Shown here: one piece after another, positions 1 through 49,232 of the stretch
Numbering within the stretch: the first letter of the stretch is position 1
Layout of the letters: the number at the start of each line of letters is the position of its first letter
Source of the DNA: a virus
Direction: 5' to 3' (one strand)
DNA length: 49,232 bases
Virus record (IMG/VR): IMGVR_UViG_3300037484_000744
Coordinates: 1-49,232 of that record
The notes under the pieces: model-generated
What the model was told of the DNA's origin: nothing
The model's database searches: none
The model's input: only the letters and a program-made list of their open reading frames with translations
Program-made: the position numbers and the translations under genes

Positions 1-127
1 CCCTCCCTAACCCTGCACTTTGCCCAATGATTACCAACACCTACCAAGGCCCACATGCACAACCGTTTGGTGGTGCATTCGTTCATGCGCAACCGTTTGG
101 TTGCATATGTTCAGTGCCTGTGTTGCA
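1..127. repeat. Terminal direct repeat, left copy (identical to 49106..49232)
   Basis: Read base by base: ccctccctaaccctgcac...cagtgcctgtgttgca occurs as the first and the last 127 nt of the window. Confidence 0.95.
54..103. repeat. Two copies of a 20-nt dyad-symmetric motif CATGC(A/G)CAACCGTTTGGT(G/T)G, 30 nt apart
   Basis: 54-73 and 84-103 match at 18/20 positions. The second copy forms the inverted repeat GCAACC-gttt-GGTTGC. The pair is present again in the right terminal copy. Confidence 0.6.
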
Positions 128-266
128 GGGTGAAGGGGTGTTCAGGGGCCCGGGACACTGGACATCCGTTCATGTGAGGGGAGGGGGTGGGGCGTCACGA
201 CATGTAGGCAAAGTGCGGGAGGGCCTCCCACCGGACAAATTACGTGTGTATTTTTGACGGGGGGAC

Positions 267-295
267 TTGACTGTACGTACACCGGGGTTCATACT
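267..295 (+). promoter_or_regulatory. Candidate sigma70-like promoter TTGACT-17 nt-CATACT
   Basis: TTGACT at 267-272, a 17-nt spacer, then CATACT at 290-295. This would start transcription about at the ATG at 303 (leaderless). Host sigma specificity is unknown. Confidence 0.2.
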
Positions 296-302
296 GCTTC
301 TT

Positions 303-482
303 ATGACTAACGCACAACTCAAGGCGATCCGAGACTTGGCCCACGCGCAGCACGACGCAGGTGCCGCTAACGTGGTTGCGATCATCCGGACCGATCGCGG
401 CTTCGAAGTCCGCAAAGGTGGGAAGACCGTCGACATCGCCACCACGTGGGAGGGAGCCAATGAACTGGCTTCGTTCCTGTGA
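303..482 (+). CDS. Hypothetical small early protein (59 aa; alternative TTG start at 267)
   Basis: ORF 267..482 with an internal ATG at 303; GC3-rich codons; no family recognised. Confidence 0.45.
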   Translation: MTNAQLKAIRDLAHAQHDAGAANVVAIIRTDRGFEVRKGGKTVDIATTWEGANELASFL

Positions 483-562
483 TCTCGACCTCCCCGCAAA
501 TACCGCGTACGATTTTTCGAGATGCCCCTTGCACTGTTCGAACAGTGCGCTAGACTCTTCTC

Positions 563-802
563 ATGTCGAACGTGAAAGCAGTTACCTCGGTTGATCTGGC
601 GGATGGCGTGCTCGCGGTTCTCGCGGCAAACGACAAGGGCGGCCGTTGGGAGGTCTACACGGTGTCCGAGGGCCTAGAGATGTTCAGCCACTACGCCCGC
701 GGCGCCGAGGCCCGGCAGATCGCGGAACTGGCGTACGGTGCGGACCTGGTTGCTTTTGCGGCCGAGCGCACGGCGGACGCGGTGCACTTCGGACTCACAT
801 GA
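563..802 (+). CDS. Hypothetical protein (79 aa)
   Basis: ORF with ATG start; its stop overlaps the next start as ATGA at 799-802. Confidence 0.55.
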   Translation: MSNVKAVTSVDLADGVLAVLAANDKGGRWEVYTVSEGLEMFSHYARGAEARQIAELAYGADLVAFAAERTADAVHFGLT

Positions 803-1173
803 AAAGGCGCCTGCGGGATGTGCTGGCGATCACGACGATCGCCAGCTACCGGTACGGCGGCGGTTTTCGGGCGAGCGGCTGGTGCGAGTCCGAGAGCTGG
901 CTTTTCGCTGTGTGGGAAACGAAGGAATGGGGCAGGGTGCAGTGGGCATACCAGGCCAAACGCCGGGACCCTGCACCCAACGTGGAAGGGAACCCGGAGC
1001 CGTTCACCACGCTGCACGCCGCTCGCGTGCGGCTCTGCCATGCGGCCATGGTGGTCGCGGGCGCCATGTCCGCGGACGGAATGCAGCGCCGAACATCGCG
1101 TTTGCGCTTCATGCGCGATAAAAAAGCCTTAACGTATCGCGTGCTCCCGTGGCAGTGGGAGCACGACCCCTGA
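799..1173 (+). CDS. Hypothetical protein (124 aa)
   Basis: Internal ATG of ORF 646..1173, coupled to the upstream stop by ATGA; the longer N-terminal extension is Arg/Gly-rich and looks non-coding. Confidence 0.5.
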
Positions 1174-1258
1174 ACGGATGTTCTGTTTTGCCACGGGGCC
1201 CCCGCCCGCGCCCTGCCCCGCCGCTACAAGCCGCGGGGCTTGCGGCGTTGGAGGACAC

Positions 1259-1963
1259 ATGATCGAAATCAAGCAACGGCACACTGGCACTGTTCTGCAC
1301 ACGGTTGGCGCGGATAACCTCCGCGGGGCGGACCTCCGCGGCGCGGACCTCCGCGGCGCGGACCTCGAAGGCGCGTACCTCCGCGGCGCGGACCTCGAAG
1401 GCGCGAACCTCGAAGGCGCGAACCTCCGCGACGCGTACCTCCGCGGCGCGAACCTCCGCGACGCGTACCTCCGCGGCGCGTACCTCCGCGGCGCGAACCT
1501 CCGCGACGCGTACCTCCGCGACGCGGACCTCCGCGGCGCGTACCTCCGCGACGCGTACCTCGAAGGCGCGTACCTCGAAGGCGCGTACCTCCGCGACGCG
1601 GACCTCCGCGACGCGGACCTCAGCGACACGTCGGCCTTGGCTGTGGCTGTGGCGTTCGCGATTGAACCGGACCCCGCCCGTGCGGCGGCCGTGCTCGCAC
1701 AAATCACGGAACACCCGGAGACGTGGCAACAAGACACGTGGCACAGTGCATGCGGTACGCGGCACTGCGTCGCCGGCTGGACCGTTACGTTGGGCGGCGC
1801 GCGGGGTAAGACGCTGGAGGCGTTGCTAGGCACCGCGACAGCGGCGGCGATTTTGCTTGCGGTGCCTGGGGTTGAGCTGCCGTCGTTTAAGTCAGACGCC
1901 ACGGACGACGAGACGATCGGGCGCTTGCGTGCGATTGCGGCAACGGTTGGGGGTGCGCCGTGA
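1259..1963 (+). CDS. Pentapeptide-repeat protein (21 consecutive A(D/N/Y)L(R/E)(G/D) units) with a Cys/Trp-containing C-terminal domain
   Basis: GGAGGA precedes the ATG at 1259. Residues 18-122 are an uninterrupted pentapeptide repeat ([25 protein letters not shown] ...). The C-terminus carries [23 protein letters not shown]. Confidence 0.85.
1310..1624 (+). repeat. Tandem 15-nt coding repeat (gacctccgcggcgcg-type units) encoding the pentapeptide repeats
   Basis: Near-identical 15-nt units are visible directly in the DNA. They generate spurious long ORFs in other frames and on the opposite strand. Confidence 0.9.
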
Positions 1964-2157
1964 GCACGGGTTACGTCACGATTCGGCCGTTCTCCTTTCG
2001 GCTCATACACTGGGAAGTGAAACCGGACACGCAGTGGCACCCCGAGAGTCAGCACATTGGACCGAAGTGGGAAGTGTTTTACTTCCTGTTCGAAGTGATG
2101 TGCCGCGTGTTCGTCGACGGGGTGCGATTTCACGACCCACACGCAAAGGAAGCATGA
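1960..2157 (+). CDS. Hypothetical protein (65 aa), locally lower G+C
   Basis: GTG start overlapping the upstream TGA (GTGA); stop overlaps the next ATG (ATGA). Confidence 0.45.
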
Positions 2158-2447
2158 TCCCAACACAGTACCCCAAGTGCACCGTCTGCAGCGGCACCGG
2201 CGCCAGGCCCATGGCCTCGGCGTACGAGGTCCCCAAACGCTGCAAAGCTTGCCGCGGTCACGGGCGTCTAGTGCCCACGGCTGACACCCGTGTCGCGCGC
2301 AAGGAGCGCGGCCTGCGCTGCTTCACGCTGTGGCTTGCCGCGGAAGACGCTGCGGCGCTGGACGAGTTGCGTGACGCGCTAGGCTCCCATGCGGAAGGCG
2401 TCCGGGCCCTCGTGGCCTTTTGGAGAAAGAAGCGGCCTCGCAAATGA
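2154..2447 (+). CDS. Small protein with a DnaJ-type zinc-finger pair (CTVCSGTG ... CKACRGHG)
   Basis: ATGA coupling at 2154; two CxxCxGxG motifs at residues 9-37; alpha-helical C-terminal half. Confidence 0.6.
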   Translation: MIPTQYPKCTVCSGTGARPMASAYEVPKRCKACRGHGRLVPTADTRVARKERGLRCFTLWLAAEDAAALDELRDALGSHAEGVRALVAFWRKKRPRK

Positions 2448-2665
2448 ACAAGGACGAACGACTAGTCTGGAGCACGCGGCGCCGCGTGCACACGGCGGAA
2501 GACCGTTTTCGCAAAGAACAAGCTTTGCTTAACGCGGCGGTCACGCGTCTGCGCCAGCGTGGCACCTGCACGCACCCGCGCACGCACGCGGGGTTCACAG
2601 GCGGACCCACTTACATGCGGTGCAGCGTGTGCGGCGTTGCCGTGCGAAAGTTGGTGGCGAAATGA
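2444..2665 (+). CDS. Hypothetical protein (73 aa) with a C-terminal Cys/His cluster
   Basis: ATGA coupling at both ends; CTHPRTH...CSVC. Confidence 0.5.
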   Translation: MNKDERLVWSTRRRVHTAEDRFRKEQALLNAAVTRLRQRGTCTHPRTHAGFTGGPTYMRCSVCGVAVRKLVAK

Positions 2666-3285
2666 CGGACGAACAAATCGAACTGCTGCACCAGATTACG
2701 AACCTGGACGCGTTCTGCTTCGCGATCCTAGATGACAACAACGTGCTGTCCGGGAGGCAGGTTGCGCAGATCGCCACCGCGCGAAACCTGTGGGGGCTCG
2801 TCACGAAGACCACCGGGACGAACATCCGCAACGCATGGGTGGACGCGCGGCGCGGCGTGCGCGCGCAGATGTCCGCGCCGGGTGCCGAGGCCGAGGCGAC
2901 ACCCGAGCCGGAGGATCTGATCGCGCGCGTGGAGGGCATGCTTGAATCCGCCGTTGCCACCGGCGACGCGCGCACGTTGGAAGGCGTCACGCGCGCGTTG
3001 AAGGTACTCAAAGACATTGTCACCAAGAAGCCTGCCGCTGCGAACACCGAAGACTGGCAACGGCTCACGCCGAACGAGCGCGACGCGATCACCATGCTCA
3101 CGGACAAGCTCAACGGTCGGCCGCTCACGGATGACGGGCTGTGGTGGGTGGCGTTCCTGGCGAGCGCGCCCCCGCCCCCGGTGCACACGCATCCCGCGCA
3201 CGCGCCCCTCCCGCCCACCGCGCGCACGCCTTTGCTGGGCATTCCCGCGCCGGCATTGACGGCCGCGGAGACCGTGCCAAAGTAG
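2662..3285 (+). CDS. Hypothetical protein (207 aa); weak candidate for the small terminase subunit
   Basis: ATGA-coupled start. It has an N-terminal helical segment, a central coiled-coil-like region and a Pro-rich tail. No TerS motif was recognised, so the call rests only on size and architecture. Confidence 0.5.
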   Translation: MTDEQIELLHQITNLDAFCFAILDDNNVLSGRQVAQIATARNLWGLVTKTTGTNIRNAWVDARRGVRAQMSAPGAEAEATPEPEDLIARVEGMLESAVATGDARTLEGVTRALKVLKDIVTKKPAAANTEDWQRLTPNERDAITMLTDKLNGRPLTDDGLWWVAFLASAPPPPVHTHPAHAPLPPTARTPLLGIPAPALTAAETVPK

Positions 3286-3292
3286 GGTCACC

Positions 3293-3556
3293 ATGCAAGC
3301 CAAAATGGTAACGTTTCTGAAGTACGTCCTCGCTGCGGCGCTGGCATCCATCACACCGGCCGCGCTGCAGGAACTCGGCGCGCCGGCAACGCTGCACGCC
3401 CTGATCATGGCAGGCATCGGCGCCGCGCTGATTCACCTGCGCACGCCCGGCACCGCCAAGCCCAAGTCCCTGGAGGCCGAGTACGCCACGGGTTACGCGG
3501 ACGGACAGTCGGACGCGAGTGAGGGCATCGACGCGTCGCCGGAGAGCCGCTCGTGA
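3293..3556 (+). CDS. Holin-like membrane protein (two predicted TM helices, charged C-terminus)
   Basis: Hydrophobic stretches VTFLKYVLAAALASITPAAL and ATLHALIMAGIGAALIHL; lies directly upstream of the lipoprotein and endolysin genes. Confidence 0.55.
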   Translation: MQAKMVTFLKYVLAAALASITPAALQELGAPATLHALIMAGIGAALIHLRTPGTAKPKSLEAEYATGYADGQSDASEGIDASPESRS

Positions 3557-3816
3557 GAGCCACCCCCTGGACGCGTCGCCGCGTGTCAATGCCGCGCACG
3601 GATCTAAGCGCCGTGTCGGCGCTGGCGTTCGCAATGCTGCTCGGGTGCGCCGCGTTGTTTGGGCCGGACGCGGACGCCGCGGACGCCATCATCACCGGCG
3701 CCAAGGCGCAGGATACTTTCTGTGCGGCGTACGCGCTCAACCCGGAATTGGTGCCGGCGGAGAAGCGCAAGGCGGTGGATGCCGTGTGCCGCGTGCATTG
3801 TGAGGCGCGGCCGTGA
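3553..3816 (+). CDS. Lipoprotein (lipobox LLGC), outer-membrane spanin-like
   Basis: GTGA-coupled start; signal peptide ending AFAMLLGC; short mature part with 3 further Cys; lysis-cassette position. Confidence 0.5.
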   Translation: MRATPWTRRRVSMPRTDLSAVSALAFAMLLGCAALFGPDADAADAIITGAKAQDTFCAAYALNPELVPAEKRKAVDAVCRVHCEARP

Positions 3817-3929
3817 CGGAAGCGGCCGTTAGCCGTCGCGTCCGCGCGTGGTTTTGGTTGGCGCGCCGGCTGCATCGCGCGTCACTGTGGTGTTCGGATC
3901 GCGGGCGTTGGGCGAAGGGAAACTCATGA
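3813..3929 (+). CDS. Possible 38-aa cationic Trp/Arg-rich peptide in the lysis cassette
   Basis: Below the ORF-track size cutoff. GTG overlaps the upstream TGA (GTGA) and its TGA overlaps the endolysin ATG (ATGA). Translation: VTEAAVSRRVRAWFWLARRLHRASLWCSDRGRWAKGNS. Confidence 0.3.
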   Translation: MTEAAVSRRVRAWFWLARRLHRASLWCSDRGRWAKGNS

Positions 3930-4633
3930 GCAAAGACTTCACCGGCGTCATTCGCGGCGCCACACCAGCGGGCACGGAGCGGATCAAGGTGGCGCAACGC
4001 AGGCTCGGTGTGGTTGACGACGGCGCGCTCGGGCCCGTCACCATCTCGTCCCTTCTGTACGCGTTGGCGGACATCCTGCCGGAGGCCGAGCAGCCTACGC
4101 AGCCGGCCACGCCGCGCGCCATGTCGGAAGCCGAGGCGCGCGCCCGCGTGGTGGCGTGGGCCCTCGCGCGCGTGGGCGAGTTGGACCCCGTCACCGAGGT
4201 GTGGCCGGGGATTTGTGACGATTTCGCGGTGCCGGCGTGCCGGCACACCAAAGCTTGGTGCGGCGGTTTCGTGCTGCGTGCGTGGCGGGACAACCTGCCG
4301 GGCTGCGCGGGTTGGAAGTGGGATGGGGGCTTCGCGTTGCAGTATGGCGTGAAACGCGTAGGTACGCCGGACGCGGGGGACCTTCGCATCAGCCAGTACG
4401 TGGAGCCGTACTACGACGCGCGCGGGTACCTCATCCGCCCAGCTGATGCGAGCGTGCAGATCTGGCACCACAGCTTGGTCACACGCGTGCGCGGCGACGG
4501 GAATTTGGACACCGTGGACGGCAACACCCTGCAGGGGTTCCGCAACGGGAAGCAACTCGAAGGTGTGACCACGCGCACCGTGCCGATCATCGGCACCGGC
4601 GTTGCGTACTACAGCATGGCCGCTTACGTGTGA
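3926..4633 (+). CDS. Endolysin: PG_binding_1-like domain plus NlpC/P60-CHAP-like (TIGR02594-like) amidase domain
   Basis: IKVAQRRLGVVDDGALGPVTISSL resembles the peptidoglycan-binding repeat. AWCGGFV ... HH ... DTVDGN resembles the Cys-His peptidase core. ATG at 3926 lies inside ORF 3848..4633. Confidence 0.75.
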   Translation: MSKDFTGVIRGATPAGTERIKVAQRRLGVVDDGALGPVTISSLLYALADILPEAEQPTQPATPRAMSEAEARARVVAWALARVGELDPVTEVWPGICDDFAVPACRHTKAWCGGFVLRAWRDNLPGCAGWKWDGGFALQYGVKRVGTPDAGDLRISQYVEPYYDARGYLIRPADASVQIWHHSLVTRVRGDGNLDTVDGNTLQGFRNGKQLEGVTTRTVPIIGTGVAYYSMAAYV

Positions 4634-4641
4634 GACGCCGC

Positions 4642-4782
4642 ATGCGGACCCGTCGCCAGCGCGTTCGTAGCATCCTAGCAACTGCCGCACGCGCCGCGAT
4701 CGAGTGCATGCGCGAGGGGCGCCCATACCGCGCGGCCGTGATGCGCTGGCGCCGGCTGCGCGCCGCGTTCGGTGCGACGTGA
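4642..4782 (+). CDS. Possible 46-aa Arg-rich protein
   Basis: ATG..TGA ORF below the track cutoff (MRTRRQRVRSILATAARAAIECMREGRPYRAAVMRWRRLRAAFGAT); no RBS seen. Confidence 0.2.
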   Translation: MRTRRQRVRSILATAARAAIECMREGRPYRAAVMRWRRLRAAFGAT

Positions 4783-4903
4783 CGCGTCCGCGCGGGCCTA
4801 GATACAGTGCGACGGATGCTGCTCGCATTGTGGCGGGGCTTGCAGTATTATGTGCAGTGGCGTGCGTCGAAGTGGCACGCGTGTTCAGAAAGAAGGAGAC
4901 CAA

Positions 4904-5605
4904 ATGCCGGAAACGAAAAAGACCCGCGTGCGAGTGACCGCCATTCACCCTAAAGACTCTAACCCCGCGCATGAGGTGGGAGACGTGCGGGAAGTAGACT
5001 TGTACGACCCCGAGGGAGACAATGACGTTGACACTTCGGAAAGTGTGGTGCTGTCCTCATCATGGGGTACACCGTGGGTGGTACTGAGGGCGCACCCGCA
5101 TAAGAGAAATGCGGTGGACACCTTCTGCCAAGTGGAGGTGCTGGATACTGATGAGGAGGCAGCGCCCGCATCGGCGGTCCCGATCTTCATGTCGACCGAC
5201 TCAGCGGATCGCAAGCTATGCCCCGTCACGACCGGCTTCCTTGGTTATTTCCCCGACGCGGCTATGTGCGTCGCGTTCGTGAGCTACAACGGAAACCAAA
5301 AGCACAATCCCGGCGAGCCGCTCCACTGGGCCAAGGAGAAATCGAGCGACGAGAAAGACGCCGAAGCACGCCACATGCTGGACGCGCTGCGCGGGCTCCC
5401 GCCCGACCCGGGGCTAGAGCGCCTGGGAAACCTATGTCACCTAGCAAGCAAAGCTTGGCGTGCGATGGCAGACCTGCAGCGCGCTTGTGACGTGGAGCGC
5501 GCGGCGTACACCAAGGCGCAGCGTGCGGCGCCGTTGCGCGCGGACTTCGAGACGGGGCGCGTGGCGTTACATTCGTGCGACGCGTGCGCCCGCGCCGGGA
5601 TGTAA
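4904..5605 (+). CDS. Protein with a C-terminal dATP/dGTP diphosphohydrolase-like (DUF5664-like) domain; unknown N-terminal domain
   Basis: Strong RBS AAGGAGACC precedes the ATG at 4904. The motif YFPDAAMCVAFVSYNGNQKHNPGEPLHWAKEKSSDEKDAEARH matches my memory of that family. The stop abuts the TerL ATG (TAAATG). Confidence 0.5.
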   Translation: MPETKKTRVRVTAIHPKDSNPAHEVGDVREVDLYDPEGDNDVDTSESVVLSSSWGTPWVVLRAHPHKRNAVDTFCQVEVLDTDEEAAPASAVPIFMSTDSADRKLCPVTTGFLGYFPDAAMCVAFVSYNGNQKHNPGEPLHWAKEKSSDEKDAEARHMLDALRGLPPDPGLERLGNLCHLASKAWRAMADLQRACDVERAAYTKAQRAAPLRADFETGRVALHSCDACARAGM

Positions 5606-7165
5606 ATGCCTACCGCTTTCACCGTTCCTTTGCCCGACGGCTCCCAGTGGCGCGCGCCTACGCTCGCGTCCGCCGATCGGGAGCGCGTGCGATGGGGCGG
5701 CTTCGAGGCGTTTTGCAAGATGGCGATCCCACACGTGCCGGGCGTGAAGGGATCGCCGCTGTGGAACTGGCACATGTCAGAAGTGTGCGCGCACTTCCAA
5801 GCGCTGTATGAGGACAGGTGCAGTGAGTTGGTGGTTAACGTGCCGCCCGGCCACATCAAGTCGACCATCAAATCGGTACTCGGGCCCGCGTGGATTTGGA
5901 CGTTGGATCCCGCGTACCAATTCATGATCGCGACGTACGATGACACGCTCTCTCGGAGGTTCGCAGAGTACACGATCGCCGTGTGCCGCTCGCCTTGGTA
6001 CGTGGAGCGATGGGGAGAGATCCTGCGCCCCGTCACCAACCAACAGGAATTCTACACGTACAAGTCCGGGTTGCGGTTCGGATCCACGCTCAAAGGCAAG
6101 GGCGTTGGCCGGCACGCCAACATGTACATGCTGGATGACCCAAACAAGCCTTTGACTGCGGAGAGCGCGGTGGATGGCAAGTTGGGCGCAGAGCTGAAGC
6201 AGACGAACGATGCTATTCAATCCAGCGTACTCACGCGCGCGCGGCCGGGCGAGCCGCTCCGACTTGTGGTTGCGCAACAGCGCGTACACGAGGAAGACGC
6301 GAGCGGGTTCCTGCTGGAGTCCCTAAGTAGCACGCGAGGCTTCGTCCACCTCATGCTCCCGCACAAGTTCGAGCCCGAGCGCCGTTGCGTGACGCCATTC
6401 GGCGGGGACCGGCGGCAACGTGCCGGTGAGTTGCTGTGGCCCATCCAAGAGGGCGCGGCGGAGAAAGTTGTGCGGTTGAAAGGTGGGTGGCATGGGACCA
6501 TCGCGCGCAACATGTACCAGCAAGATCCGCGCGGTGGTTCCGATCGCGTCTTCCACGCGAGCACGTTCAAGCGCTTCGACCCCAAGCGTCGGCCGCTGGC
6601 GCGCTGCTTCTCGTGCCTCTCGATCGACCCAACGTTCACGGACTCCGCGCGCTCGGACTACGTGGCGATGGAAGTGTGGGGTTTCGATGACGGGGACTTC
6701 CTGTGCTTCTACTCCGAAAACGTCCGGCGCACGTTCAATGAAACGCTAGGCGCGATCATCGAACTGCGGCGCGCGTGGAACGTGGACAACATTTTGATTG
6801 AGCAAGCGGCCAACGGCGCGGCGATCATTGACACGCTGCAACCGCTGATCCCTGGGATCGTGGTGTGCGAGCCGCGCGGTAAGAAGGTCATGCGCGCGCG
6901 AGCCGCGTCGCACCACTTCACCGCGGGCAATGTGTACTTTGCCGAGGGTGACGGGTGCGAGTGGTACGAGGATAAAGCGCGCAACCTGGTGCGCTTCCCC
7001 GGCGGGCGGCATGATGACGACGTGGACACCACATCTCAGGCGGTCTTGTGGCTGGCTTCCCAGTACGCGCTAGACGAAAGCTTCGTGGAAGCTTCAGACG
7101 CGTGGCGGAACGAGAGGCAATCCCTAGGGGCCCGGCTAAATGACCCGCTCGGTTTGCTAAGGTAG
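5606..7165 (+). CDS. terL: Terminase large subunit (Terminase_6-like)
   Basis: Walker A-like VPPGHIKST; Walker B MYMLDDP; C-terminal nuclease motifs SIDPTF, IEQAANG and GRHDDDVDT. Confidence 0.9.
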   Translation: MPTAFTVPLPDGSQWRAPTLASADRERVRWGGFEAFCKMAIPHVPGVKGSPLWNWHMSEVCAHFQALYEDRCSELVVNVPPGHIKSTIKSVLGPAWIWTLDPAYQFMIATYDDTLSRRFAEYTIAVCRSPWYVERWGEILRPVTNQQEFYTYKSGLRFGSTLKGKGVGRHANMYMLDDPNKPLTAESAVDGKLGAELKQTNDAIQSSVLTRARPGEPLRLVVAQQRVHEEDASGFLLESLSSTRGFVHLMLPHKFEPERRCVTPFGGDRRQRAGELLWPIQEGAAEKVVRLKGGWHGTIARNMYQQDPRGGSDRVFHASTFKRFDPKRRPLARCFSCLSIDPTFTDSARSDYVAMEVWGFDDGDFLCFYSENVRRTFNETLGAIIELRRAWNVDNILIEQAANGAAIIDTLQPLIPGIVVCEPRGKKVMRARAASHHFTAGNVYFAEGDGCEWYEDKARNLVRFPGGRHDDDVDTTSQAVLWLASQYALDESFVEASDAWRNERQSLGARLNDPLGLLR

Positions 7166-7172
7166 TGGCACC

Positions 7173-8846
7173 ATGACCCTTGCCAAGGCCCTAGCCACGC
7201 GCGCGGACAGCTGGATCAACGCCATCACCGGAATGGGTGGCACGCGAGACAAGACCACTTACGGGGCGTTCGGGTGCGTGCGGCGACTCTCGGACCAGGA
7301 GTGCGCCAACATGTTCGCGGGCGAAGATCTCTCTGCGCGCATTTGCGATCTGTACCCACGCGAGGCCATGCGCGAAAGCTTCGAGCTCGGTGGCGTGAAC
7401 CCGGACGACGAGCACAAGGTGCGTCAGTTCTTGGAAGGGTGGGACGTGAACGGCACCATGGTGCGCGGTCTGATCTGGGGTCGCGTGTTCGGTGGCTCTG
7501 CGGCGTGGTGCGCCGCGGCAAACGCAGCGGATAACGCAAAGCCTTACCGCGAAGGCGAGCCGATCGGTTTCGTGCGCGTGCTGGACAAGCGCCATCTAAC
7601 ACCCACGGGCACGGACCTGGACGCGTATGGGCGCCCGACCGTGTACAACTTGCACAAGCCAGAGGGCACCGACCACATCATCGGGCAGGTGCACGCGTCG
7701 CGCCTGGTTGTTTTCCCGGGCGTGCTCACGGACGACCAAGCGCGCGCAGCAAACAACTACTGGGATTATTCTGCGCTGCAGCGGCCTTTTGCTGCGCTGC
7801 GTTCGGAGGGCACCATCTGGAACGCCGCAGAGCAACTCATCACGGAGGCGTCGATCGGCGTCATCAAGATCAAAAACCTGCACGCCATGGTGGCCGCGAA
7901 GCAGAAGGACCGGCTGATCGATCGCCTGCAAACGCTGGCGCTCGGCCGCAGCATCGCCAAACACATGACGCTCGACGCGGATAAGGAGGACTACTCCCGC
8001 GTAAACACCACGTTTGCCGGCGTCGCTGATTTGACGGACCGCAGCATCAAGCGCATCGCTATGGCGTCCGAGATCCCGGTGACGGTTCTCATGGGCGAAG
8101 CGCCCGCCGGGCTCAACGCGACAGGCGATTCGGACTTGCGTTGGTTCCTCATGCGCGTGCACGCGTACCAGGTATCCATCGTGCAAGCTCGACTTCTAAA
8201 GCTTGTGACGATGCTGTTGCGTCAGCCCGGCGCGCCTACGGTGGACTTCGAAAAATTGTGTGTCATTTGGCCGGACCTGTGGACGCCGAGTGCCAAGGAG
8301 CGCGCAGACCTGTACCTGGCCACAGCTAACGGGGATGCGGTGTACATCGATCGTCAGGTCGTTACGCCGGAGGAAATCGCGCTTTCTCGGTTCGGCTCGG
8401 ATGGGTACTCGCAAGAGACGCAGATCAGCCGCGAACTGCGCGAGCCGGACCCGGACGGTCTGCCCGAACTGACAGCGGGGGTGCCCGCCGCAGTAGGCGC
8501 AGCGCCCGCACCCGGCAGCGATGCAGGCGCGCCCGCAACGGAAGACGTGCAGAAGACAGCACTCAACGGCGCGCAGGTGGCCAGCTTGGTGGACGTTGTC
8601 AAGGCGGTGGTTGCGGAAGAAATCCCCCGCGATGCTGCGGTGGAAATCGTCGCGCTCGCGTACCAAGTAACTACGGCAGAAGCCAACCGGCTACTCGGTT
8701 CTGCGGGCAAAGGGTTCGTGGGCAAGGCGCCGGAACCGGCGCCCGTGTTCGGCGCGCCCCGGCCCCCGCCTGAGACCGAACCAGAAGAGCCCGCCGCACC
8801 GCCCGTGCCCAAGAAAAAGAAGACACCGCCCCCGGCGGAGGAATAG
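7173..8846 (+). CDS. Portal protein (DUF1073-type) with a Pro/Ala/Lys-rich C-terminal tail
   Basis: N-terminal SWINAITGMGGTRDKT signature; 557 aa; lies immediately after TerL. Confidence 0.85.
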   Translation: MTLAKALATRADSWINAITGMGGTRDKTTYGAFGCVRRLSDQECANMFAGEDLSARICDLYPREAMRESFELGGVNPDDEHKVRQFLEGWDVNGTMVRGLIWGRVFGGSAAWCAAANAADNAKPYREGEPIGFVRVLDKRHLTPTGTDLDAYGRPTVYNLHKPEGTDHIIGQVHASRLVVFPGVLTDDQARAANNYWDYSALQRPFAALRSEGTIWNAAEQLITEASIGVIKIKNLHAMVAAKQKDRLIDRLQTLALGRSIAKHMTLDADKEDYSRVNTTFAGVADLTDRSIKRIAMASEIPVTVLMGEAPAGLNATGDSDLRWFLMRVHAYQVSIVQARLLKLVTMLLRQPGAPTVDFEKLCVIWPDLWTPSAKERADLYLATANGDAVYIDRQVVTPEEIALSRFGSDGYSQETQISRELREPDPDGLPELTAGVPAAVGAAPAPGSDAGAPATEDVQKTALNGAQVASLVDVVKAVVAEEIPRDAAVEIVALAYQVTTAEANRLLGSAGKGFVGKAPEPAPVFGAPRPPPETEPEEPAAPPVPKKKKTPPPAEE

Positions 8847-8849
8847 CGC

Positions 8850-10019
8850 GTGGCCCTCGGCAAGCTAGCGGCGCAGCTCGAACTCCGCAAAGCGATCATG
8901 CGCGGCGCACGCCCCCCGCGCGCGGGCGTGGCCGCGGTGCGCCCGCCGGGCGCGCGCTTGTTCGAACGTGAGTACGAACGCCGCATGCTCGCCATGTGGG
9001 CGACGTTCCGCGAGCACGTGCACCGCGCCGCGCGGCAGGACCTGCGCTCGGACTCCACGGACTCTGACCTTCGGGATATCCTGCGCGTGCTGATGCGCGC
9101 AAGCGGCGTGCTGAATTGGCTAGACGGCAAAGCCGCGCAGACGCTGGACACGCAAGCGCGCTATGTGGAGCGAGTCACGCGCATCCCGCCCGCGGGCGCC
9201 CGCGCGGGAAGGCAAGCAGCAATCGAAGCTTTCCGAGAGGAGAACGCGCGCCTTATAACCCGCATGGGTGACGATCAGATTTCCCAGGTGATGGATCTGC
9301 TGCGCCCCGCGCAAGCAGTTGGCCAGCGGTGGGAGGAGTTGGCGCCGCAGATAGACAAGCGCCTGAACGTGGGTGCGTCGCGCGCCAAACTCATCGCGCG
9401 CGACCAGACGAACAAGTTCAACGGCAGCATGCAGCGCCTCACGCAAGAGGCGAGTGGCATCACCAAGTACCGGTGGAGCACGTCGCGTGATTTCGCGGTG
9501 CGCGGGCGCCCCGGTGGTGAGTACCCCACGGGGGAGGATCATTGGGTTTTAGAAGGGCAGGTCTTCACATGGGCTAACCCACCTTTAATTCCGGGCACAA
9601 GCGAACGCGCGCACCCGGGGCAACGCCCGCAGTGCCGCTGCGTGGCCACACCCGTGGTGGACTTTTTCGAGTCGTCCGGCGCGCCGCAGCGGACCATTTC
9701 CGTACCCGCGCCTACGCCTGTGGTTGAGGAGCCGCGCGTGGCAGAGTTACCTTCGCCCATTCCGCAGGACCTAACCAAGGGCGGCAAGCTACCTCTGCGC
9801 GCCACCAGCTTCGCGCACCTACGCGGGGGCGGCGCAGTCACGCAGGCGCTGCCAGTGTCGATCGCGGTGTACCCAGACGGCACGGTGTTCCCGCGTGACG
9901 GTCGACACCGCATCACGCTTGCGCGAGAGCGTGGCCAAAAGTTCATCGAAGGCGATGTGATTCGCGTGGGCAAACGCGGCGGGGAAAAAGTTGAGAAGAA
10001 AGTACGCATCCCGATATGA
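8850..10019 (+). CDS. MuF/SPP1 gp7-like minor head protein fused to a C-terminal ParB/sulfiredoxin-like domain
   Basis: MuF core ARDQTNKFNG...ITKYRWSTSRDFAVR...HPGQRPQCRCV; C-terminal PVSIAVYPDGTVFPRDGRHRITLARERG resembles the ParB N-terminal domain. Confidence 0.8.
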   Translation: MALGKLAAQLELRKAIMRGARPPRAGVAAVRPPGARLFEREYERRMLAMWATFREHVHRAARQDLRSDSTDSDLRDILRVLMRASGVLNWLDGKAAQTLDTQARYVERVTRIPPAGARAGRQAAIEAFREENARLITRMGDDQISQVMDLLRPAQAVGQRWEELAPQIDKRLNVGASRAKLIARDQTNKFNGSMQRLTQEASGITKYRWSTSRDFAVRGRPGGEYPTGEDHWVLEGQVFTWANPPLIPGTSERAHPGQRPQCRCVATPVVDFFESSGAPQRTISVPAPTPVVEEPRVAELPSPIPQDLTKGGKLPLRATSFAHLRGGGAVTQALPVSIAVYPDGTVFPRDGRHRITLARERGQKFIEGDVIRVGKRGGEKVEKKVRIPI

Positions 10020-10450
10020 CCGCGGACCGCTCACCCCTCGGGTATGCGCAGCACGAAGCCGCGCACGTAGTGGTAGGCGTGGCGGTCGGGTTGCGCTTGC
10101 GGCGCGCCACGCTGCAGCGTCACCAGGACTACGGCGCGTATGCCGAGTTCTGGGAAGGCGCGCGTGAGGGCATGCTGCTTATGTTCGCGGCGGGTGTAGC
10201 GTGGGAGCGCAGGTGCGGGGACCTGGGTGACGCGCGCTTTGACCTGCAGGAGATCCGCCGGATGCGGGTGAAAGGCAACGCACGCATCCGCGCCCTAGAG
10301 GTGGGGGCGTGGGCCATCCTGGCGGGGCGTGCGGGGGCACACGCGCGCGTGACGCGGGCGTTACTGGAGGGGGACCTCACGGCCCGGGAAATCGCACGGA
10401 TGGTGCGGGGTGCGCACCCGCACGCACACATTTTGGGGGACCCCTTTTGA
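10016..10450 (+). CDS. Small HEXXH metallopeptidase-like protein (FtsH/M41 peptidase-domain-like)
   Basis: ATGA-coupled to the MuF gene; HEAAH at residues 13-17, followed by ...AAGVAWERRCGDLGDARFDL, which resembles the M41 core. Confidence 0.55.
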   Translation: MTADRSPLGYAQHEAAHVVVGVAVGLRLRRATLQRHQDYGAYAEFWEGAREGMLLMFAAGVAWERRCGDLGDARFDLQEIRRMRVKGNARIRALEVGAWAILAGRAGAHARVTRALLEGDLTAREIARMVRGAHPHAHILGDPF

Positions 10451-10486
10451 CAAGCGCCGATTGCCCCGTATAACAGGAAGAGACCA

Positions 10487-10657
10487 ATGCAAACCATGCC
10501 GCCTTGTGCCGACACCGAGACCAAGCAAGCCGAGTTCGTTGCCCAGCTGAAAGCGAACCCCAACTATCGCCGCACCAACAGCGGCGTCATCACAGCGTGC
10601 GCCACGTGCGCCGCTGTGAACGGCGGCAAGGCTTGGCTAGAAGGGCAGAAGCCGTGA
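10487..10657 (+). CDS. Hypothetical 56-aa Cys-containing protein
   Basis: Below the track cutoff; RBS AGGAAGAGACC precedes the ATG; MQTMPPCADTETKQ...ACATCAAVNGGKAWLEGQKP. Confidence 0.4.
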   Translation: MQTMPPCADTETKQAEFVAQLKANPNYRRTNSGVITACATCAAVNGGKAWLEGQKP

Positions 10658-10749
10658 CCGACCGTCGGCATACAGCCATGTTCGCGATCGCTGTTTCGTT
10701 TGCAGCGGGCACCGCCGGTTGGGTGGCGCTGTGGCTGGTGCTGTCATGA
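10654..10749 (+). CDS. Possible 31-aa single-TM peptide
   Basis: GTGA overlap at its start and ATGA overlap at its end; hydrophobic FAIAVSFAAGTAGWVALWLVL. Confidence 0.3.
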   Translation: MTDRRHTAMFAIAVSFAAGTAGWVALWLVLS

Positions 10750-11579
10750 GCACGGTGGAGTGGCACTGCGCCGAGTGTGGGTACGCCGAGCGCTGCGCTA
10801 CGCCAGACTACGCTATTGGCGAGTGGGAGCCGTGCCCCAAGTGCTCTGGCCTCGCGCGCGTGCGCGCCGTGCGCGGGCGCAGGCCGCGCGCGTTTTGGGC
10901 GCTGGCGGTTACGCTGCTGGCGCTGGTCGGGTGCAGCGCTGCCCCGGGCGCGCACCGTCTGGAAGCGCAGGCGGTAATTGTCGAGGCGCCCACGGATGAC
11001 TCAGACCACGTCTTCCTCACCGCGCCGATCGACACCCGCGCCGTGGTAGTGCTGATCAGCGGGTACCAGCGCAAGTGCACCGGCGTGGCGGTGACGCCGT
11101 GGCACATCTACACGGCTGACCATTGCCTGCAGGATGCGGACGCGGTTGGTGTTCAGTCGACGCTACGATTTGTAACGGCGCAGCACTGGGCAGACCGCGG
11201 TGGGACGCTCGCGGCCAACGAGCCGCACACAACCACCGTGATCGCGCGTGACGCTGGGATGGATCGCGCGCTCCTGCAGTCGAGTGTCGAGCTCGAAGCT
11301 TTCCTAGACATTGCGCCGGTGCATCGCGACGAGTGGGTGTGGACCGTGGTGCAGCGCGACGCGAGGTGGGAGGCGCTATTGGACACGAGCGGGGAGCCCG
11401 GCAAGTTCGCTGCGAACGTACCTATCGACCACGGGGACAGCGGCGCACCGGTGATCAACGTGTATGGCCAGCTTGTCGGGATAACAACCAACTGCCTCAA
11501 CGATCACGAGATCGACAATCCGGCTACCAACTGCGACGGCGGCGGCAGGTGGCGCCCGTTCGCGATGTGGTATCAGTGA
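10746..11579 (+). CDS. Trypsin-like (S1) serine protease with an N-terminal zinc ribbon and a lipoprotein-type signal (LVGC)
   Basis: Catalytic motifs TADHC (His126), DRALL (Asp173) and GDSGAP (Ser232). The signal is RRPRAFWALAVTLLALVGC. The N-terminus has CAEC...CPKC. An internal GTG start just before the signal peptide is also possible. Confidence 0.75.
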   Translation: MSTVEWHCAECGYAERCATPDYAIGEWEPCPKCSGLARVRAVRGRRPRAFWALAVTLLALVGCSAAPGAHRLEAQAVIVEAPTDDSDHVFLTAPIDTRAVVVLISGYQRKCTGVAVTPWHIYTADHCLQDADAVGVQSTLRFVTAQHWADRGGTLAANEPHTTTVIARDAGMDRALLQSSVELEAFLDIAPVHRDEWVWTVVQRDARWEALLDTSGEPGKFAANVPIDHGDSGAPVINVYGQLVGITTNCLNDHEIDNPATNCDGGGRWRPFAMWYQ

Positions 11580-11776
11580 TGTACGGGTCGCGCAGAGAGG
11601 GCCGGCGAGTCCGCGCGCCCAAGCGGTGGACGCTGGAGTCTGCGTACGAGTTCGCTGGCCACGAGGTTAAGCGCATCGGGCGTCAGACATCGAACGGTGT
11701 TGACGTTCCGCCGCACGTGGCTGGTCGCCTCGTTACGTGGGCGCACGAGCGCGCCGCCGGTTTGCGGCAGAAATAA
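11579..11776 (+). CDS. Hypothetical basic protein (65 aa)
   Basis: TGATG coupling to the protease gene. Confidence 0.45.
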   Translation: MYGSRREGRRVRAPKRWTLESAYEFAGHEVKRIGRQTSNGVDVPPHVAGRLVTWAHERAAGLRQK

Positions 11777-11820
11777 AGCGCGTTCGTAGGGCGCGGATGC
11801 GTGCGTGCTAAGTTCAGCAC

Positions 11821-12915
11821 GTGCCTCAGAGATTCGATGCCGTGCAGATTTCGCGGGTAGAACGCACGCCCCTTGGTGGCCTGCGCATTCCCGCGATCCC
11901 GACGCGCGCCGGGGTGTACAAGTACACCGAGGTGGGCCCGGACGGCGCGTCCCGCGTGGTGTCCGAGTACCGCCCGCCGGAGGAAGTGGCGCGGGCCGAC
12001 TCGCTCGCGACGCTGGAAGACGTGCCGGTTACCATAGGTCATCCACCCGGTGGCGTTACCCCCGGCAACGCGCAGCGGCTCTCGGTCGGCCACGTGCGCG
12101 CCGCATCCGTGTCAGCCACACCCGCGGGTGACGTGAGTGCCACGCTGATTGTGAATGCGCGGGAAGCCGTGGACCGCGTGGACAGCAAGGACCTGTGCCG
12201 GCTGTCCAGCTCGTACGCAATGGTCATTGACCCCACGCCCGGCGTCACGCCGGACGGCCAGCGGTACGACCGCATTCAGCGCAACATCGTGTACAACCAC
12301 GTCGCACTTCTCAAGCCGGGGCAGGAACGGATCGCCGGGTGCGAGCTGCGCCTGGACTCGGCAGGCGAGCAGATTTTCCCCGAAGCATCAGAAGAAAGAC
12401 CCCCAGCCATGAAGATCAAAGTCAAGCGGGCCGATGGCGCCGTGGTCGAGGTGGAGAAAAACTCCGACGAGCACGTTGCCATTCTGGAAGCCAACGAAGC
12501 GGCGGCGCGCACCCGCGCGGACGCGGCGGACGCGGCGCAGGCGCAGGCGGACGCGGCGCGAGCCGAGCAGAACCGCGCAGCCCTCGTGACGCGCGCCAAG
12601 GCGCTTGGCGTTTCGGTGACGCGCAAGGACGCGGCCGGCGCCGAGGTGCAGCTTTCCGACCGAGAGATCAAAGTGGCCGCAATCAAGCGCACGGACTCTA
12701 GCTTCGATGACGCCGGACGCTCGGACGCGTACATCGACGGCCGATTCGATATGGTCAAGCCCGCCACCGCTGCCGCGCCCGAGGCTCCCCCGGCGGACCC
12801 CATCACCCGCGCGCTCGACGGCGCGCCCCCGGCCGCGGCTCGCGCGGACGCTGCTGACCCGCTCGTCCGGGTCAAAGAGATCCTCAGCAAGTGCCCGGGC
12901 GCTTGCCCGCTGTAA
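11821..12915 (+). CDS. DUF2213-type head scaffold / prohead protease-like protein
   Basis: N-terminal RTPLGGLRIPAIPTRAGVYKY...VTIGHP pattern; Ala/Asp/Gln-rich coiled-coil C-terminal half; sits between the portal/MuF genes and the capsid gene. Confidence 0.65.
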   Translation: MPQRFDAVQISRVERTPLGGLRIPAIPTRAGVYKYTEVGPDGASRVVSEYRPPEEVARADSLATLEDVPVTIGHPPGGVTPGNAQRLSVGHVRAASVSATPAGDVSATLIVNAREAVDRVDSKDLCRLSSSYAMVIDPTPGVTPDGQRYDRIQRNIVYNHVALLKPGQERIAGCELRLDSAGEQIFPEASEERPPAMKIKVKRADGAVVEVEKNSDEHVAILEANEAAARTRADAADAAQAQADAARAEQNRAALVTRAKALGVSVTRKDAAGAEVQLSDREIKVAAIKRTDSSFDDAGRSDAYIDGRFDMVKPATAAAPEAPPADPITRALDGAPPAAARADAADPLVRVKEILSKCPGACPL

Positions 12916-12930
12916 TACGAAGGACACGCC

Positions 12931-13416
12931 ATGCAAACGACTCAGCTCGCAGTTTACCCCGCCGCCCGCGCAGGCATGCTGCACGGCGATCAGCACCTCG
13001 CGACCATTCAAGGCGACAAGGTCGCGGAAGTCGCGATCGAACCCGGCCTTTTCGTCTGCCAAGGAACGGCGGCCGACGAGTGCAAGCTTCCCACCGCGAC
13101 TGGTGAGGTGACCGCGACCGGCCTCGGCTTCGCCTTGCTGCAGATGCACAAGGGCGCCAACGGCAGCGCGAATCACTACGCGATCGGCGACGCGGTCGCC
13201 ATCGTGAACCGAAGCCGCGGCTTCTACGCCATCGCTGGGGAGAACCTGGCGAAGCATGATCCGGTGTTCGTGGTGTTCGGCGCGACCGGCCGCGGCCGGG
13301 TGCGCAACGACGCCAGCTCCGGCGCAACGGAAGCCGTGCAGCTCCCCGGTGTGCGCGTGGCGGAAGCCGCGTCGTCCGGCGAAGCCGTCCTCATCGAACC
13401 CCTGCCTTTCGCGTAA
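12931..13416 (+). CDS. Head decoration/cement-like protein (DUF2190-like)
   Basis: 161-aa beta-rich protein immediately upstream of the capsid gene; the call rests on synteny and weak motif memory. Confidence 0.45.
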   Translation: MQTTQLAVYPAARAGMLHGDQHLATIQGDKVAEVAIEPGLFVCQGTAADECKLPTATGEVTATGLGFALLQMHKGANGSANHYAIGDAVAIVNRSRGFYAIAGENLAKHDPVFVVFGATGRGRVRNDASSGATEAVQLPGVRVAEAASSGEAVLIEPLPFA

Positions 13417-13430
13417 TCCCGGAGTCAGCC

Positions 13431-14432
13431 ATGCTTCAGTTTCAGAATAACCCCGCTCTCCTCACCTCGTTGGCGGCCGTCCTCGTGGCGGCGGGCGTGG
13501 TCGACCCCGCTAAGCCGGTGCGCCAAGACGCAGCGGCCGATACCCTGTACCTCGCGCGCGAACTCGAGTTCGTTTCGGCGCAGTCGTACGAGGTGTTGGT
13601 CGACCCGATCAAGGGCCGGCAATTCGTCCCGTTCTCCTGGATCGTGCCCGATGGCGCTGAGACGTACGGCTACGACATGTACGATGGTTTCGCGAGTGCG
13701 GCCTGGATCACGGACGGTGCAAGCGCAGTCGGGAACGCGGACGCGTTCAAGACCCGCACGAGCCGCAAGACGTACATGTTCGGCAGCTCGTACAAGTACA
13801 ACATTCAGGAGCTCGCCGCGGCGCAGATGGCTGGCGGTCGCCCGCTGGACCGGGAGCGCGCGCGGTTCTGCCGCATCGGTCACGAACAGTTCCTCGAGAC
13901 GCTGATCGCGGAAGGCGACACGGAGCGCAGCATCGAAGGCCTCACCAACAGCACGACCATTCCGGACGTGGCGCCGGTGGTTGGCACGTGGGACGCCAGC
14001 ACCAGCACCACGGACCTCATGAAGGACCTGGACGCGCTGGTTCAGGCGCCTGAGCAGACTTCGAAGCAGAACTTCAAGGCCGACACCTTGATCCTCCCAC
14101 TGTCCGTCAAGCCACTGCTCCGGCAGATCTTCTCCACCACGGACCCCCGCACGGTGGAAAAGGTTTGGCTCGCGAACCAAGACGCCGATGGCGTCAAGGT
14201 GATCGAGTACTGGAACAAGCTGGACGACGCCTCGGCGCTCAGTGGACCGAAGGGCCTCGCGTTCAAGAAGTCCAACATGGTGTTCGAGTTCCTTGGCTCG
14301 TACGATTTCCGTGAGCTGCCACCGCAGCAGAGCGGTTTCTGGTTCCAGATCTTGACCTACGCCAACGTGGTTGGGCTCTGCTTCCGGTACCCCCTGGCCA
14401 TGGCCCAGATGGATCTGGACGCGTCCCCGTAA
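13431..14432 (+). CDS. Major capsid protein (DUF2184-type, HK97 fold)
   Basis: 333 aa; N-terminal LTSLAA...LYLARELEF pattern; canonical synteny DUF1073 portal - DUF2213 - DUF2184. Confidence 0.8.
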   Translation: MLQFQNNPALLTSLAAVLVAAGVVDPAKPVRQDAAADTLYLARELEFVSAQSYEVLVDPIKGRQFVPFSWIVPDGAETYGYDMYDGFASAAWITDGASAVGNADAFKTRTSRKTYMFGSSYKYNIQELAAAQMAGGRPLDRERARFCRIGHEQFLETLIAEGDTERSIEGLTNSTTIPDVAPVVGTWDASTSTTDLMKDLDALVQAPEQTSKQNFKADTLILPLSVKPLLRQIFSTTDPRTVEKVWLANQDADGVKVIEYWNKLDDASALSGPKGLAFKKSNMVFEFLGSYDFRELPPQQSGFWFQILTYANVVGLCFRYPLAMAQMDLDASP

Positions 14433-14452
14433 CAAGGACGCACGGAGGCCCC

Positions 14453-14737
14453 ATGAAGGACTCGCACAAGGACGCTGCGCCGGGTAACTCCGGCGCGGCG
14501 ATGACGCCGCCCGCGCCCGCAGCAGACGAGAAGCCGGTCGTATACCTGCTTCTCAAAGCGACCAAGCTCGCGCGCTTCACGCTCTCTTGCCGATCCAAGA
14601 AAGGCAAATGCACCGTGAGCATTGCGTTCCCGGTGAAGCACCGGCGCCTCACCCTCAAGCCGAAACAGGCCAAGGCGTTCGCTGCGGACCTCGCGGCGTA
14701 CGTGAAAGCCGGCACCCTCAAGAAGCTCGACGCGTGA
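14453..14737 (+). CDS. Hypothetical Lys-rich protein (94 aa)
   Basis: GGAGG-type RBS precedes the ATG; structural-module position. Confidence 0.55.
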   Translation: MKDSHKDAAPGNSGAAMTPPAPAADEKPVVYLLLKATKLARFTLSCRSKKGKCTVSIAFPVKHRRLTLKPKQAKAFAADLAAYVKAGTLKKLDA

Positions 14738-14754
14738 CCTGAGAAGGAGACCCC

Positions 14755-15039
14755 ATGTTCGCAACCGTCCACAACGTTTCCCCCAACCTGCTGATCTTGC
14801 GTCACGCTGGTGAGGTGCTGCCTCTCCCGGGCCGCTCCGCCAAGCACCCGAGCGGTGGCCTACTCGAGTTCCAAACTCGAGAGGAGTTCGAGCCGTGGGT
14901 AAAGGACCTCGGTTTCTTCGCGCGCACGCGCAAGGTGCGCGTCATGCAGGACGACGGCACGTGGGCCGAGGGTGAGCAGGCACGCAGCTACATGCACGCG
15001 CTAGTCCCCAAGAAGCCCAAGAAGGCCTCGAAGGAGTAG
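14755..15039 (+). CDS. Hypothetical protein (94 aa)
   Basis: RBS AAGGAGACC precedes the ATG. Confidence 0.6.
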   Translation: MFATVHNVSPNLLILRHAGEVLPLPGRSAKHPSGGLLEFQTREEFEPWVKDLGFFARTRKVRVMQDDGTWAEGEQARSYMHALVPKKPKKASKE

Positions 15040-15040
15040 C

Positions 15041-15322
15041 ATGCTGGACCTGTCCGCATTCAGGGTCCTGCACCCCGAATTTGCGGCGGTGCAGGACGAC
15101 ACGATCGAAGCCAAGCTAGCCGCGGCGGAGTTGCGCACGGATGCCGAGGTGTTTGGAGACCTCACAGACGAGGCTCATGGGTGGCTGACGGCGCACCTGT
15201 TGGCAGCGTCCCCCGCTGGTCGGGAGGCGCTGCTTAAGGGCGGCAAGGAGGCGGGCGCGACGCGCTATTCCGCCGAACGCGATCGGCTCGAAAACATCTG
15301 CTGCAGCATGTGGGTGGAGTGA
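15041..15322 (+). CDS. Head-tail connector protein (DUF4054-like)
   Basis: FRVLHPEFAAV...WLTAHLLA pattern typical of DUF4054; position after the capsid gene. Confidence 0.6.
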   Translation: MLDLSAFRVLHPEFAAVQDDTIEAKLAAAELRTDAEVFGDLTDEAHGWLTAHLLAASPAGREALLKGGKEAGATRYSAERDRLENICCSMWVE

Positions 15323-15849
15323 TGGTGAAGGTCACTCAGCGTGACCGCGGCGCCAAGGCTATGCTGCGTGCGTTGGGCAAGAAGCAGCCAGCCGTGCGCG
15401 TGGGCGTGTTCGGCGACGCTGCCGCGCAGAAGCACAGCGACGGCGCCACCATGGGGGACCTCGCGACCGCGCATGAGTTTCAAATCCCCGGTGGCCAGGG
15501 ACGCCGCTGGTTGCGTACCACGTTGGAAGAGAACGCCGAACTGACGCGCACCGCCATGCGCCGCGCTGCGGAAGCGGTGTTGAAGGGTATGGATCCGGCG
15601 CAGGCTTTGGAACAGTTCGGCGCCGGTCTGGCAGGCCTGGCACAGGCGCGCATCGCGGCGGGCCTTAGCCCCGGTTTGGACCCCGCCTACCTCGAAAGAA
15701 AGCTTGCTAAATACCCCGGCGCCACCACGCCCCTGATTGCCTCCGGCGCATTCCGCGGAAGCATCACGCATGCGGTGGACGGGTTGCCGGAACAGCGCAG
15801 CGCGGGCGGCGGGGGCAAACGCAAAGCTAGCGGGAGCAAGCGCAAATGA
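15322..15849 (+). CDS. Neck / head-closure protein (HK97 gp10-like)
   Basis: TGATG-coupled start; AHEFQIPGGQGRRWLRTTLEE resembles the gp10-family core; synteny. Confidence 0.45.
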   Translation: MVKVTQRDRGAKAMLRALGKKQPAVRVGVFGDAAAQKHSDGATMGDLATAHEFQIPGGQGRRWLRTTLEENAELTRTAMRRAAEAVLKGMDPAQALEQFGAGLAGLAQARIAAGLSPGLDPAYLERKLAKYPGATTPLIASGAFRGSITHAVDGLPEQRSAGGGGKRKASGSKRK

Positions 15850-16433
15850 ACGTCGCGCAACTATCTCCGCTGCGCACCGGGCTTAACGCGCTCTTCGCGC
15901 GGCTGTCCGGGCTCCCAACATCCGTGACTAAACCGAAGTCGGCCGGCACTGTGTACGCCATGGGCCCGGACATGACGCGCCTCGTGTGGCAGGTCACGGA
16001 CATTGACTCAATCGGAATGGATGAGCTGCGCACGGAGTACGATCCGGATCTCGAGATCGAAGGCGACACCTACGAGCCCGATCCGGAAGACCCGGGGGCG
16101 CGGCTGGGCGGCGTGGTGTACACCGCGTGTGGACCGCGCAGCTACACGATCGAGTTGCGCGTCGAGTGCGAGAACCAAGACGTGGAGGCGCGCCCCTTCC
16201 TGCAGCGCGTACGAGACAAGATCTCGCTGCCGTCGGCGCAGCGCGAACTGTACGCGCTCGGCCTCGGGTTCCGCGAAGCGGGCCCTATCCTCGACGCAAG
16301 CTTTGATGACGATGACGGCCGCACCGTGTCCGTGTACGTGTGCGAACTTTTCTTCAACGCCGCGGCTTCGGTGGACGACGATCCGGTCACCACGATCGAA
16401 AGCATCCAACTCATAGAAGACCCCGTGACATAA
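15846..16433 (+). CDS. Neck / tail-terminator-like structural protein
   Basis: ATGA-coupled start; lies directly before the sheath gene; no motif recognised. Confidence 0.4.
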   Translation: MNVAQLSPLRTGLNALFARLSGLPTSVTKPKSAGTVYAMGPDMTRLVWQVTDIDSIGMDELRTEYDPDLEIEGDTYEPDPEDPGARLGGVVYTACGPRSYTIELRVECENQDVEARPFLQRVRDKISLPSAQRELYALGLGFREAGPILDASFDDDDGRTVSVYVCELFFNAAASVDDDPVTTIESIQLIEDPVT

Positions 16434-16490
16434 AGCCGAATCTGCCTAGTTCAAAGGGCCCCCGGGCCCGCGTGCTAACTTGGAGGAGCC

Positions 16491-17849
16491 ATGACCCTAA
16501 ACGACTTCAGCAACGTAACTACTTCCGGTGACGGGCCCGCGCTGTCTGCGGTCGGTTTCGGCACCCTGCTGGTTGCGGCCTACCACAACGAAACGCTGCC
16601 GCGCACGATGGTGGTGACAGCACTCACCGAGTTGGTGGACGCGGGTCACGCGACGGACAGCGCCGCATACCTCGGCGTGCAGCGCGCGTTTCAGCAAAAT
16701 CCGCGCCCCGTAAGCGTGAAGCTTGGTCGGCTGGCGAACGCACCGGCGATGACGTTTCGCCTCACGCCGGCCAACCTGAACAGCACGCTGTTTGCGTTCC
16801 AGGTGAAGATCGAAGGCGAGGACGCGCTAGACATCAGCATAACGTCCGACTCGGCTTCAAGCGTGGACGAGATCTGCGACGCGCTGGAAACGGCGATCGA
16901 CGCGGGCGCCCTCACGGGCCTCACCACTACGCCCAGCGGAGGCACCGCCACGTACCTGGATCTCATTGCAACGGCCGGGCTCTTCCTCTCGCTCAATGGT
17001 TGGGATTCCGCGGTGTTGTCCGTGGAAGACCGCACGCCGGACCCTGGCATCGAAGCGGACCTACTCGCCATCCGCTCGGCGGACGCCGACTGGTATGGCC
17101 TCGGCATTCCGTACACCGGAGACGCGATCCTCAAGGAAGCGGCCGACTGGGCGGAGACCGAACGCGTTCTGAGCGTCGTCAACATCTCCGACTCGAAAGC
17201 TTACGACAACGGCGACACGACTGACCTGCAGTCGACGCTTGCCGCACTCGAGTACACGCGCACCAACATCATGTTCTCGCTGAGTGATACGGCCAGCATG
17301 GCCGGCATCGGCGCACTGGCAGAGCGTTTCGTGTTCGATCCGAGCGCGCCCCCGGCGGCGGGCGGGACCTTCCACGCCAAGACGATCACCGGTGTGGCCG
17401 CAGACGCTCTGACGCCCACGCAAAAGAGCGTACTGCAGACGAAAGGCTACACCGTGTACGTGTCCACCGCGGGCACCTCGCACACTCTCGGCGGTGCGGC
17501 GGCCGGCGGCGAGTTCCTGGACTACACGCGCTTCAACGACTGGTATAACACCCGCCTCCAGGAAAAGATCGCCACGGCGATCCTGCAAAACGACCGCATC
17601 CCATACGACGAGCGCGGCCTCGCGGTCATTCGGTCTGTCTGCGAAGCGCAGCTGGCAGAGGGACTCCGCTCCGGCGGCGTCAGCCCGCGTGATGCTGACG
17701 GCGTCGAGCCGAGCGTCACCGTGCCGCTCCTTTCTCAGACCACGCTGGCCAATCGCCAAGCGCGTGTGCTGCCGAACGTGCGCACGGCGTACAAGTACGC
17801 GGGCGCGATCCACAAGGTGGACCCCGTTATCATAAACGTTTCGCTGTAA
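16491..17849 (+). CDS. Tail sheath protein (DUF3383-like)
   Basis: 452 aa; RBS GGAGGAG; followed by tube, chaperone and tape-measure genes. Confidence 0.7.
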   Translation: MTLNDFSNVTTSGDGPALSAVGFGTLLVAAYHNETLPRTMVVTALTELVDAGHATDSAAYLGVQRAFQQNPRPVSVKLGRLANAPAMTFRLTPANLNSTLFAFQVKIEGEDALDISITSDSASSVDEICDALETAIDAGALTGLTTTPSGGTATYLDLIATAGLFLSLNGWDSAVLSVEDRTPDPGIEADLLAIRSADADWYGLGIPYTGDAILKEAADWAETERVLSVVNISDSKAYDNGDTTDLQSTLAALEYTRTNIMFSLSDTASMAGIGALAERFVFDPSAPPAAGGTFHAKTITGVAADALTPTQKSVLQTKGYTVYVSTAGTSHTLGGAAAGGEFLDYTRFNDWYNTRLQEKIATAILQNDRIPYDERGLAVIRSVCEAQLAEGLRSGGVSPRDADGVEPSVTVPLLSQTTLANRQARVLPNVRTAYKYAGAIHKVDPVIINVSL

Positions 17850-17864
17850 TCCTAGGAGACTGTC

Positions 17865-18296
17865 ATGGGTACCCTGCACCACTACGATCCAGCCCTCGTT
17901 GATGTGATCGCGTTTCTTACGCGACTCTCGGGGTTCGCAGAGGATTCGATGGTTACCGTCGAAGAGAGCGAGGATGCGTTCTCGCTCAAAGCCGGCGTGG
18001 ACGGAGACTTCACCCGCGTCAAGTTGCTTGGGCGTTCGGCGCTGATCGTCGTGTCACTGATGCAGACCAGCAAGTCTAACGCGTTCCTTTCGGGCGTGCA
18101 CAACCAGGACATTGCTACTGACGGCGGTGCGGGTGTTGGCGCGTTTCTCATTCTCGACCGCAACGGTGCCAGCGTGTTTAAGGCGGGCGACGCGTGGATC
18201 GAGCGCGGCGCGCCTCCGGCGTACGGCAAGGACGTAGGTCCGCGCGAGTGGCGCATCCGCGGCGTGAACTACAAGATCTTGGAGACGGGTACCTAA
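17865..18296 (+). CDS. Tail tube protein (DUF3277-like)
   Basis: 143 aa; RBS AGGAGAC; canonical position after the sheath gene. Confidence 0.65.
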   Translation: MGTLHHYDPALVDVIAFLTRLSGFAEDSMVTVEESEDAFSLKAGVDGDFTRVKLLGRSALIVVSLMQTSKSNAFLSGVHNQDIATDGGAGVGAFLILDRNGASVFKAGDAWIERGAPPAYGKDVGPREWRIRGVNYKILETGT

Positions 18297-18335
18297 GCCC
18301 ACGCGGCGCGGCGCGCAACCGCGTAGGAGACCACC

Positions 18336-18791
18336 ATGCAACCCACGAAGATCCTCACGACGATCGACGGTTTCGTCTACACGGTATCGCACGCACCCGC
18401 GGAACTCGCCATCCCGGCGGCCTTCACTGTGGCGCGCGTCCTAGGCCCCGCAGTTCAAAGCCTGCGCCAGGATCAGGAGATCATGGATGCCCTAGCGTAC
18501 GCGCTGCGGCAGCCTACCATGGCGGCGGACGTGCTGGCACTCAGCCACGCGTTCGCACCGAGCACGATCGTGCAGTTGCCCGGCGGTGCAGAAACGCGCG
18601 TGCTGGACACCGTGTTTTCCACGCACTTCGCTGGCCGTTACGACAAGTGGATCGAGTGGCTCGTCGCCGCGGTCGACCACAACTGTGCAAGTTTTTTAGG
18701 TGGTCTCAAGCCTCTACTCGCAAAGTTCGACCAGGTGGCGGAAGCCAGGTCCGCATCGAACTCCCCGAAGGGTGCCGCGAAGACTGGTTGA
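18336..18791 (+). CDS. Tail assembly chaperone (G-like, zero-frame product)
   Basis: 151 aa; RBS AGGAGACC; lies immediately upstream of the tape measure; contains a slippery heptamer. Confidence 0.65.
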   Translation: MQPTKILTTIDGFVYTVSHAPAELAIPAAFTVARVLGPAVQSLRQDQEIMDALAYALRQPTMAADVLALSHAFAPSTIVQLPGGAETRVLDTVFSTHFAGRYDKWIEWLVAAVDHNCASFLGGLKPLLAKFDQVAEARSASNSPKGAAKTG

Positions 18792-18925
18792 TCTGGCGAG
18801 TGGTGATCTCGCCGGACCTGCACGCTAGCTATGACGCCGTGGCCAAATGGCCGCTGCCGCGCGTTATTGCCGCGATTGAATTGACGGACATTTTAGCCGA
18901 GATGCGCGCCCGCCCGCCCGCGTGA
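18336..18925 (+). CDS. Frameshift-extended tail assembly chaperone (G-T-like fusion; slip at 18692-18698)
   Basis: The -1 frame (part of ORF 18194..18925) continues ...FFRWSQASTRK...DILAEMRARPPA and ends 13 nt before the tape-measure ATG. Confidence 0.5.
18692..18698 (+). other. Slippery heptamer T_TTT_TTA for a -1 programmed ribosomal frameshift
   Basis: Zero-frame codons are agT TTT TTA. The -1 frame is open from here to the TGA at 18923-18925. Confidence 0.55.
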
Positions 18926-18938
18926 GGTAGACTACGCT

Positions 18939-20657
18939 ATGGCCGCGCTACGCGAAGTATTCGCCCGCTTCGGGTTCGAGTTCGACGGCAAGCAAAAGCT
19001 TGCTGATGCGGATCGCGGCGTCGACAAGTTGGCCACCGGCGTGGCGGCCGTCGGCGCAGCGCTCGCCGGTAGCGCCGTGTTCGCGGGGTTGAAGGACTTC
19101 GCGGCGCAGCTGGACGTGTTCGACGATCTGTCTGCTCAGACCGGGCTAGCCACGGACAGCATACAAGAGCTCACGTACGCGGCGGAGGTCAACGGTTCCA
19201 GCACGCAGGAGATGGTGGGCGCGCTCACCCTGTTGCAAAAGTCGCTTGGCAAAACCACGGAGGCGACGGGCCCGCAGGTCGACGCACTCAAAGCGCTTGG
19301 CGTTGCGACGGAAGACGCGGCCGGCGCGCCGCGGCGTTTGGCGGACGTGCTACCGGAAGTGTTCGCTAACTTCTCGGGGTTGAGCTCCGAGGCAGAGAAG
19401 GCGCGCGTCGCGACGGACCTATTCGGGCGCAGCGGCGTGAAGCTCATTCCGACGTTGAACCGCGGCGCGGAAGGCATGGCGGAGTTCCGTAAGGAACTGG
19501 ACGAGGTGGGCGGCGTTGTGTCGGGCGACACCATCGCTGCGGCCGGTGATTTCCGCGATGACATCGTGCGCATGGATCGCGCGCTGTTCGGTTTGAAGGG
19601 GACGCTCGCCGCGAGTGTCTTCCCGCAGCTCTCCAAGATCATCACCATGTTCAGCGTGGGCGTCGGTAAGATGTCCGCGTTCATTGGGCAGACCACGCTA
19701 GCGGACACCGCAACCAAAGCACTGAGCGTCACGCTCGGAATGAAGCTGGCTTCCGCGCTGGCGCCGTACCTGAAGAGCGGCCTAAAGTTCGGCGCTATCT
19801 TCCTAGCGGTGGACGATCTGTTGGCGTTCCTAGATGGCAAGGACTCCTTGATCGGGCGCTTGCTGGATAGCGCGTTCGGCGCCGGCACCGCGGCCGTGGT
19901 GCGTGCGTGGGTGAATGATGCCATCGCGCAATTCTCCAGGTTCCGGGACAGCGCAGAGGAAACGTACCAAGCGCTCACTGACAGTAACGCAAGCTTTACT
20001 ACGAGGGCGCTCGCCACGTTCGTGGGTTTCCTACGTGACGCTGCGGGCGGGTTCCCGGCATTCCGGGCTGGCTTCGCGGCTATGCTCGTGGAGATCGGCA
20101 TCGACCTAAACATGGCCGTGCTGAATATGGAAAACCGGTGGAACGCTTTCATCGGAAAGCTTTCGATCCCGGACAGCGTCAAGGAGGCGCTTTCGATCGA
20201 CACCTCTGACACTGCACGCGGTGTGCAGGGCGCACAGGTGGACGCCGAGCGACTTCGAGAAGAACAGGCCTTCCACCTGCGCGGTGGGCGTGACGCCATT
20301 GACCAGAGCACGCGCGCGCAGGGGTTCCAACCGCCGGCCCCCGGTGCCGTGCGCAAAGGCCGCACCCTTGGCGCGGGTGAGGCGTTCGACGTGGCCCCCA
20401 TGCGCAGCGCCCCACTCCCGGGCCTTGGAGGTGGCGCGGCCGCGCTGCCCACGGCGCCGCTGCCGGGCCTTGGCGGGGCAGGGTACCTGCCTGCTGCGGC
20501 CGTGACTCCGCCCGCAGTCAACGCGCCCACGCTCAACCAAACCAACCACTACAACGTGACCACCGCGGACCCACGCGCGGCCGCGCGTGAGGTGGCCAAC
20601 CAGCAAGGTGGCGCGAACCGCTCGGCAATGGCAGCACTCACACAGAGGGCGAAGTAA
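18939..20657 (+). CDS. Tail tape measure protein
   Basis: 572 aa; Ala/Gly/Leu-rich helical protein with internal hydrophobic segments; position after the chaperone. Confidence 0.8.
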   Translation: MAALREVFARFGFEFDGKQKLADADRGVDKLATGVAAVGAALAGSAVFAGLKDFAAQLDVFDDLSAQTGLATDSIQELTYAAEVNGSSTQEMVGALTLLQKSLGKTTEATGPQVDALKALGVATEDAAGAPRRLADVLPEVFANFSGLSSEAEKARVATDLFGRSGVKLIPTLNRGAEGMAEFRKELDEVGGVVSGDTIAAAGDFRDDIVRMDRALFGLKGTLAASVFPQLSKIITMFSVGVGKMSAFIGQTTLADTATKALSVTLGMKLASALAPYLKSGLKFGAIFLAVDDLLAFLDGKDSLIGRLLDSAFGAGTAAVVRAWVNDAIAQFSRFRDSAEETYQALTDSNASFTTRALATFVGFLRDAAGGFPAFRAGFAAMLVEIGIDLNMAVLNMENRWNAFIGKLSIPDSVKEALSIDTSDTARGVQGAQVDAERLREEQAFHLRGGRDAIDQSTRAQGFQPPAPGAVRKGRTLGAGEAFDVAPMRSAPLPGLGGGAAALPTAPLPGLGGAGYLPAAAVTPPAVNAPTLNQTNHYNVTTADPRAAAREVANQQGGANRSAMAALTQRAK

Positions 20658-21433
20658 TGCGACCCGTTGACGATCTGCCGTACATCGAATTTGAGAACGC
20701 CGCGGGTGCGGTGGAGCGCATCTACGCGGACGCGTGGGAAAGCGAAGACTTCACCGCCGCCAGTGAGGTGAGCGAGAACGCCGTGGAGTCGGGCGCCAAG
20801 ATCGCCGATCACATCACGTTAAGCCCGACCGAGTTCAGGTGTCGTCTGCTGTTCAGCAATTCGCCCATCCGCGGTGACCTGGATCCGGAGGCACCCGGGC
20901 GCGTGCGCGCCGTTTCGATCGAGGTGCCCACGTACCCCAATCTGACGCCGCTGCTTTCGGTGGGCGGCATCACGCAAGCGGTGGGCGCCGGCATTGACTC
21001 GTTGGCAAACGCTGTGGGCCTCGGCACCGCGCCAGGCCTGCAGGATAGGGCAACCGTACTCACATTCGAGGCACCACCCAACCGCCCCTCACGCATGCTC
21101 CAAAAGCTTTTGGAACTGCGGGCCGCCAAGAAACTGGTTACGGTTGGCGGGAGCCTGCTGCGCATAGAGAACATGTGGCCGAGCGAGATCCACGTGGGCC
21201 GCACGAAGGACGACGGAGACAGCGCCGGGATCGATCTGACGCTGCAGCAATTGGAGTTCGCGGACACGGAGTCAGCCGAGGCGATACCCTTGCCACTCGA
21301 GCCGCGCGGCCAGAAAAAGAAGAGCGCCGGCAACGGCCAAGGAACGGAGATGCCGGAGGGCCCGCAGAAGAGCGCCATGGCGGCGCTGGTTGACGCCGCC
21401 GCCGCGCTGGTTGACGCTGCGCGAGGAAGGTAA
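20657..21433 (+). CDS. Tail/baseplate assembly protein (position of Mu gp43 DNA-circulation-like protein)
   Basis: TAATG-coupled to the tape measure; synteny only. Confidence 0.45.
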   Translation: MRPVDDLPYIEFENAAGAVERIYADAWESEDFTAASEVSENAVESGAKIADHITLSPTEFRCRLLFSNSPIRGDLDPEAPGRVRAVSIEVPTYPNLTPLLSVGGITQAVGAGIDSLANAVGLGTAPGLQDRATVLTFEAPPNRPSRMLQKLLELRAAKKLVTVGGSLLRIENMWPSEIHVGRTKDDGDSAGIDLTLQQLEFADTESAEAIPLPLEPRGQKKKSAGNGQGTEMPEGPQKSAMAALVDAAAALVDAARGR

Positions 21434-21436
21434 CGT

Positions 21437-21763
21437 ATGCTGACGTTAGGCCTGCCCACGGAGACAGCGAGCTACCAACTGCGCGCGGAGTTGGAAGGTG
21501 TGAGCTTTCTGATCGACATGCACTGGAACGAGCGCCAAGCCGCGTGGCTCATGTCGTTAGCGACGGACGACGGAACGGCGCTCGTGCACGGCGTGACGGT
21601 CGTGTGCAACCGGCTGCTACTGCGCCGGTACAAGTACCGCACCGGCATGCCTGCGGGTGACTTGATGGCCATGGATCCGACGAGGGAGACAGACACCCCG
21701 GGGTATGACCAGCTTGGTACCACGATTCAGCTGGTGTACGTGACGGAAGCGGAGTTGGCGTGA
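21437..21763 (+). CDS. Baseplate-module protein (108 aa)
   Basis: Synteny only. Confidence 0.45.
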   Translation: MLTLGLPTETASYQLRAELEGVSFLIDMHWNERQAAWLMSLATDDGTALVHGVTVVCNRLLLRRYKYRTGMPAGDLMAMDPTRETDTPGYDQLGTTIQLVYVTEAELA

Positions 21764-22596
21764 CGCAGCTGCGCGATCGGGTGATTGATTTGCAGGTGGA
21801 CACGCTGCGCATTCGCGGCGTAGGTACGCCCGGGCTGCGCGTCTCGTTCAAGGCTTGCAAAACGCTAAAGCCAGAGCCCAACACTTGCGATATCACGATC
21901 TACAACCTGTCCCCCGATCACCGGGCGCAGCTAACGCGCGTGAAGGAACCCGTGGTTACGCTAGCTGCCGGGTACCCGAACGAGCTCACCCAAGTATTCT
22001 ACGGACAGGCCATCCACGTGCGGCACGAGCGCAAGGGCGGCAGCATCATGACAACGGTGTCCACAACGGACGGCGGCACCAAGGTGCAGAAGGGGCGCGC
22101 ACACGTGGCGCTTGGCGCTGGCGCGAAACCGGGGGACGTGCTGCGCGCACTCGCGAAGTCGCTTAACCTCAAAGCCGGCAACCTGGAAGCAACGATCAGA
22201 AAGCTCAATACCGGCAAGGCAGCGAGCATGTACGTCGAGGGTGTGTCAATATCAGGCCACGCCATGCACGAGATTACCACGCTCTGCCGCAGCGCGGGCT
22301 TGGAGTGGAGCATTCAAGATGGGCAGCTGCAGTTCCTTGATGCAGGCAAGGCCGGCACGCAGTTCGCCACGGTGCTTGGCCCGCGCCTGTTGCTCGGTAC
22401 GCCAAGTGTGAGCAGCCTCAACGTGGTGGAGGGGCGTACGTACCTCCAGAAAGATTTCAATCCGGGTCGGCAGGTGCAAATCAAATCGGAGTTCTGCAAT
22501 GGCGCTTTCCGTCTGGAGAAATGCGAGTACATGGGCGACACCCACGGAGACGAGTGGGCCGTCAACTTCGAAGCGAAAGGACCACCACCAAAATGA
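21760..22596 (+). CDS. Baseplate hub protein (Mu gp44 / P2 gpD-like position)
   Basis: GTGA-coupled start; 278 aa; lies upstream of the spike gene. Confidence 0.5.
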   Translation: MTQLRDRVIDLQVDTLRIRGVGTPGLRVSFKACKTLKPEPNTCDITIYNLSPDHRAQLTRVKEPVVTLAAGYPNELTQVFYGQAIHVRHERKGGSIMTTVSTTDGGTKVQKGRAHVALGAGAKPGDVLRALAKSLNLKAGNLEATIRKLNTGKAASMYVEGVSISGHAMHEITTLCRSAGLEWSIQDGQLQFLDAGKAGTQFATVLGPRLLLGTPSVSSLNVVEGRTYLQKDFNPGRQVQIKSEFCNGAFRLEKCEYMGDTHGDEWAVNFEAKGPPPK

Positions 22597-23270
22597 CCGA
22601 CCGTGGAAGTCCGGAGCTACCCGAACTGATAGCTGCAGCGATCGACAGCGCGCTAAAAAACGTTCACGTTTCGATGCCTGGCATCGTGACGAAGTACAGC
22701 GCCGCGTCCAAGACGGTGGACGTGCAACCCGCGTGCACACGCCCTGTGGAAAAGGAAGACGGCGGCGTGGTATACGAAAAGCTTCCGGAGTGTCGCAACG
22801 TACCGATCGCCTACCAGGGCGCGACGCAGCTCAGTCTGACGTTCCCCCTGGCGGTGGGCGATAGCGTCATGCTCGTGTGGCAAGACTACAGCTTCGCCGG
22901 TTGGCGAAGGCGCGGCAAGGTGAGCGACCCCCAAGACACGCGCCACAACGGCCCGGGGTACCCCGTGGCGGTGCCTTGGTACCGCCCAGACGGCGGGGCG
23001 GGGGAAAACGACGCGGGCGCTAGCATCGGCCTACCGGGCGGACTGCGGCTGACGTTCTGGGAGAGCGCCATCAGCGCCGGCACCGGGGTTTCATTCGTGG
23101 CGCTGGCGACCAAGGTGGACCTCGCGCTGGCCGCGCTGTCCGCGTGGGCCGCGGCGTTCTCGCCGGGCGGTGCCCCCGGCGCAGCAACGGGCGCCACGGC
23201 CGGCGCAGCGCTGGTAAGCGCGCTGTCCGGCGTGGGCAGCGTTGCGAGCTCGAACCTGAAAGCTGACTGA
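22593..23270 (+). CDS. Baseplate central spike protein (gpV / Mu gp45 / Gp138_N-like)
   Basis: ATGA-coupled start; N-terminal MPGIVTKY...VDVQP OB-fold-like pattern; Ala/Gly-rich C-terminus. Confidence 0.6.
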   Translation: MTDRGSPELPELIAAAIDSALKNVHVSMPGIVTKYSAASKTVDVQPACTRPVEKEDGGVVYEKLPECRNVPIAYQGATQLSLTFPLAVGDSVMLVWQDYSFAGWRRRGKVSDPQDTRHNGPGYPVAVPWYRPDGGAGENDAGASIGLPGGLRLTFWESAISAGTGVSFVALATKVDLALAALSAWAAAFSPGGAPGAATGATAGAALVSALSGVGSVASSNLKAD

Positions 23271-23283
23271 AACAGGGCCTACC

Positions 23284-23694
23284 GTGGGCCGCGCGTCGCG
23301 CGTGGTACCCTATAGCGTGCCCATCCCCCGAGACTTCCTGCAGGACAACACCGGCGATTGGGACCTGTCAAAGGGTCTCGTGCGTACGTCCGCCACGGAT
23401 ATCCAGCAGTTCGTCCGGCAGAAGATCACGGAGGTCACGCAGGTGTTTCTTGGGGAGTACTTCCTTAACCTTCGCATCGGCGTGCCGATCTTCCGCGACG
23501 TGTGGGGGCAACGCTTCGATCACAAGCTTGTGTCGACGCTGTACCGCCGGGTGCTGCTCAAAGCGCAGGGAGTCTCGGACGTGGTGCAACTGAGCCTCGC
23601 ATTCGACTCCCGCACGCGGAACCTATCCATCACCGGCAAGGTCCGAACCGTAGCGGGAACCGTCGTTCCATTTAGCGAATTGATTTTGGAGTAA
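23284..23694 (+). CDS. Baseplate wedge protein (gp25/W-like)
   Basis: 136 aa; lies immediately upstream of the Baseplate_J gene. Confidence 0.5.
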   Translation: MGRASRVVPYSVPIPRDFLQDNTGDWDLSKGLVRTSATDIQQFVRQKITEVTQVFLGEYFLNLRIGVPIFRDVWGQRFDHKLVSTLYRRVLLKAQGVSDVVQLSLAFDSRTRNLSITGKVRTVAGTVVPFSELILE

Positions 23695-23696
23695 AC

Positions 23697-24884
23697 ATGC
23701 CCGGAGTAACAGTCGACGGCTTCGAGATCAAATCCCTGGAACAGATCTTGGAAGACATCCGCGCGCGCCAACGTGCGGCGCCGGAGATTGGGCCGAGCGT
23801 GGACCTCAGCGACACTAGCTCACTTGGGCAGCTCAACAGCACCGTTGCTAGCGAGATCGCAGAGCTGTGGGAGCTAGGGGCGGACGTGTACTCCAGCGCC
23901 GACCCGGAGGCGGCTGTTGGCGTTTCCCTCGACAACGTTGCGTCGCTCACCGGCACCACGCGGCGCGAGGCCGCGCCCACGCGCGTCGCGGTAACACTCA
24001 ACCTTGACCCGGGCGTGACGGTGCCGGCGGGTTCGCTGTGCGCCGTGGACGGGCGTGACGATCTGACTTTCGAGATTGAGGCGGACGTGGAGAACGCGGG
24101 CGTGAGCGCCGATGACTTCGAAGGGGTCGCGGTCAGCACCACGGACGGCCCCATCCCCGTGACCGCGGGAACGCTTACCAGCATCGTCACTCAGATCTCG
24201 GGGTGGAACAGCGTGACGAACGCGGAAGACGGCGAAACCGGGCGCAACGCAGACACCGAAACCGAACTCCGAGAACGCCGCAGCGGGCAACTCGCCTTGC
24301 GCGGCGGATCCACCGTGCGCGCCATCCGCGCGGACCTGTTGGAACTCGAAGAGATCGAAGAGTGCACGGTGCTGGAGAACACCACCAACAGCGTTGACGC
24401 GAATGGGCTTCCACCCAAAAGCTTTGAAGCGATGATTGACGACGGTGACCCCAGCGCGGGGGACGACGACGAGATCGCCCAAGTGATTTGGGGCGTTAAA
24501 CCCGCGGGTATCGAACCCTACGGCGCGACCGGGGACGAAGGTACCGCGACCGACCCGGACGACGGCACCGAGTACACCATCCCGTTCACGCGCATTCTGC
24601 GCCGCGAGATTTGGGTGGAGATCACGGTGCTCAAAGGCGCTGGATGGCCCGTCGACGGCGCGGCGCAGGTGGCCGCAAAGATCGGCGAACTGGCGCTGCG
24701 CACGGGCGCGGACGTAATCGCCCTGTTCGTTCGTTCGCAGGCCTTCGGAGTCGCTGGCGTGGTGGACGTGCCCGACTTTGCGATCGGGTTCAGTGCGAGC
24801 CCGACGCTAGACGACAACCTACCAATCACCACGCGCGAGCGTGCAGTGTTCGACACCAGCCGCGTGACAGTAACGGTGACTTGA
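23697..24884 (+). CDS. Baseplate J-like protein
   Basis: N-terminal FEIKSLEQILEDIRARQRA...LDNVASLTG pattern typical of the Baseplate_J family. Confidence 0.8.
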   Translation: MPGVTVDGFEIKSLEQILEDIRARQRAAPEIGPSVDLSDTSSLGQLNSTVASEIAELWELGADVYSSADPEAAVGVSLDNVASLTGTTRREAAPTRVAVTLNLDPGVTVPAGSLCAVDGRDDLTFEIEADVENAGVSADDFEGVAVSTTDGPIPVTAGTLTSIVTQISGWNSVTNAEDGETGRNADTETELRERRSGQLALRGGSTVRAIRADLLELEEIEECTVLENTTNSVDANGLPPKSFEAMIDDGDPSAGDDDEIAQVIWGVKPAGIEPYGATGDEGTATDPDDGTEYTIPFTRILRREIWVEITVLKGAGWPVDGAAQVAAKIGELALRTGADVIALFVRSQAFGVAGVVDVPDFAIGFSASPTLDDNLPITTRERAVFDTSRVTVTVT

Positions 24885-25519
24885 TGTCGACCGAGATCAC
24901 ACTACCCGGAGGGGCCGTCGTCCTTGTGCCTGAGTCTGTAACGGACATCGGGGACGTATCAATCCATCAACACCAAGCGGTGCTCAACACAGTGGAGCGG
25001 TGGCGTAAGGAAAAGTTCCAAGCGGTGCAGCGCAGCTACGCGCCGGAGCTGCAGGAAGTAGAGAACGCGCTTTGGCAGGTGATGATCTCGCGCCTCGTGG
25101 ATTACGCGTTCGGCGCGAGCCTTGACATGCTCGGGCGCGTTGTTGGCGAGGCGCGGCTAGGTCGCGCGGACCCGGGTTACCGTGTGCGCATCCGCGCGCG
25201 CATCGCCATCAACCAAAGCTTTGGAACGATCCCGGACCTGCTACTGGTGTTGCGCATCCTGAACCCCGAGCTCACGCCGCGCATCGTTGAGCACTACCCC
25301 GCGGCGATCACGGTGGACCTTGGCGGTACGCCATCGGCTAGCGGCACGTGGGCAGAAATCTCGGACTTGCTGGGCGAGACGCGCGCGGCGGGCGTGGCGC
25401 TGCATGTGAGCATCCCCACGCGAGCGCGGGCGTGGCGTTTCAATCAAGCGGGGCGGGCGTGGGGATTTGGGGGCTCCACGGAAATTGGTGGTATGCTTAC
25501 GGACGGTAGGAGATCATGA
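24884..25519 (+). CDS. Baseplate wedge / tail protein I-like (DUF2612-like)
   Basis: TGATG-coupled start; 211 aa; position after J. Confidence 0.5.
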   Translation: MSTEITLPGGAVVLVPESVTDIGDVSIHQHQAVLNTVERWRKEKFQAVQRSYAPELQEVENALWQVMISRLVDYAFGASLDMLGRVVGEARLGRADPGYRVRIRARIAINQSFGTIPDLLLVLRILNPELTPRIVEHYPAAITVDLGGTPSASGTWAEISDLLGETRAAGVALHVSIPTRARAWRFNQAGRAWGFGGSTEIGGMLTDGRRS

Positions 25520-26658
25520 CGCAACCCTCTCGCATTCCGGTCATCGCCACCGAAACGGACCCGTATGACGCTCCAGGTGAGGCGTGGGATGGCGCCGCGC
25601 GCATCACCGAAATGGACGCGGCGGTGGTGGCGGACGGCTTCGAGCCTGACGCGCCAATGAACGCGCAGGACGCGAATTGGCTCCTGAACAATATCGGCAA
25701 GCACCTCGCGTCGCTGGCGCCCATGGCGGTGGACAATTGGAGTCCGCAACGGTCCCAAGCCGGAACGTTTCGCGCGCACAGCAACCGCGGGCGCATGTTT
25801 TCGATCGGCACCACGCGCTTGGGGTGGGAGGTTGGTGCAGTTGCGAGCGGGTTCTATTCCAGTGATCTGAATTACAACGTTTGGACCGACCCCGCGGTTA
25901 GTCCAGGCTTCACGAACGTGAGCCCCGCCGCATATGGCGCTGGCGTCGTGGTGGTGATTAGCACCGATGACGGCACCGCGCGTCAGACATCTAACCTAGG
26001 TGCGACGTGGTCGGGCGCGGGTACGCTCTCGGCTTCGGGTTGCGTGGGCGTGCACTACTTCGAGGCCGTACCCATGTGGCTCGCGCCCGGTGCTACCGGC
26101 GGAGACAACTACATCGCTTACGACGCAGACCTCAGCGGCTCATGGGTAACGCAGCCGGTCCCCGCGGGCGTGCTGGCCGACACCATTACCCTGATCGACA
26201 TCGTTTCGAACGGGTCGGAGTGCTTGGCCGCGTACAGCAACGGGCATATCATCCGCTCGACGAACGGCACCTCATGGGTAGACGCTGGAGATGTGTCCGG
26301 CGGCACATCGTGGGTAGGCTTGGCGTGGAGTGAATCCCACGGGTTGTGGGCGGCGGTGGCGACGGATGGCGAGATTTATTTCTCCCCGACGGGCGCTGTG
26401 TGGTCGGCGGGGCCGACCGGCATCGCCGGTGCGGCCGGTGATCGCGTTGCGGCGCTCGGCCGCTATTGGGTGTACCCCACGTCCGGGTACATTGCGCGCT
26501 TCGACCAAGACGAGGTGGTCCAGATTGGCGAAACGCTGGTCGGTGCAAGCCAAGGCGTGCGCAGCATCCACCGCCACGGCGATCAGTTGGTGATCTCGTT
26601 CGTCGACTCGTCCAGTGACCTAAACTACAAGTTCTCTCTTCGATTGACGGGCGGTTAA
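25516..26658 (+). CDS. Tail fibre / receptor-binding protein with beta-propeller (BNR/Asp-box-like) repeats
   Basis: N-terminal NAQDANWLLNNIG fibre-like motif; repeated S-x-x-G-x-(T/S)-W elements (SNLGATWS, STNGTSWV). Confidence 0.6.
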   Translation: MTQPSRIPVIATETDPYDAPGEAWDGAARITEMDAAVVADGFEPDAPMNAQDANWLLNNIGKHLASLAPMAVDNWSPQRSQAGTFRAHSNRGRMFSIGTTRLGWEVGAVASGFYSSDLNYNVWTDPAVSPGFTNVSPAAYGAGVVVVISTDDGTARQTSNLGATWSGAGTLSASGCVGVHYFEAVPMWLAPGATGGDNYIAYDADLSGSWVTQPVPAGVLADTITLIDIVSNGSECLAAYSNGHIIRSTNGTSWVDAGDVSGGTSWVGLAWSESHGLWAAVATDGEIYFSPTGAVWSAGPTGIAGAAGDRVAALGRYWVYPTSGYIARFDQDEVVQIGETLVGASQGVRSIHRHGDQLVISFVDSSSDLNYKFSLRLTGG

Positions 26659-26661
26659 CCC

Positions 26662-27504
26662 ATGGCCTCTGGACTTCAAGCTTTGCTAAACTTGCAACAG
26701 GTGAATGACGCCCACGCTGGCATCGTGCCTGCGATCCCCGGGCCAAACCTCGTACTCATCAGCAATGACGACGGGGACGCAGTGGATTGGCTGGACCTGG
26801 CCGACTTCACTACCGGGCCCACGGGGCCGACGGGTGCCACAGGCCCGGCCGGCGCGGACGGCGTTATGAACGCGCCCGCCGACCCGGGCGAGAACGGCTG
26901 CATCCCGCACGGGGCCTCAGGCGATTTGGCGTATAGCGCGGACCTGGTTTGGAGCGGCGGCGTGCTGTCAGTAGCCGGGCAGGTGTACGTTACCGAGGTG
27001 GTCGGTGAGGCTTCCACCCCGGGGCTGCACCTAGATAACTCAGAAGCCGCGCTTGTGGGCGTGCAAGTACAGCGAAGCCCCGCACTGCGTTTCACCGGTA
27101 CTGCGTGGGACACGGACGACTCGTTATCGCGCGCTGCGAACATGCACTTGCAACTTGTGCCTGTAGCCGCGAACGTGCCGTCGTGGGAACTGTGCGTGTT
27201 CGGCAATGCGGCGGGCGATGAGCTCGCACTCAGCATCGGACAAGCTGGGCCGGAAGGCGGCACGACTCTGCCGAACTTCACGCCGTTGTCCGCCCGCAAC
27301 TTTGCGGACAACGGCGATATTCTCATTGCCATGGTGGACGACAATAATCACGTCCGCATTGGCGGCGCGTACCTGTACGACCCCGATACCAACGGCCGGC
27401 ACTACGATGGTGGCACGCCCGTAGGTGTGCCGAGCGCTGCCGGCATGGCCGACTTAGCGGCGGTGAAAGCCGCACTCGTAGCGGTTGGGATCTTCCAAGC
27501 ATAA
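26662..27504 (+). CDS. Tail fibre protein with a short collagen-like G-X-Y run
   Basis: GPTGPTGATGPAGADG at residues about 52-67. Confidence 0.65.
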   Translation: MASGLQALLNLQQVNDAHAGIVPAIPGPNLVLISNDDGDAVDWLDLADFTTGPTGPTGATGPAGADGVMNAPADPGENGCIPHGASGDLAYSADLVWSGGVLSVAGQVYVTEVVGEASTPGLHLDNSEAALVGVQVQRSPALRFTGTAWDTDDSLSRAANMHLQLVPVAANVPSWELCVFGNAAGDELALSIGQAGPEGGTTLPNFTPLSARNFADNGDILIAMVDDNNHVRIGGAYLYDPDTNGRHYDGGTPVGVPSAAGMADLAAVKAALVAVGIFQA

Positions 27505-27526
27505 AAAGAAAGCTGGGCTTTACTAA

Positions 27527-27847
27527 ATGCGCAAATTCGCAACAGCACTATCCGTTCCTTCCACGGACACGACGTTCCCTGCTACACCGCAATTTATAAT
27601 CGGCTCGGCCGTTAGGCCAACCCCCGACTACAATACGCGGTACGGCCTAGTGCTCATGTGGCGAACGGGCGTGCGGGTTATCTACTCCTTCGACGGTGCC
27701 ACCGACCACGGCGATCTAGAGGAAGACCTATTGTCGCAAGGGCTGTCCTTCGATCGACTGCCAATTCCATTTGGCGCGATCTGGTTCCGCGTAGCGAGCG
27801 CCACTACGTCAACCGTGCGCGTGGAGGCGTTTAGGCAGGACCCATGA
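27527..27847 (+). CDS. Hypothetical protein (106 aa), locally lower G+C
   Basis: Preceded by an A-rich spacer; ATGA-coupled to the next gene. Confidence 0.5.
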   Translation: MRKFATALSVPSTDTTFPATPQFIIGSAVRPTPDYNTRYGLVLMWRTGVRVIYSFDGATDHGDLEEDLLSQGLSFDRLPIPFGAIWFRVASATTSTVRVEAFRQDP

Positions 27848-28611
27848 CCAACTTTCTCGGGCGGCCAGCAGACGCGTTCCTGGACCGCGCGCGCGGCGGC
27901 GGATGGGCGCCGTCGGACTTCTCCGGCCTCGTGCTCTGGCTCGACAACACGCTCATCACGGAGGCCGGCGGCAAGAACACCGCTTGGCCAGACCTGAGCG
28001 GATTGGGCAATCACGGCGTCCAGGCGAACCCATCGCTACAGGGCGACTACGAGGCACTGGGCTGGAACGGCGCGCAGCCAAGCGTGCACTTCACGGCGGC
28101 GAGTGAGCACGTGATCGAAGCGAATGGCTGCGCGGCTGGCTTTAGTGGCGATGATACGCCGTGGACGATCACCTGGACGGCGCAGCGCACGGCGGCGGAA
28201 AGTGCGGGAGAGATTTACGTGCTCGGACTAGGGCGCGCCTCGACCGGCACACCGGCCGTGCGCACCGGTCAAACCGCTGGCCGCTGGTCCCTGAGTTGCC
28301 GCGACGACGCAGGTACCGAAGAAACTTGTCTGGGGGCCGCGGGTAGCTCTCTAGTAACTACCCGTCACCAATTCACGGATCATTTCGACGGCACCACGCG
28401 TTCGTTGTTTGTCGACGGAGCCCTCGTTGCCTCTAACACGACAACACTCGGCGCAATCACGTTCGACCGATTCTATCTGGGCCACTGGCGCACAGTATCC
28501 GGCTACAACTTCCGTACGCCCGGCATGACGATCTACAACCGCGCGCTCACTGCGCCGGAGCTCGCGCTGCTCTGGCAATACAACCGCGATCACTTTGGGG
28601 GACTGCCATGA
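27844..28611 (+). CDS. LamG/concanavalin-A-like lectin-domain protein (probable receptor-binding protein)
   Basis: LVLWLD...GLGNHG...LFVDG...IYNRALTAPEL pattern typical of Laminin_G_3-type phage proteins. Confidence 0.6.
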   Translation: MTNFLGRPADAFLDRARGGGWAPSDFSGLVLWLDNTLITEAGGKNTAWPDLSGLGNHGVQANPSLQGDYEALGWNGAQPSVHFTAASEHVIEANGCAAGFSGDDTPWTITWTAQRTAAESAGEIYVLGLGRASTGTPAVRTGQTAGRWSLSCRDDAGTEETCLGAAGSSLVTTRHQFTDHFDGTTRSLFVDGALVASNTTTLGAITFDRFYLGHWRTVSGYNFRTPGMTIYNRALTAPELALLWQYNRDHFGGLP

Positions 28612-28988
28612 GCCATGGGTATCACGGACCGAATGAGAACTCGCGCCACGATCTAGCGACCATTCTCGACAAGGCGTGGTTGTACCCGCAGATTGGCCAG
28701 CACGTCGGCTCGCGCGCGGCGGAGGGCCCGCCGATTCAGGCGACGTGGTACGGCGAAGGTCCCGTGCCGTTCGGGCACGCGAGTTATTTCTCCTATCGCA
28801 CCGACGCGGAGGAGATTATCTGGCTGCCTGAGCTGGAGGGGCCAAACGAGCTCGCGCGCCTCACGCCCGGAGAGCAAGGCCTGCTCACAGCCGCGCGGGC
28901 GCAGACAGAGGAGCACGGACCGCCCGAGGAGAACCCTGCGCCGAACGCGAACGCGAACGCCGCCGCAACCACGGGGCGCGCCAAGTGA
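28608..28988 (+). CDS. Hypothetical protein (126 aa)
   Basis: ATGA-coupled start. Confidence 0.5.
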   Translation: MSHGYHGPNENSRHDLATILDKAWLYPQIGQHVGSRAAEGPPIQATWYGEGPVPFGHASYFSYRTDAEEIIWLPELEGPNELARLTPGEQGLLTAARAQTEEHGPPEENPAPNANANAAATTGRAK

Positions 28989-29323
28989 ACACACCCACCA
29001 TCCCTCCTCCCCCGCGCGCTCCCACGGGCGTGCACTTCTCTGGCCACGGCGTGCGCTTGCAACTCCCAGGAGTGCTCGTGACCGCCATCGTGGCGGCGCT
29101 GGCGTCCGGCGGCGTGTCCCTCGCCACGCGCGCGGAGCCCGTGCCGGCGGACGTACGCGCGCTCACGATGGCAGTGGACGGGCTGCGTTCCGAGGTGGCG
29201 CAGCTACGGGCGCAGCAGGTCGCGACGCTGGACCGCCTCGACAAGGCCGAAACCGAGTCGTCCTTGCGCGCCATCGAGCTCGCGCGCGTTCAAGGGCGGC
29301 TGGACTCCGTTACGCCGCGCTAG
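28985..29323 (+). CDS. Membrane-anchored coiled-coil protein (i-spanin-like architecture)
   Basis: GTGA-coupled start; Pro-rich N-terminus; TM segment LPGVLVTAIVAALASGGVSL; then a heptad-like helix. Confidence 0.5.
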   Translation: MNTPTIPPPPRAPTGVHFSGHGVRLQLPGVLVTAIVAALASGGVSLATRAEPVPADVRALTMAVDGLRSEVAQLRAQQVATLDRLDKAETESSLRAIELARVQGRLDSVTPR

Positions 29324-29511
29324 GCCACGCCCGGCAGCGCCAACTGACGACGGCGCCATCGGCCGTGATGCCCTTGCCACTGGAACCGGTGGCGTGGACA
29401 GCGGCAGGACGCGTGTCGCGTGCGGTGCCCGCAGCGGCGCCAGTACGTGCGGCCACCGGGCAGCAACGCCTCCAACCAACCGCCCTCACACCGCACCGCC
29501 GGTAGCTTCAC
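29320..29511 (-). CDS. Possible 63-aa Cys/His/Trp/Arg-rich protein
   Basis: GTG overlaps the methyltransferase TGA (GTGA); GC3-rich; its stop shares CTAG with the convergent gene. Confidence 0.3.
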   Translation of the reverse strand: MKLPAVRCEGGWLEALLPGGRTYWRRCGHRTRHASCRCPRHRFQWQGHHGRWRRRQLALPGVA

Positions 29512-30389
29512 GCCGCCCACCCCTCGGCGCGGCGCAGGGGCAACGGCGCCAGGCCCACCTGGTTGGCAACGTGCAGCGCGTCCGCCAGGCGCCGGAGGGC
29601 GCGCGCGTGCGTCTTGCGTTCGTGCTTCTTGGGCGGCTTTGCAGTGGCGGCGGATGCCTCCCGCACCCACCGCTCGGCCCACAGTTGGGCCCGCACCCGG
29701 TCCCGGTCGGAAAGGGACGCCACGACGCGCAGGGCGCCCGCCTCAGCCCAGCACTCCTGGAGCTCGACGCAGAGGGCGCCCCTACCCAAAAGCCTCGCAG
29801 CGAGGCCCGTGGTGCAAGCGCCGGCCGTGAGGTCCAGCACCATTTCACCCGGGTCGGAAAACCAGGACACGATGCTGAGCATGAGGTCCAACGGTTTCTC
29901 CGTCGGGTGCTTCTCGGCGCCGCGCAGGGACTTCTCTTCAAAGCTTACAAGAGAGCCGGGGCCGTTCCAGTGCATGCGCCCCGCGCCTGCGTTGTGGCAC
30001 GTGACCACGTCCTCGCTACCGGATGTAGGGCGGTCCCCCGACTTCTGCGGTTGGCTCCACCGAACCCAGGGCACGGTACGGACGTATCGCGCACCGGCGC
30101 CGGTGGCCGCGTCCCGCCACAGGTGTGAACTCTCCTTGTCCGTGAACAGCACGGACCACCGTTGCACGTTGGCCGCGGCGATGGCGATGCGCTCCCTAAG
30201 CAAGTCGTCCAGTGGGTCGAAACCAAAGTCGCGCTTGCGCGTTCCTACGCCACCGGTGCCGGCGCTGGTAGCGTTGCTGTGCACGTGCGGACTGTACGGC
30301 GCATCCGTTGCCAGCAGGTGGAAGTGCTTGTCCAGGTCCAGCGACAGAAAGCGCGAGTCCGCGCAGATGACATCGACGGACGGGGTCAT
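29508..30389 (-). CDS. DNA methyltransferase (N6_N4_Mtase family, beta-class order; N6-adenine or N4-cytosine)
   Basis: Motif IV LLATDAPYS, HPTEKP, and motif I VLDLTAGACTTG; ATG at 30389 is coupled (ATGA) to the upstream gene. Confidence 0.85.
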   Translation of the reverse strand: MTPSVDVICADSRFLSLDLDKHFHLLATDAPYSPHVHSNATSAGTGGVGTRKRDFGFDPLDDLLRERIAIAAANVQRWSVLFTDKESSHLWRDAATGAGARYVRTVPWVRWSQPQKSGDRPTSGSEDVVTCHNAGAGRMHWNGPGSLVSFEEKSLRGAEKHPTEKPLDLMLSIVSWFSDPGEMVLDLTAGACTTGLAARLLGRGALCVELQECWAEAGALRVVASLSDRDRVRAQLWAERWVREASAATAKPPKKHERKTHARALRRLADALHVANQVGLAPLPLRRAEGWAA

Positions 30390-30766
30390 GCCGGCACCGA
30401 ACCCACGCATGCCTCGCACACCCCATCCCCACGTACACGATGGGTGCTGCCGCACAGTTGGCACGCCTGTTTGGCCGGAGGCGGATTGCGCTCCCCGAAC
30501 GCCGCGCGCAACGCACGAAAAACCAAGTCGTGCGCGTAAAGGCGCTGCCGCGGGAAGTTCAGCACCGCGCCGCGGCGCAGCACCTTCTTGACTTGCGCGG
30601 TTGCGATCTCCCGCACGGTGGCACCGAACCCGCCCACCTTGGAAAACAGGTACTCGTAATTACCGCGCGCCGAGTCCCCGCCCACGTTGTGGATGATGCC
30701 CTCGGACAGCACGCGGGCGCGGGTGCTGTCCCCGCCCGGCCACAGTTCGATCTTGATGTAGATCAC
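30386..30766 (-). CDS. Hypothetical protein (126 aa) with a C-terminal zinc ribbon
   Basis: GTG start coupled by GTGA; CQLC...CEAC near the C-terminus; the long upstream extension of ORF 30386..31204 looks non-coding. Confidence 0.5.
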   Translation of the reverse strand: MIYIKIELWPGGDSTRARVLSEGIIHNVGGDSARGNYEYLFSKVGGFGATVREIATAQVKKVLRRGAVLNFPRQRLYAHDLVFRALRAAFGERNPPPAKQACQLCGSTHRVRGDGVCEACVGSVPA

Positions 30767-30942
30767 AGCCGCACCACTGCCGGGACGTGCCCGCCCCACA
30801 ATTCCCAACCGCGGCGCATTGTCGAATCGGCGGACGTGCCCCACACGCGCTGCCCGGTCCCCACCGGGCTGTCGTGTAGTACTGCAAAGAACCCATGTAC
30901 GAGGGCAGGGCGCACTACGAAATACGGGCCGGTGACTTTCAT
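30763..30942 (-). CDS. Possible 59-aa protein
   Basis: Below the track cutoff; ATGA-coupled at its start and GTGA-coupled at its end (MKVTGPYFVVRPALVHG...). Confidence 0.35.
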   Translation of the reverse strand: MKVTGPYFVVRPALVHGFFAVLHDSPVGTGQRVWGTSADSTMRRGWELWGGHVPAVVRL

Positions 30943-32216
30943 GCCGCACCTCGCATTGCTTCGATCGCCGCGCGCACACGTTCAACGCCAACGGTCGCGC
31001 GGAAGTCCTCGCCCCATTCACGGTGGAGCGTGACGGCCTGCAGGCGCTGCAGCGCGTTGTAACCCTTCCACGCATGCCACGCGTCCTTACCCGCGAGTGT
31101 GTTGAAGCTCTCCCACAACATGCCGCCGTACTCCGCAGCGTTGCGGCTGTGCACATGGCCCGACCACCCAAAACGGAACTTGGTTTGGGAGATCCACTGC
31201 GCACCCTGGGCTAGCATGACTTGGGGTAGCTGTTCCGGCTTGGCGCCATCACCATGGCACCACATCACTAGATTCCGTCCGAACAAGTCGAACTGATAGA
31301 ACTTGTGCGCTTCCTCGATATATACACGTGGTTCGTTCCGGAAGTAGGCGCGCAGCACCTCCGCCAACCACAAGCTTTGTTCGGGGTCGTGGTTGCCCCG
31401 TAGCGTGCGGAATGCAACGCGCTCATGTTTCAGGAGTGCGGCTTCCACGAGAGACACCCCGATGCCGATGCCCACGCGCACCACCTTGCCATAACGCCCA
31501 TCCACATCCAGGGAGTTGCCGCTCGCTGGCGTGGTAGCGCGTGTGTTCTGCGCATGCCACCAGTCGCCTAGGTTGGTGACCTCAGCGGTGCGGGATGCCG
31601 GGCTGCGTGCCACCAACTGCCGCACGCATTCGGTGAGTTCCGTGGAAGCGATCTTCAAGTCGAAGCTTTCCCCCACCTCCTCGCCCCACGCCAGCATGCC
31701 AACGTGCGCATCACCGATGGGGTAGTACGTTTTCAGGTCGTCCAGGTTGTGCGCAGGGACGGGTAGCGGCTCCGCGGGACGCACGTGGTTAGCGACGAAG
31801 TCCAGCACCGCCGCACGTGTGGCGGCCTCGCGCGCGGCGCGTTCCTCGTCATGCGCCGTCCACCGCAGTACCTCCAGGCCATTGCGCTGCAGCGTGGACA
31901 CGCGTGTGACGTGCAGATGGTCCGGGATCGGCTCCGGCTCCGTGAGGGGAAGCCCCGTCTTGTCCCACCGCAGCGTGCCATCTTCGTCAGCGGTGCGAGT
32001 GCTCTGCGCTTTGAGCTCCAGGCCCTCGTGCACGTGCGCGGGCGTGGTGGCCTCGGGCTTGCCTGCCCGCCCCATGCGCCTCCAGTGCCGCACCCGGCTT
32101 TCGAGCGCTTCTAGCGCCACGCCTAGTTCCTCTGCTACCTCGCGCTGCGTTCTTGTTTCCAGCTCGCTAAGCACGTACTCGCGTTCGGCCGGCGTCCAGA
32201 TGCGTTTTTTGGTCAT
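30939..32216 (-). CDS. Calcineurin-like metallophosphoesterase (Mre11/SbcD-like motif set) with an N-terminal HTH-like segment
   Basis: Motifs in order: GDAHVG, NLGDWWH, GNHD, CHGDG, GHVH. Confidence 0.8.
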   Translation of the reverse strand: MTKKRIWTPAEREYVLSELETRTQREVAEELGVALEALESRVRHWRRMGRAGKPEATTPAHVHEGLELKAQSTRTADEDGTLRWDKTGLPLTEPEPIPDHLHVTRVSTLQRNGLEVLRWTAHDEERAAREAATRAAVLDFVANHVRPAEPLPVPAHNLDDLKTYYPIGDAHVGMLAWGEEVGESFDLKIASTELTECVRQLVARSPASRTAEVTNLGDWWHAQNTRATTPASGNSLDVDGRYGKVVRVGIGIGVSLVEAALLKHERVAFRTLRGNHDPEQSLWLAEVLRAYFRNEPRVYIEEAHKFYQFDLFGRNLVMWCHGDGAKPEQLPQVMLAQGAQWISQTKFRFGWSGHVHSRNAAEYGGMLWESFNTLAGKDAWHAWKGYNALQRLQAVTLHREWGEDFRATVGVERVRAAIEAMRGAA

Positions 32217-32274
32217 GATTTCGTGTCACCTTCCTGAAACGCACGTGAGCGTATTCGCTGAACATTCGTGATCC

Positions 32275-32562
32275 GTGGCGGGACTTCCTGCCGCAGTGCG
32301 ACAGTTGTCCGCACTCTCTGAGATCCAAAGCTTGCTGGCTGGAGAGCTGCAGCGCCGCGTTGCGGAACTGGACCGGCCGCTCACCGGCGAAGACATCGTC
32401 ACGCGCGTGCTGGCATTACGTCCGGGCACCCCTGTTGCTAGCATACGCTCCGACATTTCCCGCGGGTACCGCAGCGGGTTCCTGAAACTGCACGGAGACG
32501 TAAGGAACGGCGGCACGTACACGCTCGGGCGTTCGGGCACGCGGATGCGCAAGGTGGGCTGA
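32275..32562 (+). CDS. Winged-helix-like DNA-binding protein; lone opposite-strand gene (candidate regulator)
   Basis: GTG start; globular, GC3-rich translation ending ...NGGTYTLGRSG. The antisense ORF 32226..32588 is Ser/Arg/Pro-rich and looks spurious. Confidence 0.55.
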   Translation: MAGLPAAVRQLSALSEIQSLLAGELQRRVAELDRPLTGEDIVTRVLALRPGTPVASIRSDISRGYRSGFLKLHGDVRNGGTYTLGRSGTRMRKVG

Positions 32563-32563
32563 G

Positions 32564-32782
32564 TCATCGGGCCTCCTGCCACCAACACGACTCGGTACTA
32601 CAGCGGAATGTCACAGGCCGCCCGGCGAGCACGCCATCGCACACGCTGTGTTCGCCATTCCAACACTGATAGTAGCCGATGCCCATGCGCGCGGCGAACT
32701 CGGCCTGTACCACGCGTTGGGAAGCGTAGTCCTCCTCTGACATGCACGCGCACAGGAGGAGCGCCAGCAGGGCGCGCTTCAC
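32564..32782 (-). CDS. Small Cys-rich lipoprotein (lipobox LLLC)
   Basis: GTG start coupled (GTGA) to the oxygenase stop; VKRALLALLLCAC signal; six further Cys in the mature part. Confidence 0.5.
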   Translation of the reverse strand: MKRALLALLLCACMSEEDYASQRVVQAEFAARMGIGYYQCWNGEHSVCDGVLAGRPVTFRCSTESCWWQEAR

Positions 32783-33723
32783 TCGTACACCCGTGAGCGC
32801 GCAAGGCGTTCTTTGAGCCACTCGCCGACGGTCGCCGGGCGCCACGTGTTCTCCACCGTTTGCCCGCCGCGCGCGCTAGTCATCGGCAACCGCGCCGCGT
32901 GCGACGGCATAGCGAAGTAAACGATCGACTGCTGAGTGTACGGCCGCGCCGGCACGCGGTGAGGGGTCGCCGGGCCGAGGCCTACGAGCTCGCCGATTTC
33001 GCCGATGTGCAAGCCGGGGGACATGCGCATCGCCTCTTGCACGAGGCGCCGCTGTTCGGGCGAATAACCGCGCGTGTCTAGGGCGCTACCGATCCCGAAG
33101 CATGACGAGTCCGCCTCGGGCAACACTTCGCCGCACCGGTTACACGAGGGTGGTGTCGAGTCACCAAGTCCGCCCAAGTCGTGCGCAAGATACTTGCCGG
33201 CTTTGATTCCGATCTGCAAATCCTCGAGCGTGCTTCGGTAGCAAACGATCGTAAACAGATCGAAGTCCGTGTGCTCCGGCTGAAACCCACCCGACTGGTA
33301 CTCGAGTACGCGCAACGTGCCATCTTCGGGGCGGGGGTAATAGGCGTCCGGCACGTCGAGCGCCGTCGCCACTTTGCACGCCTCCCAGTGCGCGCGGGCC
33401 AAGTAGGCGCGGGCCCACTCCGGGGGGTTGTACTTTTCCGCCACGTGAAGATAACGCGCGGTGTCGGGCGCGACGTTCGGTACGCGGCCGCTATCGGCGC
33501 ACGTTGGGCACACCAGCGGTGGATCGTAACCGTGGCCGTTGCACGTCGCGCACTCCCGCGTATCCCCGTTCGGCGCCTCCTTCACGGCGGGGCGATAGCC
33601 GGGGTACACGGGCGCGCCCGCGCCTTGCCCGCCGGCTTCATCATCGCGAGCGAACAAGGTCGCGAGGCGTGCGTGGTCTTGCGCATTTAAAATCATTTGC
33701 CCGCCTTTCGTGGGCGTGTACAT
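32779..33723 (-). CDS. 2OG-Fe(II) oxygenase-superfamily protein with an inserted zinc-finger module and a Cys-containing insertion
   Basis: RBS AAGGAGACC precedes the ATG at 33723. LRVLEY...PEHTDFDLFTIV supplies H-x-D, and LHIGEIGELV...ATPHRV supplies the distal His. SIVYFAMP follows, with Gln where Arg is usual. CATCNGHG...CPTCADSG lies near the N-terminus. Confidence 0.7.
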   Translation of the reverse strand: MYTPTKGGQMILNAQDHARLATLFARDDEAGGQGAGAPVYPGYRPAVKEAPNGDTRECATCNGHGYDPPLVCPTCADSGRVPNVAPDTARYLHVAEKYNPPEWARAYLARAHWEACKVATALDVPDAYYPRPEDGTLRVLEYQSGGFQPEHTDFDLFTIVCYRSTLEDLQIGIKAGKYLAHDLGGLGDSTPPSCNRCGEVLPEADSSCFGIGSALDTRGYSPEQRRLVQEAMRMSPGLHIGEIGELVGLGPATPHRVPARPYTQQSIVYFAMPSHAARLPMTSARGGQTVENTWRPATVGEWLKERLARSRVYE

Positions 33724-34124
33724 GTGGTCTCCTTTGCGGGCAACTCGCTACCCATTGCAGTTAGAACGCGGTCGAGTGCCTCCGCAACTTGTGCCCAGTG
33801 CTCGCCATCGTTGTGCCAGGTGACCGGGTCAGCCAACACCTGCGCGAACGCCAACGCCGGCATGTCGCCGCGCGCTTCGTTGCACGCGGCGCAGCACGTG
33901 ACTAGGTTGCTGTGGTGGTTGCTGCCACCGCGGGTGCGCGGTAGCACGTGGTCCAACGTAGCCAGGCGCGGGCGCCTGCGCGAACCGAGACCCGCGGGCG
34001 GGGCAACCAGCGCCAAGCACCAAACGCAACGGTACCCATCGCGGGCGTAAATACGCAGACGCTTGGCTTTGCGGATCCACTTGGACCCATGGCCGTGGTT
34101 GCCGGCGTCAACACCGCGGCTCAT
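33693..34124 (-). CDS. HNH endonuclease
   Basis: RIYARDGYRCVWC...LDHVLPRTRGGSNHHSNLVTCCAACN; ATG at 34124 is coupled by ATGA. Confidence 0.85.
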   Translation of the reverse strand: MSRGVDAGNHGHGSKWIRKAKRLRIYARDGYRCVWCLALVAPPAGLGSRRRPRLATLDHVLPRTRGGSNHHSNLVTCCAACNEARGDMPALAFAQVLADPVTWHNDGEHWAQVAEALDRVLTAMGSELPAKETTCTRPRKAGK

Positions 34125-34228
34125 TGGAGCACCATGGCCGCAGTCGCTGCGCCGTACCAACCGACGGCGACCAACATGCCCCACCCGAACAGGGTTAGGA
34201 TCGCGTCGTACGGATCGAAAGGTGTCAC
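34121..34228 (-). CDS. Possible 35-aa single-TM peptide
   Basis: GTGA- and ATGA-coupled; VTPFDPYDAILTLFGWGMLVAVGWYGAATAAMVLQ. Confidence 0.3.
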   Translation of the reverse strand: MTPFDPYDAILTLFGWGMLVAVGWYGAATAAMVLQ

Positions 34229-34425
34229 GTTGCCCACCACAGCGAGGCCAGCGCGCCAGCAACGGTCAACGTGAAGCACAGTGCGAGCAGCACGCCAAGG
34301 GTGAGGGTGCGATCCTTGGCCGCGGCGAGCTCCTCGCGAAGTTGGCAGATCTCGATCTCCTGTGACAGCCGTTTAAGGTCCGTACCTACCGGGGGCGGTG
34401 GCGGAATCGGCACGCAGGGCCTCAT
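34225..34425 (-). CDS. Hypothetical tail-anchored membrane protein (66 aa)
   Basis: ATGA-coupled start; coiled-coil segment followed by LGVLLALCFTLTVAGALASLWW. Confidence 0.45.
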   Translation of the reverse strand: MRPCVPIPPPPPVGTDLKRLSQEIEICQLREELAAAKDRTLTLGVLLALCFTLTVAGALASLWWAT

Positions 34426-34652
34426 TCGTACACCCACGTACCCGGCTTATGCGCCCGGCATCCCTCGCAATCGCAAGGCGAACCGCCAAACGTGCCCGCC
34501 GGCGTTCGGCTTAGCCGGCTTTGCTTGGCTAGCCGGCACATGATGCCGGACACCGTGGCCGGGTGCGCCTTGATTTCCCGCGCCACGTCGGACGCGGACA
34601 CCGGGATGGGTGCACCACTTACGCTCGCAATTATTCGTTCGGTGAGAGTCAT
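34422..34652 (-). CDS. Small winged-helix/HTH-like DNA-binding protein
   Basis: SASDVAREIKAHPATVSGIMCRLAKQ resembles a MarR/wHTH recognition unit; C-terminal CDCEGC. Confidence 0.5.
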   Translation of the reverse strand: MTLTERIIASVSGAPIPVSASDVAREIKAHPATVSGIMCRLAKQSRLSRTPAGTFGGSPCDCEGCRAHKPGTWVYE

Positions 34653-35320
34653 CGGCGGATCCCCATCTTGGCGACCAGTTCGAACGTCACGCCCGGCACC
34701 ACCGGCGCGTCACCGTTGCCCGGGTGCGCCGCTGCCACCGCAGCAAGCTTGTTCATGTCCGGGCACCAGTACTCATCCGGCAGCAAGTCCGCATTGCAAA
34801 CGCGCGCCACCACCCACCGCATCTGGCACGTGGCCCGCGCCTCCACCGGCGCCACCGCGTCCTGTGCAATCGTGAGCGCCTCCACCACGGTCTCCGTGTC
34901 TGCCGCTTGCATGGCCGCCGCAGCGACCTGGCGCGCCTCGCGCTCGCGTTCGGCTAGTAGCACGCGGTACGCGCCGAGTGCCTTCGCCAGCGTGTCCTTT
35001 GCTGAGGTGAGCGCCGTCAGCGTGGGGCGGTACTCGGCCTCCACTTCCTTGGCCTTCTCATACAGGGGCCCCGTTGACAAGGAACGCATACCTTTGATTG
35101 TGTCGAGCTTGCGCGCCACGTCGCTGGCCATGCTGTCCGCCAACGTGTACACCTCCGCCGTGGTGACGCCCAACCCGGCGATCGTGGCTGCGGCGTCCGC
35201 GTACTTCTGCGCGTCCACCGCCGCAAGGCGCAGGGCCTTGCGGTACGCCGGCATGGCGAGAGTGAGCGCCTCCGTCTTGTCGCTGTGCACCAGCGTGGTT
35301 TGCGTTCGTAGCTTGGCCAT
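34649..35320 (-). CDS. Siphovirus Gp157-like protein
   Basis: Long coiled coil, then LLPDEYWCPDMNKLAAVAAAHPGNGDAPVVPGVTFELVAKMGIR, typical of the Gp157 family end; ATG at 35320. Confidence 0.5.
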   Translation of the reverse strand: MAKLRTQTTLVHSDKTEALTLAMPAYRKALRLAAVDAQKYADAAATIAGLGVTTAEVYTLADSMASDVARKLDTIKGMRSLSTGPLYEKAKEVEAEYRPTLTALTSAKDTLAKALGAYRVLLAEREREARQVAAAAMQAADTETVVEALTIAQDAVAPVEARATCQMRWVVARVCNADLLPDEYWCPDMNKLAAVAAAHPGNGDAPVVPGVTFELVAKMGIRR

Positions 35321-35514
35321 CACACGTCCCTCAGCGCCATGGCGATCGAAGCCAACGCGATGTAGTGCATTTCGTGCAGCGGGCCCCAACGAACGGGGCG
35401 CGGGCCGTCCGGCCTTATCTCCGGGCGCAGGTCCCCCGTCAAGTCCGCCGCACGGGCGTTGCAGCAGTACACCGCCGCAACGCGCATGAGCTCCTCAGCC
35501 ACAGCCGTCACCAT
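35320..35514 (-). CDS. Hypothetical protein (64 aa; alternative ATG at 35487)
   Basis: ORF coupled (TGATG) to the downstream gene. Confidence 0.4.
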   Translation of the reverse strand: MVTAVAEELMRVAAVYCCNARAADLTGDLRPEIRPDGPRPVRWGPLHEMHYIALASIAMALRDV

Positions 35515-35989
35515 CGGAGCTCGGGTCGCCGTACAGCGGCCCTGCCCCGGTCACGTGACCCGGCATCGGTTCGTGGTTGGCGTTGGCGTGCACGGGGGCC
35601 GCGGTCGTGTCTGGCTGGTTCGCGTGTGCTTCGGCCGCAGCGCGCTCGGCCTTCAACGCCTCCACCGCCGAGTGGATCGAACGTACCAGGCGCGGGCCGT
35701 GCTTCGGGCAATCCAGCAAGCTTTGGGTTGCGAGCTCGATCAGCGCGTTCATGCACGTTTTGCTGGCGGTGTGGTCGGCCTCCGGCAGTTCGCGACAGGT
35801 CAAGGCGTACAGCCTTGTGGCTTCTGCGTTGGCAATGGCGGTCACGAGCAACGCCACCTCGCCTGACTCGATTGGCTGGCGCGGGGGCGGAGGCAACTCG
35901 CGGCGTCCGGTCACCTCATTTAGAAACGCGTCCGTGCTGGGCGCGGGGGTTGCGCGCGGGGCGCGCTCGTCTGCGTCGGTGTTGATCAT
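35495..35989 (-). CDS. Hypothetical protein (164 aa)
   Basis: RBS AAGGAGACC precedes the ATG at 35989 (ATGA overlap with the upstream stop); the rest of ORF 35495..36793 is Arg-rich shadow. Confidence 0.55.
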   Translation of the reverse strand: MINTDADERAPRATPAPSTDAFLNEVTGRRELPPPPRQPIESGEVALLVTAIANAEATRLYALTCRELPEADHTASKTCMNALIELATQSLLDCPKHGPRLVRSIHSAVEALKAERAAAEAHANQPDTTAAPVHANANHEPMPGHVTGAGPLYGDPSSDGDGCG

Positions 35990-36552
35990 CGGGTCTCCTT
36001 CGGTCGGAAGTGCGCTTCGCACTCTTCCGGGTTGTCTAAGTAATAGCGCCCAAGTCCCCACGCGTCCAGCGCGTTGTGCAACTTGAACGAGCGCGGGTAG
36101 TACGAAACGCCGGGGCGCTTCCAGTTGTCCAACGCGCCCTTGTCGATGGCGCGCTCGATTGCATCCGCGGTGGTGCTCCCACCGAAGATCGCGCGCTCGG
36201 CCACGGACATCGCAAGCCAAAGCCTGCCATGGTGCACAGGCTTCGGGAGCATGCCCTTCCACTGCGACGGGTGCAACTCGCACAGGCGTGCCTTGGGGCC
36301 GCAGAGCGACGCGGCGACGAGCGCACCTTCCCAACTCAGGTTGATCAGATCGATCGGCCTCGCGCCCATTGAACGATCGCCCTGGTGCTCGGGTCGTTCT
36401 GCTACCACCACATCCGCGTGCGACCACCCAACCGGGCGCGCGGGGTGCCGGACGAACGCCCACGCTCGGCACGTGCCACGAAAGAAGTCCGCCACGGCCG
36501 AGCCGGCGCCCGCGCTGCCAGGGTCCACGGCCTGTACAACGTGGACTTTCAC
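35986..36552 (-). CDS. RuvC-like Holliday-junction resolvase
   Basis: GTG at 36552 (GTGA-coupled); VVQAVDPGS (first catalytic Asp), VVVAERPE, and LHNALDAWGLG (C-terminal acidic motif). Confidence 0.6.
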   Translation of the reverse strand: MKVHVVQAVDPGSAGAGSAVADFFRGTCRAWAFVRHPARPVGWSHADVVVAERPEHQGDRSMGARPIDLINLSWEGALVAASLCGPKARLCELHPSQWKGMLPKPVHHGRLWLAMSVAERAIFGGSTTADAIERAIDKGALDNWKRPGVSYYPRSFKLHNALDAWGLGRYYLDNPEECEAHFRPKETR

Positions 36553-36995
36553 GGTCGCACCGCTGCCAGGCGTCGAGCCTTGCGCTGCGCACGCCGGTTG
36601 CGGTTGGGCGGCAACACCTCCCCGCACGCGCGGTCCCACTGCCACGGTTCGGCGCGCTCTTCTGCCTCGCGGTCGCGGAAGGGCATGCCGGCGTCGATCC
36701 ACTCCTGCCGCGTGCAGTCCTCCACAATCTCGGCGCGGCCGAAGTCGCCGCGGCCCTCGCAGGCAGTGCAGCGCGGCACCACGCTCGCCCCAACGCCGCC
36801 GCACGCGCGGCACACGTTCACAGCGAACGGAGGCGCACCGCCTAGGAACTCGCGGCCCTGCACTCGCCACCACTGCCGCACCCGGCGCAGGCCCGCGACG
36901 AAAGCGATTTCTGCCAAACGACAGGTGTACGCCTCCAAGCTTTCAGCGAGACCGAGGCGCTTGACGCGCGGTTCCCATCCTGCGTAATCGATCAT
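36549..36995 (-). CDS. Protein with a DnaJ-type zinc-finger pair (CRACGGVG ... CTACEGRG)
   Basis: Two CxxCxGxG motifs; Arg-rich C-terminal tail. Confidence 0.6.
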   Translation of the reverse strand: MIDYAGWEPRVKRLGLAESLEAYTCRLAEIAFVAGLRRVRQWWRVQGREFLGGAPPFAVNVCRACGGVGASVVPRCTACEGRGDFGRAEIVEDCTRQEWIDAGMPFRDREAEERAEPWQWDRACGEVLPPNRNRRAQRKARRLAAVRP

Positions 36996-39900
36996 TTACT
37001 TACGGTACCTTTCACCTGTGAACCCATCGCAGTCGATGGGGAAATCGTATGCCCACTGTGGCAGTTCCAGCATGCACTCGTCAAGGGTACGCGCTGCGAT
37101 TTTGCGCAGTGCACGCGGCACCTCGGCACCCGCGCTGTCATGGATGTGGATCACCATCTTGAGCCCGCGCCGTTCCGCACGCACGAGTGCGGCGGCGAGC
37201 AGGCACCGGCACATGGCCTGCACTGCGTTCTCCGTGAGCTTCCCCCCGTAGGTCCAATCGACGCCGCGATGCCCGTCGAACACGATGCCACCGGGGCGCC
37301 GGTTACCTTCCAGTCCCTTTTTGGTGAGAGCCTCATTCGCGAGAGTTGCATCACGCCGCGAGGCGAAACGCATTCCGGGGTACAGGACGAACCTACCACT
37401 CGGCAGAATAAGTGCAACGTCCTTCCCGTCACTTTCGAAACGGAACATGTTGCGCAGGCCACACAAGCCGGTGTGGCCCCCGATGGCGTCCTTAGCCGCG
37501 TTCTCTATGTCGGCCCAAAATTGGACGATCGGCGCGTGCACCTCGCGCCACGTGTCCACCACGGTCTGCCCATCCGTGCCCACGTCCGCCAGCGTCTTCC
37601 CGATCTTCGCTAGTTCCTTGTCTGCGTTGGACTGGAACTTTCGCGCGCCGGCACCGTACCCCAGCATGAGCTCTGCGATCTTGCCGATCTGTCGGCGCTC
37701 GTCCTTGCCAATCTCCTCCACCGGGACACCGAAGATGCGGCTAGCCATGGCCTTGTACGGGTCCGCGCCACTCGCCACCACGGCCAGCGCCGCAGCGTCT
37801 TCCGCTGTCCAGGCAAGCCCGCGCGCTTCGACCCCCTTGAAGTCGCGCTCAACGAACACGCACCCTGGCTCCGCATACAGGCACGCGCGCAGCAACATGG
37901 GCATCTCGAGCGGGTGCACGTGCGCGCCCGCAATCACGTCACGCACACGGCGCCGAATGTCCTTGTCGGTCCACTTCTCAAAAATGTCGTCAGGGCGTGT
38001 GAGGTTGTGCGGCTGCAACCCAACGCCTGCCCACCTACCGGTATTGTGCGTTACAATATACCCTCGAGTGATGTACAAATGGTCACTAGCCTCGACTTCG
38101 ATGCACGTCGATTCCTCGACCCCATCTTTTTCGACGCTCACAACCGCACGCCACGGAGCGCGCCTAGTTCCCGTCCAACGTCGAGCCTTTCTCTCGAGAC
38201 CAAAGGGACACACATCAACGGGTATGTGACAGTTTACCGAGTATATTACGCCGTCACCGAGGCGTTCAACGTATGCGCGCGCCGTGCCACCGATAGACTG
38301 AACGAGCTCAATCACTGCGTCTCGCAAGTGTGGCGAACACGTCGCGTACTTTACGACTCCCGGGCTCTTTGCGGAACCATCCGTATCAAAAAGCCCACGC
38401 AAAAGCTCAACACGCGCTGCGAAGGACGCCAAACCATACTCTGGCGGAATGAACTTCGTGAACGAGTCGTGCCCCCAAAGTCCAAGGCCTTCGAGTGCTA
38501 CACGTAAAGGGTTACGCCGCCTAGGCGGTAGCGGCTCGCCTCTGCGAACAAGTGCGTAGTAGCAACCCACGCACAAGCCTCGAACGGCTCGGCCGCCATG
38601 CCCGCACGAAGTGGCGTTAGCTGTACTGATAACGAATCGGTAGTGAAAAGCCTTCTTTCCGGGTACAGGCCGCACGACCGCGCGCACCCCGTTCAACTGG
38701 AATCTTGCTGCGATCTCGGGGTCGCCTGACGTGAAACGCGGGCAGTCACCCACCATACAACCGTCACCAAGGAGTGCCCCTAGCGTGTACGGGTCAATTG
38801 GCAGTACGTCGGGCCGTTCCGTTCGGTCGGCCACAAACGGAACGGTGTACCGGTGCCTTTTGCCGTACGACAAATCCCCCAGGTCCCTAAGGCGTATTAC
38901 ACGTGGCTTACCGCACGCACGCACACTCCACAAGTGCTCTGCGTCACACCTAGTCCACGAACCATCAGAGAATGTAACGCGGTATACCTGTCGCAACCCC
39001 TGCGGGTAAGTTCCTGCGACACGCGTCGGTCCTGTACGGCCTTGAATGACGTCACCCACTCGCAACTCGCCCATGGCAACCCACCCCAATGGCGTTCGAA
39101 CGGGCTCGGAGTTGGGCTGCGCGTGCGCGGCCCAGTACTTGAACATGTCCCGCAACCGGCCGTCGGGGGACACGCGCGCGATGCCGGCTTCAAGCTTTCC
39201 TCTTACGATGCTGGCTAGCGCCGTCCGCGCCTGCACCAACTCCCGCACGGCGCGCTTGGGGTGGTGCTCGTACTGCTCCACCTCGTCCGCGGTGGCGCTG
39301 TGGCAGTCGGTGGCGCCGCTCTCCCGCATCCACTTGCAGAACGTGGCGGCGTGTCGGATGCCGGACACGAACAGGCGCTCCGTCGCGAACTTGACGATCG
39401 CGGGGTTGGGCACCTTGCCGTCCGGCGCGTGCTGCTTCTGCAGCCGGCGCATGGTGTTGGTGTCGGGGTTAGTGATGCGCGCGCCAAGGTGCCGCAACCA
39501 CTCCACCGTTTCGCGCTTGTCCAGCACCCGCGGGTCCACGCCCACACCCTCGGCGCCGTGCCGCGCGTCCTCACGCAGCAGGGCCTTAGCAAGCGCCACG
39601 TCGAAGCAGATCCCGCGATCGTTGATCAGCCGGTCCACTTCCTCCGCATCGGTCTCCACGTCCAGGAAGTCCTCCAGGAACGGCCAGAGCCCGACCGTGC
39701 CGGTCAAGTCGTCTCGACAATACGCCATTACGCGGCGCAGCACCTCCGGGGTGATTAGTGGCAGCTGCCCCAGGCGCGCCTTGGCCTTGCTCGGCTGACT
39801 CAGACGCAGCGTGAAGGCGTTGCCCTCCTTGTCCTTCCTGCGCCCGAGCAGCCGCGTCAGAAGCTTGTCCAGCGAACCTGGGTACCCCGCGCGCGCGGCG

Positions 39901-40199
39901 AGGTGCATGGTGTCGATGTAGCGCCGCGGCTCCGGCCAGCCGAGCCGGCGCCACGCATGCCGATCGAACGTCATCATGTTGTGCGCGGCCACAGCGTCCG
40001 GCCGCGTGCGCCCGTAAGGGCACCGGTCCCCCGGTGCCCACTCCACGATCTCGCCTTCCACCTGCAGCACCGCGCAGATGACTTCGGCAGTGGGATGTTC
40101 CCAGTAGGCGCGCCCCCCGATCTTTTTCAGGTCACACTGCGACTTGTCCGCGCGGGACTCGAAGTCGACGAAATCGGGGGTGCGCGCCGTGCCGGGCAT
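36996..40199 (-). CDS. Family A DNA polymerase with a 3'-5' exonuclease domain, interrupted by an intein
   Basis: Exo I FVDFES; pre-motif ...KYWAAHA[intein]TGRWAGVGLQPHNL; motif A VERDFKGVEARGLAW; motif B RRQIGKIAELMLGYGAG; motif C IHIHDS. Confidence 0.9.
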   Translation of the reverse strand: MPGTARTPDFVDFESRADKSQCDLKKIGGRAYWEHPTAEVICAVLQVEGEIVEWAPGDRCPYGRTRPDAVAAHNMMTFDRHAWRRLGWPEPRRYIDTMHLAARAGYPGSLDKLLTRLLGRRKDKEGNAFTLRLSQPSKAKARLGQLPLITPEVLRRVMAYCRDDLTGTVGLWPFLEDFLDVETDAEEVDRLINDRGICFDVALAKALLREDARHGAEGVGVDPRVLDKRETVEWLRHLGARITNPDTNTMRRLQKQHAPDGKVPNPAIVKFATERLFVSGIRHAATFCKWMRESGATDCHSATADEVEQYEHHPKRAVRELVQARTALASIVRGKLEAGIARVSPDGRLRDMFKYWAAHAQPNSEPVRTPLGWVAMGELRVGDVIQGRTGPTRVAGTYPQGLRQVYRVTFSDGSWTRCDAEHLWSVRACGKPRVIRLRDLGDLSYGKRHRYTVPFVADRTERPDVLPIDPYTLGALLGDGCMVGDCPRFTSGDPEIAARFQLNGVRAVVRPVPGKKAFHYRFVISTANATSCGHGGRAVRGLCVGCYYALVRRGEPLPPRRRNPLRVALEGLGLWGHDSFTKFIPPEYGLASFAARVELLRGLFDTDGSAKSPGVVKYATCSPHLRDAVIELVQSIGGTARAYVERLGDGVIYSVNCHIPVDVCPFGLERKARRWTGTRRAPWRAVVSVEKDGVEESTCIEVEASDHLYITRGYIVTHNTGRWAGVGLQPHNLTRPDDIFEKWTDKDIRRRVRDVIAGAHVHPLEMPMLLRACLYAEPGCVFVERDFKGVEARGLAWTAEDAAALAVVASGADPYKAMASRIFGVPVEEIGKDERRQIGKIAELMLGYGAGARKFQSNADKELAKIGKTLADVGTDGQTVVDTWREVHAPIVQFWADIENAAKDAIGGHTGLCGLRNMFRFESDGKDVALILPSGRFVLYPGMRFASRRDATLANEALTKKGLEGNRRPGGIVFDGHRGVDWTYGGKLTENAVQAMCRCLLAAALVRAERRGLKMVIHIHDSAGAEVPRALRKIAARTLDECMLELPQWAYDFPIDCDGFTGERYRK
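38043..39122 (-). mobile_element. Intein (about 359 aa) with a LAGLIDADG homing-endonuclease domain; class-3-like signature
   Basis: Ends ...YIVTHN followed by T of TGRW; LGALLGDGC and LLRGLFDTDGS are LAGLIDADG blocks. No Cys/Ser at the N-terminal junction (AHA/QPNSEP). G+C and codon usage are visibly lower than in the flanking extein. The N-terminal boundary is uncertain by 1-2 codons. Confidence 0.8.
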
Positions 40200-40387
40200 C
40201 AGGGTAGGTCGATGTCCGCGAGGTCCAGGTCACCCACGAGCAACACGGAACCGTCGGGGCGGCGGTCCACGATGCCAGTGAGTAGGCTTTGGAGGAGCAC
40301 GCGCTCCCCGGACTCTTGCACACGGATCATCACCGTGGCCTTGTCCGGTAAAAAGCGCAACTCCTCCAATAGTTCGGCCACTGTCAC
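40199..40387 (-). CDS. Hypothetical protein (62 aa)
   Basis: TGATG-coupled to the polymerase start. Confidence 0.5.
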   Translation of the reverse strand: MTVAELLEELRFLPDKATVMIRVQESGERVLLQSLLTGIVDRRPDGSVLLVGDLDLADIDLP

Positions 40388-41064
40388 GGGCGCTTCTTGC
40401 CCTTCTTGGCCGGCGGGGGAGTCTCTTCCTCCTCGTCCTCACTCTCGTCCGTGTCGTCGTCGTCCGCGGCGTCTTCCTCACCGAGGGGCGCCCACTTGTA
40501 CTTGCGGTAGTACTCCTTGCCCTCGTCGTCGATGTCTTTGCCGCGGCTCACCTGTGCGAGCGCCTCGCGACCGTCCAGCGGGTTCTCCCCGAAGGCGGTC
40601 ACAGCGCCGTAGCGATCATCTCCACACATGGCGTCGATGTACGCGCCGTCGTACCCACCGGTTTTCTTCTCCCACTTCTTGAACGCCTCGAACTGGTCGG
40701 CGTCCCCGAAGTCGAAGCCCAGGAAAGCCATGGCCATCTTGGTGAGCTCTTCACCGGCCACCGCCAACGCGCTGTCCGAAATGCACTGGTCGTAGTGCGC
40801 GGTACCACCCTTTGGGGTGTCGCGAGAGTCAGTGTCCACCACTAGCAGGCTCGCCTTATAGAAAGGTGCCTTGCCCTTGATGCGCTCGCCTTCACCACCA
40901 CTCACGAAACGAAAGTGAAAGTTACCCGGCGTGGGGCGTTCGTTACGCGCCTCGCGTTGCTCCACGCCACCGAAGCGGGACACGGGCCCGCCTTTGGGTT
41001 TGCCAACGGGGGCCTTATTTTTTGCCTTTGCGCTGTTGCCAGCGAATCGATCCGCTAATGCCAT
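40384..41064 (-). CDS. Candidate ssDNA-binding protein (T7 gp2.5 / DUF2815-like architecture) with an acidic tail and terminal PPPAKKGKKRP
   Basis: RBS AAGGAGACC; about 226 aa; C-terminal EEDAADDDDTDESEDEEEE; sits in a nuclease-helicase-polymerase module where this family is usual. No diagnostic motif was recognised. Confidence 0.4.
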   Translation of the reverse strand: MALADRFAGNSAKAKNKAPVGKPKGGPVSRFGGVEQREARNERPTPGNFHFRFVSGGEGERIKGKAPFYKASLLVVDTDSRDTPKGGTAHYDQCISDSALAVAGEELTKMAMAFLGFDFGDADQFEAFKKWEKKTGGYDGAYIDAMCGDDRYGAVTAFGENPLDGREALAQVSRGKDIDDEGKEYYRKYKWAPLGEEDAADDDDTDESEDEEEETPPPAKKGKKRP

Positions 41065-41084
41065 CTGTCGGTCTCCTTCCGCGG

Positions 41085-42824
41085 CTAGGCCGCATCTTCA
41101 AGCCACCGCCAACGGTTGGCTTTCGTAACTGTTGGTCTACCACGCACAACCGTTGCACGCAGTATCTTATTTTGGAGTGAGAGCATCCGCTCGTTCTGAC
41201 GTGCCTCGCCCAGCGCGCGGTCCCAGGCGGCGTAACTGTCCCCGCTCGTACAGAGCACGGTAATTTCAACCGGGTGCTCCTGGCCGGCGCGATGGATGCG
41301 GCCGAACAATTGTTCCAGGTAAAGCGCACTCGGCGTGATGTTCACAAGCAACGCCTTGTGCCAATGGTATTGCAGATTGCGCCCGCGCAGGTTGCTTTGC
41401 CAGCTGGACACGGCGCTAACGCCCTTGGGGCTGTTGTCAATCTCCACGCCTGCGGCGTTGCAACCCTTGTCCGCGTAGTACTGCAGCCGGCTCACCTTCG
41501 CCAGCGCCTCACCGAACGCGGTGGCGCCGCAGAACGCAATCGCCGGCCCTTCGCGCTGCAGCCACTTGGACGCGTACTGCAACGTGCTGGCGGAAATCCA
41601 ACGCTCGACGCTGTTGGGCTTGAACTTGTTTTTTACTTCGAGCCAATCGGTCACGCGCGGATCGTCCGGGTACGCCGCAACCACCGCGGCGTATGTATCC
41701 AGCGGGTTGCGCGTATTGGCCGTCGCCTTGATGCGCCCGCGCACGAACTTGGCGCACACGATGCGCGGTTCCAACCACCACTTGGGCGGCTTTGGGTCCC
41801 ATTCGTAGTACAACCCGGCGCCCAGCCAATCGCAGTGCATGGCGTAGCTGAGGACGTTTTTCTTTCCCTCGCCTTGCATGAGAGGAATTCCACCCGGTGT
41901 GATCCACAACCGGCGCAGCGTCTTGTAATGCTCGTCCAGGATGGGATCTTCAGGCGCACACACAAGCTTGATGGTGAGCGGTTGCTCGCAGCTGTCCCCG
42001 CGCACGATCACGACGCCTGGGGTTGAGAGCACGCGCTTTCGGAATGCGTTCTGCGCACCGCGCTTGGTCTCCGGCTCGCCCATGGCGCGGCACAGCTTTG
42101 CTAGCGCCCCGATGTGCACGTGCATCCCGTTGCGCTTGGGCTTCTCGTCCAGCGCTGCGGCCCACATGGCCTGTTCGGTTGGGTCCGTTGGCACCGGCGC
42201 ATGCTGCCCGAGCGCCCAAACCATCTGGGGCATGTAGTCCAGCGCGCTGTGGCGCCCCGGCGTGGCCGTGAGCTCAATCACCGCTGGCTCGTTGCCAAAC
42301 ACCTCGCGCGCAATGCGCTTGTGCACGCTGGCGTCACTGTTCCGGGAGCGATCACTCTCGTCAATGATCAGCACGTCCGGCTTATGCCGTGCCAACAGGT
42401 CAACGTTTTTCTTGTTGGTTAGATCTTCAAACCCAACGAGCCGCGGGGGTGGCTTGGGTGATTTCCACACGCCAACGAACTCACGGAACTCTCGGTACGT
42501 CTTTTTCTTGAGGCCACCGGGCAGCAAAAGAATGGGCGCGCGGGCTTGAAGTATGACGCAGATCAACCACGTGAGGAGCGTCTTACCCGCGCCGACGGAC
42601 AACGCGGCGTACTGCCCAACGATGCCCGTATCCCGGTACAGCCGCAACAGCTCGGCAAGGCAGAACGCTTGCCACACGCGGAGCCGCGCGTGCGGTTGCA
42701 GCGCCAACAGTTGCGTCATGTGCTTGCGGTCCTCCCTAGCTTGGGCCAGTGAAAGCGGCCGGCTAGGGAGGGCAAGGATGCGCCGCAGGTCTGCGCTGTC
42801 TCGGACTTCTGCGGCGCGCGGCAT
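41085..42824 (-). CDS. SF2 (DEAD/DEAH-type) helicase
   Basis: Walker A SVGAGKT; motif II IIDESD; motif III TATP; motif VI GRIHRAGQ. Confidence 0.85.
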   Translation of the reverse strand: MPRAAEVRDSADLRRILALPSRPLSLAQAREDRKHMTQLLALQPHARLRVWQAFCLAELLRLYRDTGIVGQYAALSVGAGKTLLTWLICVILQARAPILLLPGGLKKKTYREFREFVGVWKSPKPPPRLVGFEDLTNKKNVDLLARHKPDVLIIDESDRSRNSDASVHKRIAREVFGNEPAVIELTATPGRHSALDYMPQMVWALGQHAPVPTDPTEQAMWAAALDEKPKRNGMHVHIGALAKLCRAMGEPETKRGAQNAFRKRVLSTPGVVIVRGDSCEQPLTIKLVCAPEDPILDEHYKTLRRLWITPGGIPLMQGEGKKNVLSYAMHCDWLGAGLYYEWDPKPPKWWLEPRIVCAKFVRGRIKATANTRNPLDTYAAVVAAYPDDPRVTDWLEVKNKFKPNSVERWISASTLQYASKWLQREGPAIAFCGATAFGEALAKVSRLQYYADKGCNAAGVEIDNSPKGVSAVSSWQSNLRGRNLQYHWHKALLVNITPSALYLEQLFGRIHRAGQEHPVEITVLCTSGDSYAAWDRALGEARQNERMLSLQNKILRATVVRGRPTVTKANRWRWLEDAA

Positions 42825-44416
42825 CAGGAACCCAAGGACGCGGCGATCGCGGCGATGGCGTTGGGGTCGTTGCTCTCGACCGTGAGGCGAAACGTGACGG
42901 CGCTGGACGGTGCTGCAGCGGCAGCCTTGGGCGCCTTGGCAGCAGGGGCATCAGGCGCGGGGCGCGCCTGAGGTCGCGTGGGGCCGGGCGGAGCGGCCTT
43001 CTTGGCCTTGGGCGCGGGCTCCTCGTCTTCGTCTTCGTCCTCGTCCTCTTCCTCCTCGTCTTCGTCTTCGTCTTCGTCTTCGTCTTCGACGGGCGGTGGG
43101 GCCTTCTTGCCTTTCTTGGGCGCGGGTGCCGGCTCGTCTTCCTCTTCCTCGTCTTCTTCCTCGTCTTCCTCTACCGGGGGCGGCGGGGCTTTCTTGCCTC
43201 CGGCCTTCGCGTTGAGGGCTTCGAGCTTGGCCATGTAGTCGTCCGGGCTCGTGGGTTTCGGTTTTGCCATGATGATAGGTAGTCTCCTTTTCGCAATTGA
43301 CGCGCAAGCCAAACCAAGCGACCGGTGCGCGTCACACCGCCCGCCTCGTGAAACATGATGCTCACACCCCGCGAAGTTGTCGCACGACTCGGGGTTGCGG
43401 ATGCACTCATCTAGGGTCTCGAGTGTATCCAACTCGGCCGCACGCGCGGCCATCGCTTGAACCTTAGCCGTCACCTCGGCGGGCGTCAAGGCCATGGCGC
43501 GGGCCCACGCGTTGCGCTTGCCCCGCGTGCAGAAGTACACCCAACGCATGAAGATGGGGCGCTCGCCGCCCGCCCCCACACGCTGGCACAGCGCATCGTA
43601 TGCGTACAGGTTGACCTGGCCATCGTCCTCCAGGATCTCCGGCTCGTGCCAACGCTTGCGACCTGTGGCCGCAAATGCCGCAGCCGTAGCGCGGGTGTCC
43701 TTCACGTACCCTTCGCCGGCCGTCGACTTGTAGTCGAACGTCACCCAATCGGAGGGCCTAACGCCGCGCTTCCACAGCGCCAAGCGCTTGAGTCCAGCTT
43801 TAGAGATGCGGGCGCGGAGGTCAATGAAGCCCTTCCACGTGACGCCGAACGCACGCCCGCCGAACACGGGGACAGCGCCGGCGCCCTTGCACGCGTGGCA
43901 CTTCTTGCGCCGACCGATGGCGCCTACGCGGCCCTGCCCTGCGCACGCCTCGCACGCGTCCGGCGCGAGCGGCACGGACTCCTCCAGCGTGAGACCGTTC
44001 TCAATCCGGATTTCGATGCACTCTTCCGGACGCGGCAGCAGGTGCAGCCCGGACAGCGCGATCTGTCCCGGTAGCGAGTCCCAATCCGGCGCGGGCCCCT
44101 GGCCGTAGTACCCTTCCAGCACGGCGTGCATGCCCTTGCCGAGGGAGGCTGACCATTCCTTCCGCAGCACCGTACGCCCGAAGTGCTTCGCCAGAATGAC
44201 GCCCATGTCATCCGAGCCGGGCTTGCCCTTCTGCGCTGGCGTCCACCACGGGAATTCACCCGCGAAGATCCGTTTCCACGGAAGCTTGACGCACGCCTCG
44301 AACTCGGCCCACGGCGTATCGAGCCGCGGTGCACCCTCGATGTACCGGATGCCCCATGCGTACTCACACTCATACGCCAGCGCGATGCTGGACGGGCTGT
44401 GGTGGGGTCGGGTCAA
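42824..44416 (-). CDS. PD-(D/E)XK Cas4/DUF2800-like nuclease with an inserted zinc-finger module and a long acidic/Lys-Pro C-terminal extension
   Basis: TTG start. N-terminal SPSSIALAYECEYAW; core FIDL...FDYKS; C-terminal Cys cluster CDNFAGCEHH...C; insert CEACAGQG...CHACKGAG. The tail has Glu/Asp runs separated by PAPKKGKKAPPP. Confidence 0.75.
   Translation of the reverse strand: MTRPHHSPSSIALAYECEYAWGIRYIEGAPRLDTPWAEFEACVKLPWKRIFAGEFPWWTPAQKGKPGSDDMGVILAKHFGRTVLRKEWSASLGKGMHAVLEGYYGQGPAPDWDSLPGQIALSGLHLLPRPEECIEIRIENGLTLEESVPLAPDACEACAGQGRVGAIGRRKKCHACKGAGAVPVFGGRAFGVTWKGFIDLRARISKAGLKRLALWKRGVRPSDWVTFDYKSTAGEGYVKDTRATAAAFAATGRKRWHEPEILEDDGQVNLYAYDALCQRVGAGGERPIFMRWVYFCTRGKRNAWARAMALTPAEVTAKVQAMAARAAELDTLETLDECIRNPESCDNFAGCEHHVSRGGRCDAHRSLGLACASIAKRRLPIIMAKPKPTSPDDYMAKLEALNAKAGGKKAPPPPVEEDEEEDEEEEDEPAPAPKKGKKAPPPVEDEDEDEDEDEEEEDEDEDEDEEPAPKAKKAAPPGPTRPQARPAPDAPAAKAPKAAAAAPSSAVTFRLTVESNDPNAIAAIAASLGS
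43021..43172 (-). repeat. Coding GAA/GAC/GAG triplet-repeat tracts (poly-Asp/Glu)
   Basis: Plus strand shows (tcgtct/tcctcg)n runs at 43021-43089 and 43133-43172. Confidence 0.85.
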
Positions 44417-44574
44417 TGCACACCACAGACGATTGGCTCGACACCGCGCGGCCAGGGGTCTTGCATTGGGGGCGCGTGCGGGTGCTGTGGCGGGGCCTGC
44501 CTCGGTGGCGTAGGTAGCGAGGGCAACGGGTACCGAGGTCTCGGACGTGGGGGTGCGATGGGGGTCTCAACCAT
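44413..44574 (-). CDS. Possible Pro-rich 53-aa protein
   Basis: Its stop overlaps the TTG start of the nuclease (TTGA); very Pro-rich; could instead be untranslated leader. Confidence 0.2.
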   Translation of the reverse strand: MVETPIAPPRPRPRYPLPSLPTPPRQAPPQHPHAPPMQDPWPRGVEPIVCGVH

Positions 44575-44759
44575 GGCCGCGCTCACCTTGGCACGCCGCA
44601 GCGCCGGGCGCAAGTAGGTGCACGCCGGACGGAAGCGGGGAGACCAAGCCACCACAGCGCCCGGCGTGCAGCGTACAGACTAACACGGCGTCAAGCGCGC
44701 CCGCGGTTGCGCGGGTAATTGCGCGCGTGCTACGGTGGACGACTAGGAGACCCAACCGA

Positions 44760-44948
44760 ATGCAGACCGTCAATAACGTCACGCGCGTTGACAACCGAAA
44801 ACCAAACAAATATTGGCCCCCGGCACTGTGCTCGGCCGTACTGATTGCGGGCGGCGTTACGCTGTGCTGCGCGGGACACCTTGTGCCCGGGTGCATCGTT
44901 CTTTTCTTTGGTGCATTTTGCGCCGTTGCAATTGTGGTGACCACGTGA
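44760..44948 (+). CDS. Small membrane protein (62 aa, two hydrophobic segments, Cys-rich)
   Basis: RBS AGGAGACC precedes the ATG at 44760 inside ORF 44547..44948. Confidence 0.55.
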   Translation: MQTVNNVTRVDNRKPNKYWPPALCSAVLIAGGVTLCCAGHLVPGCIVLFFGAFCAVAIVVTT

Positions 44949-45673
44949 TCGCCGTTGCCAAGCGCCTGGTTGGCTTCCTGCTGTGGCTCGCGCTGCGGCT
45001 GTACGTGTTCGTGGCCCGGCGGCCCATGCGTCGCCTGCGCCCAGATGAAGCAGACTACATCGATCGGTACTTCCTCACCAGCACACCGCAGGGTGACGAG
45101 ACCGGCACGCCCGGTTGGTACCTGCAGCGGATCTACCGCGCGGACCCGGACACGCGGTTACACACGCACCCGTGGGCACACAGCAAAAGCTTGATTCTGC
45201 GGGGCGGGTACGGTGAGCGAAAATGGGCGCACGAACACGTGACGCAGACGCGCTGGTACACGCCACTCACCTGGAACACGTTCCCGAACCGCTACGTGCA
45301 GCACCGCATCTTTTGGGTGTGGGGTGACACCTGGACGTTATTCTATGCCGGGCCGAAGCACGGCAAGGGTTGGGGGTTCGTGGGAAACACCCGAACAGAC
45401 GAGGCAACGCGGGCAGCACATTCGGTGCGGGGCGTGTGGTGGGGGAAAGCGCTGCGGCCTGTAGGTGCGGGGGACCTGGTGACGGTGGAAGGCGTGGACG
45501 TGCAGAACTGTGCACGCTGCGGTGGCTGTGGATACGACCCCGATCCGGGAGCCGCCGGATACGAGGGAATGTGTGTCGCGTGCCAAGGTAACGGCACGGT
45601 GCCCCACACAGATGAAGACGAACCCACCATGCCCGGCGTGGGCTCACCTGCGTGGGAACGGGGCGCCCGTTGA
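44945..45673 (+). CDS. N-terminally membrane-anchored protein with an LHTHPW cupin-like core and a C-terminal zinc-finger module
   Basis: GTGA-coupled GTG start; hydrophobic LVGFLLWLALRLYVFV; core RLHTHPWAHSKSLILRGGYGE; CARCGGCG...CVACQGNG. Confidence 0.55.
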   Translation: MIAVAKRLVGFLLWLALRLYVFVARRPMRRLRPDEADYIDRYFLTSTPQGDETGTPGWYLQRIYRADPDTRLHTHPWAHSKSLILRGGYGERKWAHEHVTQTRWYTPLTWNTFPNRYVQHRIFWVWGDTWTLFYAGPKHGKGWGFVGNTRTDEATRAAHSVRGVWWGKALRPVGAGDLVTVEGVDVQNCARCGGCGYDPDPGAAGYEGMCVACQGNGTVPHTDEDEPTMPGVGSPAWERGAR

Positions 45674-48210
45674 GAGACACCATCACGGTGCTCCGCACCG
45701 CGTCCCGACGCAAACGTCTGACCAAGGTGTACCGCGCGGACGGCAGCGTCCAGGCGTTCGATCGCGTGGCGCAGTTCGTTGTGGATGCGGAGGTGCGTGT
45801 GCGCACCTTCACCGATCTGCTGCGACTGCTCATGGCGATCGAAAACGATCCCACGCGCTGCGTCGTCCGCGGCGACGTGCACCCGGACGTGGTGCAAGGT
45901 GCCGGCGGGGAGCGCGTCCGGCGCGTCTCCAAGGTGCCCAAGGACGACCCCACCATCACGCCTCCCTTCCGCCCAGCCGCGCGGCAGTGGGCCGCCATCG
46001 ACGTGGACGAGAGCACCACCCCCTACGACCCCGAGGACCCCGAGGGCAGCGCGGCGCAGTGGTTCGAAGACGTTGGCGCCCGCCTTGGCATCAAGGCCTG
46101 CGTGTGGCAGTGGAGCTCCTCCGCGCACCGCTCGCCCACCGTGCGCGGCCGTGCGTGGGTGCTCCTGGACCGACCGCACACCGATCTCGAGATGCGGGCG
46201 TGGGCTGGCACGTGGGGCATTGACGATTCCCACTATACCGCAGTGGCCATCCATTACACTGCAGCACCTAAGTGGGAGAAGCACTGCGACGCGTGCGGCG
46301 GGCCCGGCAACGGCCCATGCGCCGAGTGCAATGGCTCCGGCGTGGTTCCTGACTCTGATGCGGACCCCCTGGCGGGGCGCAGGCTTCTAGTGCTGGGCGA
46401 TCCCTCCGACGGGCCGTGCGTGCTGCTCCCCGGCGAAGGCGTGGCGGTGGAGGCGCGCCCGGCGCTCACGGCGCTAGACCTGGAGGCCAATGCCGAGGCC
46501 GTGCACGATGACCCGCGCGCGCAGGCGCTTCTCCAAAGCCTGCCGTTGGCATCCGAGTGCCACGGCAGGAAGTGGCCCCTCTGCGGGGCGCTGGGCGGCG
46601 TGTGGCGCCGCATGCTGGTGCCGGAGGACTCGGCGGTGGCCGCGTGCACCGCGTGGCTCGCCGAGGCCGCTGAAGGGGACACATCCGTGGACGTGGCGGC
46701 GGGGGTGGCGCACATGCGCGGCGCGTACCAACGCCCGGCGGTGGAGGTGTCCGGCGTGGACACGCTGCAACCGCTGTTGGGCGAGGCCATCACTGGGGGC
46801 GTGGTGGACGCGGCGCTAGGGTGCACGGGGTTGGGCGCGCGTGCGCTTGCCGCGCGGCAGGAACGCGAGGACGCTGCGGACCCGCTGGCGCACGCAGACC
46901 CATCCATGTACACGGAGCAGCCGCTGATTTTGCAGTCCACCAAGGACGGCCGCGTGGCGCTGTGGCAGGGGGACGAGCGCGGGCACGCCAGCATCACCAT
47001 CAGCGCGCTGCGGCTCCGCATTCGTGAATTGGGCCTGCCCATTGAGCTCAAAGGCGCCGATGGGGGTTCGATCGCCGCGGGCACCGTGGTGGAGGCCAAC
47101 GGCACCACGTTCGACAATTACGCCCGCGATTTCGCCGCCGGCGTGAGTAGGTACGAACGCGACAGTCGCACGCTGATCGAAGGGTACCCCGACGCCTGCA
47201 CGGTGCCGGGCGTGTTTGATGCGGACGTGGATGCGTGGCTGCGCGCCATGGGTGGGCGGCAGTACGAGCGCTTGGCCGTGTGGGTTGCCAGCTGCGTGCA
47301 GCGGAATATTGGACGCCTTTCGGCGGCGTTGGTCATGCTTGGGCCGGCCGATGTAGGCAAAAGCTTGTTTGCTGCAGCGTGCGCAGGGCTCTGGGGTGAG
47401 GCTGCGTGCCCGACCGCGAACCTGTTGATTGCTAGATTCAACGGAGGCCTAGCTAAGTGCCCCGTGGTGTTCGACGACGAGTGTCGCTTGTTCGGCTCGC
47501 GGGACCTGAGCACGAAGGCCTTCCGGGACCTGATGCAGAAGCCCGAGAGGCAGGTGGAACCGAAGGGGTTGGAGGCCTACACGCTGCGTGGGTGCACGCG
47601 GCTGATCGTAGCGGGCAACGAAGCCGGGGACCTACGCTTCGACGATGTGACCGGGCCAGACGTGGTCAAAGCGGTCGCTGACAGGCTTTTGGTGATAGAC
47701 GCAAAACCGCGCGCGGTGGAAGCGCAGGCGGCCTTGGCGCGGCTGCGCGGGGACGGGGCGTGGACGGTGGACCTAGCTCGAGTGGTGGCGCACTTCGCCT
47801 GGTTGGGGGAGACGGTTGCCCTGCCAGCGGAAAGGTTCTTGGCTGCGGGCGATGGCGCCGTGGCGGCTGCGGCCGTGCTCGCGGGGCACGCCGAGGCCTC
47901 CGTGGACGCGTGGGACTCGCTGCGGGAGTGGCTGGACGCCCCGCATGGGGAGCGCGACGTGCGGGTGTGGTCGGTGCACGGGGGCCGGCTCTGCGTGGAC
48001 CCGCGGGCGCTGCGGGACGTTTTGGACGACACCCACCGATGGGACGCCGTGCGGGTGCGGGAGGCGCTGCGGCCGTTCTTAGAGCGTGAGGTGCGTCCCA
48101 GGGTGGGCATGGGGCGTCCTAGGCCGCGCCTGTGGCAGCTGGACGCGTTGAAGGTGTGCGAGTCGTGCAGCGTGGCGCCGCGGGCCCTAGCGGGGCGCCT
48201 GGGGCTTTAG
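45652..48210 (+). CDS. Primase-polymerase (AEP-like) / SF3 helicase fusion protein
   Basis: N-terminal acidic motif AAIDVDE; inserted CDACGGPG...CAECNGSG; Walker A GPADVGKS; Walker B VVFDDE. Alternative TTG start at 45670 is coupled by TTGA. Confidence 0.7.
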   Translation: MGTGRPLRDTITVLRTASRRKRLTKVYRADGSVQAFDRVAQFVVDAEVRVRTFTDLLRLLMAIENDPTRCVVRGDVHPDVVQGAGGERVRRVSKVPKDDPTITPPFRPAARQWAAIDVDESTTPYDPEDPEGSAAQWFEDVGARLGIKACVWQWSSSAHRSPTVRGRAWVLLDRPHTDLEMRAWAGTWGIDDSHYTAVAIHYTAAPKWEKHCDACGGPGNGPCAECNGSGVVPDSDADPLAGRRLLVLGDPSDGPCVLLPGEGVAVEARPALTALDLEANAEAVHDDPRAQALLQSLPLASECHGRKWPLCGALGGVWRRMLVPEDSAVAACTAWLAEAAEGDTSVDVAAGVAHMRGAYQRPAVEVSGVDTLQPLLGEAITGGVVDAALGCTGLGARALAARQEREDAADPLAHADPSMYTEQPLILQSTKDGRVALWQGDERGHASITISALRLRIRELGLPIELKGADGGSIAAGTVVEANGTTFDNYARDFAAGVSRYERDSRTLIEGYPDACTVPGVFDADVDAWLRAMGGRQYERLAVWVASCVQRNIGRLSAALVMLGPADVGKSLFAAACAGLWGEAACPTANLLIARFNGGLAKCPVVFDDECRLFGSRDLSTKAFRDLMQKPERQVEPKGLEAYTLRGCTRLIVAGNEAGDLRFDDVTGPDVVKAVADRLLVIDAKPRAVEAQAALARLRGDGAWTVDLARVVAHFAWLGETVALPAERFLAAGDGAVAAAAVLAGHAEASVDAWDSLREWLDAPHGERDVRVWSVHGGRLCVDPRALRDVLDDTHRWDAVRVREALRPFLEREVRPRVGMGRPRPRLWQLDALKVCESCSVAPRALAGRLGL

Positions 48211-48651
48211 CGGCGCGGCGCCCACCGCCGCGGGGCGTTTTAGGAAGGCGAATCCGGCGTCATTGGAAGAGAGCTCCACCGCTGTTTTGACTGTGAAGCG
48301 GACCCGTCGCCAATTGCGCGCCTCCGTGGGGTCGTAGGGGCGCGGGGCGCCTGACAGCGCCACAAGGGCGTCCGACGCCGCGGCGTAAGCTTTGGCGTAG
48401 GCAGCGCACTCGAAGGCCTGCAGCGTGGTGTGGAAGACCACGCAGGGCTCTCCGTCAGCATCGATGCGAAACAGGAAGTGGACCCCCTGGTAGGCGTATG
48501 GGGGCAGGCCGTGGATGCCATCCATGAAGCCCTGCGCGTAGGCCGCTTGCACATTGGCTTCGGTGTTCTCGCGGCACTCGGCGGGGGTGAGGGCGGTGTA
48601 AACGAGGCGCCCGGTCGGGGTCGGGTCTGGGCGTTGGTGAGCTTTTCGCAT
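48187..48651 (-). CDS. Hypothetical protein (154 aa), convergent with and overlapping the primase 3' end by 24 nt
   Basis: RBS ACGGAGACC precedes the ATG at 48651 inside ORF 48187..48846. Confidence 0.5.
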   Translation of the reverse strand: MRKAHQRPDPTPTGRLVYTALTPAECRENTEANVQAAYAQGFMDGIHGLPPYAYQGVHFLFRIDADGEPCVVFHTTLQAFECAAYAKAYAAASDALVALSGAPRPYDPTEARNWRRVRFTVKTAVELSSNDAGFAFLKRPAAVGAAPLKPQAPR

Positions 48652-48697
48652 TTGGTCTCCGTTCTGTGCGTACAATAGCACGTCTGGGAGCGTTTGG

Positions 48698-49047
48698 GGA
48701 CCGAAAATGGTCCGGGGTCCAGGGGGCCAAGGGCGCGGACCGGGGCTCGGACCGAGCTTTTCCAGGCTTATTTGGCTGCGGTGTGAGTTTGGTCCGTGTG
48801 GGCCAACTTTTTGGAACTCATACCAGCCATCCCAGCCACACGCCACGGCTCCCGCGTCCCACCCTACCTACCCCTATATCTTATCTTTATTTCTTAAGAA
48901 TAGAAAAGAAAGGACCATAGGGACTAAGCCTTAAAAGATGCGGTCCGCGCGCGGTCCAAAGGCGGTCCCTTGGAGGACCTGCACGTCCAAATGCAGAAAT
49001 GCGGGGTTTATGCATGCATTCATAAGCTTGCGTGGTGCGGCTGGTCC
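48698..49047. repeat. Cluster of 12 GGWCC pentamers, including three GCGGTCC units spaced exactly 11 bp apart (48940, 48951, 48962)
   Basis: GGACC at 48698, 48737, 48749, 48912 and 48975; GGTCC at 48709, 48716, 48791, 48942, 48953, 48964 and 49043. The region is bracketed by the 10-mer TGTGCGTACA at 48665 and 49055. Confidence 0.8.
48865..48940. other. AT-rich island in non-coding DNA (candidate DNA-unwinding element)
   Basis: ctatatcttatctttatttcttaagaatagaaaagaaaggaccatagggactaagccttaaaagatg contrasts sharply with the GC-rich surroundings. Confidence 0.6.
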
Positions 49048-49105
49048 ACGTTGATGTGCGTACATAGAGCGGCCTCGTGCGGGCGCGCACGGCGTGGTTG
49101 CATAC

Positions 49106-49232
49106 CCCTCCCTAACCCTGCACTTTGCCCAATGATTACCAACACCTACCAAGGCCCACATGCACAACCGTTTGGTGGTGCATTCGTTCATGCGCAACCG
49201 TTTGGTTGCATATGTTCAGTGCCTGTGTTGCA
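49106..49232. repeat. Terminal direct repeat, right copy (identical to 1..127)
   Basis: Exact match to 1..127; unique genome length is therefore 49105 bp. Confidence 0.95.

Follow-up and report, generated by a model that had tools for sequence, protein, structure and literature searches.

A DnaJ-like CxxCxGxG cassette occurs in six unrelated proteins of a single phage genome

The window analysed here is a 49,232-nucleotide stretch of phage DNA (IMG/VR record IMGVR_UViG_3300037484_000744), in which paired CxxCxGxG motifs are found in a small protein of 97 aa (g06), a 2OG/Fe(II) oxygenase (g49), a 148-aa protein (g55), a PD-(D/E)XK nuclease (g60), a cupin-like protein (g61) and a primase-helicase (g62). 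A six-frame scan of these 49 kb revealed 11 strict motifs plus a degenerate one, spread over the six proteins. On the plus strand they lie at 2178-2201 and 2241-2264 (g06), 45509-45532 and 45572-45595 (g61), and 46285-46308 and 46318-46341 (g62); on the minus strand they lie at 33529-33552, together with the degenerate CPTCADSG ending at 33487 (g49), at 36789-36812 and 36747-36770 (g55), and at 43931-43954 and 43877-43900 (g60). Genes were called by codon usage, and all six paired cassettes fall within the chosen ORFs. Each protein carries two motifs, never four, and the spacers between them measure 3 to 13 residues and vary in charge, with RRKK as a basic and YDPDPG as an acidic example. Every motif quoted in the initial annotation was recovered in a coding frame at the position given there, and two of its spacer lengths had to be corrected, from 7 to 6 residues in g55 and from 15 to 13 in g61.

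The genome has a G+C content of 65% and is rich in Cys and Gly codons, so that the motifs might be a mere product of composition, and three isolated CxxCxGxG strings (at 10861, 35816 and 47966), discarded as noise since their frames are non-coding, could be taken in this sense. However, when the 63 called proteins were shuffled within each protein (2000 replicates), a mean of 0.03 motifs and a maximum of 2 were obtained versus the 11 observed, and no strict pair was expected where 5 were seen. CxxC alone was found 25 times versus 4.6 expected. Loci of related phages with the same G+C content are, moreover, almost free of cassettes, and the cassette density of the window far exceeds theirs. A compositional artefact was therefore rejected, and we give it practically no credence.

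The profile of the cassettes found its best match in the cysteine-rich domain of DnaJ (PDB 1exk, E 7e-11) and also matched the one-zinc protein anti-TRAP (PDB 3lcz, E 4e-5), DNAJA2, Ydj1 and the zinc finger of the Q antiterminator. Against Pfam PF00684 (DnaJ_CXXCXGXG), g06, g55 and g60 scored 21.8, 17.2 and 17.0 bits, respectively, below the gathering threshold of 32.7, and g49, g61 and g62 gave no match to this family. Scores for anti-TRAP (PF15777; 18.3 bits for g06, cut-off 32) and for RtpA (NCBIfam NF058604; 14-16 bits, cut-off 65) were also below threshold. These weak local matches to Pfam and NCBIfam point solely to DnaJ and RtpA. By analogy with anti-TRAP and with zinc centre II of DnaJ, the paired adjacent knuckles would hold one zinc; the AF2 models carry no metal, and the zinc site is predicted from the Cys4 pattern. 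Could the CxxC pairs instead form a thiol-disulfide centre or an Fe(Cys)4 centre like that of rubredoxin? Disulfide isomerase activity is reported for some DnaJ-like zinc-finger proteins of plants, and nuclease g60 already has cysteines of the Fe-S type, but CxxCxGxG is the zinc-type motif of DnaJ and anti-TRAP rather than the CxxCG knuckle of rubredoxin, and the top profile matches are zinc proteins, so that we regard a redox or iron site as very improbable.

The oxygenase g49 (32779-33723), recognised by its HxD...H motif and by Foldseek matches to T7H, IPNS and EFE, bears the cassette CATCNGHG-6-CPTCADSGRVP (33478..33552, minus strand) near its N-terminus, after the EAPNGD motif. In the family alignment, the cassette is variably present or absent, always at one identical site, and at least 47 of the 119 homologues listed carry it there. 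Two members, P0153 with the cassette and P0156 without it, differ by a clean in-frame indel of 33 aa (99 nt) within flanking DNA that is about 93% identical, and the cassette-less P0156 was found on 15 contigs. The AF2 model places the cassette, with a pLDDT of about 80-88, between the adjacent strands 46-48 and 71-73. No match to g49 was found in isolate phages.

Nuclease g60 (42824-44416) is Cas4/Exo5-like, with Foldseek matches to MGME1, Exo5, RecB and Cas4, and its cassette CEACAGQG-10-CHACKGAGAVP (43868..43954, minus strand) lies in a variable loop. Homologues were collected by exhaustive HMMER with residues 1-380 as query, since the full-length query, dominated by its acidic tail, retrieved only itself. 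The cassette was present in none of the best 149 homologues listed, among which the loop has a median length of 15 aa versus 39 aa in g60. In the AF2 model, the cassette is located between the adjacent strands 146-149 and 185-189, with a low pLDDT of 50-61. Other Cys4 inserts of the nuclease family occupy three different loops, in P0003, P0084 and L054. BLAST had paired the L054 cassette with that of g60, but this correspondence was rejected: the L054 insert sits in a loop other than that of g60, namely the one between motifs II and III, and was therefore treated as an independent insertion. Fe-S-type cysteines are also present in g60, and an exact-sequence look-up of this protein returned no identical public record.

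Primase-helicase g62 (45652-48210), assigned by matches to phrog_16950 and DUF5906, carries an insertion of 24 residues with the sequence KWEKH-CDACGGPG-3-CAECNGSG, after which comes VVP (46270..46350, plus strand). In the primase domain, this insertion lies directly after the motif HYTAAP. Five homologues (the Xfas53 primase, P0002, L005, L302 and L305) show a clean 24-residue gap at this point. The cassette of the cupin-like protein g61 (44945-45673), CARCGGCG-13-CVACQGNGTVP (45509..45604, plus strand), forms a C-terminal extension. Coverage by phrog_4786 is limited to residues 20-148, and the alignments with homologues from Achromobacter and Burkholderia phages and from L017, L020 and L301, which are 177-195 aa long, end at residues 146-172. 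From these alignments, the g61 cassette is a C-terminal addition that the homologues do not have.

In g06 (2154-2447), the cassette CTVCSGTG-13-CKACRGHGRLVP (2178..2276, plus strand) occupies the N-terminus, while the C-terminal half resembles ribbon-helix-helix (RHH) proteins. A homologue in L005 (2015-2266) aligns to residues 45-95 only and has no cassette, so that, as judged by alignment, the g06 cassette is an N-terminal addition; no match to g06 was found in isolate phages. The remaining cassette, CRACGGVGASVVPR-CTACEGRG (36747..36812, minus strand), lies in the middle of g55 (36549-36995). No homologue of this protein was found in any locus examined, and in the closest relative, L009, g55 is missing between PolA and the g54 homologue; its cassette can therefore not be called an insertion. 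The looser CxxC pairs that the initial annotation had reported in a serine protease, a 126-aa protein and a 73-aa ORF were found as well: an N-terminal ribbon of the classical CxxC...CxxC type (10767..10844, plus strand) in g17 (10719-11579), a trypsin-like protease with a membrane anchor, a Cys4 tail, CQLCGSTHRVRGDGVCEACVGSVP (30392..30463, minus strand), at the C-terminus of g45 (30386-30766), and a Cys4 element at 2567-2632 in the 73-aa ORF. As phrog_8231 spans only residues 1-93 of g45, this Cys4 tail is also an addition.

Related phage loci of similar G+C content were anchored on the nuclease or the oxygenase and covered up to 10 kb on either side of the anchor gene; for the nuclease, a 12-sequence alignment was used to find them, since a 50-sequence alignment was too diverse. 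Only one cassette ORF was found in these approximately 620 kb versus six in the 49 kb of the window, a frequency about 30-50 times higher in the latter. No close relative was detected among isolate phages by megablast and tblastn (terminase identity did not exceed 34%), Xfas53 being the only isolate to match g62, at the primase N-terminus, and scans of GTDB genomes with the nuclease and oxygenase alignments revealed no prophage relatives. Motifs, Foldseek and phrog or DUF matches upheld the host-protein identities first proposed (2OG oxygenase, PD-(D/E)XK nuclease, cupin-like protein and primase-helicase). The suggestion that the cassettes are insertions specific to this lineage holds in that five of the six hosts have homologues without the cassette at the exact point, but not for the oxygenase, in which so many homologues carry it. 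Likewise, the search of other proteomes that had been proposed showed a density far above that of related phages, but also that the module itself is common across viral contigs generally. The central idea of the initial annotation, namely that half of the DnaJ cysteine-rich domain, with one zinc, was added to unrelated folds either within a loop or as a tag at a chain end, is supported by the cassette-less homologues, the DnaJ/anti-TRAP profile match and the density.

Do the six cassettes derive from one another? Their nucleotide identity is 42-79% over 24 nt, no more than the motif and the GC3 bias impose, which bears out the earlier remark that they are not a trivial recent duplication. Neither flanking direct repeats nor nucleotide similarity between cassettes rose above chance for GC-rich DNA, and with an HMM of the oxygenase-family cassette the other five were not above random viral cassettes (p = 0.14). 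A VP tail is present in five of the six cassettes versus 4 of 97 in a tail-unbiased viral sample (p = 8e-6), and g49 and g61 have GYDP after the first motif in common; in g62, the VP tail aligns with host residues (IFPD/VFSD) of the cassette-less homologues. Since nucleotide similarity and flanking repeats are absent, the sequences argue only weakly for a single origin of all six. The cassettes might instead have arisen or been acquired one by one, without being copied from gene to gene, if the host or the environment imposed a common pressure, for instance to stabilise loops. The missing nucleotide similarity and repeats, the background-level HMM scores, the nuclease family's repeated gain of other Cys4 insert types and the abundance of the module in viral contigs, which could act as donors, are all in line with such convergence, but six gains in one genome versus about one across 620 kb of related loci demand a lineage-specific cause, and the enriched VP tail and the common GYDP speak against it; we hold it to be possible, although rather doubtful. 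It is also conceivable, but unlikely, that the cassette is a mobile mini-domain, a segment of 70-100 nt that had long resided in the oxygenase family and was copied in frame to five or more other genes of the genome; the copies would then have diverged beyond recognition at the nucleotide level, and their knobs would give DNA-handling enzymes a common surface. If true, this would represent the spread of a module of sub-domain size within a viral genome.

Probably, the cassettes are accessory, self-folding Cys4 zinc hairpins which were added to six ordinary phage proteins for stability or interactions and accumulated repeatedly in this lineage. They lie in an inter-strand loop or at a chain end, positions from which the chain would be able to exit and return with the host fold left undisturbed, and five of the six are presumably exposed at the surface. 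Cassette-less orthologues are common, which places the cassettes outside the catalytic cores. Such an element would most likely act as a rigid surface knob, which both steadies a loop or terminus and can be contacted by protein or nucleic acid. As the source from which the lineage of the window gained it, the oxygenase family, with its old and widespread cassette, is the most plausible reservoir.

More specific roles can be weighed on the same data. In g62, the cassette immediately follows the primase catalytic core, the spacers in the nuclease and g06 are basic, and the profile also matches the Q zinc finger, as if each cassette helped its own enzyme to grip DNA, for example in template recognition by the primase, like the zinc fingers beside primase domains elsewhere. 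However, most members of the primase, nuclease and oxygenase families work without it, a neutral or acidic spacer occurs in three of the six cassettes, and nothing evident connects the cupin-like host with DNA, which makes nucleic-acid-binding fingers an improbable explanation. Alternatively, the cassettes could be a shared docking tag by which one common partner (a chaperone of the host, for example DnaK/DnaJ, or else a hub protein of the phage) gathers enzymes of replication and DNA modification. A role on DNA is plausible for five or six of the hosts (including the primase-helicase, the nuclease, the T7H-like oxygenase and the RHH-like protein), the VP tail common to the cassettes is rare in other viral cassettes, and a partial DnaJ domain is present in HMO-2011-type DNA polymerases (PMC9038755, PMC6918029). 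Yet conservation is limited to Cys, Gly and V-P, with spacers that vary in length and charge and no conserved surface beyond the metal ligands, and relatives thrive with cassette-less orthologues. In addition, DnaJ contacts DnaK through its J-domain and not through the Cys-rich domain; no J-domain was detected in any cassette protein, and neither a J-domain nor a chaperone gene among the early and replication genes scanned. We therefore consider a common docking function quite unlikely.

Few structural units are as easily added to a protein as a small zinc hairpin, but such additions are usually observed in single families. The window provides exact insertion points and natural cassette-less controls for five hosts, as well as gain or loss between near-identical oxygenase genes. 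With these natural plus/minus pairs, the benefit of a grafted zinc knuckle, be it stability, a partner or nucleic-acid affinity, is directly testable. For annotation, weak 'DnaJ' or 'anti-TRAP' matches in phage enzymes should be read as local grafts and not as chaperones.

Among known systems, anti-TRAP (RtpA; PDB 3lcz, PF15777) has the same paired adjacent CxxCxGxG knuckles, with one Cys4 zinc site in a short hairpin, and all six cassettes have this pattern at the sequence level. However, it stands alone as a protein of about 53 aa which forms oligomers and binds TRAP, whereas the cassettes of the window are fused into unrelated hosts of 97-852 aa. The cysteine-rich domain of DnaJ/Hsp40 (PDB 1exk, PF00684) has the identical motif, and its G-x-G-(R)-V continuation also occurs in the cassettes. 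In contrast to their two motifs, it comprises four, which form two interleaved zinc centres, and it sits between the J-domain/G-F region and the C-terminal domains, whereas the cassette hosts have no J-domain. The cassette proteins thus differ from type I Hsp40 chaperones, in which the Cys-rich domain is flanked by a J-domain and G/F region and by C-terminal domains that bind the substrate. In bacterial ribosomal proteins, which exist as C+ and C- forms, zinc ribbons are gained and lost, and a Cys4 element is present or absent within one orthologous family, as in the oxygenase; there, however, the ribbons are ancestral and were lost or disrupted, whereas the knuckle of the window is foreign and was added at loops or termini of several families.

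The clearest published precedent for a graft is that of HMO-2011-type phage DNA polymerases, a DnaJ-type insertion in a replication enzyme: a partial DnaJ central domain with two CXXCXGXG motifs is inserted between domains and has been used as a lineage marker (PMC9038755, PMC6918029). In those phages it concerns one protein, the family A DNA polymerase, between its exonuclease and polymerase domains, whereas the window has it in six other proteins; its own PolA, g56, contains no CxxCxGxG and a single CxxC, and the insertion in g56 is a LAGLIDADG, intein-like element. The identical half-domain, a two-motif DnaJ-like zinc finger, is also known from small phage proteins, namely the Q-like gp45 of Acinetobacter phage Loki (PMC5313236) and a protein of Bacillus phage Riggi (PMC3853051), and was found in the ORF adjoining the primase of Xfas53, but these are cases of one protein per genome, usually small and of a regulatory type, and not insertions in enzymes. 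Viral contigs often contain the module and single phage cases have been published, so that it is itself of a known kind, varied here by its presence in six unrelated hosts within one phage genome.

All six pairs of CxxCxGxG motifs described in the initial annotation were confirmed at their positions, both by a six-frame scan and in the called genes, where 11 strict motifs plus the degenerate CPTCADSG of the 2OG oxygenase g49 make up the six pairs. Three further CxxCxGxG strings all lie in non-coding frames of the window. Within-protein shuffles gave an expectation of 0.03 motifs compared to the 11 observed, of 0 strict pairs compared to 5, and of 4.6 CxxC compared to 25. Two spacers had to be corrected, from 7 to 6 residues in the 148-aa protein g55 and from 15 to 13 in the cupin-like protein g61. 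As had been claimed, the cassettes are not near-identical in DNA, and the likeness between them consists of motif and codon bias alone. A looser Cys4 tail (...CEACVGSVPA) is added at the C-terminus of g45 (30386-30766, minus strand), whose body matches phrog_8231 over aa 1-93; judging from its sequence, this would be a seventh terminal zinc-type addition.

The interpretation that the cassette was grafted onto unrelated proteins is supported, since it has no counterpart in the homologues compared for the primase-helicase g62, the PD-(D/E)XK nuclease g60, g61 and g06, and is variable within the family of g49. In g62, it is a 24-residue insertion, KWEKHCDACGGPGNGPCAECNGSG, with a gap over exactly these residues in cassette-less homologues. 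The primases of Xylella phage Xfas53 and of loci L005, L302 and L305, as well as the homologue P0002, align on both sides, with HYTAAP before and (V/I)xxD..DPLxGxRL after the gapped residues. In g60 (42824-44416, minus strand), the cassette occupies a variable loop preceding motif II, and the segment measures 39 aa compared to a median of 15 in homologues. An exhaustive HMMER search with aa 1-380 yielded 350 homologue representatives, and a CxxCxGxG pair is absent from all 149 of those listed. The AF2 model of g60 (pLDDT 81.6) has a Cas4/Exo5/MGME1/RecB-type fold, with the cassette placed at low confidence between strands 146-149 and 185-189. Among the other nucleases of the family, P0003 has a classical CPxC...CPxC ribbon in the loop that holds the cassette in g60, P0084 has a CPxC ribbon in an N-terminal loop, and in that of locus L054 (1456-2979) motifs II and III flank a DnaJ-type pair; uptake of Cys4 elements occurred independently at three surface loops of the family. 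Besides its cassette, g60 has four conserved cysteines (C17, C345, C351 and C361), a set of the kind that is usual for the Fe-S cluster in nucleases of the Cas4/Exo5/AddB type, and a long, acidic, Lys/Pro-rich tail of low complexity (core aa 416-466, nt 43019-43171). The g61 cassette lies in a C-terminal extension, which neither phrog_4786 nor any homologue from phages or metagenomes covers as far as the cassette. In the RHH-like protein g06 (2154-2447, plus strand), the cassette is an N-terminal addition; the sole homologue, an 83-aa protein of L005, matches the RHH-like C-terminal half and has no cassette.

For the oxygenase g49 (32779-33723, minus strand), where the cassette is inserted near the N-terminus, some of the family have the cassette and others lack it. 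At least 47 of the 119 homologues listed (of 382, carrying an HxD...H motif) show two or more CxxC at the g49 insertion site, which lies between EAPNGD and VPNVDA..KRYLHVA. Among these 47, 36 show CxxCxGxGxVP and 12 two tandem cassettes; the cassette is missing from the remoter family members, which are about 200 aa long. Cassette-bearing P0153 and cassette-less P0156, the latter found on 15 contigs, differ in their genes (L187:3591-4358 versus L009:10001-10672) by a clean in-frame indel of 33 aa (99 nt) that corresponds exactly to the cassette, with flanks about 93% identical; the oxygenase cassette is therefore an accessory element, gained or lost recently. The AF2 model of g49 matches thymine-7-hydroxylase best, and also IPNS and EFE, and places the cassette between two short strands with a pLDDT of about 80-88. 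An HNH endonuclease and an N6/N4 DNA methylase are found nearby, at 33693-34124 and 29508-30419, and a distant gene (4904-5605) has homologues with a dGTP_diPhyd_N domain. Together with the T7H-like oxygenase, these genes hint at a possible DNA base modification.

The remaining host, g55 (36549-36995, minus strand), carries its cassette mid-protein and starts directly at the stop codon of the PolA gene. No homologue was found in anything searched. In the closest relative, L009, PolA and the g54 homologue have no such gene between them, which suggests that g55 is a small gene of recent acquisition. PolA itself (36996-40199, minus strand) contains an insert of about 325 aa (around 38151-39122) with a LAGLIDADG motif and the end ...THN|T, an intein-like element that also occurs in the PolA of L009 and L010 (56% identity over the full length) and is missing from those of L005, L023 and L302.

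The window is a tailed-phage genome or near-genome of 49.2 kb and 65% G+C, in which a codon-usage model called 63 genes. They include terminase, portal, major capsid and DUF3383 protein genes, a baseplate region (g33-g37) matching baseplate genes of two relatives (L011 and L013), and a replication block of primase-helicase, PD-(D/E)XK nuclease, ResIII helicase and family A polymerase. A pentapeptide-repeat protein (1259-1963, plus strand; Pfam E 2e-39) is encoded in the early region, and a trypsin-like protease (10719-11579, plus strand) in the structural block carries a CxxC...CxxC ribbon at its N-terminus and, after it, a hydrophobic helix that probably spans the membrane. Megablast gave no match to isolate phages and the best terminase identity to them is at most 34%, so that the phage lies far from all isolates. 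Scanning GTDB genomes with the nuclease and oxygenase alignments revealed no relatives.

With six cassette ORFs in 49 kb, this genome is unusual in its number of hosts. In relatives, viewed up to 10 kb either side of an anchor gene, a single cassette ORF was observed in 53 nuclease-anchored metagenome loci (410 kb), and none in the syntenic relatives L004, L005 and L009 (54 kb), in six IMG/VR loci that share its replication module with the window (102 kb) or in three oxygenase-anchored IMG/VR loci (54 kb). Even relatives chosen for a cassette-bearing oxygenase showed the cassette nowhere else within this range, and 30.6 kb of one 50.8-kb contig (L298 and L302) with oxygenase, nuclease, primase and PolA homologues had none. 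The module is not rare among viruses, with at least 120 IMG/VR matches in each of two scans; those listed are mainly small proteins with the cassette toward the C-terminus, and some are insertions in larger proteins. One IMG/VR locus (L171, 9.1 kb) has four small ORFs (at 1319, 5889, 6166 and 6802, plus strand; 60-96 aa stop to stop), which may be paralogues, each with a two-motif cassette near its C-terminus. In Xfas53, a hypothetical protein directly downstream of the primase (L001:5824-6546) contains CPTCHGRG-10-CAACGGSGMLP, and its resemblance to the window proteins is limited to the cassette.

The evidence for a common origin of the six cassettes is mixed. An (x)xVP tail ends five of them, with VVP after the first motif in g55, compared to 4 of 97 in a tail-unbiased viral sample (Fisher p = 8e-6) and the 36 of 47 in the oxygenase family, and GYDP follows the first motif in both g49 and g61. 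However, the primase VVPD aligns to IFPD/VFSD of cassette-less homologues, and in this protein the tail therefore belongs, at least in part, to the host sequence. Moreover, an HMM of the oxygenase-family cassettes showed no preference for the other five (p = 0.14), and neither nucleotide similarity between cassettes nor flanking repeats were found.

The cassette is best explained as an accessory Cys4 hairpin that would fold independently at loops and termini and provide local rigidity and a contact surface for its host protein. A single docking partner shared by all cassettes is unlikely because conservation is limited to the ligands and V-P, while spacers vary in length and charge. DNA contact is plausible for individual hosts, given that the primase cassette adjoins the catalytic core and that g60 and g06 have basic spacers, but it cannot be the general role. 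A profile built from the six cassettes and 22 from homologues and relatives matched the Cys-rich domain of E. coli DnaJ best (1exk, E 7e-11); anti-TRAP, a protein with one zinc, was matched at E 4e-5 (3lcz), and further matches were DNAJA2, Ydj1 and the antiterminator Q zinc finger. Pfam and NCBIfam gave local, sub-threshold matches to DnaJ and RtpA only. On the basis of these matches, the cassette is, at the sequence level, a DnaJ/anti-TRAP-type knuckle pair. Its hosts are not DnaJ proteins: DnaJ has four motifs and a J-domain, whereas they have two motifs and no J-domain, and the window genes scanned include neither a chaperone gene nor one with a J-domain. What is new are the six hosts within one genome, the exact insertion points and the natural plus/minus pairs; the module itself is of a known domain type, and its presence in phage enzymes has been published before. 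Single cases in the literature include HMO-2011-type DNA polymerases (PMC9038755, PMC6918029), Loki gp45 (PMC5313236) and a Riggi protein (PMC3853051).

Follow-up and report, generated by a model that had tools for sequence, protein, structure and literature searches.

The genome IMGVR_UViG_3300037484_000744 raises the question of why a phage carries an excess of the palindrome AAGCTT when phages, as a rule, rid their genomes of words of this kind. The window, that is, the whole stretch of 49,232 nucleotides that was analyzed, is the complete 49-kb genome of a soil phage of virulent type and encodes terminase, portal, capsid, and sheath proteins; a 127-bp terminal overlap closes the contig, giving a circularized length of 49,105 bp. 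The original prediction had listed 38 AAGCTT sites. The excess that it reported is real, while the true count in the window is 39: four of its coordinates were wrong (15710 should read 15700, 22789 should read 22779, 31371 should read 31372, and 39862 should read 39861), and a genuine site at 7089 had been missed.

Excess of AAGCTT under codon-aware null models

Base composition predicts 4.8 AAGCTT sites, in line with the five or so estimated originally, and dinucleotide shuffles give 5.4 ± 2.0 (maximum 12). Expectations under Markov models of orders 1, 2, 3, and 4 are 5.7, 8.8, 10.1, and 21.1, respectively. Whole-codon permutation gives 9.4 ± 2.3, and within-gene shuffling of synonymous codons gives 11.6 ± 2.5, with a maximum of 23 in 1000 shuffles (Poisson probability of at least 39 sites given 11.6, 2e-10). 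The two outcomes that the original prediction had named as contradicting it, a similar count under a codon-preserving null and far fewer sites on recounting, were both looked for, and neither was found. Under the synonymous null, AAGCTT ranks first among 2080 strand-symmetric hexamers (z = 10.8), and its fold-enrichment is 3.4–7. The excess is real under codon-aware nulls.

The one value that favors an origin by chance, from composition or codon usage, or as an artifact of assembly is the order-4 expectation, but it is inflated and circular: of the 57 AAGCT pentamers, 39 belong to the sites (T comes next in 39/57 cases after AAGCT versus 19/100 after the other NAGCT pentamers). Every other null gives 5–12 sites (z = 10–13), reading frames run uninterrupted through the sites, and the two ends of the contig join up. 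An origin of this kind is extremely improbable, and it is effectively refuted by the codon-shuffle and hexamer-ranking results.

Flank dependence and symmetry of the word

The enrichment varies with the bases adjoining the hexamer. MAAGCTTK is found 24 times versus 5.7 expected, and sites with one favorable flank 14 times versus about 5, while KAAGCTTM, in which both flanks are poor, is not enriched (1 versus 1.0). The base at position −1 of the sites is A, C, G, or T at frequencies of.44,.36,.15, and.05, as compared to.19,.38,.37, and.06 before AAG in general. The word is thus better written MAAGCTTK, with a graded, symmetric dependence on the base flanking each half-site. AGCT alone is not enriched (157 versus 147), nor are other palindromic hexamers beyond codon effects, and the one-mismatch neighbors of AAGCTT show a mild depletion (z = −1.3 to −2.2), which is not strong for any particular one of them.

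Relative to transcription, AAAGCTT is enriched 7.3-fold in the sense and 8.4-fold in the antisense orientation; with a palindromic core and a 7-mer extension that is equal both ways, there is no orientation bias of the Chi or KOPS kind. Among flank classes, the asymmetric AAAGCTTG/CAAGCTTT is the most frequent (17 versus 12.2 expected), and the statistics of the flank preference are consistent with half-sites that are symmetric and independent. It had been suggested that the flanks often extend the dyad, which is not confirmed: extension by at least 1 bp is seen at 8/39 sites versus 27% in control palindromic hexamers, and extension by at least 3 bp at 3/39 (p = 0.07).

Synonymous origin of the sites

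The 39 AAGCTT sites of the window lie as follows, with the gene containing each site, its strand, and the codon context or flanks.

2245..2250, gene 2154-2447 (+), xAA GCT Txx (K-A-C); flanks a/g, both favorable
2520..2525, intergenic; flanks c/t
4251..4256, gene 3848-4633 (+), AAA GCT TGG; AAG GCA TGG in relative L004
5451..5456, gene 4850-5605 (+), AAA GCT TGG; AAG GCG/GCC TGG in relatives (two synonymous changes)
7078..7083, large terminase gene 5606-7165 (+), GAA AGC TTC
7089..7094, large terminase gene, GAA GCT TCA; 11 bp after the site at 7078
7376..7381, portal gene 7173-8846 (+), GAA AGC TTC
8199..8204, portal gene, AAG CTT (K-L); AAG CTC or AAG CTG in most relatives
9226..9231, gene 8850-10019 (+), GAA GCT TTC; GAA GCG TTC in relatives; inside the 12-mer TCGAAGCTTTCC
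11296..11301, gene 10719-11579 (+); inside TCGAAGCTTTCC
13084..13089, gene 12931-13416 (+), AAG CTT
15700..15705, gene 15310-15849 (+), AAG CTT; AAG CTC or AAG CTG in 5/6 relatives
16298..16303, gene 15846-16433 (+), GCA AGC TTT
16719..16724, tail sheath gene 16491-17849 (+), AAG CTT
17197..17202, tail sheath gene, AAA GCT TAC; AAG GCC TAC in relative L095
18996..19001, gene 18939-20657 (+), AAG CTT
19991..19996, gene 18939-20657 (+), GCA AGC TTT
20157..20162, gene 18939-20657 (+), AAG CTT
21104..21109, gene 20657-21433 (+); center of the 16-bp perfect palindrome TCCAAAAGCTTTTGGA (21099-21114)
22779..22784, gene 22554-23270 (+), AAG CTT
23524..23529, gene 23284-23694 (+); inside CACAAGCTTGTG
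24419..24424, gene 23697-24884 (+), AAA AGC TTT
25216..25221, gene 24881-25519 (+); inside CCAAAGCTTTGG
26678..26683, gene 26662-27504 (+), CAA GCT TTG
29941..29946, within the methyltransferase gene (-)
31372..31377, SbcD-like exonuclease gene 30939-32216 (-)
31663..31668, SbcD-like exonuclease gene (-); inside TCGAAGCTTTCC
32328..32333, intergenic
34745..34750, exonuclease-like gene 34649-35323 (-), AAG CTT
35718..35723, gene 35495-36022 (-)
36937..36942, intergenic
39192..39197, DNA polymerase A gene (-), AAG CTT; outside the nearby intein
39861..39866, DNA polymerase A gene (-), AAG CTT
41964..41969, helicase gene 41085-42824 (-), AAG CTT
44282..44287, gene 42824-44416 (-), AAG CTT
45187..45192, gene 44945-45673 (+), AAA AGC TTG
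47361..47366, primase-helicase gene (+), AAA AGC TTG
48387..48392, gene 48187-48681 (-), AAA GCT TAC
49024..49029, intergenic; outside the 127-bp terminal overlap

The majority of these sites (35/39) are intragenic, and they occupy all codon phases (14, 9, and 12, with 4 intergenic) in genes on both strands, as had been claimed from the sequence. The codon contexts quoted at that time are correct, and the sites do make use of otherwise avoided codons: CTT accounts for 9% of leucine codons and GCT for 9% of alanine codons. Peptides that permit AAGCTT are not themselves enriched (178 versus 167 ± 12 expected); rather, 35 of the 178 encodable positions are used versus 5.4 expected. Among the 38 Lys-Leu pairs, AAG-CTT is found 14 times versus 2.7 expected and AAG-CTG 3 times versus 10.4. 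The AAGCTT excess arises entirely from synonymous codon choice. The fraction of opportunities used is 19.6% in core genes and 20% in private genes, and the site density is 0.7–0.9 per kb in every large module.

When compared to homologous positions at which a relative keeps the peptide (50 aligned), only 9 read AAGCTT in the relative, and K-A-W, spelled AAA GCT TGG in the phage, is AAG GCG TGG in relatives. The sites are mostly absent from these distant relatives (about 50% protein identity at best) and are, by this alignment, derived, that is, gained in the phage. Selection on the DNA word, as originally proposed, is strongly supported by an excess that is confined to synonymous positions, equal across frames and orientations, and derived with respect to the relatives' homologous positions, as is the conclusion that the phage's codons were rewritten to carry AAGCTT with the proteins unaltered.

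Spacing along the genome

On the circular genome, there is one AAGCTT per 1259 bp (~1.26 kb). The coefficient of variation (CV) of the gaps is 0.62, the second lowest among 540 words with 30–50 copies. This evenness has p = 0.0008 under a uniform circular null and p = 0.004 when sites are sampled from the 178 opportunity positions; the significance is moderate, and the statistic was picked after the data were seen. The largest gap is 3263 bp versus about 5400 expected. The site-free stretches reported earlier (1–2244, 26684–29940, and the intein) are correct, although the intein, which lies inside the DNA polymerase A gene (about 38043–39110), is uninformative in this respect because its length is just 1.1 kb.

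Distribution among relatives and the question of the host

AAGCTT is enriched in none of the about 215 loci of at least 8 kb that we compared, which took in portal relatives, 11 phage contigs that encode a methyltransferase of this family, and relatives with the phage's own pattern of restriction avoidance. The phage's AAGCTT is the strongest palindromic hexamer among all of these loci, and no private AT-rich palindrome was found in the relatives examined. In the collections searched, no relative exceeds about 50% protein identity to the phage. Among the loci examined, the trait is private to this phage, in a comparison that rests on a single genome with distant nearest relatives (best portal match, 50% identity).

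The original prediction had offered as one possible meaning a bias inherited from the host. In that case, the host would either have this iterated palindrome too or possess a repair or methylation system that pushes the DNA replicated in it towards AAGCTT, and the phage would have drifted to the host's word usage. Phage oligonucleotide usage does generally follow that of the host, and words depleted in the same genome (GACGTC, 1 versus 16 expected; ACCCAG, 4 versus 23; ATGGAS, 1 versus 32) reflect strong host-imposed selection, with a sign opposite to that of AAGCTT. The uniformity of the excess across core and private genes is also what a genome-wide process predicts, and in the sole well-studied case, HIP-type words are properties of host chromosomes (PMC4390886, PMC5861425). 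However, the relatives L001 and L176/L177 share the phage's whole restriction-avoidance fingerprint, suggesting similar hosts, and have AAGCTT at or below expectation. The idea of host inheritance is therefore weakened, with the caveat that a similar host defense landscape is here argued from shared word avoidance and not from a known host. In addition, no AAGCTT excess was found in 80 bacterial genome loci (Rhizobium, Methylobacterium, Inquilinus, Xanthomonas, Burkholderia, Acinetobacter, Myxococcaceae MAGs, and others). A literature search found no GC-rich bacterium with such an excess, and we know of none. A neutral bias does not predict even spacing, and the weak depletion of one-mismatch neighbors lacks a sharp repair signature. 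Overall, we consider a host-inherited bias unlikely.

A neutral mutational mechanism, such as template-switch correction of quasi-palindromes, biased repair of the very-short-patch kind, or a phage polymerase whose context bias turns near-cognate words into AAGCTT, would be in keeping with the gain of sites by single or double synonymous substitutions and with the slight overall depletion of one-mismatch neighbors, and Elhai's model of HIP1 invokes biased repair (PMC4390886). Yet no particular neighbor is strongly depleted, dyads are not extended, and other palindromic hexamers show no comparable enrichment, while relatives with homologous polymerases lack the trait and neither even spacing nor flank dependence is predicted. 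Such a mechanism is highly improbable as the explanation of the excess; a fold-enrichment far below the 15–300-fold of HIP1 does make weak directional processes possible.

Candidate readers of the word

Two genes of the phage were considered as encoding a protein that reads AAGCTT.

29508..30389, minus strand, orphan beta-class N6/N4 DNA methyltransferase with a DAPY catalytic motif; candidate reader
45652..48210, plus strand, primase and SF3 helicase (DUF5906), essentially lineage-private; speculative alternative reader

The methyltransferase is the sole encoded enzyme of a type that reads contiguous short palindromes. It matches PF01555 at residues 159–222 and has DAPY at residues 29–32 of its 293-aa form, which is the beta-class N6-adenine layout (DPPY-type motif N-terminal, AdoMet motif C-terminal). 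We call it orphan because no restriction gene adjoins it: its surroundings hold no cognate endonuclease, its neighbors being a 152-aa basic zinc-ribbon-like protein and uncharacterized genes, and a search for restriction enzymes returned just a weak match of a generic HNH, 3.3 kb away. As lineage-specific readers, the HNH and the 152-aa protein are both disfavored by their occurrence in contigs without the trait.

That AAGCTT might be the word of this methyltransferase, as suggested originally, is a specific sub-case of the explanation that we favor below: the enzyme would methylate AAGCTT, the methylated sites would serve for epigenetic self-marking or for signaling strand or identity, and sites would accumulate because one is required every kilobase or so. 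The class is right, since the three characterized AAGCTT enzymes of HindIII-type restriction-modification (R-M) systems, M.HindIII (also beta-class N6-adenine), M.EcoVIII, and M.LlaCI, read the identical word and resemble the phage enzyme (293–303 aa) in class and size, the two features compared (PMC5974420). In cyanobacteria, each iterated palindrome is found together with a methyltransferase that targets it, at a density (~1 site per kb; PMC4390886) close to that in the phage. Such enzymes typically read contiguous hexamers and show flank effects, and orphan status would also fit. Unlike in HindIII-type systems, no cognate endonuclease gene was found, and the family comparison argues against AAGCTT specificity. 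Homologs that are 41–57% identical, with a highly conserved central (recognition) region, occur in 11 IMG/VR phage contigs and in L176–L178, and AAGCTT is at expectation in all of these carriers, whereas the HindIII-type enzymes, mutually 50–62% identical, include a pair (M.EcoVIII and M.HindIII) that retains one specificity at a mere 50% identity. Nor is the phage's copy divergent: its 9 departures from the family consensus (rank 9/40) are not clustered in the central region, and its similarity to solved beta-class enzymes is limited to the AdoMet-binding region, with the best match being CcrM, which targets GANTC. Beta-class adenine methyltransferases of phages may lack specificity (PMC3299994), and this would explain the conserved center just as well; methylation alone confers neutrality on a site rather than enrichment. 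On balance, we find it improbable that AAGCTT is this enzyme's target.

Of the genes that lack a counterpart in relatives, the primase-helicase gene is the largest, with two matches (28–29% identity) among about 180 loci and no match in IMG/VR. It may be imagined to start lagging-strand primers at AAGCTT, in which case the palindrome would serve both strands and the ~1.3 kb spacing would keep Okazaki fragments short. Besides the lineage specificity of the gene, this model draws on the site density, which matches the length of bacterial Okazaki fragments, on the even spacing without long gaps, and on the asymmetry of the commonest flank class. However, known primase recognition words are trinucleotides that are read on single-stranded DNA and are abundant by chance, and to our knowledge no enrichment of such words has been reported. 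The compatibility of the flank preference with symmetric half-sites instead fits double-strand recognition, and we regard a priming role as very unlikely.

A proposed highly iterated palindrome private to a phage lineage

The best explanation, which we put at a little short of an even chance, is that AAGCTT, or more precisely MAAGCTTK, represents a "highly iterated palindrome" that only this phage lineage has and that is the selected recognition site of a symmetric DNA-reading protein of the R-M type. It would be a DNA-level signal written by synonymous recoding and held evenly near one site per 1.26 kb, with a reader that acts on double-stranded DNA and not on a single strand, on RNA, or on protein. 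The sites are evenly spaced and leave no long stretch empty, which suggests that the benefit would come from coverage of the whole chromosome and not from individual sites, such that a mark or binding site would be needed within about 1–3 kb of every position. The word might, for example, mark the genome epigenetically as self, signal strand or identity to systems of repair or of protection from nucleases, or anchor the genome for its organization. The binding word of an organizing or packaging protein, another of the original suggestions, is compatible with the even spacing and symmetric flanks, but no candidate protein was found for it.

Because relatives that apparently face the same host defenses lack the trait, the reader is, on sequence comparison, more likely to be encoded by or specific to the phage lineage than to be something common to the host clade at large. 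A narrower version, which we hold with more doubt, is that the virus keeps a highly iterated palindrome of its own, with a phage-encoded reader of MAAGCTTK and sites selected within about 1–3 kb everywhere. This reader could be the private primase-helicase, the methyltransferase if its specificity has shifted, or a binder that resembles a nuclease, and the palindrome would serve as a self-identity, protection, or replication signal. If this is true, the phage would provide the first case of a HIP-like system linked to a mobile genome, and one small enough (39 sites in 49 kb) to be rewritten outright and tested.

Comparison with known iterated words

The nearest parallel for MAAGCTTK is cyanobacterial HIP1 (GCGATCGC) with the alternate HIPs, which attain a density of about one per kb and have been linked to methyltransferases (PMC4390886); these words are under selection and non-randomly spaced (PMC5861425). 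As in these systems, the phage word is a short palindrome well above codon-aware expectation, with coding and non-coding sites, all frames, and non-preferred codons, a density of about one per kb, and spacing that appears non-random (gap CV 0.62, p = 0.0008–0.004). An orphan methyltransferase is likewise encoded in the same genome; its class is the appropriate one, and the comparison within its family came out negative for AAGCTT. Unlike HIP1, which is an octamer enriched 15–300-fold clade-wide in cyanobacterial chromosomes, the phage word is a hexamer with a flank preference, enriched 3–7-fold in a 49-kb virulent-type phage and private to one genome. The periodicity of HIP1, at 10–90 kb, is one that a 49-kb genome cannot show, and the regularity in the phage is instead an even spacing on the kilobase scale.

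Restriction-site avoidance in phages likewise involves selection on short palindromes via synonymous codons, but AAGCTT lies above rather than below expectation, and over-representation unrelated to R-M systems makes up about 1% of site-genome pairs in surveys (PMC6286503, PMC4687349). Chi, KOPS, DNA uptake sequences, and GATC (Dam/MutH) resemble the phage word in being selected genome-wide for a benefit from density and coverage and not from single sites, but these are host-chromosome systems common to whole clades. Chi, KOPS, and uptake sequences are furthermore asymmetric and orientation-biased, whereas the phage word and its flank preference are symmetric; GATC is a palindrome required within 1–2 kb of any mismatch. 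Finally, the scattered regulator sites of phages, such as the stoperators of mycobacteriophage L5, the conserved inverted repeats of phiC31, and the C1 operators of P1, are read by a phage-encoded protein and, like AAGCTT here, are present in tens of copies over about 50 kb. Those words are 13–17 bp long, mostly intergenic, often oriented with transcription, and common to related phages, whereas AAGCTT is contiguous, only 6–8 bp long, and predominantly intragenic in all frames.

Genome and gene content

The window begins and ends with an exact 127-bp direct repeat (1-127 = 49106-49232). This terminal overlap is what a k=127 assembly typically leaves on a circular contig, and it makes the genome complete at 49,105 bp, in circular or circularly permuted form. 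The genome is that of a myovirus-type phage, with genes for the large terminase, portal, Mu-F-like protein, capsid, sheath, tube and baseplate, and a leftward replication module encoding a family-A polymerase, a helicase, an SbcD-like exonuclease, an HNH endonuclease and an orphan methyltransferase. No tRNA genes were found in the window. The genes that bear on the analysis are as follows.

1259-1963 (+), pentapeptide-repeat protein, 234 aa (PF00805, E = 1.8e-39)
29508-30389 (-), orphan beta-class N6/N4 methyltransferase
30386-30844 (-), basic 152-aa protein with a C-terminal CxxC...CxxC zinc-ribbon-like motif
32779-33723 (-), 314-aa protein of a family widespread in the phage group
36996-40199 (-), family-A DNA polymerase, split by an intein just before the TGR motif
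about 38043-39110 (-), the intein, ~356 aa, with a LAGLIDADG homing-endonuclease domain
44945-45673 (+), 242-aa protein matching a PHROG called cysteine dioxygenase
45652-48210 (+), DUF5906 primase-helicase, on the right side of the genome

The stop codon of the 152-aa protein overlaps the start codon of the methyltransferase, and the two thus look translationally coupled. Since such proteins mimic DNA, the pentapeptide-repeat protein may act against restriction or on gyrase. Some sources label members of the 314-aa family 'isopenicillin N synthase-like dioxygenase'; together with the 242-aa protein, this would place two possible oxygenase-like enzymes in the replication module, which could indicate a DNA or nucleotide modification pathway.

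Abundance of AAGCTT

A direct search of the 49,232 bases (65.2% G+C) finds 39 copies of AAGCTT. The original prediction had claimed 38; its statement of abundance holds, while its tally missed the site at 7089 and four of its coordinates were wrong by 1 or 10. Base composition predicts only 4.8 copies, dinucleotide-preserving shuffles contain 5.4 ± 2.0 (maximum 12), and Markov models of orders 1, 2, 3 and 4 predict 5.7, 8.8, 10.1 and 21.1, respectively, the order-4 figure being partly circular because 39 of the 57 AAGCT pentamers are AAGCTT sites themselves. T follows AAGCT in 68% of cases versus 19% after other NAGCT.

The refuting test set beforehand was a null model that preserves codon usage. 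For this we called 61 genes with a self-trained codon model, accounting for 92% of the window, and shuffled synonymous codons within each gene, which preserves all proteins and the codon usage of each gene. In 1000 shuffles, AAGCTT occurred 11.6 ± 2.5 times (maximum 23), so that the excess stands (Poisson tail P(≥39 | 11.6) = 2e-10); whole-codon permutation gave 9.4 ± 2.3. Among 2080 strand-symmetric hexamers, AAGCTT ranks at the top under the synonymous null (z = 10.8), followed by the overlapping AAAGCT, with no other word near.

Synonymous origin of the excess

The majority of sites (35/39) are genic and 4 are intergenic; those in genes are read in all three codon phases (14/9/12) and lie in genes of either strand. 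Of the 38 Lys-Leu dipeptides, 14 are spelled AAG-CTT where only 2.7 are expected, because CTT makes up 9% of Leu codons, whereas AAG-CTG is used 3 times versus 10.4 expected. Across the three frames, AAGCTT is used at 35 of the 178 positions where the protein permits it, compared with 5.4 expected from independent codon usage. The permitting peptides are themselves not enriched (178 versus 167 ± 12 after amino-acid shuffling), which rules out selection at the protein level and makes the excess purely synonymous. The proposal that selection acts on the DNA word rather than on the protein is thus well supported. A Hi-C or HindIII library artefact is likewise ruled out, as the sites are synonymous spellings inside intact reading frames. 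One-mismatch neighbors of AAGCTT are mildly depleted (z of -1.3 to -2.2) with no single standout, a depletion too weak and diffuse to be taken as a repair signature.

Shape and symmetry of the motif

The preference extends one base beyond the hexamer on either side. The base preceding an AAGCTT half-site is A in 44%, C in 36% and G in 15% of cases, versus 19%, 38% and 37% before AAG generally, and the flanks of the two half-sites are independent of each other. The enrichment is graded: MAAGCTTK, with two favorable flanks, occurs 24 times versus 5.7 expected, sites with one favorable flank 14 times versus ~5, and KAAGCTTM, with none, once versus 1.0. We found no information at positions beyond these flanks, and AGCT, the core of the word, occurs about as often as expected (157 versus 147). 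This graded, symmetric and contiguous 8-bp dependence leads us to infer a symmetric, R-M-type protein that reads double-stranded DNA. An oriented 7- or 8-mer (AAAGCTTG, Chi-like or primase-like) is ruled out as the main reading by the equal enrichment of the 7-mer AAAGCTT in sense (7.3x) and antisense (8.4x).

The sites had also been described as often extending into 12-bp palindromes. Comparison with control palindromes shows no greater dyad extension, so this feature is not significant and a dyad-extension or hairpin reading is ruled out. The longest dyad at any site is a 16-bp perfect palindrome, TCCAAAAGCTTTTGGA, at 21099-21114, with AAGCTT at its center, inside the gene at 20657-21433. 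The 12-mer TCGAAGCTTTCC surrounds AAGCTT sites three times in unrelated genes (9223-9234, 11293-11304 and 31660-31671), which is unusual given that chance predicts about one shared pair.

Spacing along the genome

The sites are more evenly spaced than expected. Across the 39 gaps, the coefficient of variation (CV) is 0.62, versus 0.96 under random placement (p = 0.0008) and 0.90 ± 0.13 when drawing from the 178 opportunity positions (p = 0.004), and just 1 of 540 words with 30-50 copies exceeds this evenness. The largest gap is 3263 bp versus ~5400 bp expected (p = 0.01). The early, structural, replication and right-end modules each have 0.7-0.9 sites per kb; no site falls in the 127-bp terminal overlap or in a 2-kb block at 27505-29507. 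Use of opportunities is similar in genes common with relatives (19.6%) and in private genes (20%), so that recently acquired genes lacking sites are not seen. The sole gap below 160 bp separates two sites 11 bp apart (7078-7094), late in the large terminase gene.

Restriction of the trait to one lineage

No close or near-identical relative was found by megablast against GenBank phages, nor was a close relative found in IMG/VR by single-protein scans with the portal, methyltransferase and primase. In a search of 5.8 billion proteins, identity to the portal reaches 50% at most, and for the nearest cultured phages it is ~30%. Judging from contig names, the relatives come mainly from soil and rhizosphere metagenomes. 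The comparison set comprises ~215 loci, each of at least 8 kb, as follows.

Composition of the comparison set
Portal relatives from assemblies, JGI metagenomes and bacterial genomes
Eleven IMG/VR contigs with the methyltransferase family of the window
Relatives found via the conserved 314-aa protein
Contigs with homologs of the HNH endonuclease or of the 152-aa protein upstream of the methyltransferase

None of these ~215 loci has an AAGCTT excess. The top count is in L113, a contig of the set (8 versus 2.6 expected), which is not significant given the number of tests, and no locus of the set has a palindromic hexamer as strong as that of the window. When 14 relatives were put through the identical gene-calling and synonymous-shuffle pipeline, none had a private AT-rich palindrome, and thus a scenario in which each relative has its own private word is not seen. 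At 50 aligned positions where relatives retain the site peptide, just 9 are spelled AAGCTT. For example, three relatives spell K-A-W as AAG GCG TGG or AAG GCC TGG; the AAA GCT TGG of the window is two synonymous substitutions away and uses rare codons. Because relatives mostly spell the conserved peptides otherwise, the sites are derived in the lineage of the window.

Word avoidance and the host

The genome that is enriched in AAGCTT also shows classic restriction avoidance, in that GACGTC (the AatII word) occurs once versus 12-22 expected. This avoidance is also present in L001-L003, L010, L014, L176-L178 and L181, and several relatives have no copy of GACGTC at all. ACCCAG/CTGGGT, which we take to be the site of the type IIG enzyme RdeGBII, occurs 4 times versus 23-29 expected, and CCCCCC/GGGGGG 5 times versus 24-45. 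ATGGAC (1 versus 17) and ATGGAG (0 versus 15) are nearly missing, Met-Asp and Met-Glu being spelled ATGGAT and ATGGAA instead (ATGGAT 17 versus 3.8 at order 4). Total absence of ATGGAS is common to at least 12 related soil-phage contigs, and near-absence is seen in the window, L001, L002, L003, L007, L010, L011, L012, L013, L028, L097, L113, L143, L176-L178 and L183; it was not found in bacterial prophage loci (Kaistia, Xanthobacter, Methylobacterium). This pattern looks like avoidance of a non-palindromic restriction or BREX-type site common to the hosts of the phage group.

These avoidances bear on whether the AAGCTT bias was inherited from the host, as had been proposed. L001 has every avoidance of the window (GACGTC, ACCCAG, ATGGAC, ATGGAG and CCCCCC), and L176 and L177 have GACGTC and ATGGAS avoidance in common with it, plus the methyltransferase family, yet in all three AAGCTT is at or below expectation. 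Nor is AAGCTT enriched in any of 80 bacterial loci. The proposal is thereby weakened: if shared avoidance reflects similar host defenses, a host-wide cause is unlikely, this being an argument rather than a test. Searches aimed at the host gave just distant prophage-like matches in bacterial genome contigs (≤35% identity) and a tetranucleotide correlation of at most 0.46.

Candidate readers of the word

The orphan methyltransferase had been suggested to recognize AAGCTT. It has no partner endonuclease, and it is of the same beta class (N6/N4) as M.HindIII, M.EcoVIII and M.LlaCI, three methyltransferases whose target is the first A of this word (PMC5974420). However, many phage-sized contigs carry members of its family (~50% identity), in which the central region, the seat of target recognition, is highly conserved; none of these contigs has an AAGCTT anomaly, and the copy in the window has just nine departures from the family consensus, unclustered in that region. 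The assignment is thus possible but unsupported, and phage beta-class adenine methyltransferases are sometimes non-specific (PMC3299994). The primase-helicase, which is essentially private to this phage, could in principle read AAGCTT as a template word at Okazaki-fragment spacing, but the words read by known primases are single-stranded trinucleotides, and the symmetry of AAGCTT suits double-strand recognition better. An organizing or packaging protein as the binder, also put forward in the original prediction, we rate as possible.

Several other proteins were set aside as private readers: the 314-aa protein as a HindIII-like enzyme, given its widespread family and lack of a structural or family match; the HNH endonuclease, a generic Cas9-like or nicking-type domain whose homologs occur on contigs without the trait; and the 152-aa protein, whose sole IMG/VR homolog (60% identity) is on L181, a contig without the trait. 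The other private proteins of the window have no recognizable DNA-reading fold.

Our tentative reading, which we place somewhat short of an even chance, is that a symmetric DNA-reading protein recognizes AAGCTT, a site specific to this lineage and kept for genome-wide coverage. A putative R-M-type protein would recognize the word in double-stranded DNA, and the sites would be maintained so that the whole genome is covered.

Relation to iterated palindromes

The closest analogue appears to be HIP1, the highly iterated palindrome of cyanobacteria, along with the alternate iterated palindromes of that group. Such words use non-preferred codons in all frames at ~1 per kilobase, and are selected, non-randomly spaced and tied to orphan methyltransferases (PMC4390886, PMC5861425). 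AAGCTT differs from HIP1 in word length, in its lower enrichment (3-7 fold versus 15-300 fold for HIP1-type words), and in being phage-borne and private to one genome. Our literature search turned up neither a phage reported to over-represent a palindrome nor an analysis of HIP1 enrichment in cyanophages; in systematic surveys, over-representation unrelated to R-M systems accounts for ~1% of site-genome pairs (PMC4687349).

Phage genomics views short palindromes as liabilities to purge, whereas rare codons spent on an evenly spaced palindrome imply a positive genome-wide DNA signal, undescribed for viruses. Host prediction by word usage and restriction-avoidance scans presume depletion only and would misread such genomes. 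The function of HIP1-like palindromes has been unsettled for ~30 years, partly because there are thousands of copies per bacterial chromosome. The trait is of interest chiefly because 39 synonymous sites in 49 kb could be fully recoded, which would make iterated-palindrome function experimentally tractable.

Other observations on relatives

Among bacterial loci, the portal is best matched (35-36% identity) by L016 and L026, from MAGs labelled Myxococcaceae. Their G+C of 44-48% is far under that of cultured Myxococcus, and these MAGs may have been binned or classified unreliably. L001 (GCA_034680565.1, contig JAXOUH010003983.1) has private biases unlike those of the window: CGCAGC/GCTGCG and CTGCGC occur 0 times versus ~22 expected, and ATCTGA is in 5-fold excess (20 versus 4). 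In L011 (IMGVR_UViG_3300017700_000722), GCCCGC/GCGGGC occurs 135 times versus 68 (z = 12, synonymous null), the strongest word excess other than AAGCTT in any relative.

Follow-up and report, generated by a model that had tools for sequence, protein, structure and literature searches.

Two predicted proteases in a probable islet of accessory genes between the MuF and scaffold genes of an uncultured myovirus

The locus

The window considered here (the complete 49,232 nucleotides of IMG/VR record IMGVR_UViG_3300037484_000744) represents an uncultured myovirus of ~49 kb with an E217/Pa193-type head module. The flanking portal (PF06381), MuF (PF04233), DUF2213 (PF09979), cement (PF22758) and major capsid (PF09950) genes are recognised by Pfam, and between the MuF and DUF2213 genes lie five open reading frames, A to E, all on the plus strand:

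8850..10019, plus strand: MuF-like minor head protein (PF04233, 2.4e-11; phrog_324, 1.5e-45)
10016..10450, plus strand: ORF A, 144 aa, FtsH/M41-type zinc-peptidase domain (homologues, AF2, Foldseek)
10278..10297, no strand: first arm, within ORF A, of a perfect 20-nt inverted repeat (ACGCACGCATCCGCGCCCTA)
10487..10657, plus strand: ORF B, 56 aa, small conserved protein (HMM matches; exact sequence in the protein collection)
10654..10749, plus strand: ORF C, 31 aa, hydrophobic and TM-like, a doubtful gene (ORF and overlaps only)
10746..11579, plus strand: ORF D, predicted lipoprotein with a trypsin-fold protease domain
10746..10859, plus strand: ORF D residues 1-38, CxxC...CxxC zinc ribbon before the signal sequence (P0124 similarity, AF2)
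10860..10934, plus strand: ORF D residues 39-63, predicted lipoprotein signal peptide (RAVRGRRPR, AFWALAVTLLALVG and Cys63)
10935..11579, plus strand: ORF D mature part, HtrA/DegS-like trypsin-fold domain without PDZ (Trypsin_2, AF2, Foldseek)
11579..11776, plus strand: ORF E, 65 aa, basic ORFan, a doubtful gene (ORF present)
11787..11806, no strand: second arm of the inverted repeat, in the 44 nt that separate ORF E from the DUF2213 gene
11821..12915, plus strand: DUF2213/Pa193_gp24-type scaffold protein (PF09979, 1.6e-30; phrog_530, 8.9e-63)

The MuF protein carries a C-terminal extension of ~110 aa. The stop codon of its gene and the start of ORF A share bases (ATGA, 10016); similar overlaps join B to C (GTGA, 10654), C to D (ATGA, 10746) and D to E (TGATG, 11577-11581). 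Every ORF, motif and start/stop overlap listed in an earlier sequence-only reading of this DNA was found again, but the overlaps, which that reading took to tie the five ORFs together, are common in phage operons and imply no functional tie. Neither a promoter nor a terminator was detected at the borders of the region, which is therefore not a classical, self-contained ‘moron’. A separate holin-like/lipoprotein/endolysin-like cassette lies at 3293-4633.

The inverted repeat brackets most of these genes, with its second arm 15-34 nt upstream of the DUF2213 gene start. A 20-nt repeat within 2 kb arose in none of 100 second-order Markov simulations (range 13-18), the predicted RNA duplex has an energy of -43.5 kcal/mol, and the repeat was not conserved in the relatives checked. 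The accessory-islet model developed below does not account for it.

The encoded proteins

ORF A was originally read as a minimal M41/FtsH-like peptidase, and its AF2 model (pLDDT 90.5) indeed displays the fold of the M41/FtsH protease domain. Except for two chains of 5iqj, its top 25 Foldseek matches in the PDB are all FtsH, AFG3L2, YME1 and FtsHi chains (TMq 0.56-0.73), with FtsH, AFG3L2 and YME1 matching across the whole domain. As in FtsH/M41, the HEXXH motif (HEAAH, residues 13-17) lies on the first helix and is followed by a beta hairpin, an invariant Asp lies on the next helix, and the ‘AAG.AWER’ helix parallels the ‘GGR.AEE’ of FtsH. The HEAAH motif and Asp76 (likely the third zinc ligand) are invariant among 42 homologues, the full set of invariant residues being A11, H13, E14, A15, H17, V19, V20, G21, G25, A59, G60, D76 and L116. 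Alignment to the HEAGH region of FtsH by hhalign gives P 1e-3, PF01434 gives no Pfam match at E up to 0.1, and none of 195 homologues has a Pfam domain or an informative name (in JGI, ‘hypothetical protein’ at most). Unlike FtsH, the protein is phage-encoded, is just 144 aa long and lacks an AAA+ ATPase, a transmembrane anchor and any other membrane segment. Its best sequence-profile match in the PDB, also a Foldseek match, is 5IQJ, a 134-aa Vibrio cholerae protein of unknown function that is similar in size and likewise has an N-terminal HExxH helix (HESAHTVIAQVLG); this similarity is weak (profile E 0.46, TMq 0.45-0.47), 5IQJ is bacterial whereas ORF A is from a phage, and a literature search found no paper on it.

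For ORF D, alignment, AF2 and Foldseek agree with the initial description of an S1 protease with a catalytic triad, a zinc ribbon and a lipobox. A disordered tether of ~30 aa precedes the protease domain, which matches Pfam Trypsin_2 (1.1e-8, 36.4 bits against a cut-off of 27.6); the AF2 model has a pLDDT of 80 (below 50 for residues 65-90), and its best Foldseek matches in the PDB are HtrA, DegS, DegQ and Rv3671c (E 7e-9 to 1e-7). An exhaustive HMMER search placed the family in 21 clusters among 1.84 billion (20 homologous clusters beside that of ORF D), with members on phage-like contigs only. Across this family the triad (His126, codon 11121-11123; Asp173, 11262-11264; Ser232, 11439-11441) and the conserved cysteines (Cys111-Cys127, Cys250/Cys263) are invariant or nearly so, and all homologues examined for loss of catalytic residues retain them.

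The lipobox of ORF D (LVGC, with Cys63 encoded at 10932-10934) keeps its cysteine in at least 90% of 12 family members, and the homologues P0002, P0003 and P0125-P0129 start directly with such a lipoprotein signal; as judged from the sequence, the lipobox and the cysteine pairs would fit an oxidising, exported location. The zinc ribbon (CxxC...CxxC, residues 8-34; GC3 0.84) is modelled as beta strands (pLDDT 85-93). Its fusion to the protease is found in this phage and one distant relative: the ribbon recurs in an ORF D homologue of 39% identity, and the N-terminus is 49% identical to that of P0124 (tblastn E 4e-10). ORF D is represented in the protein collection only by a 239-aa version (P0001) that begins at an alternative start, GTG 10860; the ATG at 10746 is nevertheless supported, because P0124 has the same ribbon in frame. 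With that start, the lipobox cysteine is residue 63, much further into the protein than is usual in lipoproteins, which speaks against the export proposed below.

The trypsin fold, the His-Asp-Ser triad and the predicted envelope location are shared with the HtrA family (DegS, DegP/DegQ, MucD) and Rv3671c/MarP. However, ORF D has no PDZ domain, is predicted to be lipid-anchored (rather than soluble or held by a TM helix), reads GDSG instead of GNSGG around the serine, and combines an S1A-like Cys111-Cys127 pair beside the catalytic His with the zinc-ribbon N-terminus, a C-terminal C.GGG.WRP motif and a phage-restricted family.

The three smaller ORFs differ in standing. ORF B (GC3 0.77; N-terminal ‘TMPP’ motif; SD-like AGGAAGAG upstream) has homologues at no fewer than 7 independent loci, with HMM matches in the window, L007, L009, L012, L016/17 and L019 and further independent matches in L008, L022 and L023. 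It usually comes after ORF A, and in three loci a D-type protease lies directly 3' of it; the three cysteines for which it was first labelled a ‘Cys protein’ are not conserved. ORF C occupies the 88-nt spacer between B and D, has a GC3 of only 0.69, shows no similarity across 1.07 Mb of related loci and does not occur between B and D in L016/17 or L019. ORF E (14 Arg/Lys vs 6 Asp/Glu; GC3 0.76) has no homologue that could be found and no similarity in the related loci. Neither sequence is in the protein collection, and what speaks for both is a coding-like GC3 and overlapping start and stop codons; as they have no homologues, their listing as cluster members is unsupported as far as conserved parts are concerned.

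Distribution in related phages

ORF A lies directly 3' of MuF, and is translationally coupled to it, in the five closest relatives (L007, L009, L010, L011 and L012), none of which has D there; the short contigs L022, L023, L025 and L052 likewise show A directly after MuF at a junction without D. The coupling would also suit a role in the virion or head, and in that respect runs counter to the islet reading. The proposal that all five ORFs form one inserted block does not hold for these relatives, in which A (usually with B) occupies the junction and the slot after B is filled by different proteins directed to the membrane, one of them TM-anchored (150-190 aa) and one a small TM protein. At this head junction, conservation in relatives thus extends to A and B, partly against the earlier picture, and not to D. 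Among 80 IMG/VR loci sharing the head module, the MuF-DUF2213 distance is mostly ~200 nt or less, and longer gaps contain unrelated genes or longer MuF proteins; since gap contents differ among these loci, the junction is a variable one.

MuF proteins, including the MuF polymorphic toxins, are carriers of packaged effector domains. It is conceivable, though unlikely, that A, perhaps together with B, is a peptidase of the head or virion, that it either processes internal proteins such as MuF and the DUF2213 scaffold or is packaged and ejected along with MuF, and that D is an unrelated passenger. The MuF/A overlap, and the position of A directly after MuF in the window and nine related loci, would agree with such a role. 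However, A is missing from the junction in 76 of the 80 phages with this head module, follows a phosphoesterase or methylase in the early or replication part of L013, L015, L027, L133 and L135, and is absent from the MuF-DUF2213 junction of the L015 phage (L053). No prohead protease is known to have an M41 fold; the HK97 gp4-type, ClpP/S49-type and T4 gp21-type enzymes resemble A and D in neighbourhood only (portal/MuF to scaffold/capsid), differ from both in fold, and have neither the export signal nor the many genomic positions of D. The DUF2213 protein was itself said to fill the protease slot, for which the sole basis is its PHROGs label (‘head maturation protease’). [quoted passage not shown]

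The ORF D family occupies at least 5 genomic positions: after a 2OG-oxygenase-like gene (L001-L005), after dGTP_diPhyd_N (dGTP-diphosphohydrolase-like) and B (L019), between a phosphoesterase and A, adjoining the latter (L027), beside an endolysin-like gene (L013; ~1.2 kb from one in L019), after DNA polymerase A (L133) and before a methylase (L134). The genes around it in L001, L133, L134 and L135 are early or replication genes. These placements bear out the suggestion that D is no fixed component of head morphogenesis.

A and D nevertheless recur near each other, within 4 kb in 7 independent loci (the window, L016/17, L013, L015, L027, L133 and L135), and the order A-B-D is repeated in L016/L017, whose D is only 39% identical. 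Of 7 loci that were reached by way of D, 4 show A in the visible stretch; if 50-kb genomes, random placement and an A in every genome are assumed, the Poisson-binomial P is 0.010, and 0.042 when the window is left out. As to co-occurrence, then, proximity of A and D exceeds chance, whereas the five-gene block is not kept. The frequent proximity suggests a functional link without proving it, and could reflect mere clustering of accessory genes in the same hot spots.

In its strongest form, such a link would mean that A, D, B and the small ORFs were selected together as one trans-envelope proteolytic system: a periplasmic, PDZ-less, DegS-like D would first cut a host transmembrane protein (an anti-sigma factor, receptor or defence sensor, for example), and a cytoplasmic, FtsH-like A would then degrade the released cytoplasmic part, in a phage mimic of regulated proteolysis. 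Beyond the proximity and the repeated gene order, this improbable arrangement draws on DegS/HtrA being the closest structures to D, and on the cytoplasmic zinc ribbon, which could serve as a docking site. Against it, most loci with A lack D in the examined stretch (L006-L012 and L031-L044 among them), D occurs without A in L001 (8.5 kb), L019 and L134, order, spacing and strand vary from locus to locus, C and E are not conserved, and A lacks a membrane segment that could hold it at the membrane. Searches of PADLOC, NCBIfam, PHROGs, INPHARED and a set of papers turned up no described system with such a combination, in agreement with the original remark that it was not recognised as one.

Interpretation

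The favoured reading, with a probability of roughly 0.55, is that accessory genes form an islet here, at the junction of the MuF and scaffold genes, rather than part of the capsid-maturation machinery or a single five-gene cassette; the sequence-only reading is to that extent partly supported. The islet has two layers, as its homologues indicate: A, usually with its small partner B, is conserved within the clade, and D is mobile, a rare and apparently phage-restricted serine protease with a predicted lipid anchor.

That D is a lysis accessory, cutting tethers between the outer membrane and peptidoglycan or activating a peptidoglycan hydrolase to aid late envelope disruption, is rather improbable: its presumed expression with late genes in the window, the nearby endolysin-like genes of L013 and L019 and the structural match to Rv3671c (mycobacterial MarP, which activates RipA) have to be set against the phage's own lysis cassette, the early or replication neighbourhoods of D in four loci, and close relatives that have the same head and lysis genes without D at this site. 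Because of that cassette, D is not needed as a lysis lipoprotein, and a use in excluding superinfection or inactivating receptors is likelier than one in lysis; the early position of D in several relatives also makes host conditioning or exclusion the better fit.

Exported phage lipoproteins that are dispensable extras are familiar from T5 Llp, phi80/N15 Cor and lambda bor/lom (review: PMC3594210). ORF D resembles these superinfection-blocking lipoproteins (Llp, Cor) and late-operon morons (bor, lom) in being a predicted exported lipoprotein encoded by an extra gene among essential ones. They are, however, small receptor blockers without enzyme activity or proteins of the outer membrane, and often have a promoter to themselves, whereas D is a predicted enzyme at a locus with no detected promoter or terminator. 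By description, a phage-derived metzincin and TIMP-like lipoprotein of Listeria, as presented in PMC8235301, also pair a secreted protease of phage origin with a lipoprotein and alter the host envelope; there a secreted metalloprotease meets an inhibitor lipoprotein, whereas here a cytoplasmic metallopeptidase would accompany a serine-protease lipoprotein.

Under the islet reading, the genes would be translated from the late head mRNA by coupling at the ATGA, GTGA and TGATG overlaps. D would be inserted via Sec with its zinc ribbon remaining cytoplasmic, lipidated at Cys63, cleaved by signal peptidase II and held in the periplasm on its flexible tether of ~30 residues; the Ser at +2 would direct it to the outer membrane under a rule of E. 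coli, which may not be that of the host. Since it has no PDZ gate, D is proposed to cleave host envelope proteins constitutively, and A would act as a cytoplasmic peptidase. For both genes, an accessory role in manipulating the host looks likelier than one in capsid maturation, and the purpose of D would most likely be receptor inactivation or some other conditioning of the host envelope, such as superinfection exclusion or the protection of progeny.

Gene content of the MuF-DUF2213 junction

At 49,232 bp (~65% G+C), the window is a complete metagenomic contig in which an islet of five small open reading frames (ORFs) is flanked by the genes of a head module: portal, MuF, a DUF2213/Pa193_gp24-type putative scaffold protein, cement protein and major capsid protein. 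The ORFs are arranged as follows:

10016-10450, +, ORF A, 144 aa, predicted FtsH/M41-type zinc peptidase
10487-10657, +, ORF B, 56 aa
10654-10749, +, ORF C, 31 aa
10746-11579, +, ORF D, 277 aa, trypsin-fold serine protease, predicted lipoprotein
11579-11776, +, ORF E, 65 aa

All five are present on the plus strand as the sequence-only reading had described them, together with the start/stop overlaps that it listed (ATGA, GTGA, ATGA and TGATG) and the motifs on which it relied (HEAAH in A; a CxxC...CxxC ribbon, LVGC63 and His126/Asp173/Ser232 in D). Its wider interpretation is partly supported: it is right about the folds and the export signals and in setting D apart from head morphogenesis, and wrong about a single ‘five-gene cassette’: the islet is instead composed of a conserved A-B pair, a mobile protease (D) and two doubtful mini-ORFs (C and E).

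To judge from its exact occurrence in the protein collection, an upstream Shine-Dalgarno (SD)-like sequence, coding-like GC3 and the existence of homologues, B is a real gene; its homologues share a ‘TMPP’ motif across at least seven independent loci, and its cysteines, after which it had been called a ‘Cys protein’, are not conserved. The status of C and E as genes is doubtful. For neither did a search of 5.8 billion proteins and of 1.07 Mb of related loci yield a homologue, their exact sequences are absent from the protein collection, and the B-D junctions of related phage loci (L016/17 and L019) lack C.

Searches of INPHARED phages with the region (blastn at the DNA level) and with D and A (tblastn at the protein level) returned no match, and capsid protein identity is at most 28% among the INPHARED records listed, so that the phage has no cultured close relative. 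Rfam and tRNA scans were empty, and a DUF2213 profile search against PDB sequences gave no match, so that the DUF2213 protein may be a scaffold or a protease.

ORF A: a predicted FtsH-type peptidase domain on its own

The zinc-binding motif of A (HEAAH, residues 13-17) retains H13, E14 and H17 without exception in 42 aligned homologues, in which A11, A15, V19, V20, G21, G25, A59, G60, D76 and L116 are also invariant. Asp76, the candidate third zinc ligand, falls within a predicted helix (residues 73-82). The family comprises 195 homologues of 105-186 aa; all are without a Pfam domain, and the few that are named at all are called ‘hypothetical protein’. No relatives were found in INPHARED phages or in GTDB genomes.

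The AlphaFold model of A (pLDDT 90.5, pTM 0.84) was compared with the PDB using Foldseek, and the top 25 matches were protease-domain chains of FtsH, AFG3L2, YME1 and FtsHi (TMq 0.56-0.73), except for two chains of 5IQJ, a 134-aa Vibrio protein. Among viral predicted structures the sole clear match was a full-length FtsH of a giant virus, and no phage protein with this fold was found in BFVD. At the level of sequence the resemblance is shorter: A has no Pfam match to PF01434 up to an E-value of 0.1, and an hhalign comparison with the protease domain of E. coli FtsH aligned just 41 columns (P 1e-3), corresponding to the HEXXH helix and the hairpin that follows it. FtsH couples its peptidase to an AAA+ ATPase module and an N-terminal membrane anchor, whereas A has neither and consists of the peptidase domain alone, within 144 aa. 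Thus, lacking the ATPase, the membrane anchor and a PF01434 match, A is, on its modelled structure, a stand-alone M41-fold peptidase domain and not an FtsH.

ORF D: a PDZ-less serine protease with a predicted lipid anchor

D is an S1 chymotrypsin-fold serine peptidase by family model, catalytic triad and fold. It exceeds the Pfam cut-offs for Trypsin_2 (36.4 versus 27.6 bits) and Trypsin (26.9 versus 20.6 bits), and its triad residues (H126, D173 and S232, in the order His-Asp-Ser) are invariant in 12 family members, the alignment of which also keeps C111, T123, A124, C127, G230 and G233. The lipobox Cys63, C250 and C263 are kept by 90% or more of the family, and the closer homologues without exception have C250, C263 and, at the C-terminus, a GGG.WRP motif. 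An AF2 model comprises a small beta ribbon, a helix (48-64), a disordered tether (65-90) and the trypsin-fold domain, over most of which pLDDT is ~80-96. The two-beta-barrel fold drew 1495 PDB matches at E-values up to 1e-3, with HtrA, DegS and DegQ at their head; these three and Rv3671c are the closest solved structures. The HtrA family (S1C) carries one or two C-terminal PDZ domains, whereas D ends ~45 residues past Ser232 with no Pfam match to PDZ, and NCBIfam HtrA/DegS models score it at 13-17 bits, where their cut-offs exceed 400. PADLOC and NCBIfam gave marginal protease-motif matches alone (Avs1b, RT-protease, DegS), far under their cut-offs, which led us to reject a defence-system reading.

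The family is small: just 21 clusters emerged when 1.84 billion cluster representatives were searched exhaustively with HMMER, IMG/VR scans gave no match, and the sole match in a GTDB scan covered 31 residues of a Clostridia metagenome-assembled genome (MAG).

By its signal (a positively charged n-region, RAVRGRRPR; a hydrophobic h-region, AFWALAVTLLA; and a lipobox, LVGC63, tested against the consensus [LVI][ASTVI][GAS]C), D is a predicted signal peptidase II lipoprotein. Lipobox cysteines normally lie near the N-terminus, at about residues 15-35; that of D is residue 63 counted from ATG 10746 and residue 25 counted from GTG 10860. Most homologues start directly with the lipoprotein signal, and the protein collection holds D solely as the version from GTG 10860, the exact 277-aa form being absent. 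One homologue, P0124 (39% identical to D), has the same long form, with its cysteine at residue 69, and since it shares the N-terminal zinc ribbon (49% identity, E 4e-10), ATG 10746 is a credible start. Derivation of this ribbon from a stand-alone CxxC...CxxC protein that lies upstream of DUF2213 in two relatives (L009, L012) was considered and not established, as the alignment kept the cysteines apart.

Positions of A and D in related phages

The gene order in the closest relatives (L007, L009, L010, L011, L012) runs TerL, portal, MuF, A, 0.1-1.3 kb of variable content, DUF2213, cement and capsid, from which we conclude that in the immediate clade of the window A belongs to this junction, as a rule together with B. 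B comes after A in L007, L009, L012, L022 and L023, and the next gene encodes a TM-anchored protein of 150-190 aa. In L007 (6663-7184), L009 (7649-8110) and L012 (about 7600-8087) this protein shares the conserved motif ‘LHxFHxSD...HxHPW’ and matches no Pfam family. The junctions of L007, L009 and L012 hold an additional small TM protein and no protease, and those of L009 and L012 a further zinc-ribbon (CxxC...CxxC) protein of about 60-80 aa.

Junction content thus varies among these relatives and the window, and also across 80 IMG/VR head modules of the same type, just four of which have A at the junction; in most, MuF abuts DUF2213, and the other long gaps are filled by unrelated genes. Elsewhere (L013, L015, L027, L133, L135) A is an early-region gene that follows a phosphoesterase or a methylase, and the MuF-DUF2213 junction of the L015 phage (L053) is free of A.

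D occupies many different positions, all contexts examined being phage-like:

L001-L005: adjoining a 2OG-oxygenase-like gene, 55% identical to window 32782-33696
L013: adjoining an endolysin-like gene
L016/L017: third gene of an A-B-D series
L019: after dGTP_diPhyd_N and a B homologue
L027: flanked by a phosphoesterase and A
L133: after DNA polymerase A
L134: before a methylase

D was rejected as a prohead protease on the basis of its export signal and of these contexts, which number at least six. The 2OG-oxygenase-like gene (window 32779-33723, minus strand; L001 3591-4358), directly downstream of which L001-L005 carry the D-type protease, encodes a conserved protein of 255-314 aa. The L001 protein bears a DnaJ-like CxxCxGxG zinc motif at its N-terminus, and its C-terminal part appears, by eye, 2OG-Fe(II)-oxygenase-like.

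Inverted repeats and other features of the window

The 3' third of A and ORFs B to E are enclosed by the arms of a perfect 20-nt inverted repeat, the first of which falls within A (10278-10297) and the second (11787-11806) 15-34 nt upstream of the DUF2213 start. A repeat of 20 nt within 2 kb was reached in 0 of 100 second-order Markov simulations, and as an RNA duplex it is predicted at -43.5 kcal/mol. It is not conserved in relatives, which have just 8-9 nt of complementarity, and a long-range RNA stem was therefore rejected as a feature of the clade; an assembly artefact was judged unlikely, as the sequence that holds the two arms is otherwise unique and colinear. The repeat may be a recombination footprint or an RNA stem specific to the window.

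A second perfect inverted repeat, of 22 nt (GCGGAAGACGCTGCGGCGCTGG), has its arms 35 kb apart (2340-2361 and 37784-37805) and exceeds all simulations (maximum 19 nt). One arm lies inside the gene of a family A DNA polymerase (36996-40199, minus strand, 1067 aa), residues 597-645 of which weakly match LAGLIDADG_3 at 21.6 bits, short of the 22.5-bit cut-off; this match suggests an intein or homing-endonuclease insertion in the polymerase. MuF has a C-terminal extension of ~110 aa (residues about 280-389, window 9690-10019) containing ‘DGRHRITLARERG’, which looked ParB/Srx-like by eye and had no Pfam match; the extension is kept in L009, and in L011 the counterpart segment lies upstream of the main MuF match. 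A pentapeptide-repeat protein is encoded at 1178-1963 (PF00805, 3e-39) and has a homologue in L019.

Interpretation and alternative explanations

The best-supported reading is that of an accessory islet at a variable head-module junction. Like a phage moron or accessory islet, it shows presence and absence among otherwise syntenic relatives; unlike one, it shows no promoter and terminator of its own: no sigma-70-like promoter was found in 8800-13500 and no terminator-like plus-strand site in the intergenic gaps of the islet, the genes of which are coupled to the head operon. Under this reading A would be a clade-conserved, cytoplasmic ‘mini-FtsH’ peptidase with B as its partner, and D a mobile, exported, lipid-anchored and PDZ-less HtrA-like protease, expected to cut envelope proteins constitutively. 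The purpose that we favour, by inference, is receptor inactivation, superinfection exclusion or a general conditioning of the envelope.

A rival explanation holds that A and D constitute a true trans-envelope system. Four of seven loci retrieved with D have A within the visible stretch, against 1.05 expected for random placement in a 50-kb genome (P = 0.010; 0.042 without the window), and a D-type protease is also found in three further loci retrieved with A. On the other hand, the pairs differ in order and strand, D is not seen at most A loci, and clustering is common among accessory genes in any case; a functional link between A and D is suggested, not proven. In one version of this rival the pair would form a phage-encoded proteolytic relay across the envelope, A and D each supplying one half of it, and would hijack regulated envelope proteolysis: D, as a constitutive, PDZ-less, DegS-like lipoprotein, would cut a host transmembrane protein (perhaps an anti-sigma factor, receptor or defence sensor) on its periplasmic side, and A, as an ATP-independent mini-FtsH, would destroy the cytoplasmic remnant, or dock on and re-programme host FtsH, with B and D's zinc ribbon as possible coupling or regulatory pieces. 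We consider this relay a long shot.

A second rival gives A a role in the head or virion, as its residence between MuF and DUF2213 in the immediate clade might suggest; the more specific proposal that A is a prohead protease was rejected, because A does not keep a fixed place in the head module (4 of 80 junctions, and elsewhere in the genomes of other relatives).

The third, a lysis role for D, has to be set against the following genes:

3293-3556, holin-like 87-aa protein with two hydrophobic stretches
3553-3816, 87-aa lipoprotein with lipobox LLGC
3848-4633, endolysin-like gene, 87% identical to its L019 homologue (the protein of which has a weak PG_binding_3 match)

This region (3293-4633) is likely to be the lysis cassette of the phage, and its lipoprotein suggests a diderm host. 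A spanin is a small lipoprotein with a TM partner in the lysis cassette, whereas D is an enzyme of 239-277 aa located 6 kb from it; with separate holin-like, lipoprotein and endolysin-like genes in the window, D is not needed as a spanin-type lipoprotein. Several relatives have D among their early genes, which speaks against a function devoted to lysis.

Significance of the islet

Accessory genes within phage structural operons are already known; what sets this accessory islet apart is that both of its enzymes are unusual versions. A stand-alone FtsH-type domain kept across a whole uncultured phage clade is one, and if A is active it would reveal how an M41 peptidase acts without its ATPase, and could represent a new phage route to host proteostasis or to FtsH itself. 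The other, the lipid-anchored, PDZ-less HtrA-like protease, is seen solely in phage-like contigs, and the recurrent proximity of the two genes makes their linked function a concrete, testable hypothesis. D would be a rare case of a phage-exported envelope protease, with possible roles in receptor destruction or exclusion.

Follow-up and report, generated by a model that had tools for sequence, protein, structure and literature searches.

A probable class 3 intein at the TGR motif of a phage family A DNA polymerase

The 49,232-nucleotide stretch analysed in this work (IMG/VR record IMGVR_UViG_3300037484_000744, positions 1 to 49,232, hereafter the window) encodes a DNA polymerase whose reading frame is interrupted by a long insert that begins with neither Cys, Ser nor Thr. 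This raises the question of whether the insert is an intein, and of which class. Our analysis indicates that it is very probably a full-length class 3 intein, which combines a HINT splicing domain with a LAGLIDADG domain and lies between His359 and Thr720 of a conserved ...YxGAH/TGRW... motif (the slash marks the junction). The host protein is a family A DNA polymerase encoded by a tailed phage of about 49 kb, and splicing is predicted by homology.

The interrupted polymerase gene and the limits of the insert

The precursor ORF (36996-40199 on the minus strand, like all features described below) comprises 1067 amino acids (AA) plus a stop codon, and was identified as a family A DNA polymerase with a 3'-5' exonuclease domain from the ORF listing, Pfam, an alignment of homologues and a profile match with Taq and Klenow polymerases. 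The Pfam match to DNA_pol_A is weak (E 2e-14), so that the ORF could otherwise be taken for an oversized polymerase. No match to the polymerase gene was found by megablast in 50,697 phage records, and the phage is without a close cultured relative.

A preliminary description of this DNA proposed that the polymerase is split by a LAGLIDADG intein. All the strings that it quoted lie where it placed them (KYWAAHA at AA 354–360, AEHLW at 420–424, LGALLGDGC at 473–481, LLRGLFDTDGS at 599–609, STCIEVE at 697–703, GYIVTHN at 713–719 and TGRWAGVG at 720–727), and 38043-39122 is exactly A360-N719. The proposal itself is borne out, as the insert is in frame, lies within a conserved motif and is missing from more than 20 homologues. 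The junctions, H359/A360 and N719/T720, were fixed by aligning the protein with 12 homologues that lack the intein and three orthologues that carry it. The 12 aligned intein-less homologues and four more read GAH/TGRW, with a few variants reading GAH/PWRW or GAH/TWRW; beyond the 12, nine IMG/VR homologues out of nine are also intein-less. The intein (38043-39122, AQPNSEPV...GYIVTHN), which is supported by alignment, homology and an AlphaFold2 model, is therefore 360 AA long and not about 359 as first estimated; its first residue, left between Ala and Gln, is Ala, since the alignment reads GAH/AQP... and ...THN/TGRW. A misplaced junction, concealing an ordinary class 1 intein with a Cys, Ser or Thr start, has a practically negligible probability: nothing was found in its favour beyond that early hesitation between Ala and Gln, the alignment puts Ala360 and no Cys, Ser or Thr at the true N-terminal junction, no other register recovers the GAHTGRW consensus of the intein-less homologues, and an intein starting at the nearest downstream Ser or Thr (S364, T368) would leave surplus residues behind in the invariant motif. 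Moreover, AQP comes directly after a Walker A Lys or the equivalent residue in 72 of the 74 relatives with a firm start.

On either side of this class 3 candidate, the exteins have the features of a polymerase. The N-extein (AA 1–359, 39123-40199), whose limit comes from the homologue alignment, ends in ...FKYWAAH with His at -1, and the C-extein (AA 720–1067, 36999-38042) carries motif A (DFKGVEAR), motif B (RRQIGKIAELMLGYG) and motif C (IHIHDS), as located by alignment to Klenow and Taq. It starts with TGRWAGVG (38019-38042), in which homologue and Taq alignments designate Thr720 as the predicted +1 nucleophile and Arg722 as the Arg of the TGR motif. Joining the exteins gives KYWAAHTGRWAG, which restores the conserved motif. 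The insertion was initially described as lying directly before the invariant TGR motif, and this holds: Arg722 is invariant in the alignment of 12 intein-less and three intein-bearing homologues, and in the profile alignment the Taq segment 'ATA TGRLS' pairs with 'gah tgRws', which equates the TGR Arg with Taq R573 (presumably Klenow R668) and places the insertion point two residues ahead of it. Since the insertion adjoins this catalytically essential Arg, it is reasonable to expect that polymerase activity would depend on intein splicing. The homologue and Klenow alignments show intact exonuclease motifs, as well as intact motifs A and B of the polymerase; motif C is unusual, with HDS in place of the HDE of 15 out of 15 aligned homologues, and full activity of the spliced HDS-motif polymerase is not certain.

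Splicing blocks and the predicted splicing route

The insert has the general attributes of an intein, with exteins that rebuild a motif, a HINT fold and a His-Asn/Thr C-terminal junction. Class 3 inteins are defined by a Trp, Cys and Thr (W-C-T) at positions B:12, F:4 and G:5 (Tori et al. 2010, PMC2807308), and the residue at +1 is Ser or Thr, rarely Cys (PMC2807308). Here block A (AQPNSEPVRTPLGW, 39081-39122) starts with Ala as intein residue 1, and its position 7 pairs with position 7 of the MchDnaB1 intein chain 6rix. Block B (WTRCDAEHLWSV, 38922-38957) contains His422 (H63, B:10; 38934-38936) and Trp424 (W65, B:12; 38928-38930). In block F (ESTCIEVEASDHLYIT, 38067-38114), Cys699 (C340, F:4; 38103-38105) is expected to start splicing as the first nucleophile and to form the branch point, and block G (GYIVTHN, 38043-38063) provides Thr717 (G:5), His718 (G:6) and Asn719 (G:7). 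Each of the 106 relatives has the His and Trp of block B, Cys at F:4, Thr at G:5 and the terminal Asn; other positions are less strict (Ala1 in 86, His at G:6 in 104 and Thr+1 in 100 of the 106). The NCBIfam intein_Cterm model scores 15.3 bits, just under its 15.6-bit cut-off.

The W-C-T signature, already recognized in the preliminary description, matches W67, C320 and T339 in the mycobacteriophage Bethlehem intein (MP-Be) position by position, so that all sequence hallmarks of class 3 are found together: a non-nucleophile residue 1, Trp at B:12, Cys at F:4, Thr at G:5 and Thr at +1. In MP-Be, H65, W67, C320, I321 and F330 are needed for splicing (PMC2807308). Class 3 is described as monophyletic, and common descent is indicated by the similarity to MP-Be (E 2e-21) and to MchDnaB1 (E 5e-10). 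The W-C-T triplet is in itself no guarantee of activity, because its grafting onto a class 1 intein did not create a working class 3 intein (PMC7664689). The homology to class 3 inteins spans the whole domain, beyond the triplet.

By analogy with the Bethlehem, D. radiodurans Snf2 and mycobacterial DnaB1 inteins, we infer that the insert splices, and does so by the Cys-F:4 route. The thiol of Cys699, positioned and activated by His422 and Trp424 of block B and by Thr717 of block G, would attack the His359–Ala360 bond to form a block F branched thioester; transfer of the N-extein onto the Thr720 hydroxyl would next yield the usual branched ester of block G; cyclization of Asn719, helped by His718, would free the intein, and an O-to-N acyl shift would produce ...KYWAAH-TGRWAG..., an intact polymerase. 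Splicing might conceivably follow another route, for instance a class 2-like attack of Thr+1 on the N-terminal junction, with the F:4 Cys being structural or activating. Ala1 is indeed common to the class 2 KlbA inteins (PMC4031507), and in a model of MP-Be Thr+1 is about as near the scissile bond as Cys320 (PMC2807308). However, class 2 inteins combine Cys+1, Asp at F:4 and Ser at G:6, where this intein has Thr+1, Cys and His; its relatives include inteins with a demonstrated block F branched intermediate, and direct attack of a hydroxyl on an amide is chemically unfavourable, which makes such a route highly improbable compared with initiation by Cys699.

Endonuclease domain, composition and selection

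The AlphaFold2 model of the intein (pLDDT 91.4, pTM 0.89) has PI-SceI as its best whole-model Foldseek match (TMq 0.70, E 6e-18). Over the splicing domain, class 3 DnaB1 inteins match with an rmsd of 2.6–2.8 A, and the DnaB1, gp41-1 and Prp8 inteins together range from 2.2 to 2.8 A. The endonuclease part matches PI-SceI, PI-PfuI and I-DmoI and has the paired alpha-beta-beta-alpha-beta-beta-alpha arrangement of PI-SceI and I-DmoI. According to this model, the intein is a HINT splicing domain with a LAGLIDADG endonuclease, in the PI-SceI architecture. The splicing blocks and the two LAGLIDADG blocks that had been read from the letters are thus confirmed by the PI-SceI-like fold, the class 3 DnaB1 match and Pfam LAGLIDADG_3. 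The first LAGLIDADG motif (block C, LGALLGDGC, 38757-38783) contains the predicted catalytic Asp479, with the Gly and Asp invariant in an alignment of 59 inteins; the second (block E, LLRGLFDTDGS, 38373-38405; Pfam LAGLIDADG_3, E 3e-5) contains Asp607 within a G-L-x-D-x-D-G pattern invariant in the same 59. In each motif the catalytic Asp is intact and followed by Gly, and the homing endonuclease is predicted to be active. In a co-infection, the freed intein would then cut an intein-less polymerase allele near TACTACGGCGCGCAC/ACSGGSCGNTGG, a candidate target that is conserved in intein-less alleles, and the cut allele would gain a copy of the intein by recombinational repair. The endonuclease domain also carries an insert of about 30 AA, modelled with somewhat lower confidence (pLDDT about 80–88), which contains a Cys/His cluster, CGH-x8-C-x2-C (C532, H534, C543, C546; 38562-38606), found only in P0001 and P0002 among the 106 inteins.

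The composition of the intein is foreign to the genome. Its G+C content is 0.582, against 0.682 and 0.634 for the exteins, in keeping with the lower value announced in the preliminary description, and its GC3 is 0.589, against 0.886 and 0.765. This GC3 lies 5 SD below that of 200-codon windows of 30 other genes of the genome (z = -5; mean 0.794, minimum 0.685), and GC3 is lower in the intein than in the exteins in four alleles out of four. The lack of AAGCTT sites in the intein, which had been listed along with its composition, is real but carries no weight as a sign of foreignness, since the genome-wide density predicts only 0.86 sites and the probability of finding none is 0.43.

Between alleles, the intein is more conserved than its host protein (77%, 60% and 55% protein identity for the intein compared with 51%, 39% and 41% for the exteins), and its endonuclease domain is as well conserved as the splicing domains. 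Recent homing was considered as the cause of this difference and rejected, as synonymous sites are saturated (dS 1.0–3.4 where computable). In the comparison of the window with allele L001, dN is 0.18 for the intein and 0.50–0.54 for the exteins, about one third. As judged from these substitutions, the higher identity of the intein shows purifying selection, not recency. These values also bear on the idea that the intein is splicing-dead or decaying, frozen like the Arthrobacter Arth_1007 pseudo-intein, with a polymerase that is non-functional or replaced by the host enzyme. The HDS version of motif C might mean that the host gene is under relaxed constraint, and a non-splicing class 3-like pseudogene with W-D-T is documented (PMC3196547). 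Nevertheless, the low dN of the intein, the integrity of all catalytic residues, which are those conserved throughout the 106 relatives, the intact exonuclease and polymerase (A and B) motifs, and the uninterrupted frame of more than 330 codons kept by each of the four orthologous alleles all argue against loss of splicing; in addition, a Pfam scan of 10 large ORFs revealed no second polymerase and no second intein copy was found within the window. A dead intein is consequently very unlikely.

Insertion site and comparison with known inteins

Homologues of the intein are encoded in 648 phage records, 563 of which cover at least 80% of it. Among the 74 relatives with a firm start, the residue at -1 is the Walker A Lys of ATPases in 62 (about 84%) and an Arg of PhoH in six, whereas it is His here, a difference that could bear on how the N-terminal junction is activated. 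A class 3 intein at GAH/TGR was found in only four metagenomic phage polymerases, the window included. No DNA polymerase host appears among the best 40 of the 648 phage records matched in one search or the best 30 of 567 in another; the latter, a tblastn search whose query spanned the junction (42 AA of N-extein joined to the start of the intein), gave helicase and PhoH inteins and no annotated polymerase among these best 30. No class 3 intein in a DNA polymerase turned up in the other sources searched. Old InBase 'dpol' entries come from the Salmonella phages SETP5 and SETP12. The new element is thus the insertion site and the host protein, a family A DNA polymerase, while the type of intein is ordinary and well known.

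One could imagine that this lineage left the Walker A G-K/T niche of NTPases for the GAH/TGR site of a polymerase, where it would work with His instead of Lys at -1, and also that its splicing gates the maturation of the phage replicase in response to thiols, redox state or metals, because the predicted initiating nucleophile is an internal Cys and the allele has gained a Cys/His cluster. Taken as a whole, this scenario is speculative and, in our estimation, rather unlikely. Its gate is modelled on the oxidative toggle reported for the M. smegmatis DnaBi1 intein. The redox pair of that intein, Cys48-Cys118, is not itself transferable, as the position of Cys48, the redox disulfide partner (PMC6195587), is occupied by Val in the window intein.

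The locus provides a case from nature of an intein that changed its host protein, almost all family members residing at ATPase Walker A sites, and a new, well-documented insertion site in a family A DNA polymerase, near the Arg aligned with Taq R573. The four alleles (50–77% identity), with their His(-1)/Thr(+1) junctions, could be used to probe how far Cys-F:4 chemistry tolerates changes in extein context, and may supply new orthogonal splicing parts. This polymerase family, which is interrupted independently by class 3 inteins at TGR and by class 1 inteins in motif B, is also convenient for following homing dynamics in uncultured phages. The working picture of class 3 inteins, an established and phage-centred family, is unchanged.

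The closest reference is MP-Be, the founding class 3 intein (Tori et al. 2010, PMC2807308), which is homologous over its full length (29% identity, E 2e-21) and has splicing and LAGLIDADG domains. It was properly cited as the class 3 reference in the preliminary description, but its name, the Bethlehem DnaB intein, is misleading, a matter of nomenclature and no more: it is encoded in the terminase large subunit, at AA 141–481 of TerL gp10, and gp61, considered as an alternative host, was discarded as it is only 273 AA long. Both inteins lack an N-terminal nucleophile, carry the block B His and Trp and a Cys at F:4, and end in Thr-His-Asn followed by Thr+1; H63, W65, C340, I341, E344, H348, Y350, T358, H359 and N360 of the window intein pair with H65, W67, C320, I321, D324, H328, F330, T339, H340 and N341 of MP-Be. 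The F:4 Cys pairs with C320 of MP-Be (VKCIGID) and with the active-site Cys of MchDnaB1 and MsmDnaB1 (vrCVEVD), and the block B His and Trp also pair with H65 and W67 of MchDnaB1. MP-Be and the window intein are similar in length (341 AA for MP-Be and 360 here) and differ in their first and preceding residues (Pro1 and Gln-1 in MP-Be, Ala1 and His-1 here), in their host (a terminase ATPase versus a DNA polymerase) and in the Cys/His-containing insert of the endonuclease domain, which MP-Be lacks. K319 of MP-Be, replaced by Thr in the window intein, gives poor splicing at 30 C when mutated to Ala (PMC2807308).

The mycobacterial DnaB1 mini-inteins (M. smegmatis, 6BS8; M. chimaera, 6RIX/6RIY) are the best sequence matches in the PDB (E 5e-10 to 2e-9, aligned from position 7), with 33% identity and an rmsd of 2.6 A over the splicing domain. 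They share Ala1, the Cys-His-Thr triad and the Trp (PMC7664689) but, unlike the window intein, they lack an endonuclease and lie after the Walker A Lys of DnaB. Phage class 3 inteins of helicases, terminases and PhoH proteins (Mycobacterium phage Alice helicase, PhiPA3 SNF2 helicase, Klebsiella phage N1M2 terminase) reach 33–36% identity over 100% of the length and have the same AQP...THN/T termini, in hosts that are NTPases. PI-SceI, the S. cerevisiae VMA1 intein, has the same association of HINT and LAGLIDADG domains, but it is only 16% identical, resides in a eukaryotic host and is a class 1 intein (Cys1, Asp at F:4, Cys+1). Class 2 KlbA inteins also have Ala1 and skip the first acyl shift; they are confined to archaeal KlbA orthologues, and their Cys+1, Asp at F:4 and Ser at G:6 (PMC4031507) are all absent from the window intein.

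Finally, other inteins occur in polymerases of this family. The APSE-1 P45 polymerase is also a family A phage enzyme, in which the sole annotated endonuclease is an HNH ORF, P46, overlapping the C-terminal part of P45; the polymerase was tried as a relative of the window intein and set aside, showing no similarity (E 1.7). Several homologues of the window polymerase (P0009, P0121, P0139 and others) carry class 1 inteins in motif B, with a Cys start and an HN/C end at GK(I/V)AELA/C...HN/CGYG, and have an uninterrupted GAH-TGRW. Like the predicted class 3 intein described here, the APSE-1 P45 intein and the motif B inteins interrupt a conserved motif of the same enzyme family.

Junctions of the intein and its place in the polymerase

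The intein lies within a family A DNA polymerase gene (36996–40199, minus strand; 1067 aa; Pfam E 2e-14), which shows a LAGLIDADG_3 segment in mid-ORF. Among 5.8 billion proteins searched, the homologues fall into two groups: three long polymerases (P0002–P0004), 40–56% identical to the window protein over the whole length, and many proteins of 620–750 aa. In a multiple alignment, twelve of the short homologues run uninterrupted through ...DGRLRD..RYYGAH-TGRWSG..., and the window protein and P0002–P0004 carry an insert between the His and the Thr, which starts with AQP(N/L)SEPV and ends with THN in all four. Only one register restores the GAH-TGRW consensus, so that intein residue 1 is Ala360, with His359 at −1 and Thr720 at +1. 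The preliminary description had proposed a start without Cys, Ser or Thr, and the junction alignment bears this out; the strings that it quoted are all present at their residue numbers, and 38043–39122 (minus strand) is exactly A360–N719, 360 residues. Nine more IMG/VR homologues (36–45% identity) have genes of about 1.5–2.2 kb, and the four that were read at the site show GAH/TGRW (slashes mark insertion points). When 1.84 billion cluster representatives were scanned exhaustively with HMMER, only P0002–P0004 matched extein and intein together, so that the polymerase-intein allele is rare and sporadic.

With a profile built from 18 intein-less homologues, 'ygah-tgRwsgkglQlqNlp' falls on 'ATA-TGRLSSSDPNLQNIP' of Klentaq, which makes the Arg two residues past the insertion point Taq R573 (chain numbering). 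We take this residue to be the equivalent of Klenow R668, a minor-groove contact at the primer terminus. Polymerase motifs A and B are preserved in the window protein, as are its exonuclease motifs. A 40-kDa domain two residues before the R573 equivalent should be incompatible with catalysis, which makes the earlier reasoning that an active polymerase would require splicing sound. Motif C reads IHIHDSAGAEV, with Ser1022 (37134–37136) in place of the Glu of the near-universal H-D-E, and the residues after HDS are also atypical; the motif is HDE in 15 of 15 aligned homologues, and no alternative frame restores HDE at this position of the window. The HDS motif suggests caution about the host polymerase gene.

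Selection, composition and phage genome

The window intein is 77%, 60% and 55% identical to those of P0002, P0003 and P0004, compared with 51%, 39% and 41% for the exteins, and the endonuclease domain is conserved as well as the splicing domains. In the closest pair, dN is 0.18 for the intein versus 0.50–0.54 for the exteins (Nei-Gojobori). Synonymous sites are saturated between alleles; the pattern shows that the intein protein is under purifying selection and does not speak for recent transfer of the intein between these particular phages. Reciprocal best hits link the four polymerase inteins, which points to a single colonisation of the GAH/TGR site. Intein-less alleles show good conservation of the DNA around the site, TACTACGGCGCGCAC/ACSGGSCGNTGG, and so offer potential homing targets. 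The composition of the intein is foreign: the lower G+C content noticed earlier holds, with a GC3 of 0.589 versus 0.886 and 0.765 in the exteins, 5 SD below the other genes of the genome. P0002–P0004 likewise have a lower GC3 in the intein than in the exteins, by a smaller gap. AAGCTT is indeed missing from the intein, as had been remarked, but this absence has no value as evidence (P = 0.43).

The window, 49,232 bp with 65% G+C, looks like a complete tailed-phage genome. It encodes a terminase, a portal, a major capsid protein, a tape-measure protein, an N6/N4 DNA methyltransferase (29508–30464, minus strand), a ResIII-type helicase and a DUF5906 primase-like protein. Bases 1–127 and 49106–49232 are identical (127-bp end overlap; unique length 49,105 bp), so that the contig looks circularly assembled, or the genome terminally redundant or permuted. 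AAGCTT is by far its most over-represented palindromic hexamer, with 39 sites versus 4.8 expected from base composition (8.1-fold). These sites (for example at 2245, 7078, 7089, 36937, 39192 and 49024) are fairly evenly spread and mostly intragenic, and no extended consensus was found around the 39 of them. Among related phage loci, AAGCTT is not enriched in L001 (1.1-fold) and L004 (0.8-fold) and mildly so in L005 (2.9-fold). We found no explanation for its over-representation in the window, from which GACGTC is almost missing (1 site versus 16.8 expected). In L001, the region just upstream of the polymerase (9376–10004) holds a 70-aa gene with a weak Pfam match to the Acb2/Tad1 hairpin anti-defence family; a NUDIX hydrolase gene comes next, immediately before the polymerase gene that bears the intein.

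Structure of the intein and insertion sites of its relatives

AlphaFold2, run on the intein plus 10 residues of extein per side with a 59-sequence alignment as input, gave a confident model (pLDDT 91.4, pTM 0.89). In a Foldseek search of the PDB, the whole model matched PI-SceI best (TMq 0.70, E 6e-18), its middle domain matched LAGLIDADG enzymes of the I-DmoI type, and its splicing domain matched the class 3 DnaB1 inteins (33% identity, rmsd 2.6–2.8 Å). The catalytic Asp-Gly is kept in both LAGLIDADG motifs (D479, D607) and is invariant across the alignment. The window and P0002 inteins have about 30 extra residues in the endonuclease domain, among them a CGH-x8-C-x2-C cluster (38562–38606; aa 532–546, intein residues 173–187) that is absent from the other 104 of 106 related inteins extracted from the protein matches. 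Model confidence is somewhat lower at the cluster, whose spacing resembles that of a small zinc-binding element and might represent one.

Phages are rich in class 3 inteins: tblastn detected homologues in 648 phage records (33–36% identity), with at least 80% of the intein covered in 563 of them. The hosts among the matches listed are helicases, terminases and PhoH proteins, and none of the top matches listed from this collection places the intein in a polymerase; an earlier listing of a class 3 intein in a polymerase may exist. According to a 2025 actinobacteriophage survey, class 3 inteins occupy no more than four host proteins, among which there is no family A polymerase (bioRxiv 10.1101/2025.01.02.630785). 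Among 74 relatives with a firm start, insertion is after the Walker A Lys (G-K/T) in 62, after PhoH RGR in 6, in an SNF2-type protein in 2, and at GAH/TGRW only in the 4 polymerases. Within the 106-intein family (P0022–P0120), insertion is overwhelmingly after the Walker A Lys, in hosts that include DnaB, terminases, SNF2/ResIII helicases and further ATPases; PhoH RGR/T forms a smaller set of sites, and several proteins, such as P0022 and P0025, hold two or three intein copies.

Inteins elsewhere in this enzyme family are different. The window intein has no similarity to the APSE-1 polymerase P45 (E 1.7), whose C-terminal part is overlapped by an ORF annotated as an HNH endonuclease. A class 1 intein is present in at least seven clusters of homologous polymerases (P0009, P0121, P0139, P0144, P0146, P0154, P0159) (Cys1...HN/Cys+1), in motif B at about window aa 845, near 37665 (GK(I/V)AELA/C(L/F)...(V/I)VHN/CGYG). 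Motif B is a second intein site of the same polymerase family, commoner than the TGR site, which reads uninterrupted GAH-TGRW in carriers P0009, P0121 and P0139.

The class 3 signature and the Bethlehem intein

Class 3 inteins have no nucleophile at position 1, Trp-Cys-Thr at B:12, F:4 and G:5, and almost always Ser or Thr at +1 (Tori et al., 2010, PMC2807308; PMC5050341; PMC4031507). The window intein has all of these features: Ala1, His422-Leu-Trp424, Cys699 in STCIEVE, Thr717-His718-Asn719 and Thr720. Class 2 (KlbA) inteins are characterised by Cys at +1, Asp at F:4 and Ser at G:6 (PMC4031507), and membership of that class was rejected on all three positions. All 106 related inteins have His and Trp in block B, Cys at F:4, Thr at G:5 and a terminal Asn; the G:6 His occurs in 104 of them, Thr+1 in 100 and Ala1 in 86. 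Among proteins of solved structure, those closest in sequence are class 3 DnaB1 inteins from M. chimaera and M. smegmatis (6RIX, 6RIY, 6BS8; E ~1e-9). Their alignment with the window intein keeps register from residue 7 on and also pairs the Cys of block F and the THN at the end. The signature reflects homology and did not arise by chance. The preliminary description is confirmed in what it observed, and its class 3 W-C-T interpretation is supported both by these residues and by homology to established class 3 inteins. The splicing mechanism is expected to be standard class 3; splicing itself, a Cys699 branch intermediate and endonuclease activity are predicted. The intein is of a known kind; its host protein and its insertion site are new.

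The founding class 3 intein, the Mycobacterium phage Bethlehem 'DnaB' intein, is located in the terminase large subunit gp10 (locus L009, 7260–9971; aa 141–481); the DnaB-like gp61 (locus L006) was rejected as its home, being only 273 aa long and intein-free. Its junction has Gln at −1 and Pro at 1. It aligns with the window intein over the full length (BLASTP, 29% identity, E 2e-21), and H65, W67, C320, I321, D324, H328, F330 and T339-H-N341 correspond to H63, W65, C340, I341, E344, H348, Y350 and T358-H-N360 (intein numbering). Among the positions important in the 2010 mutagenesis, the sole difference is K319, which is Thr in the window intein.
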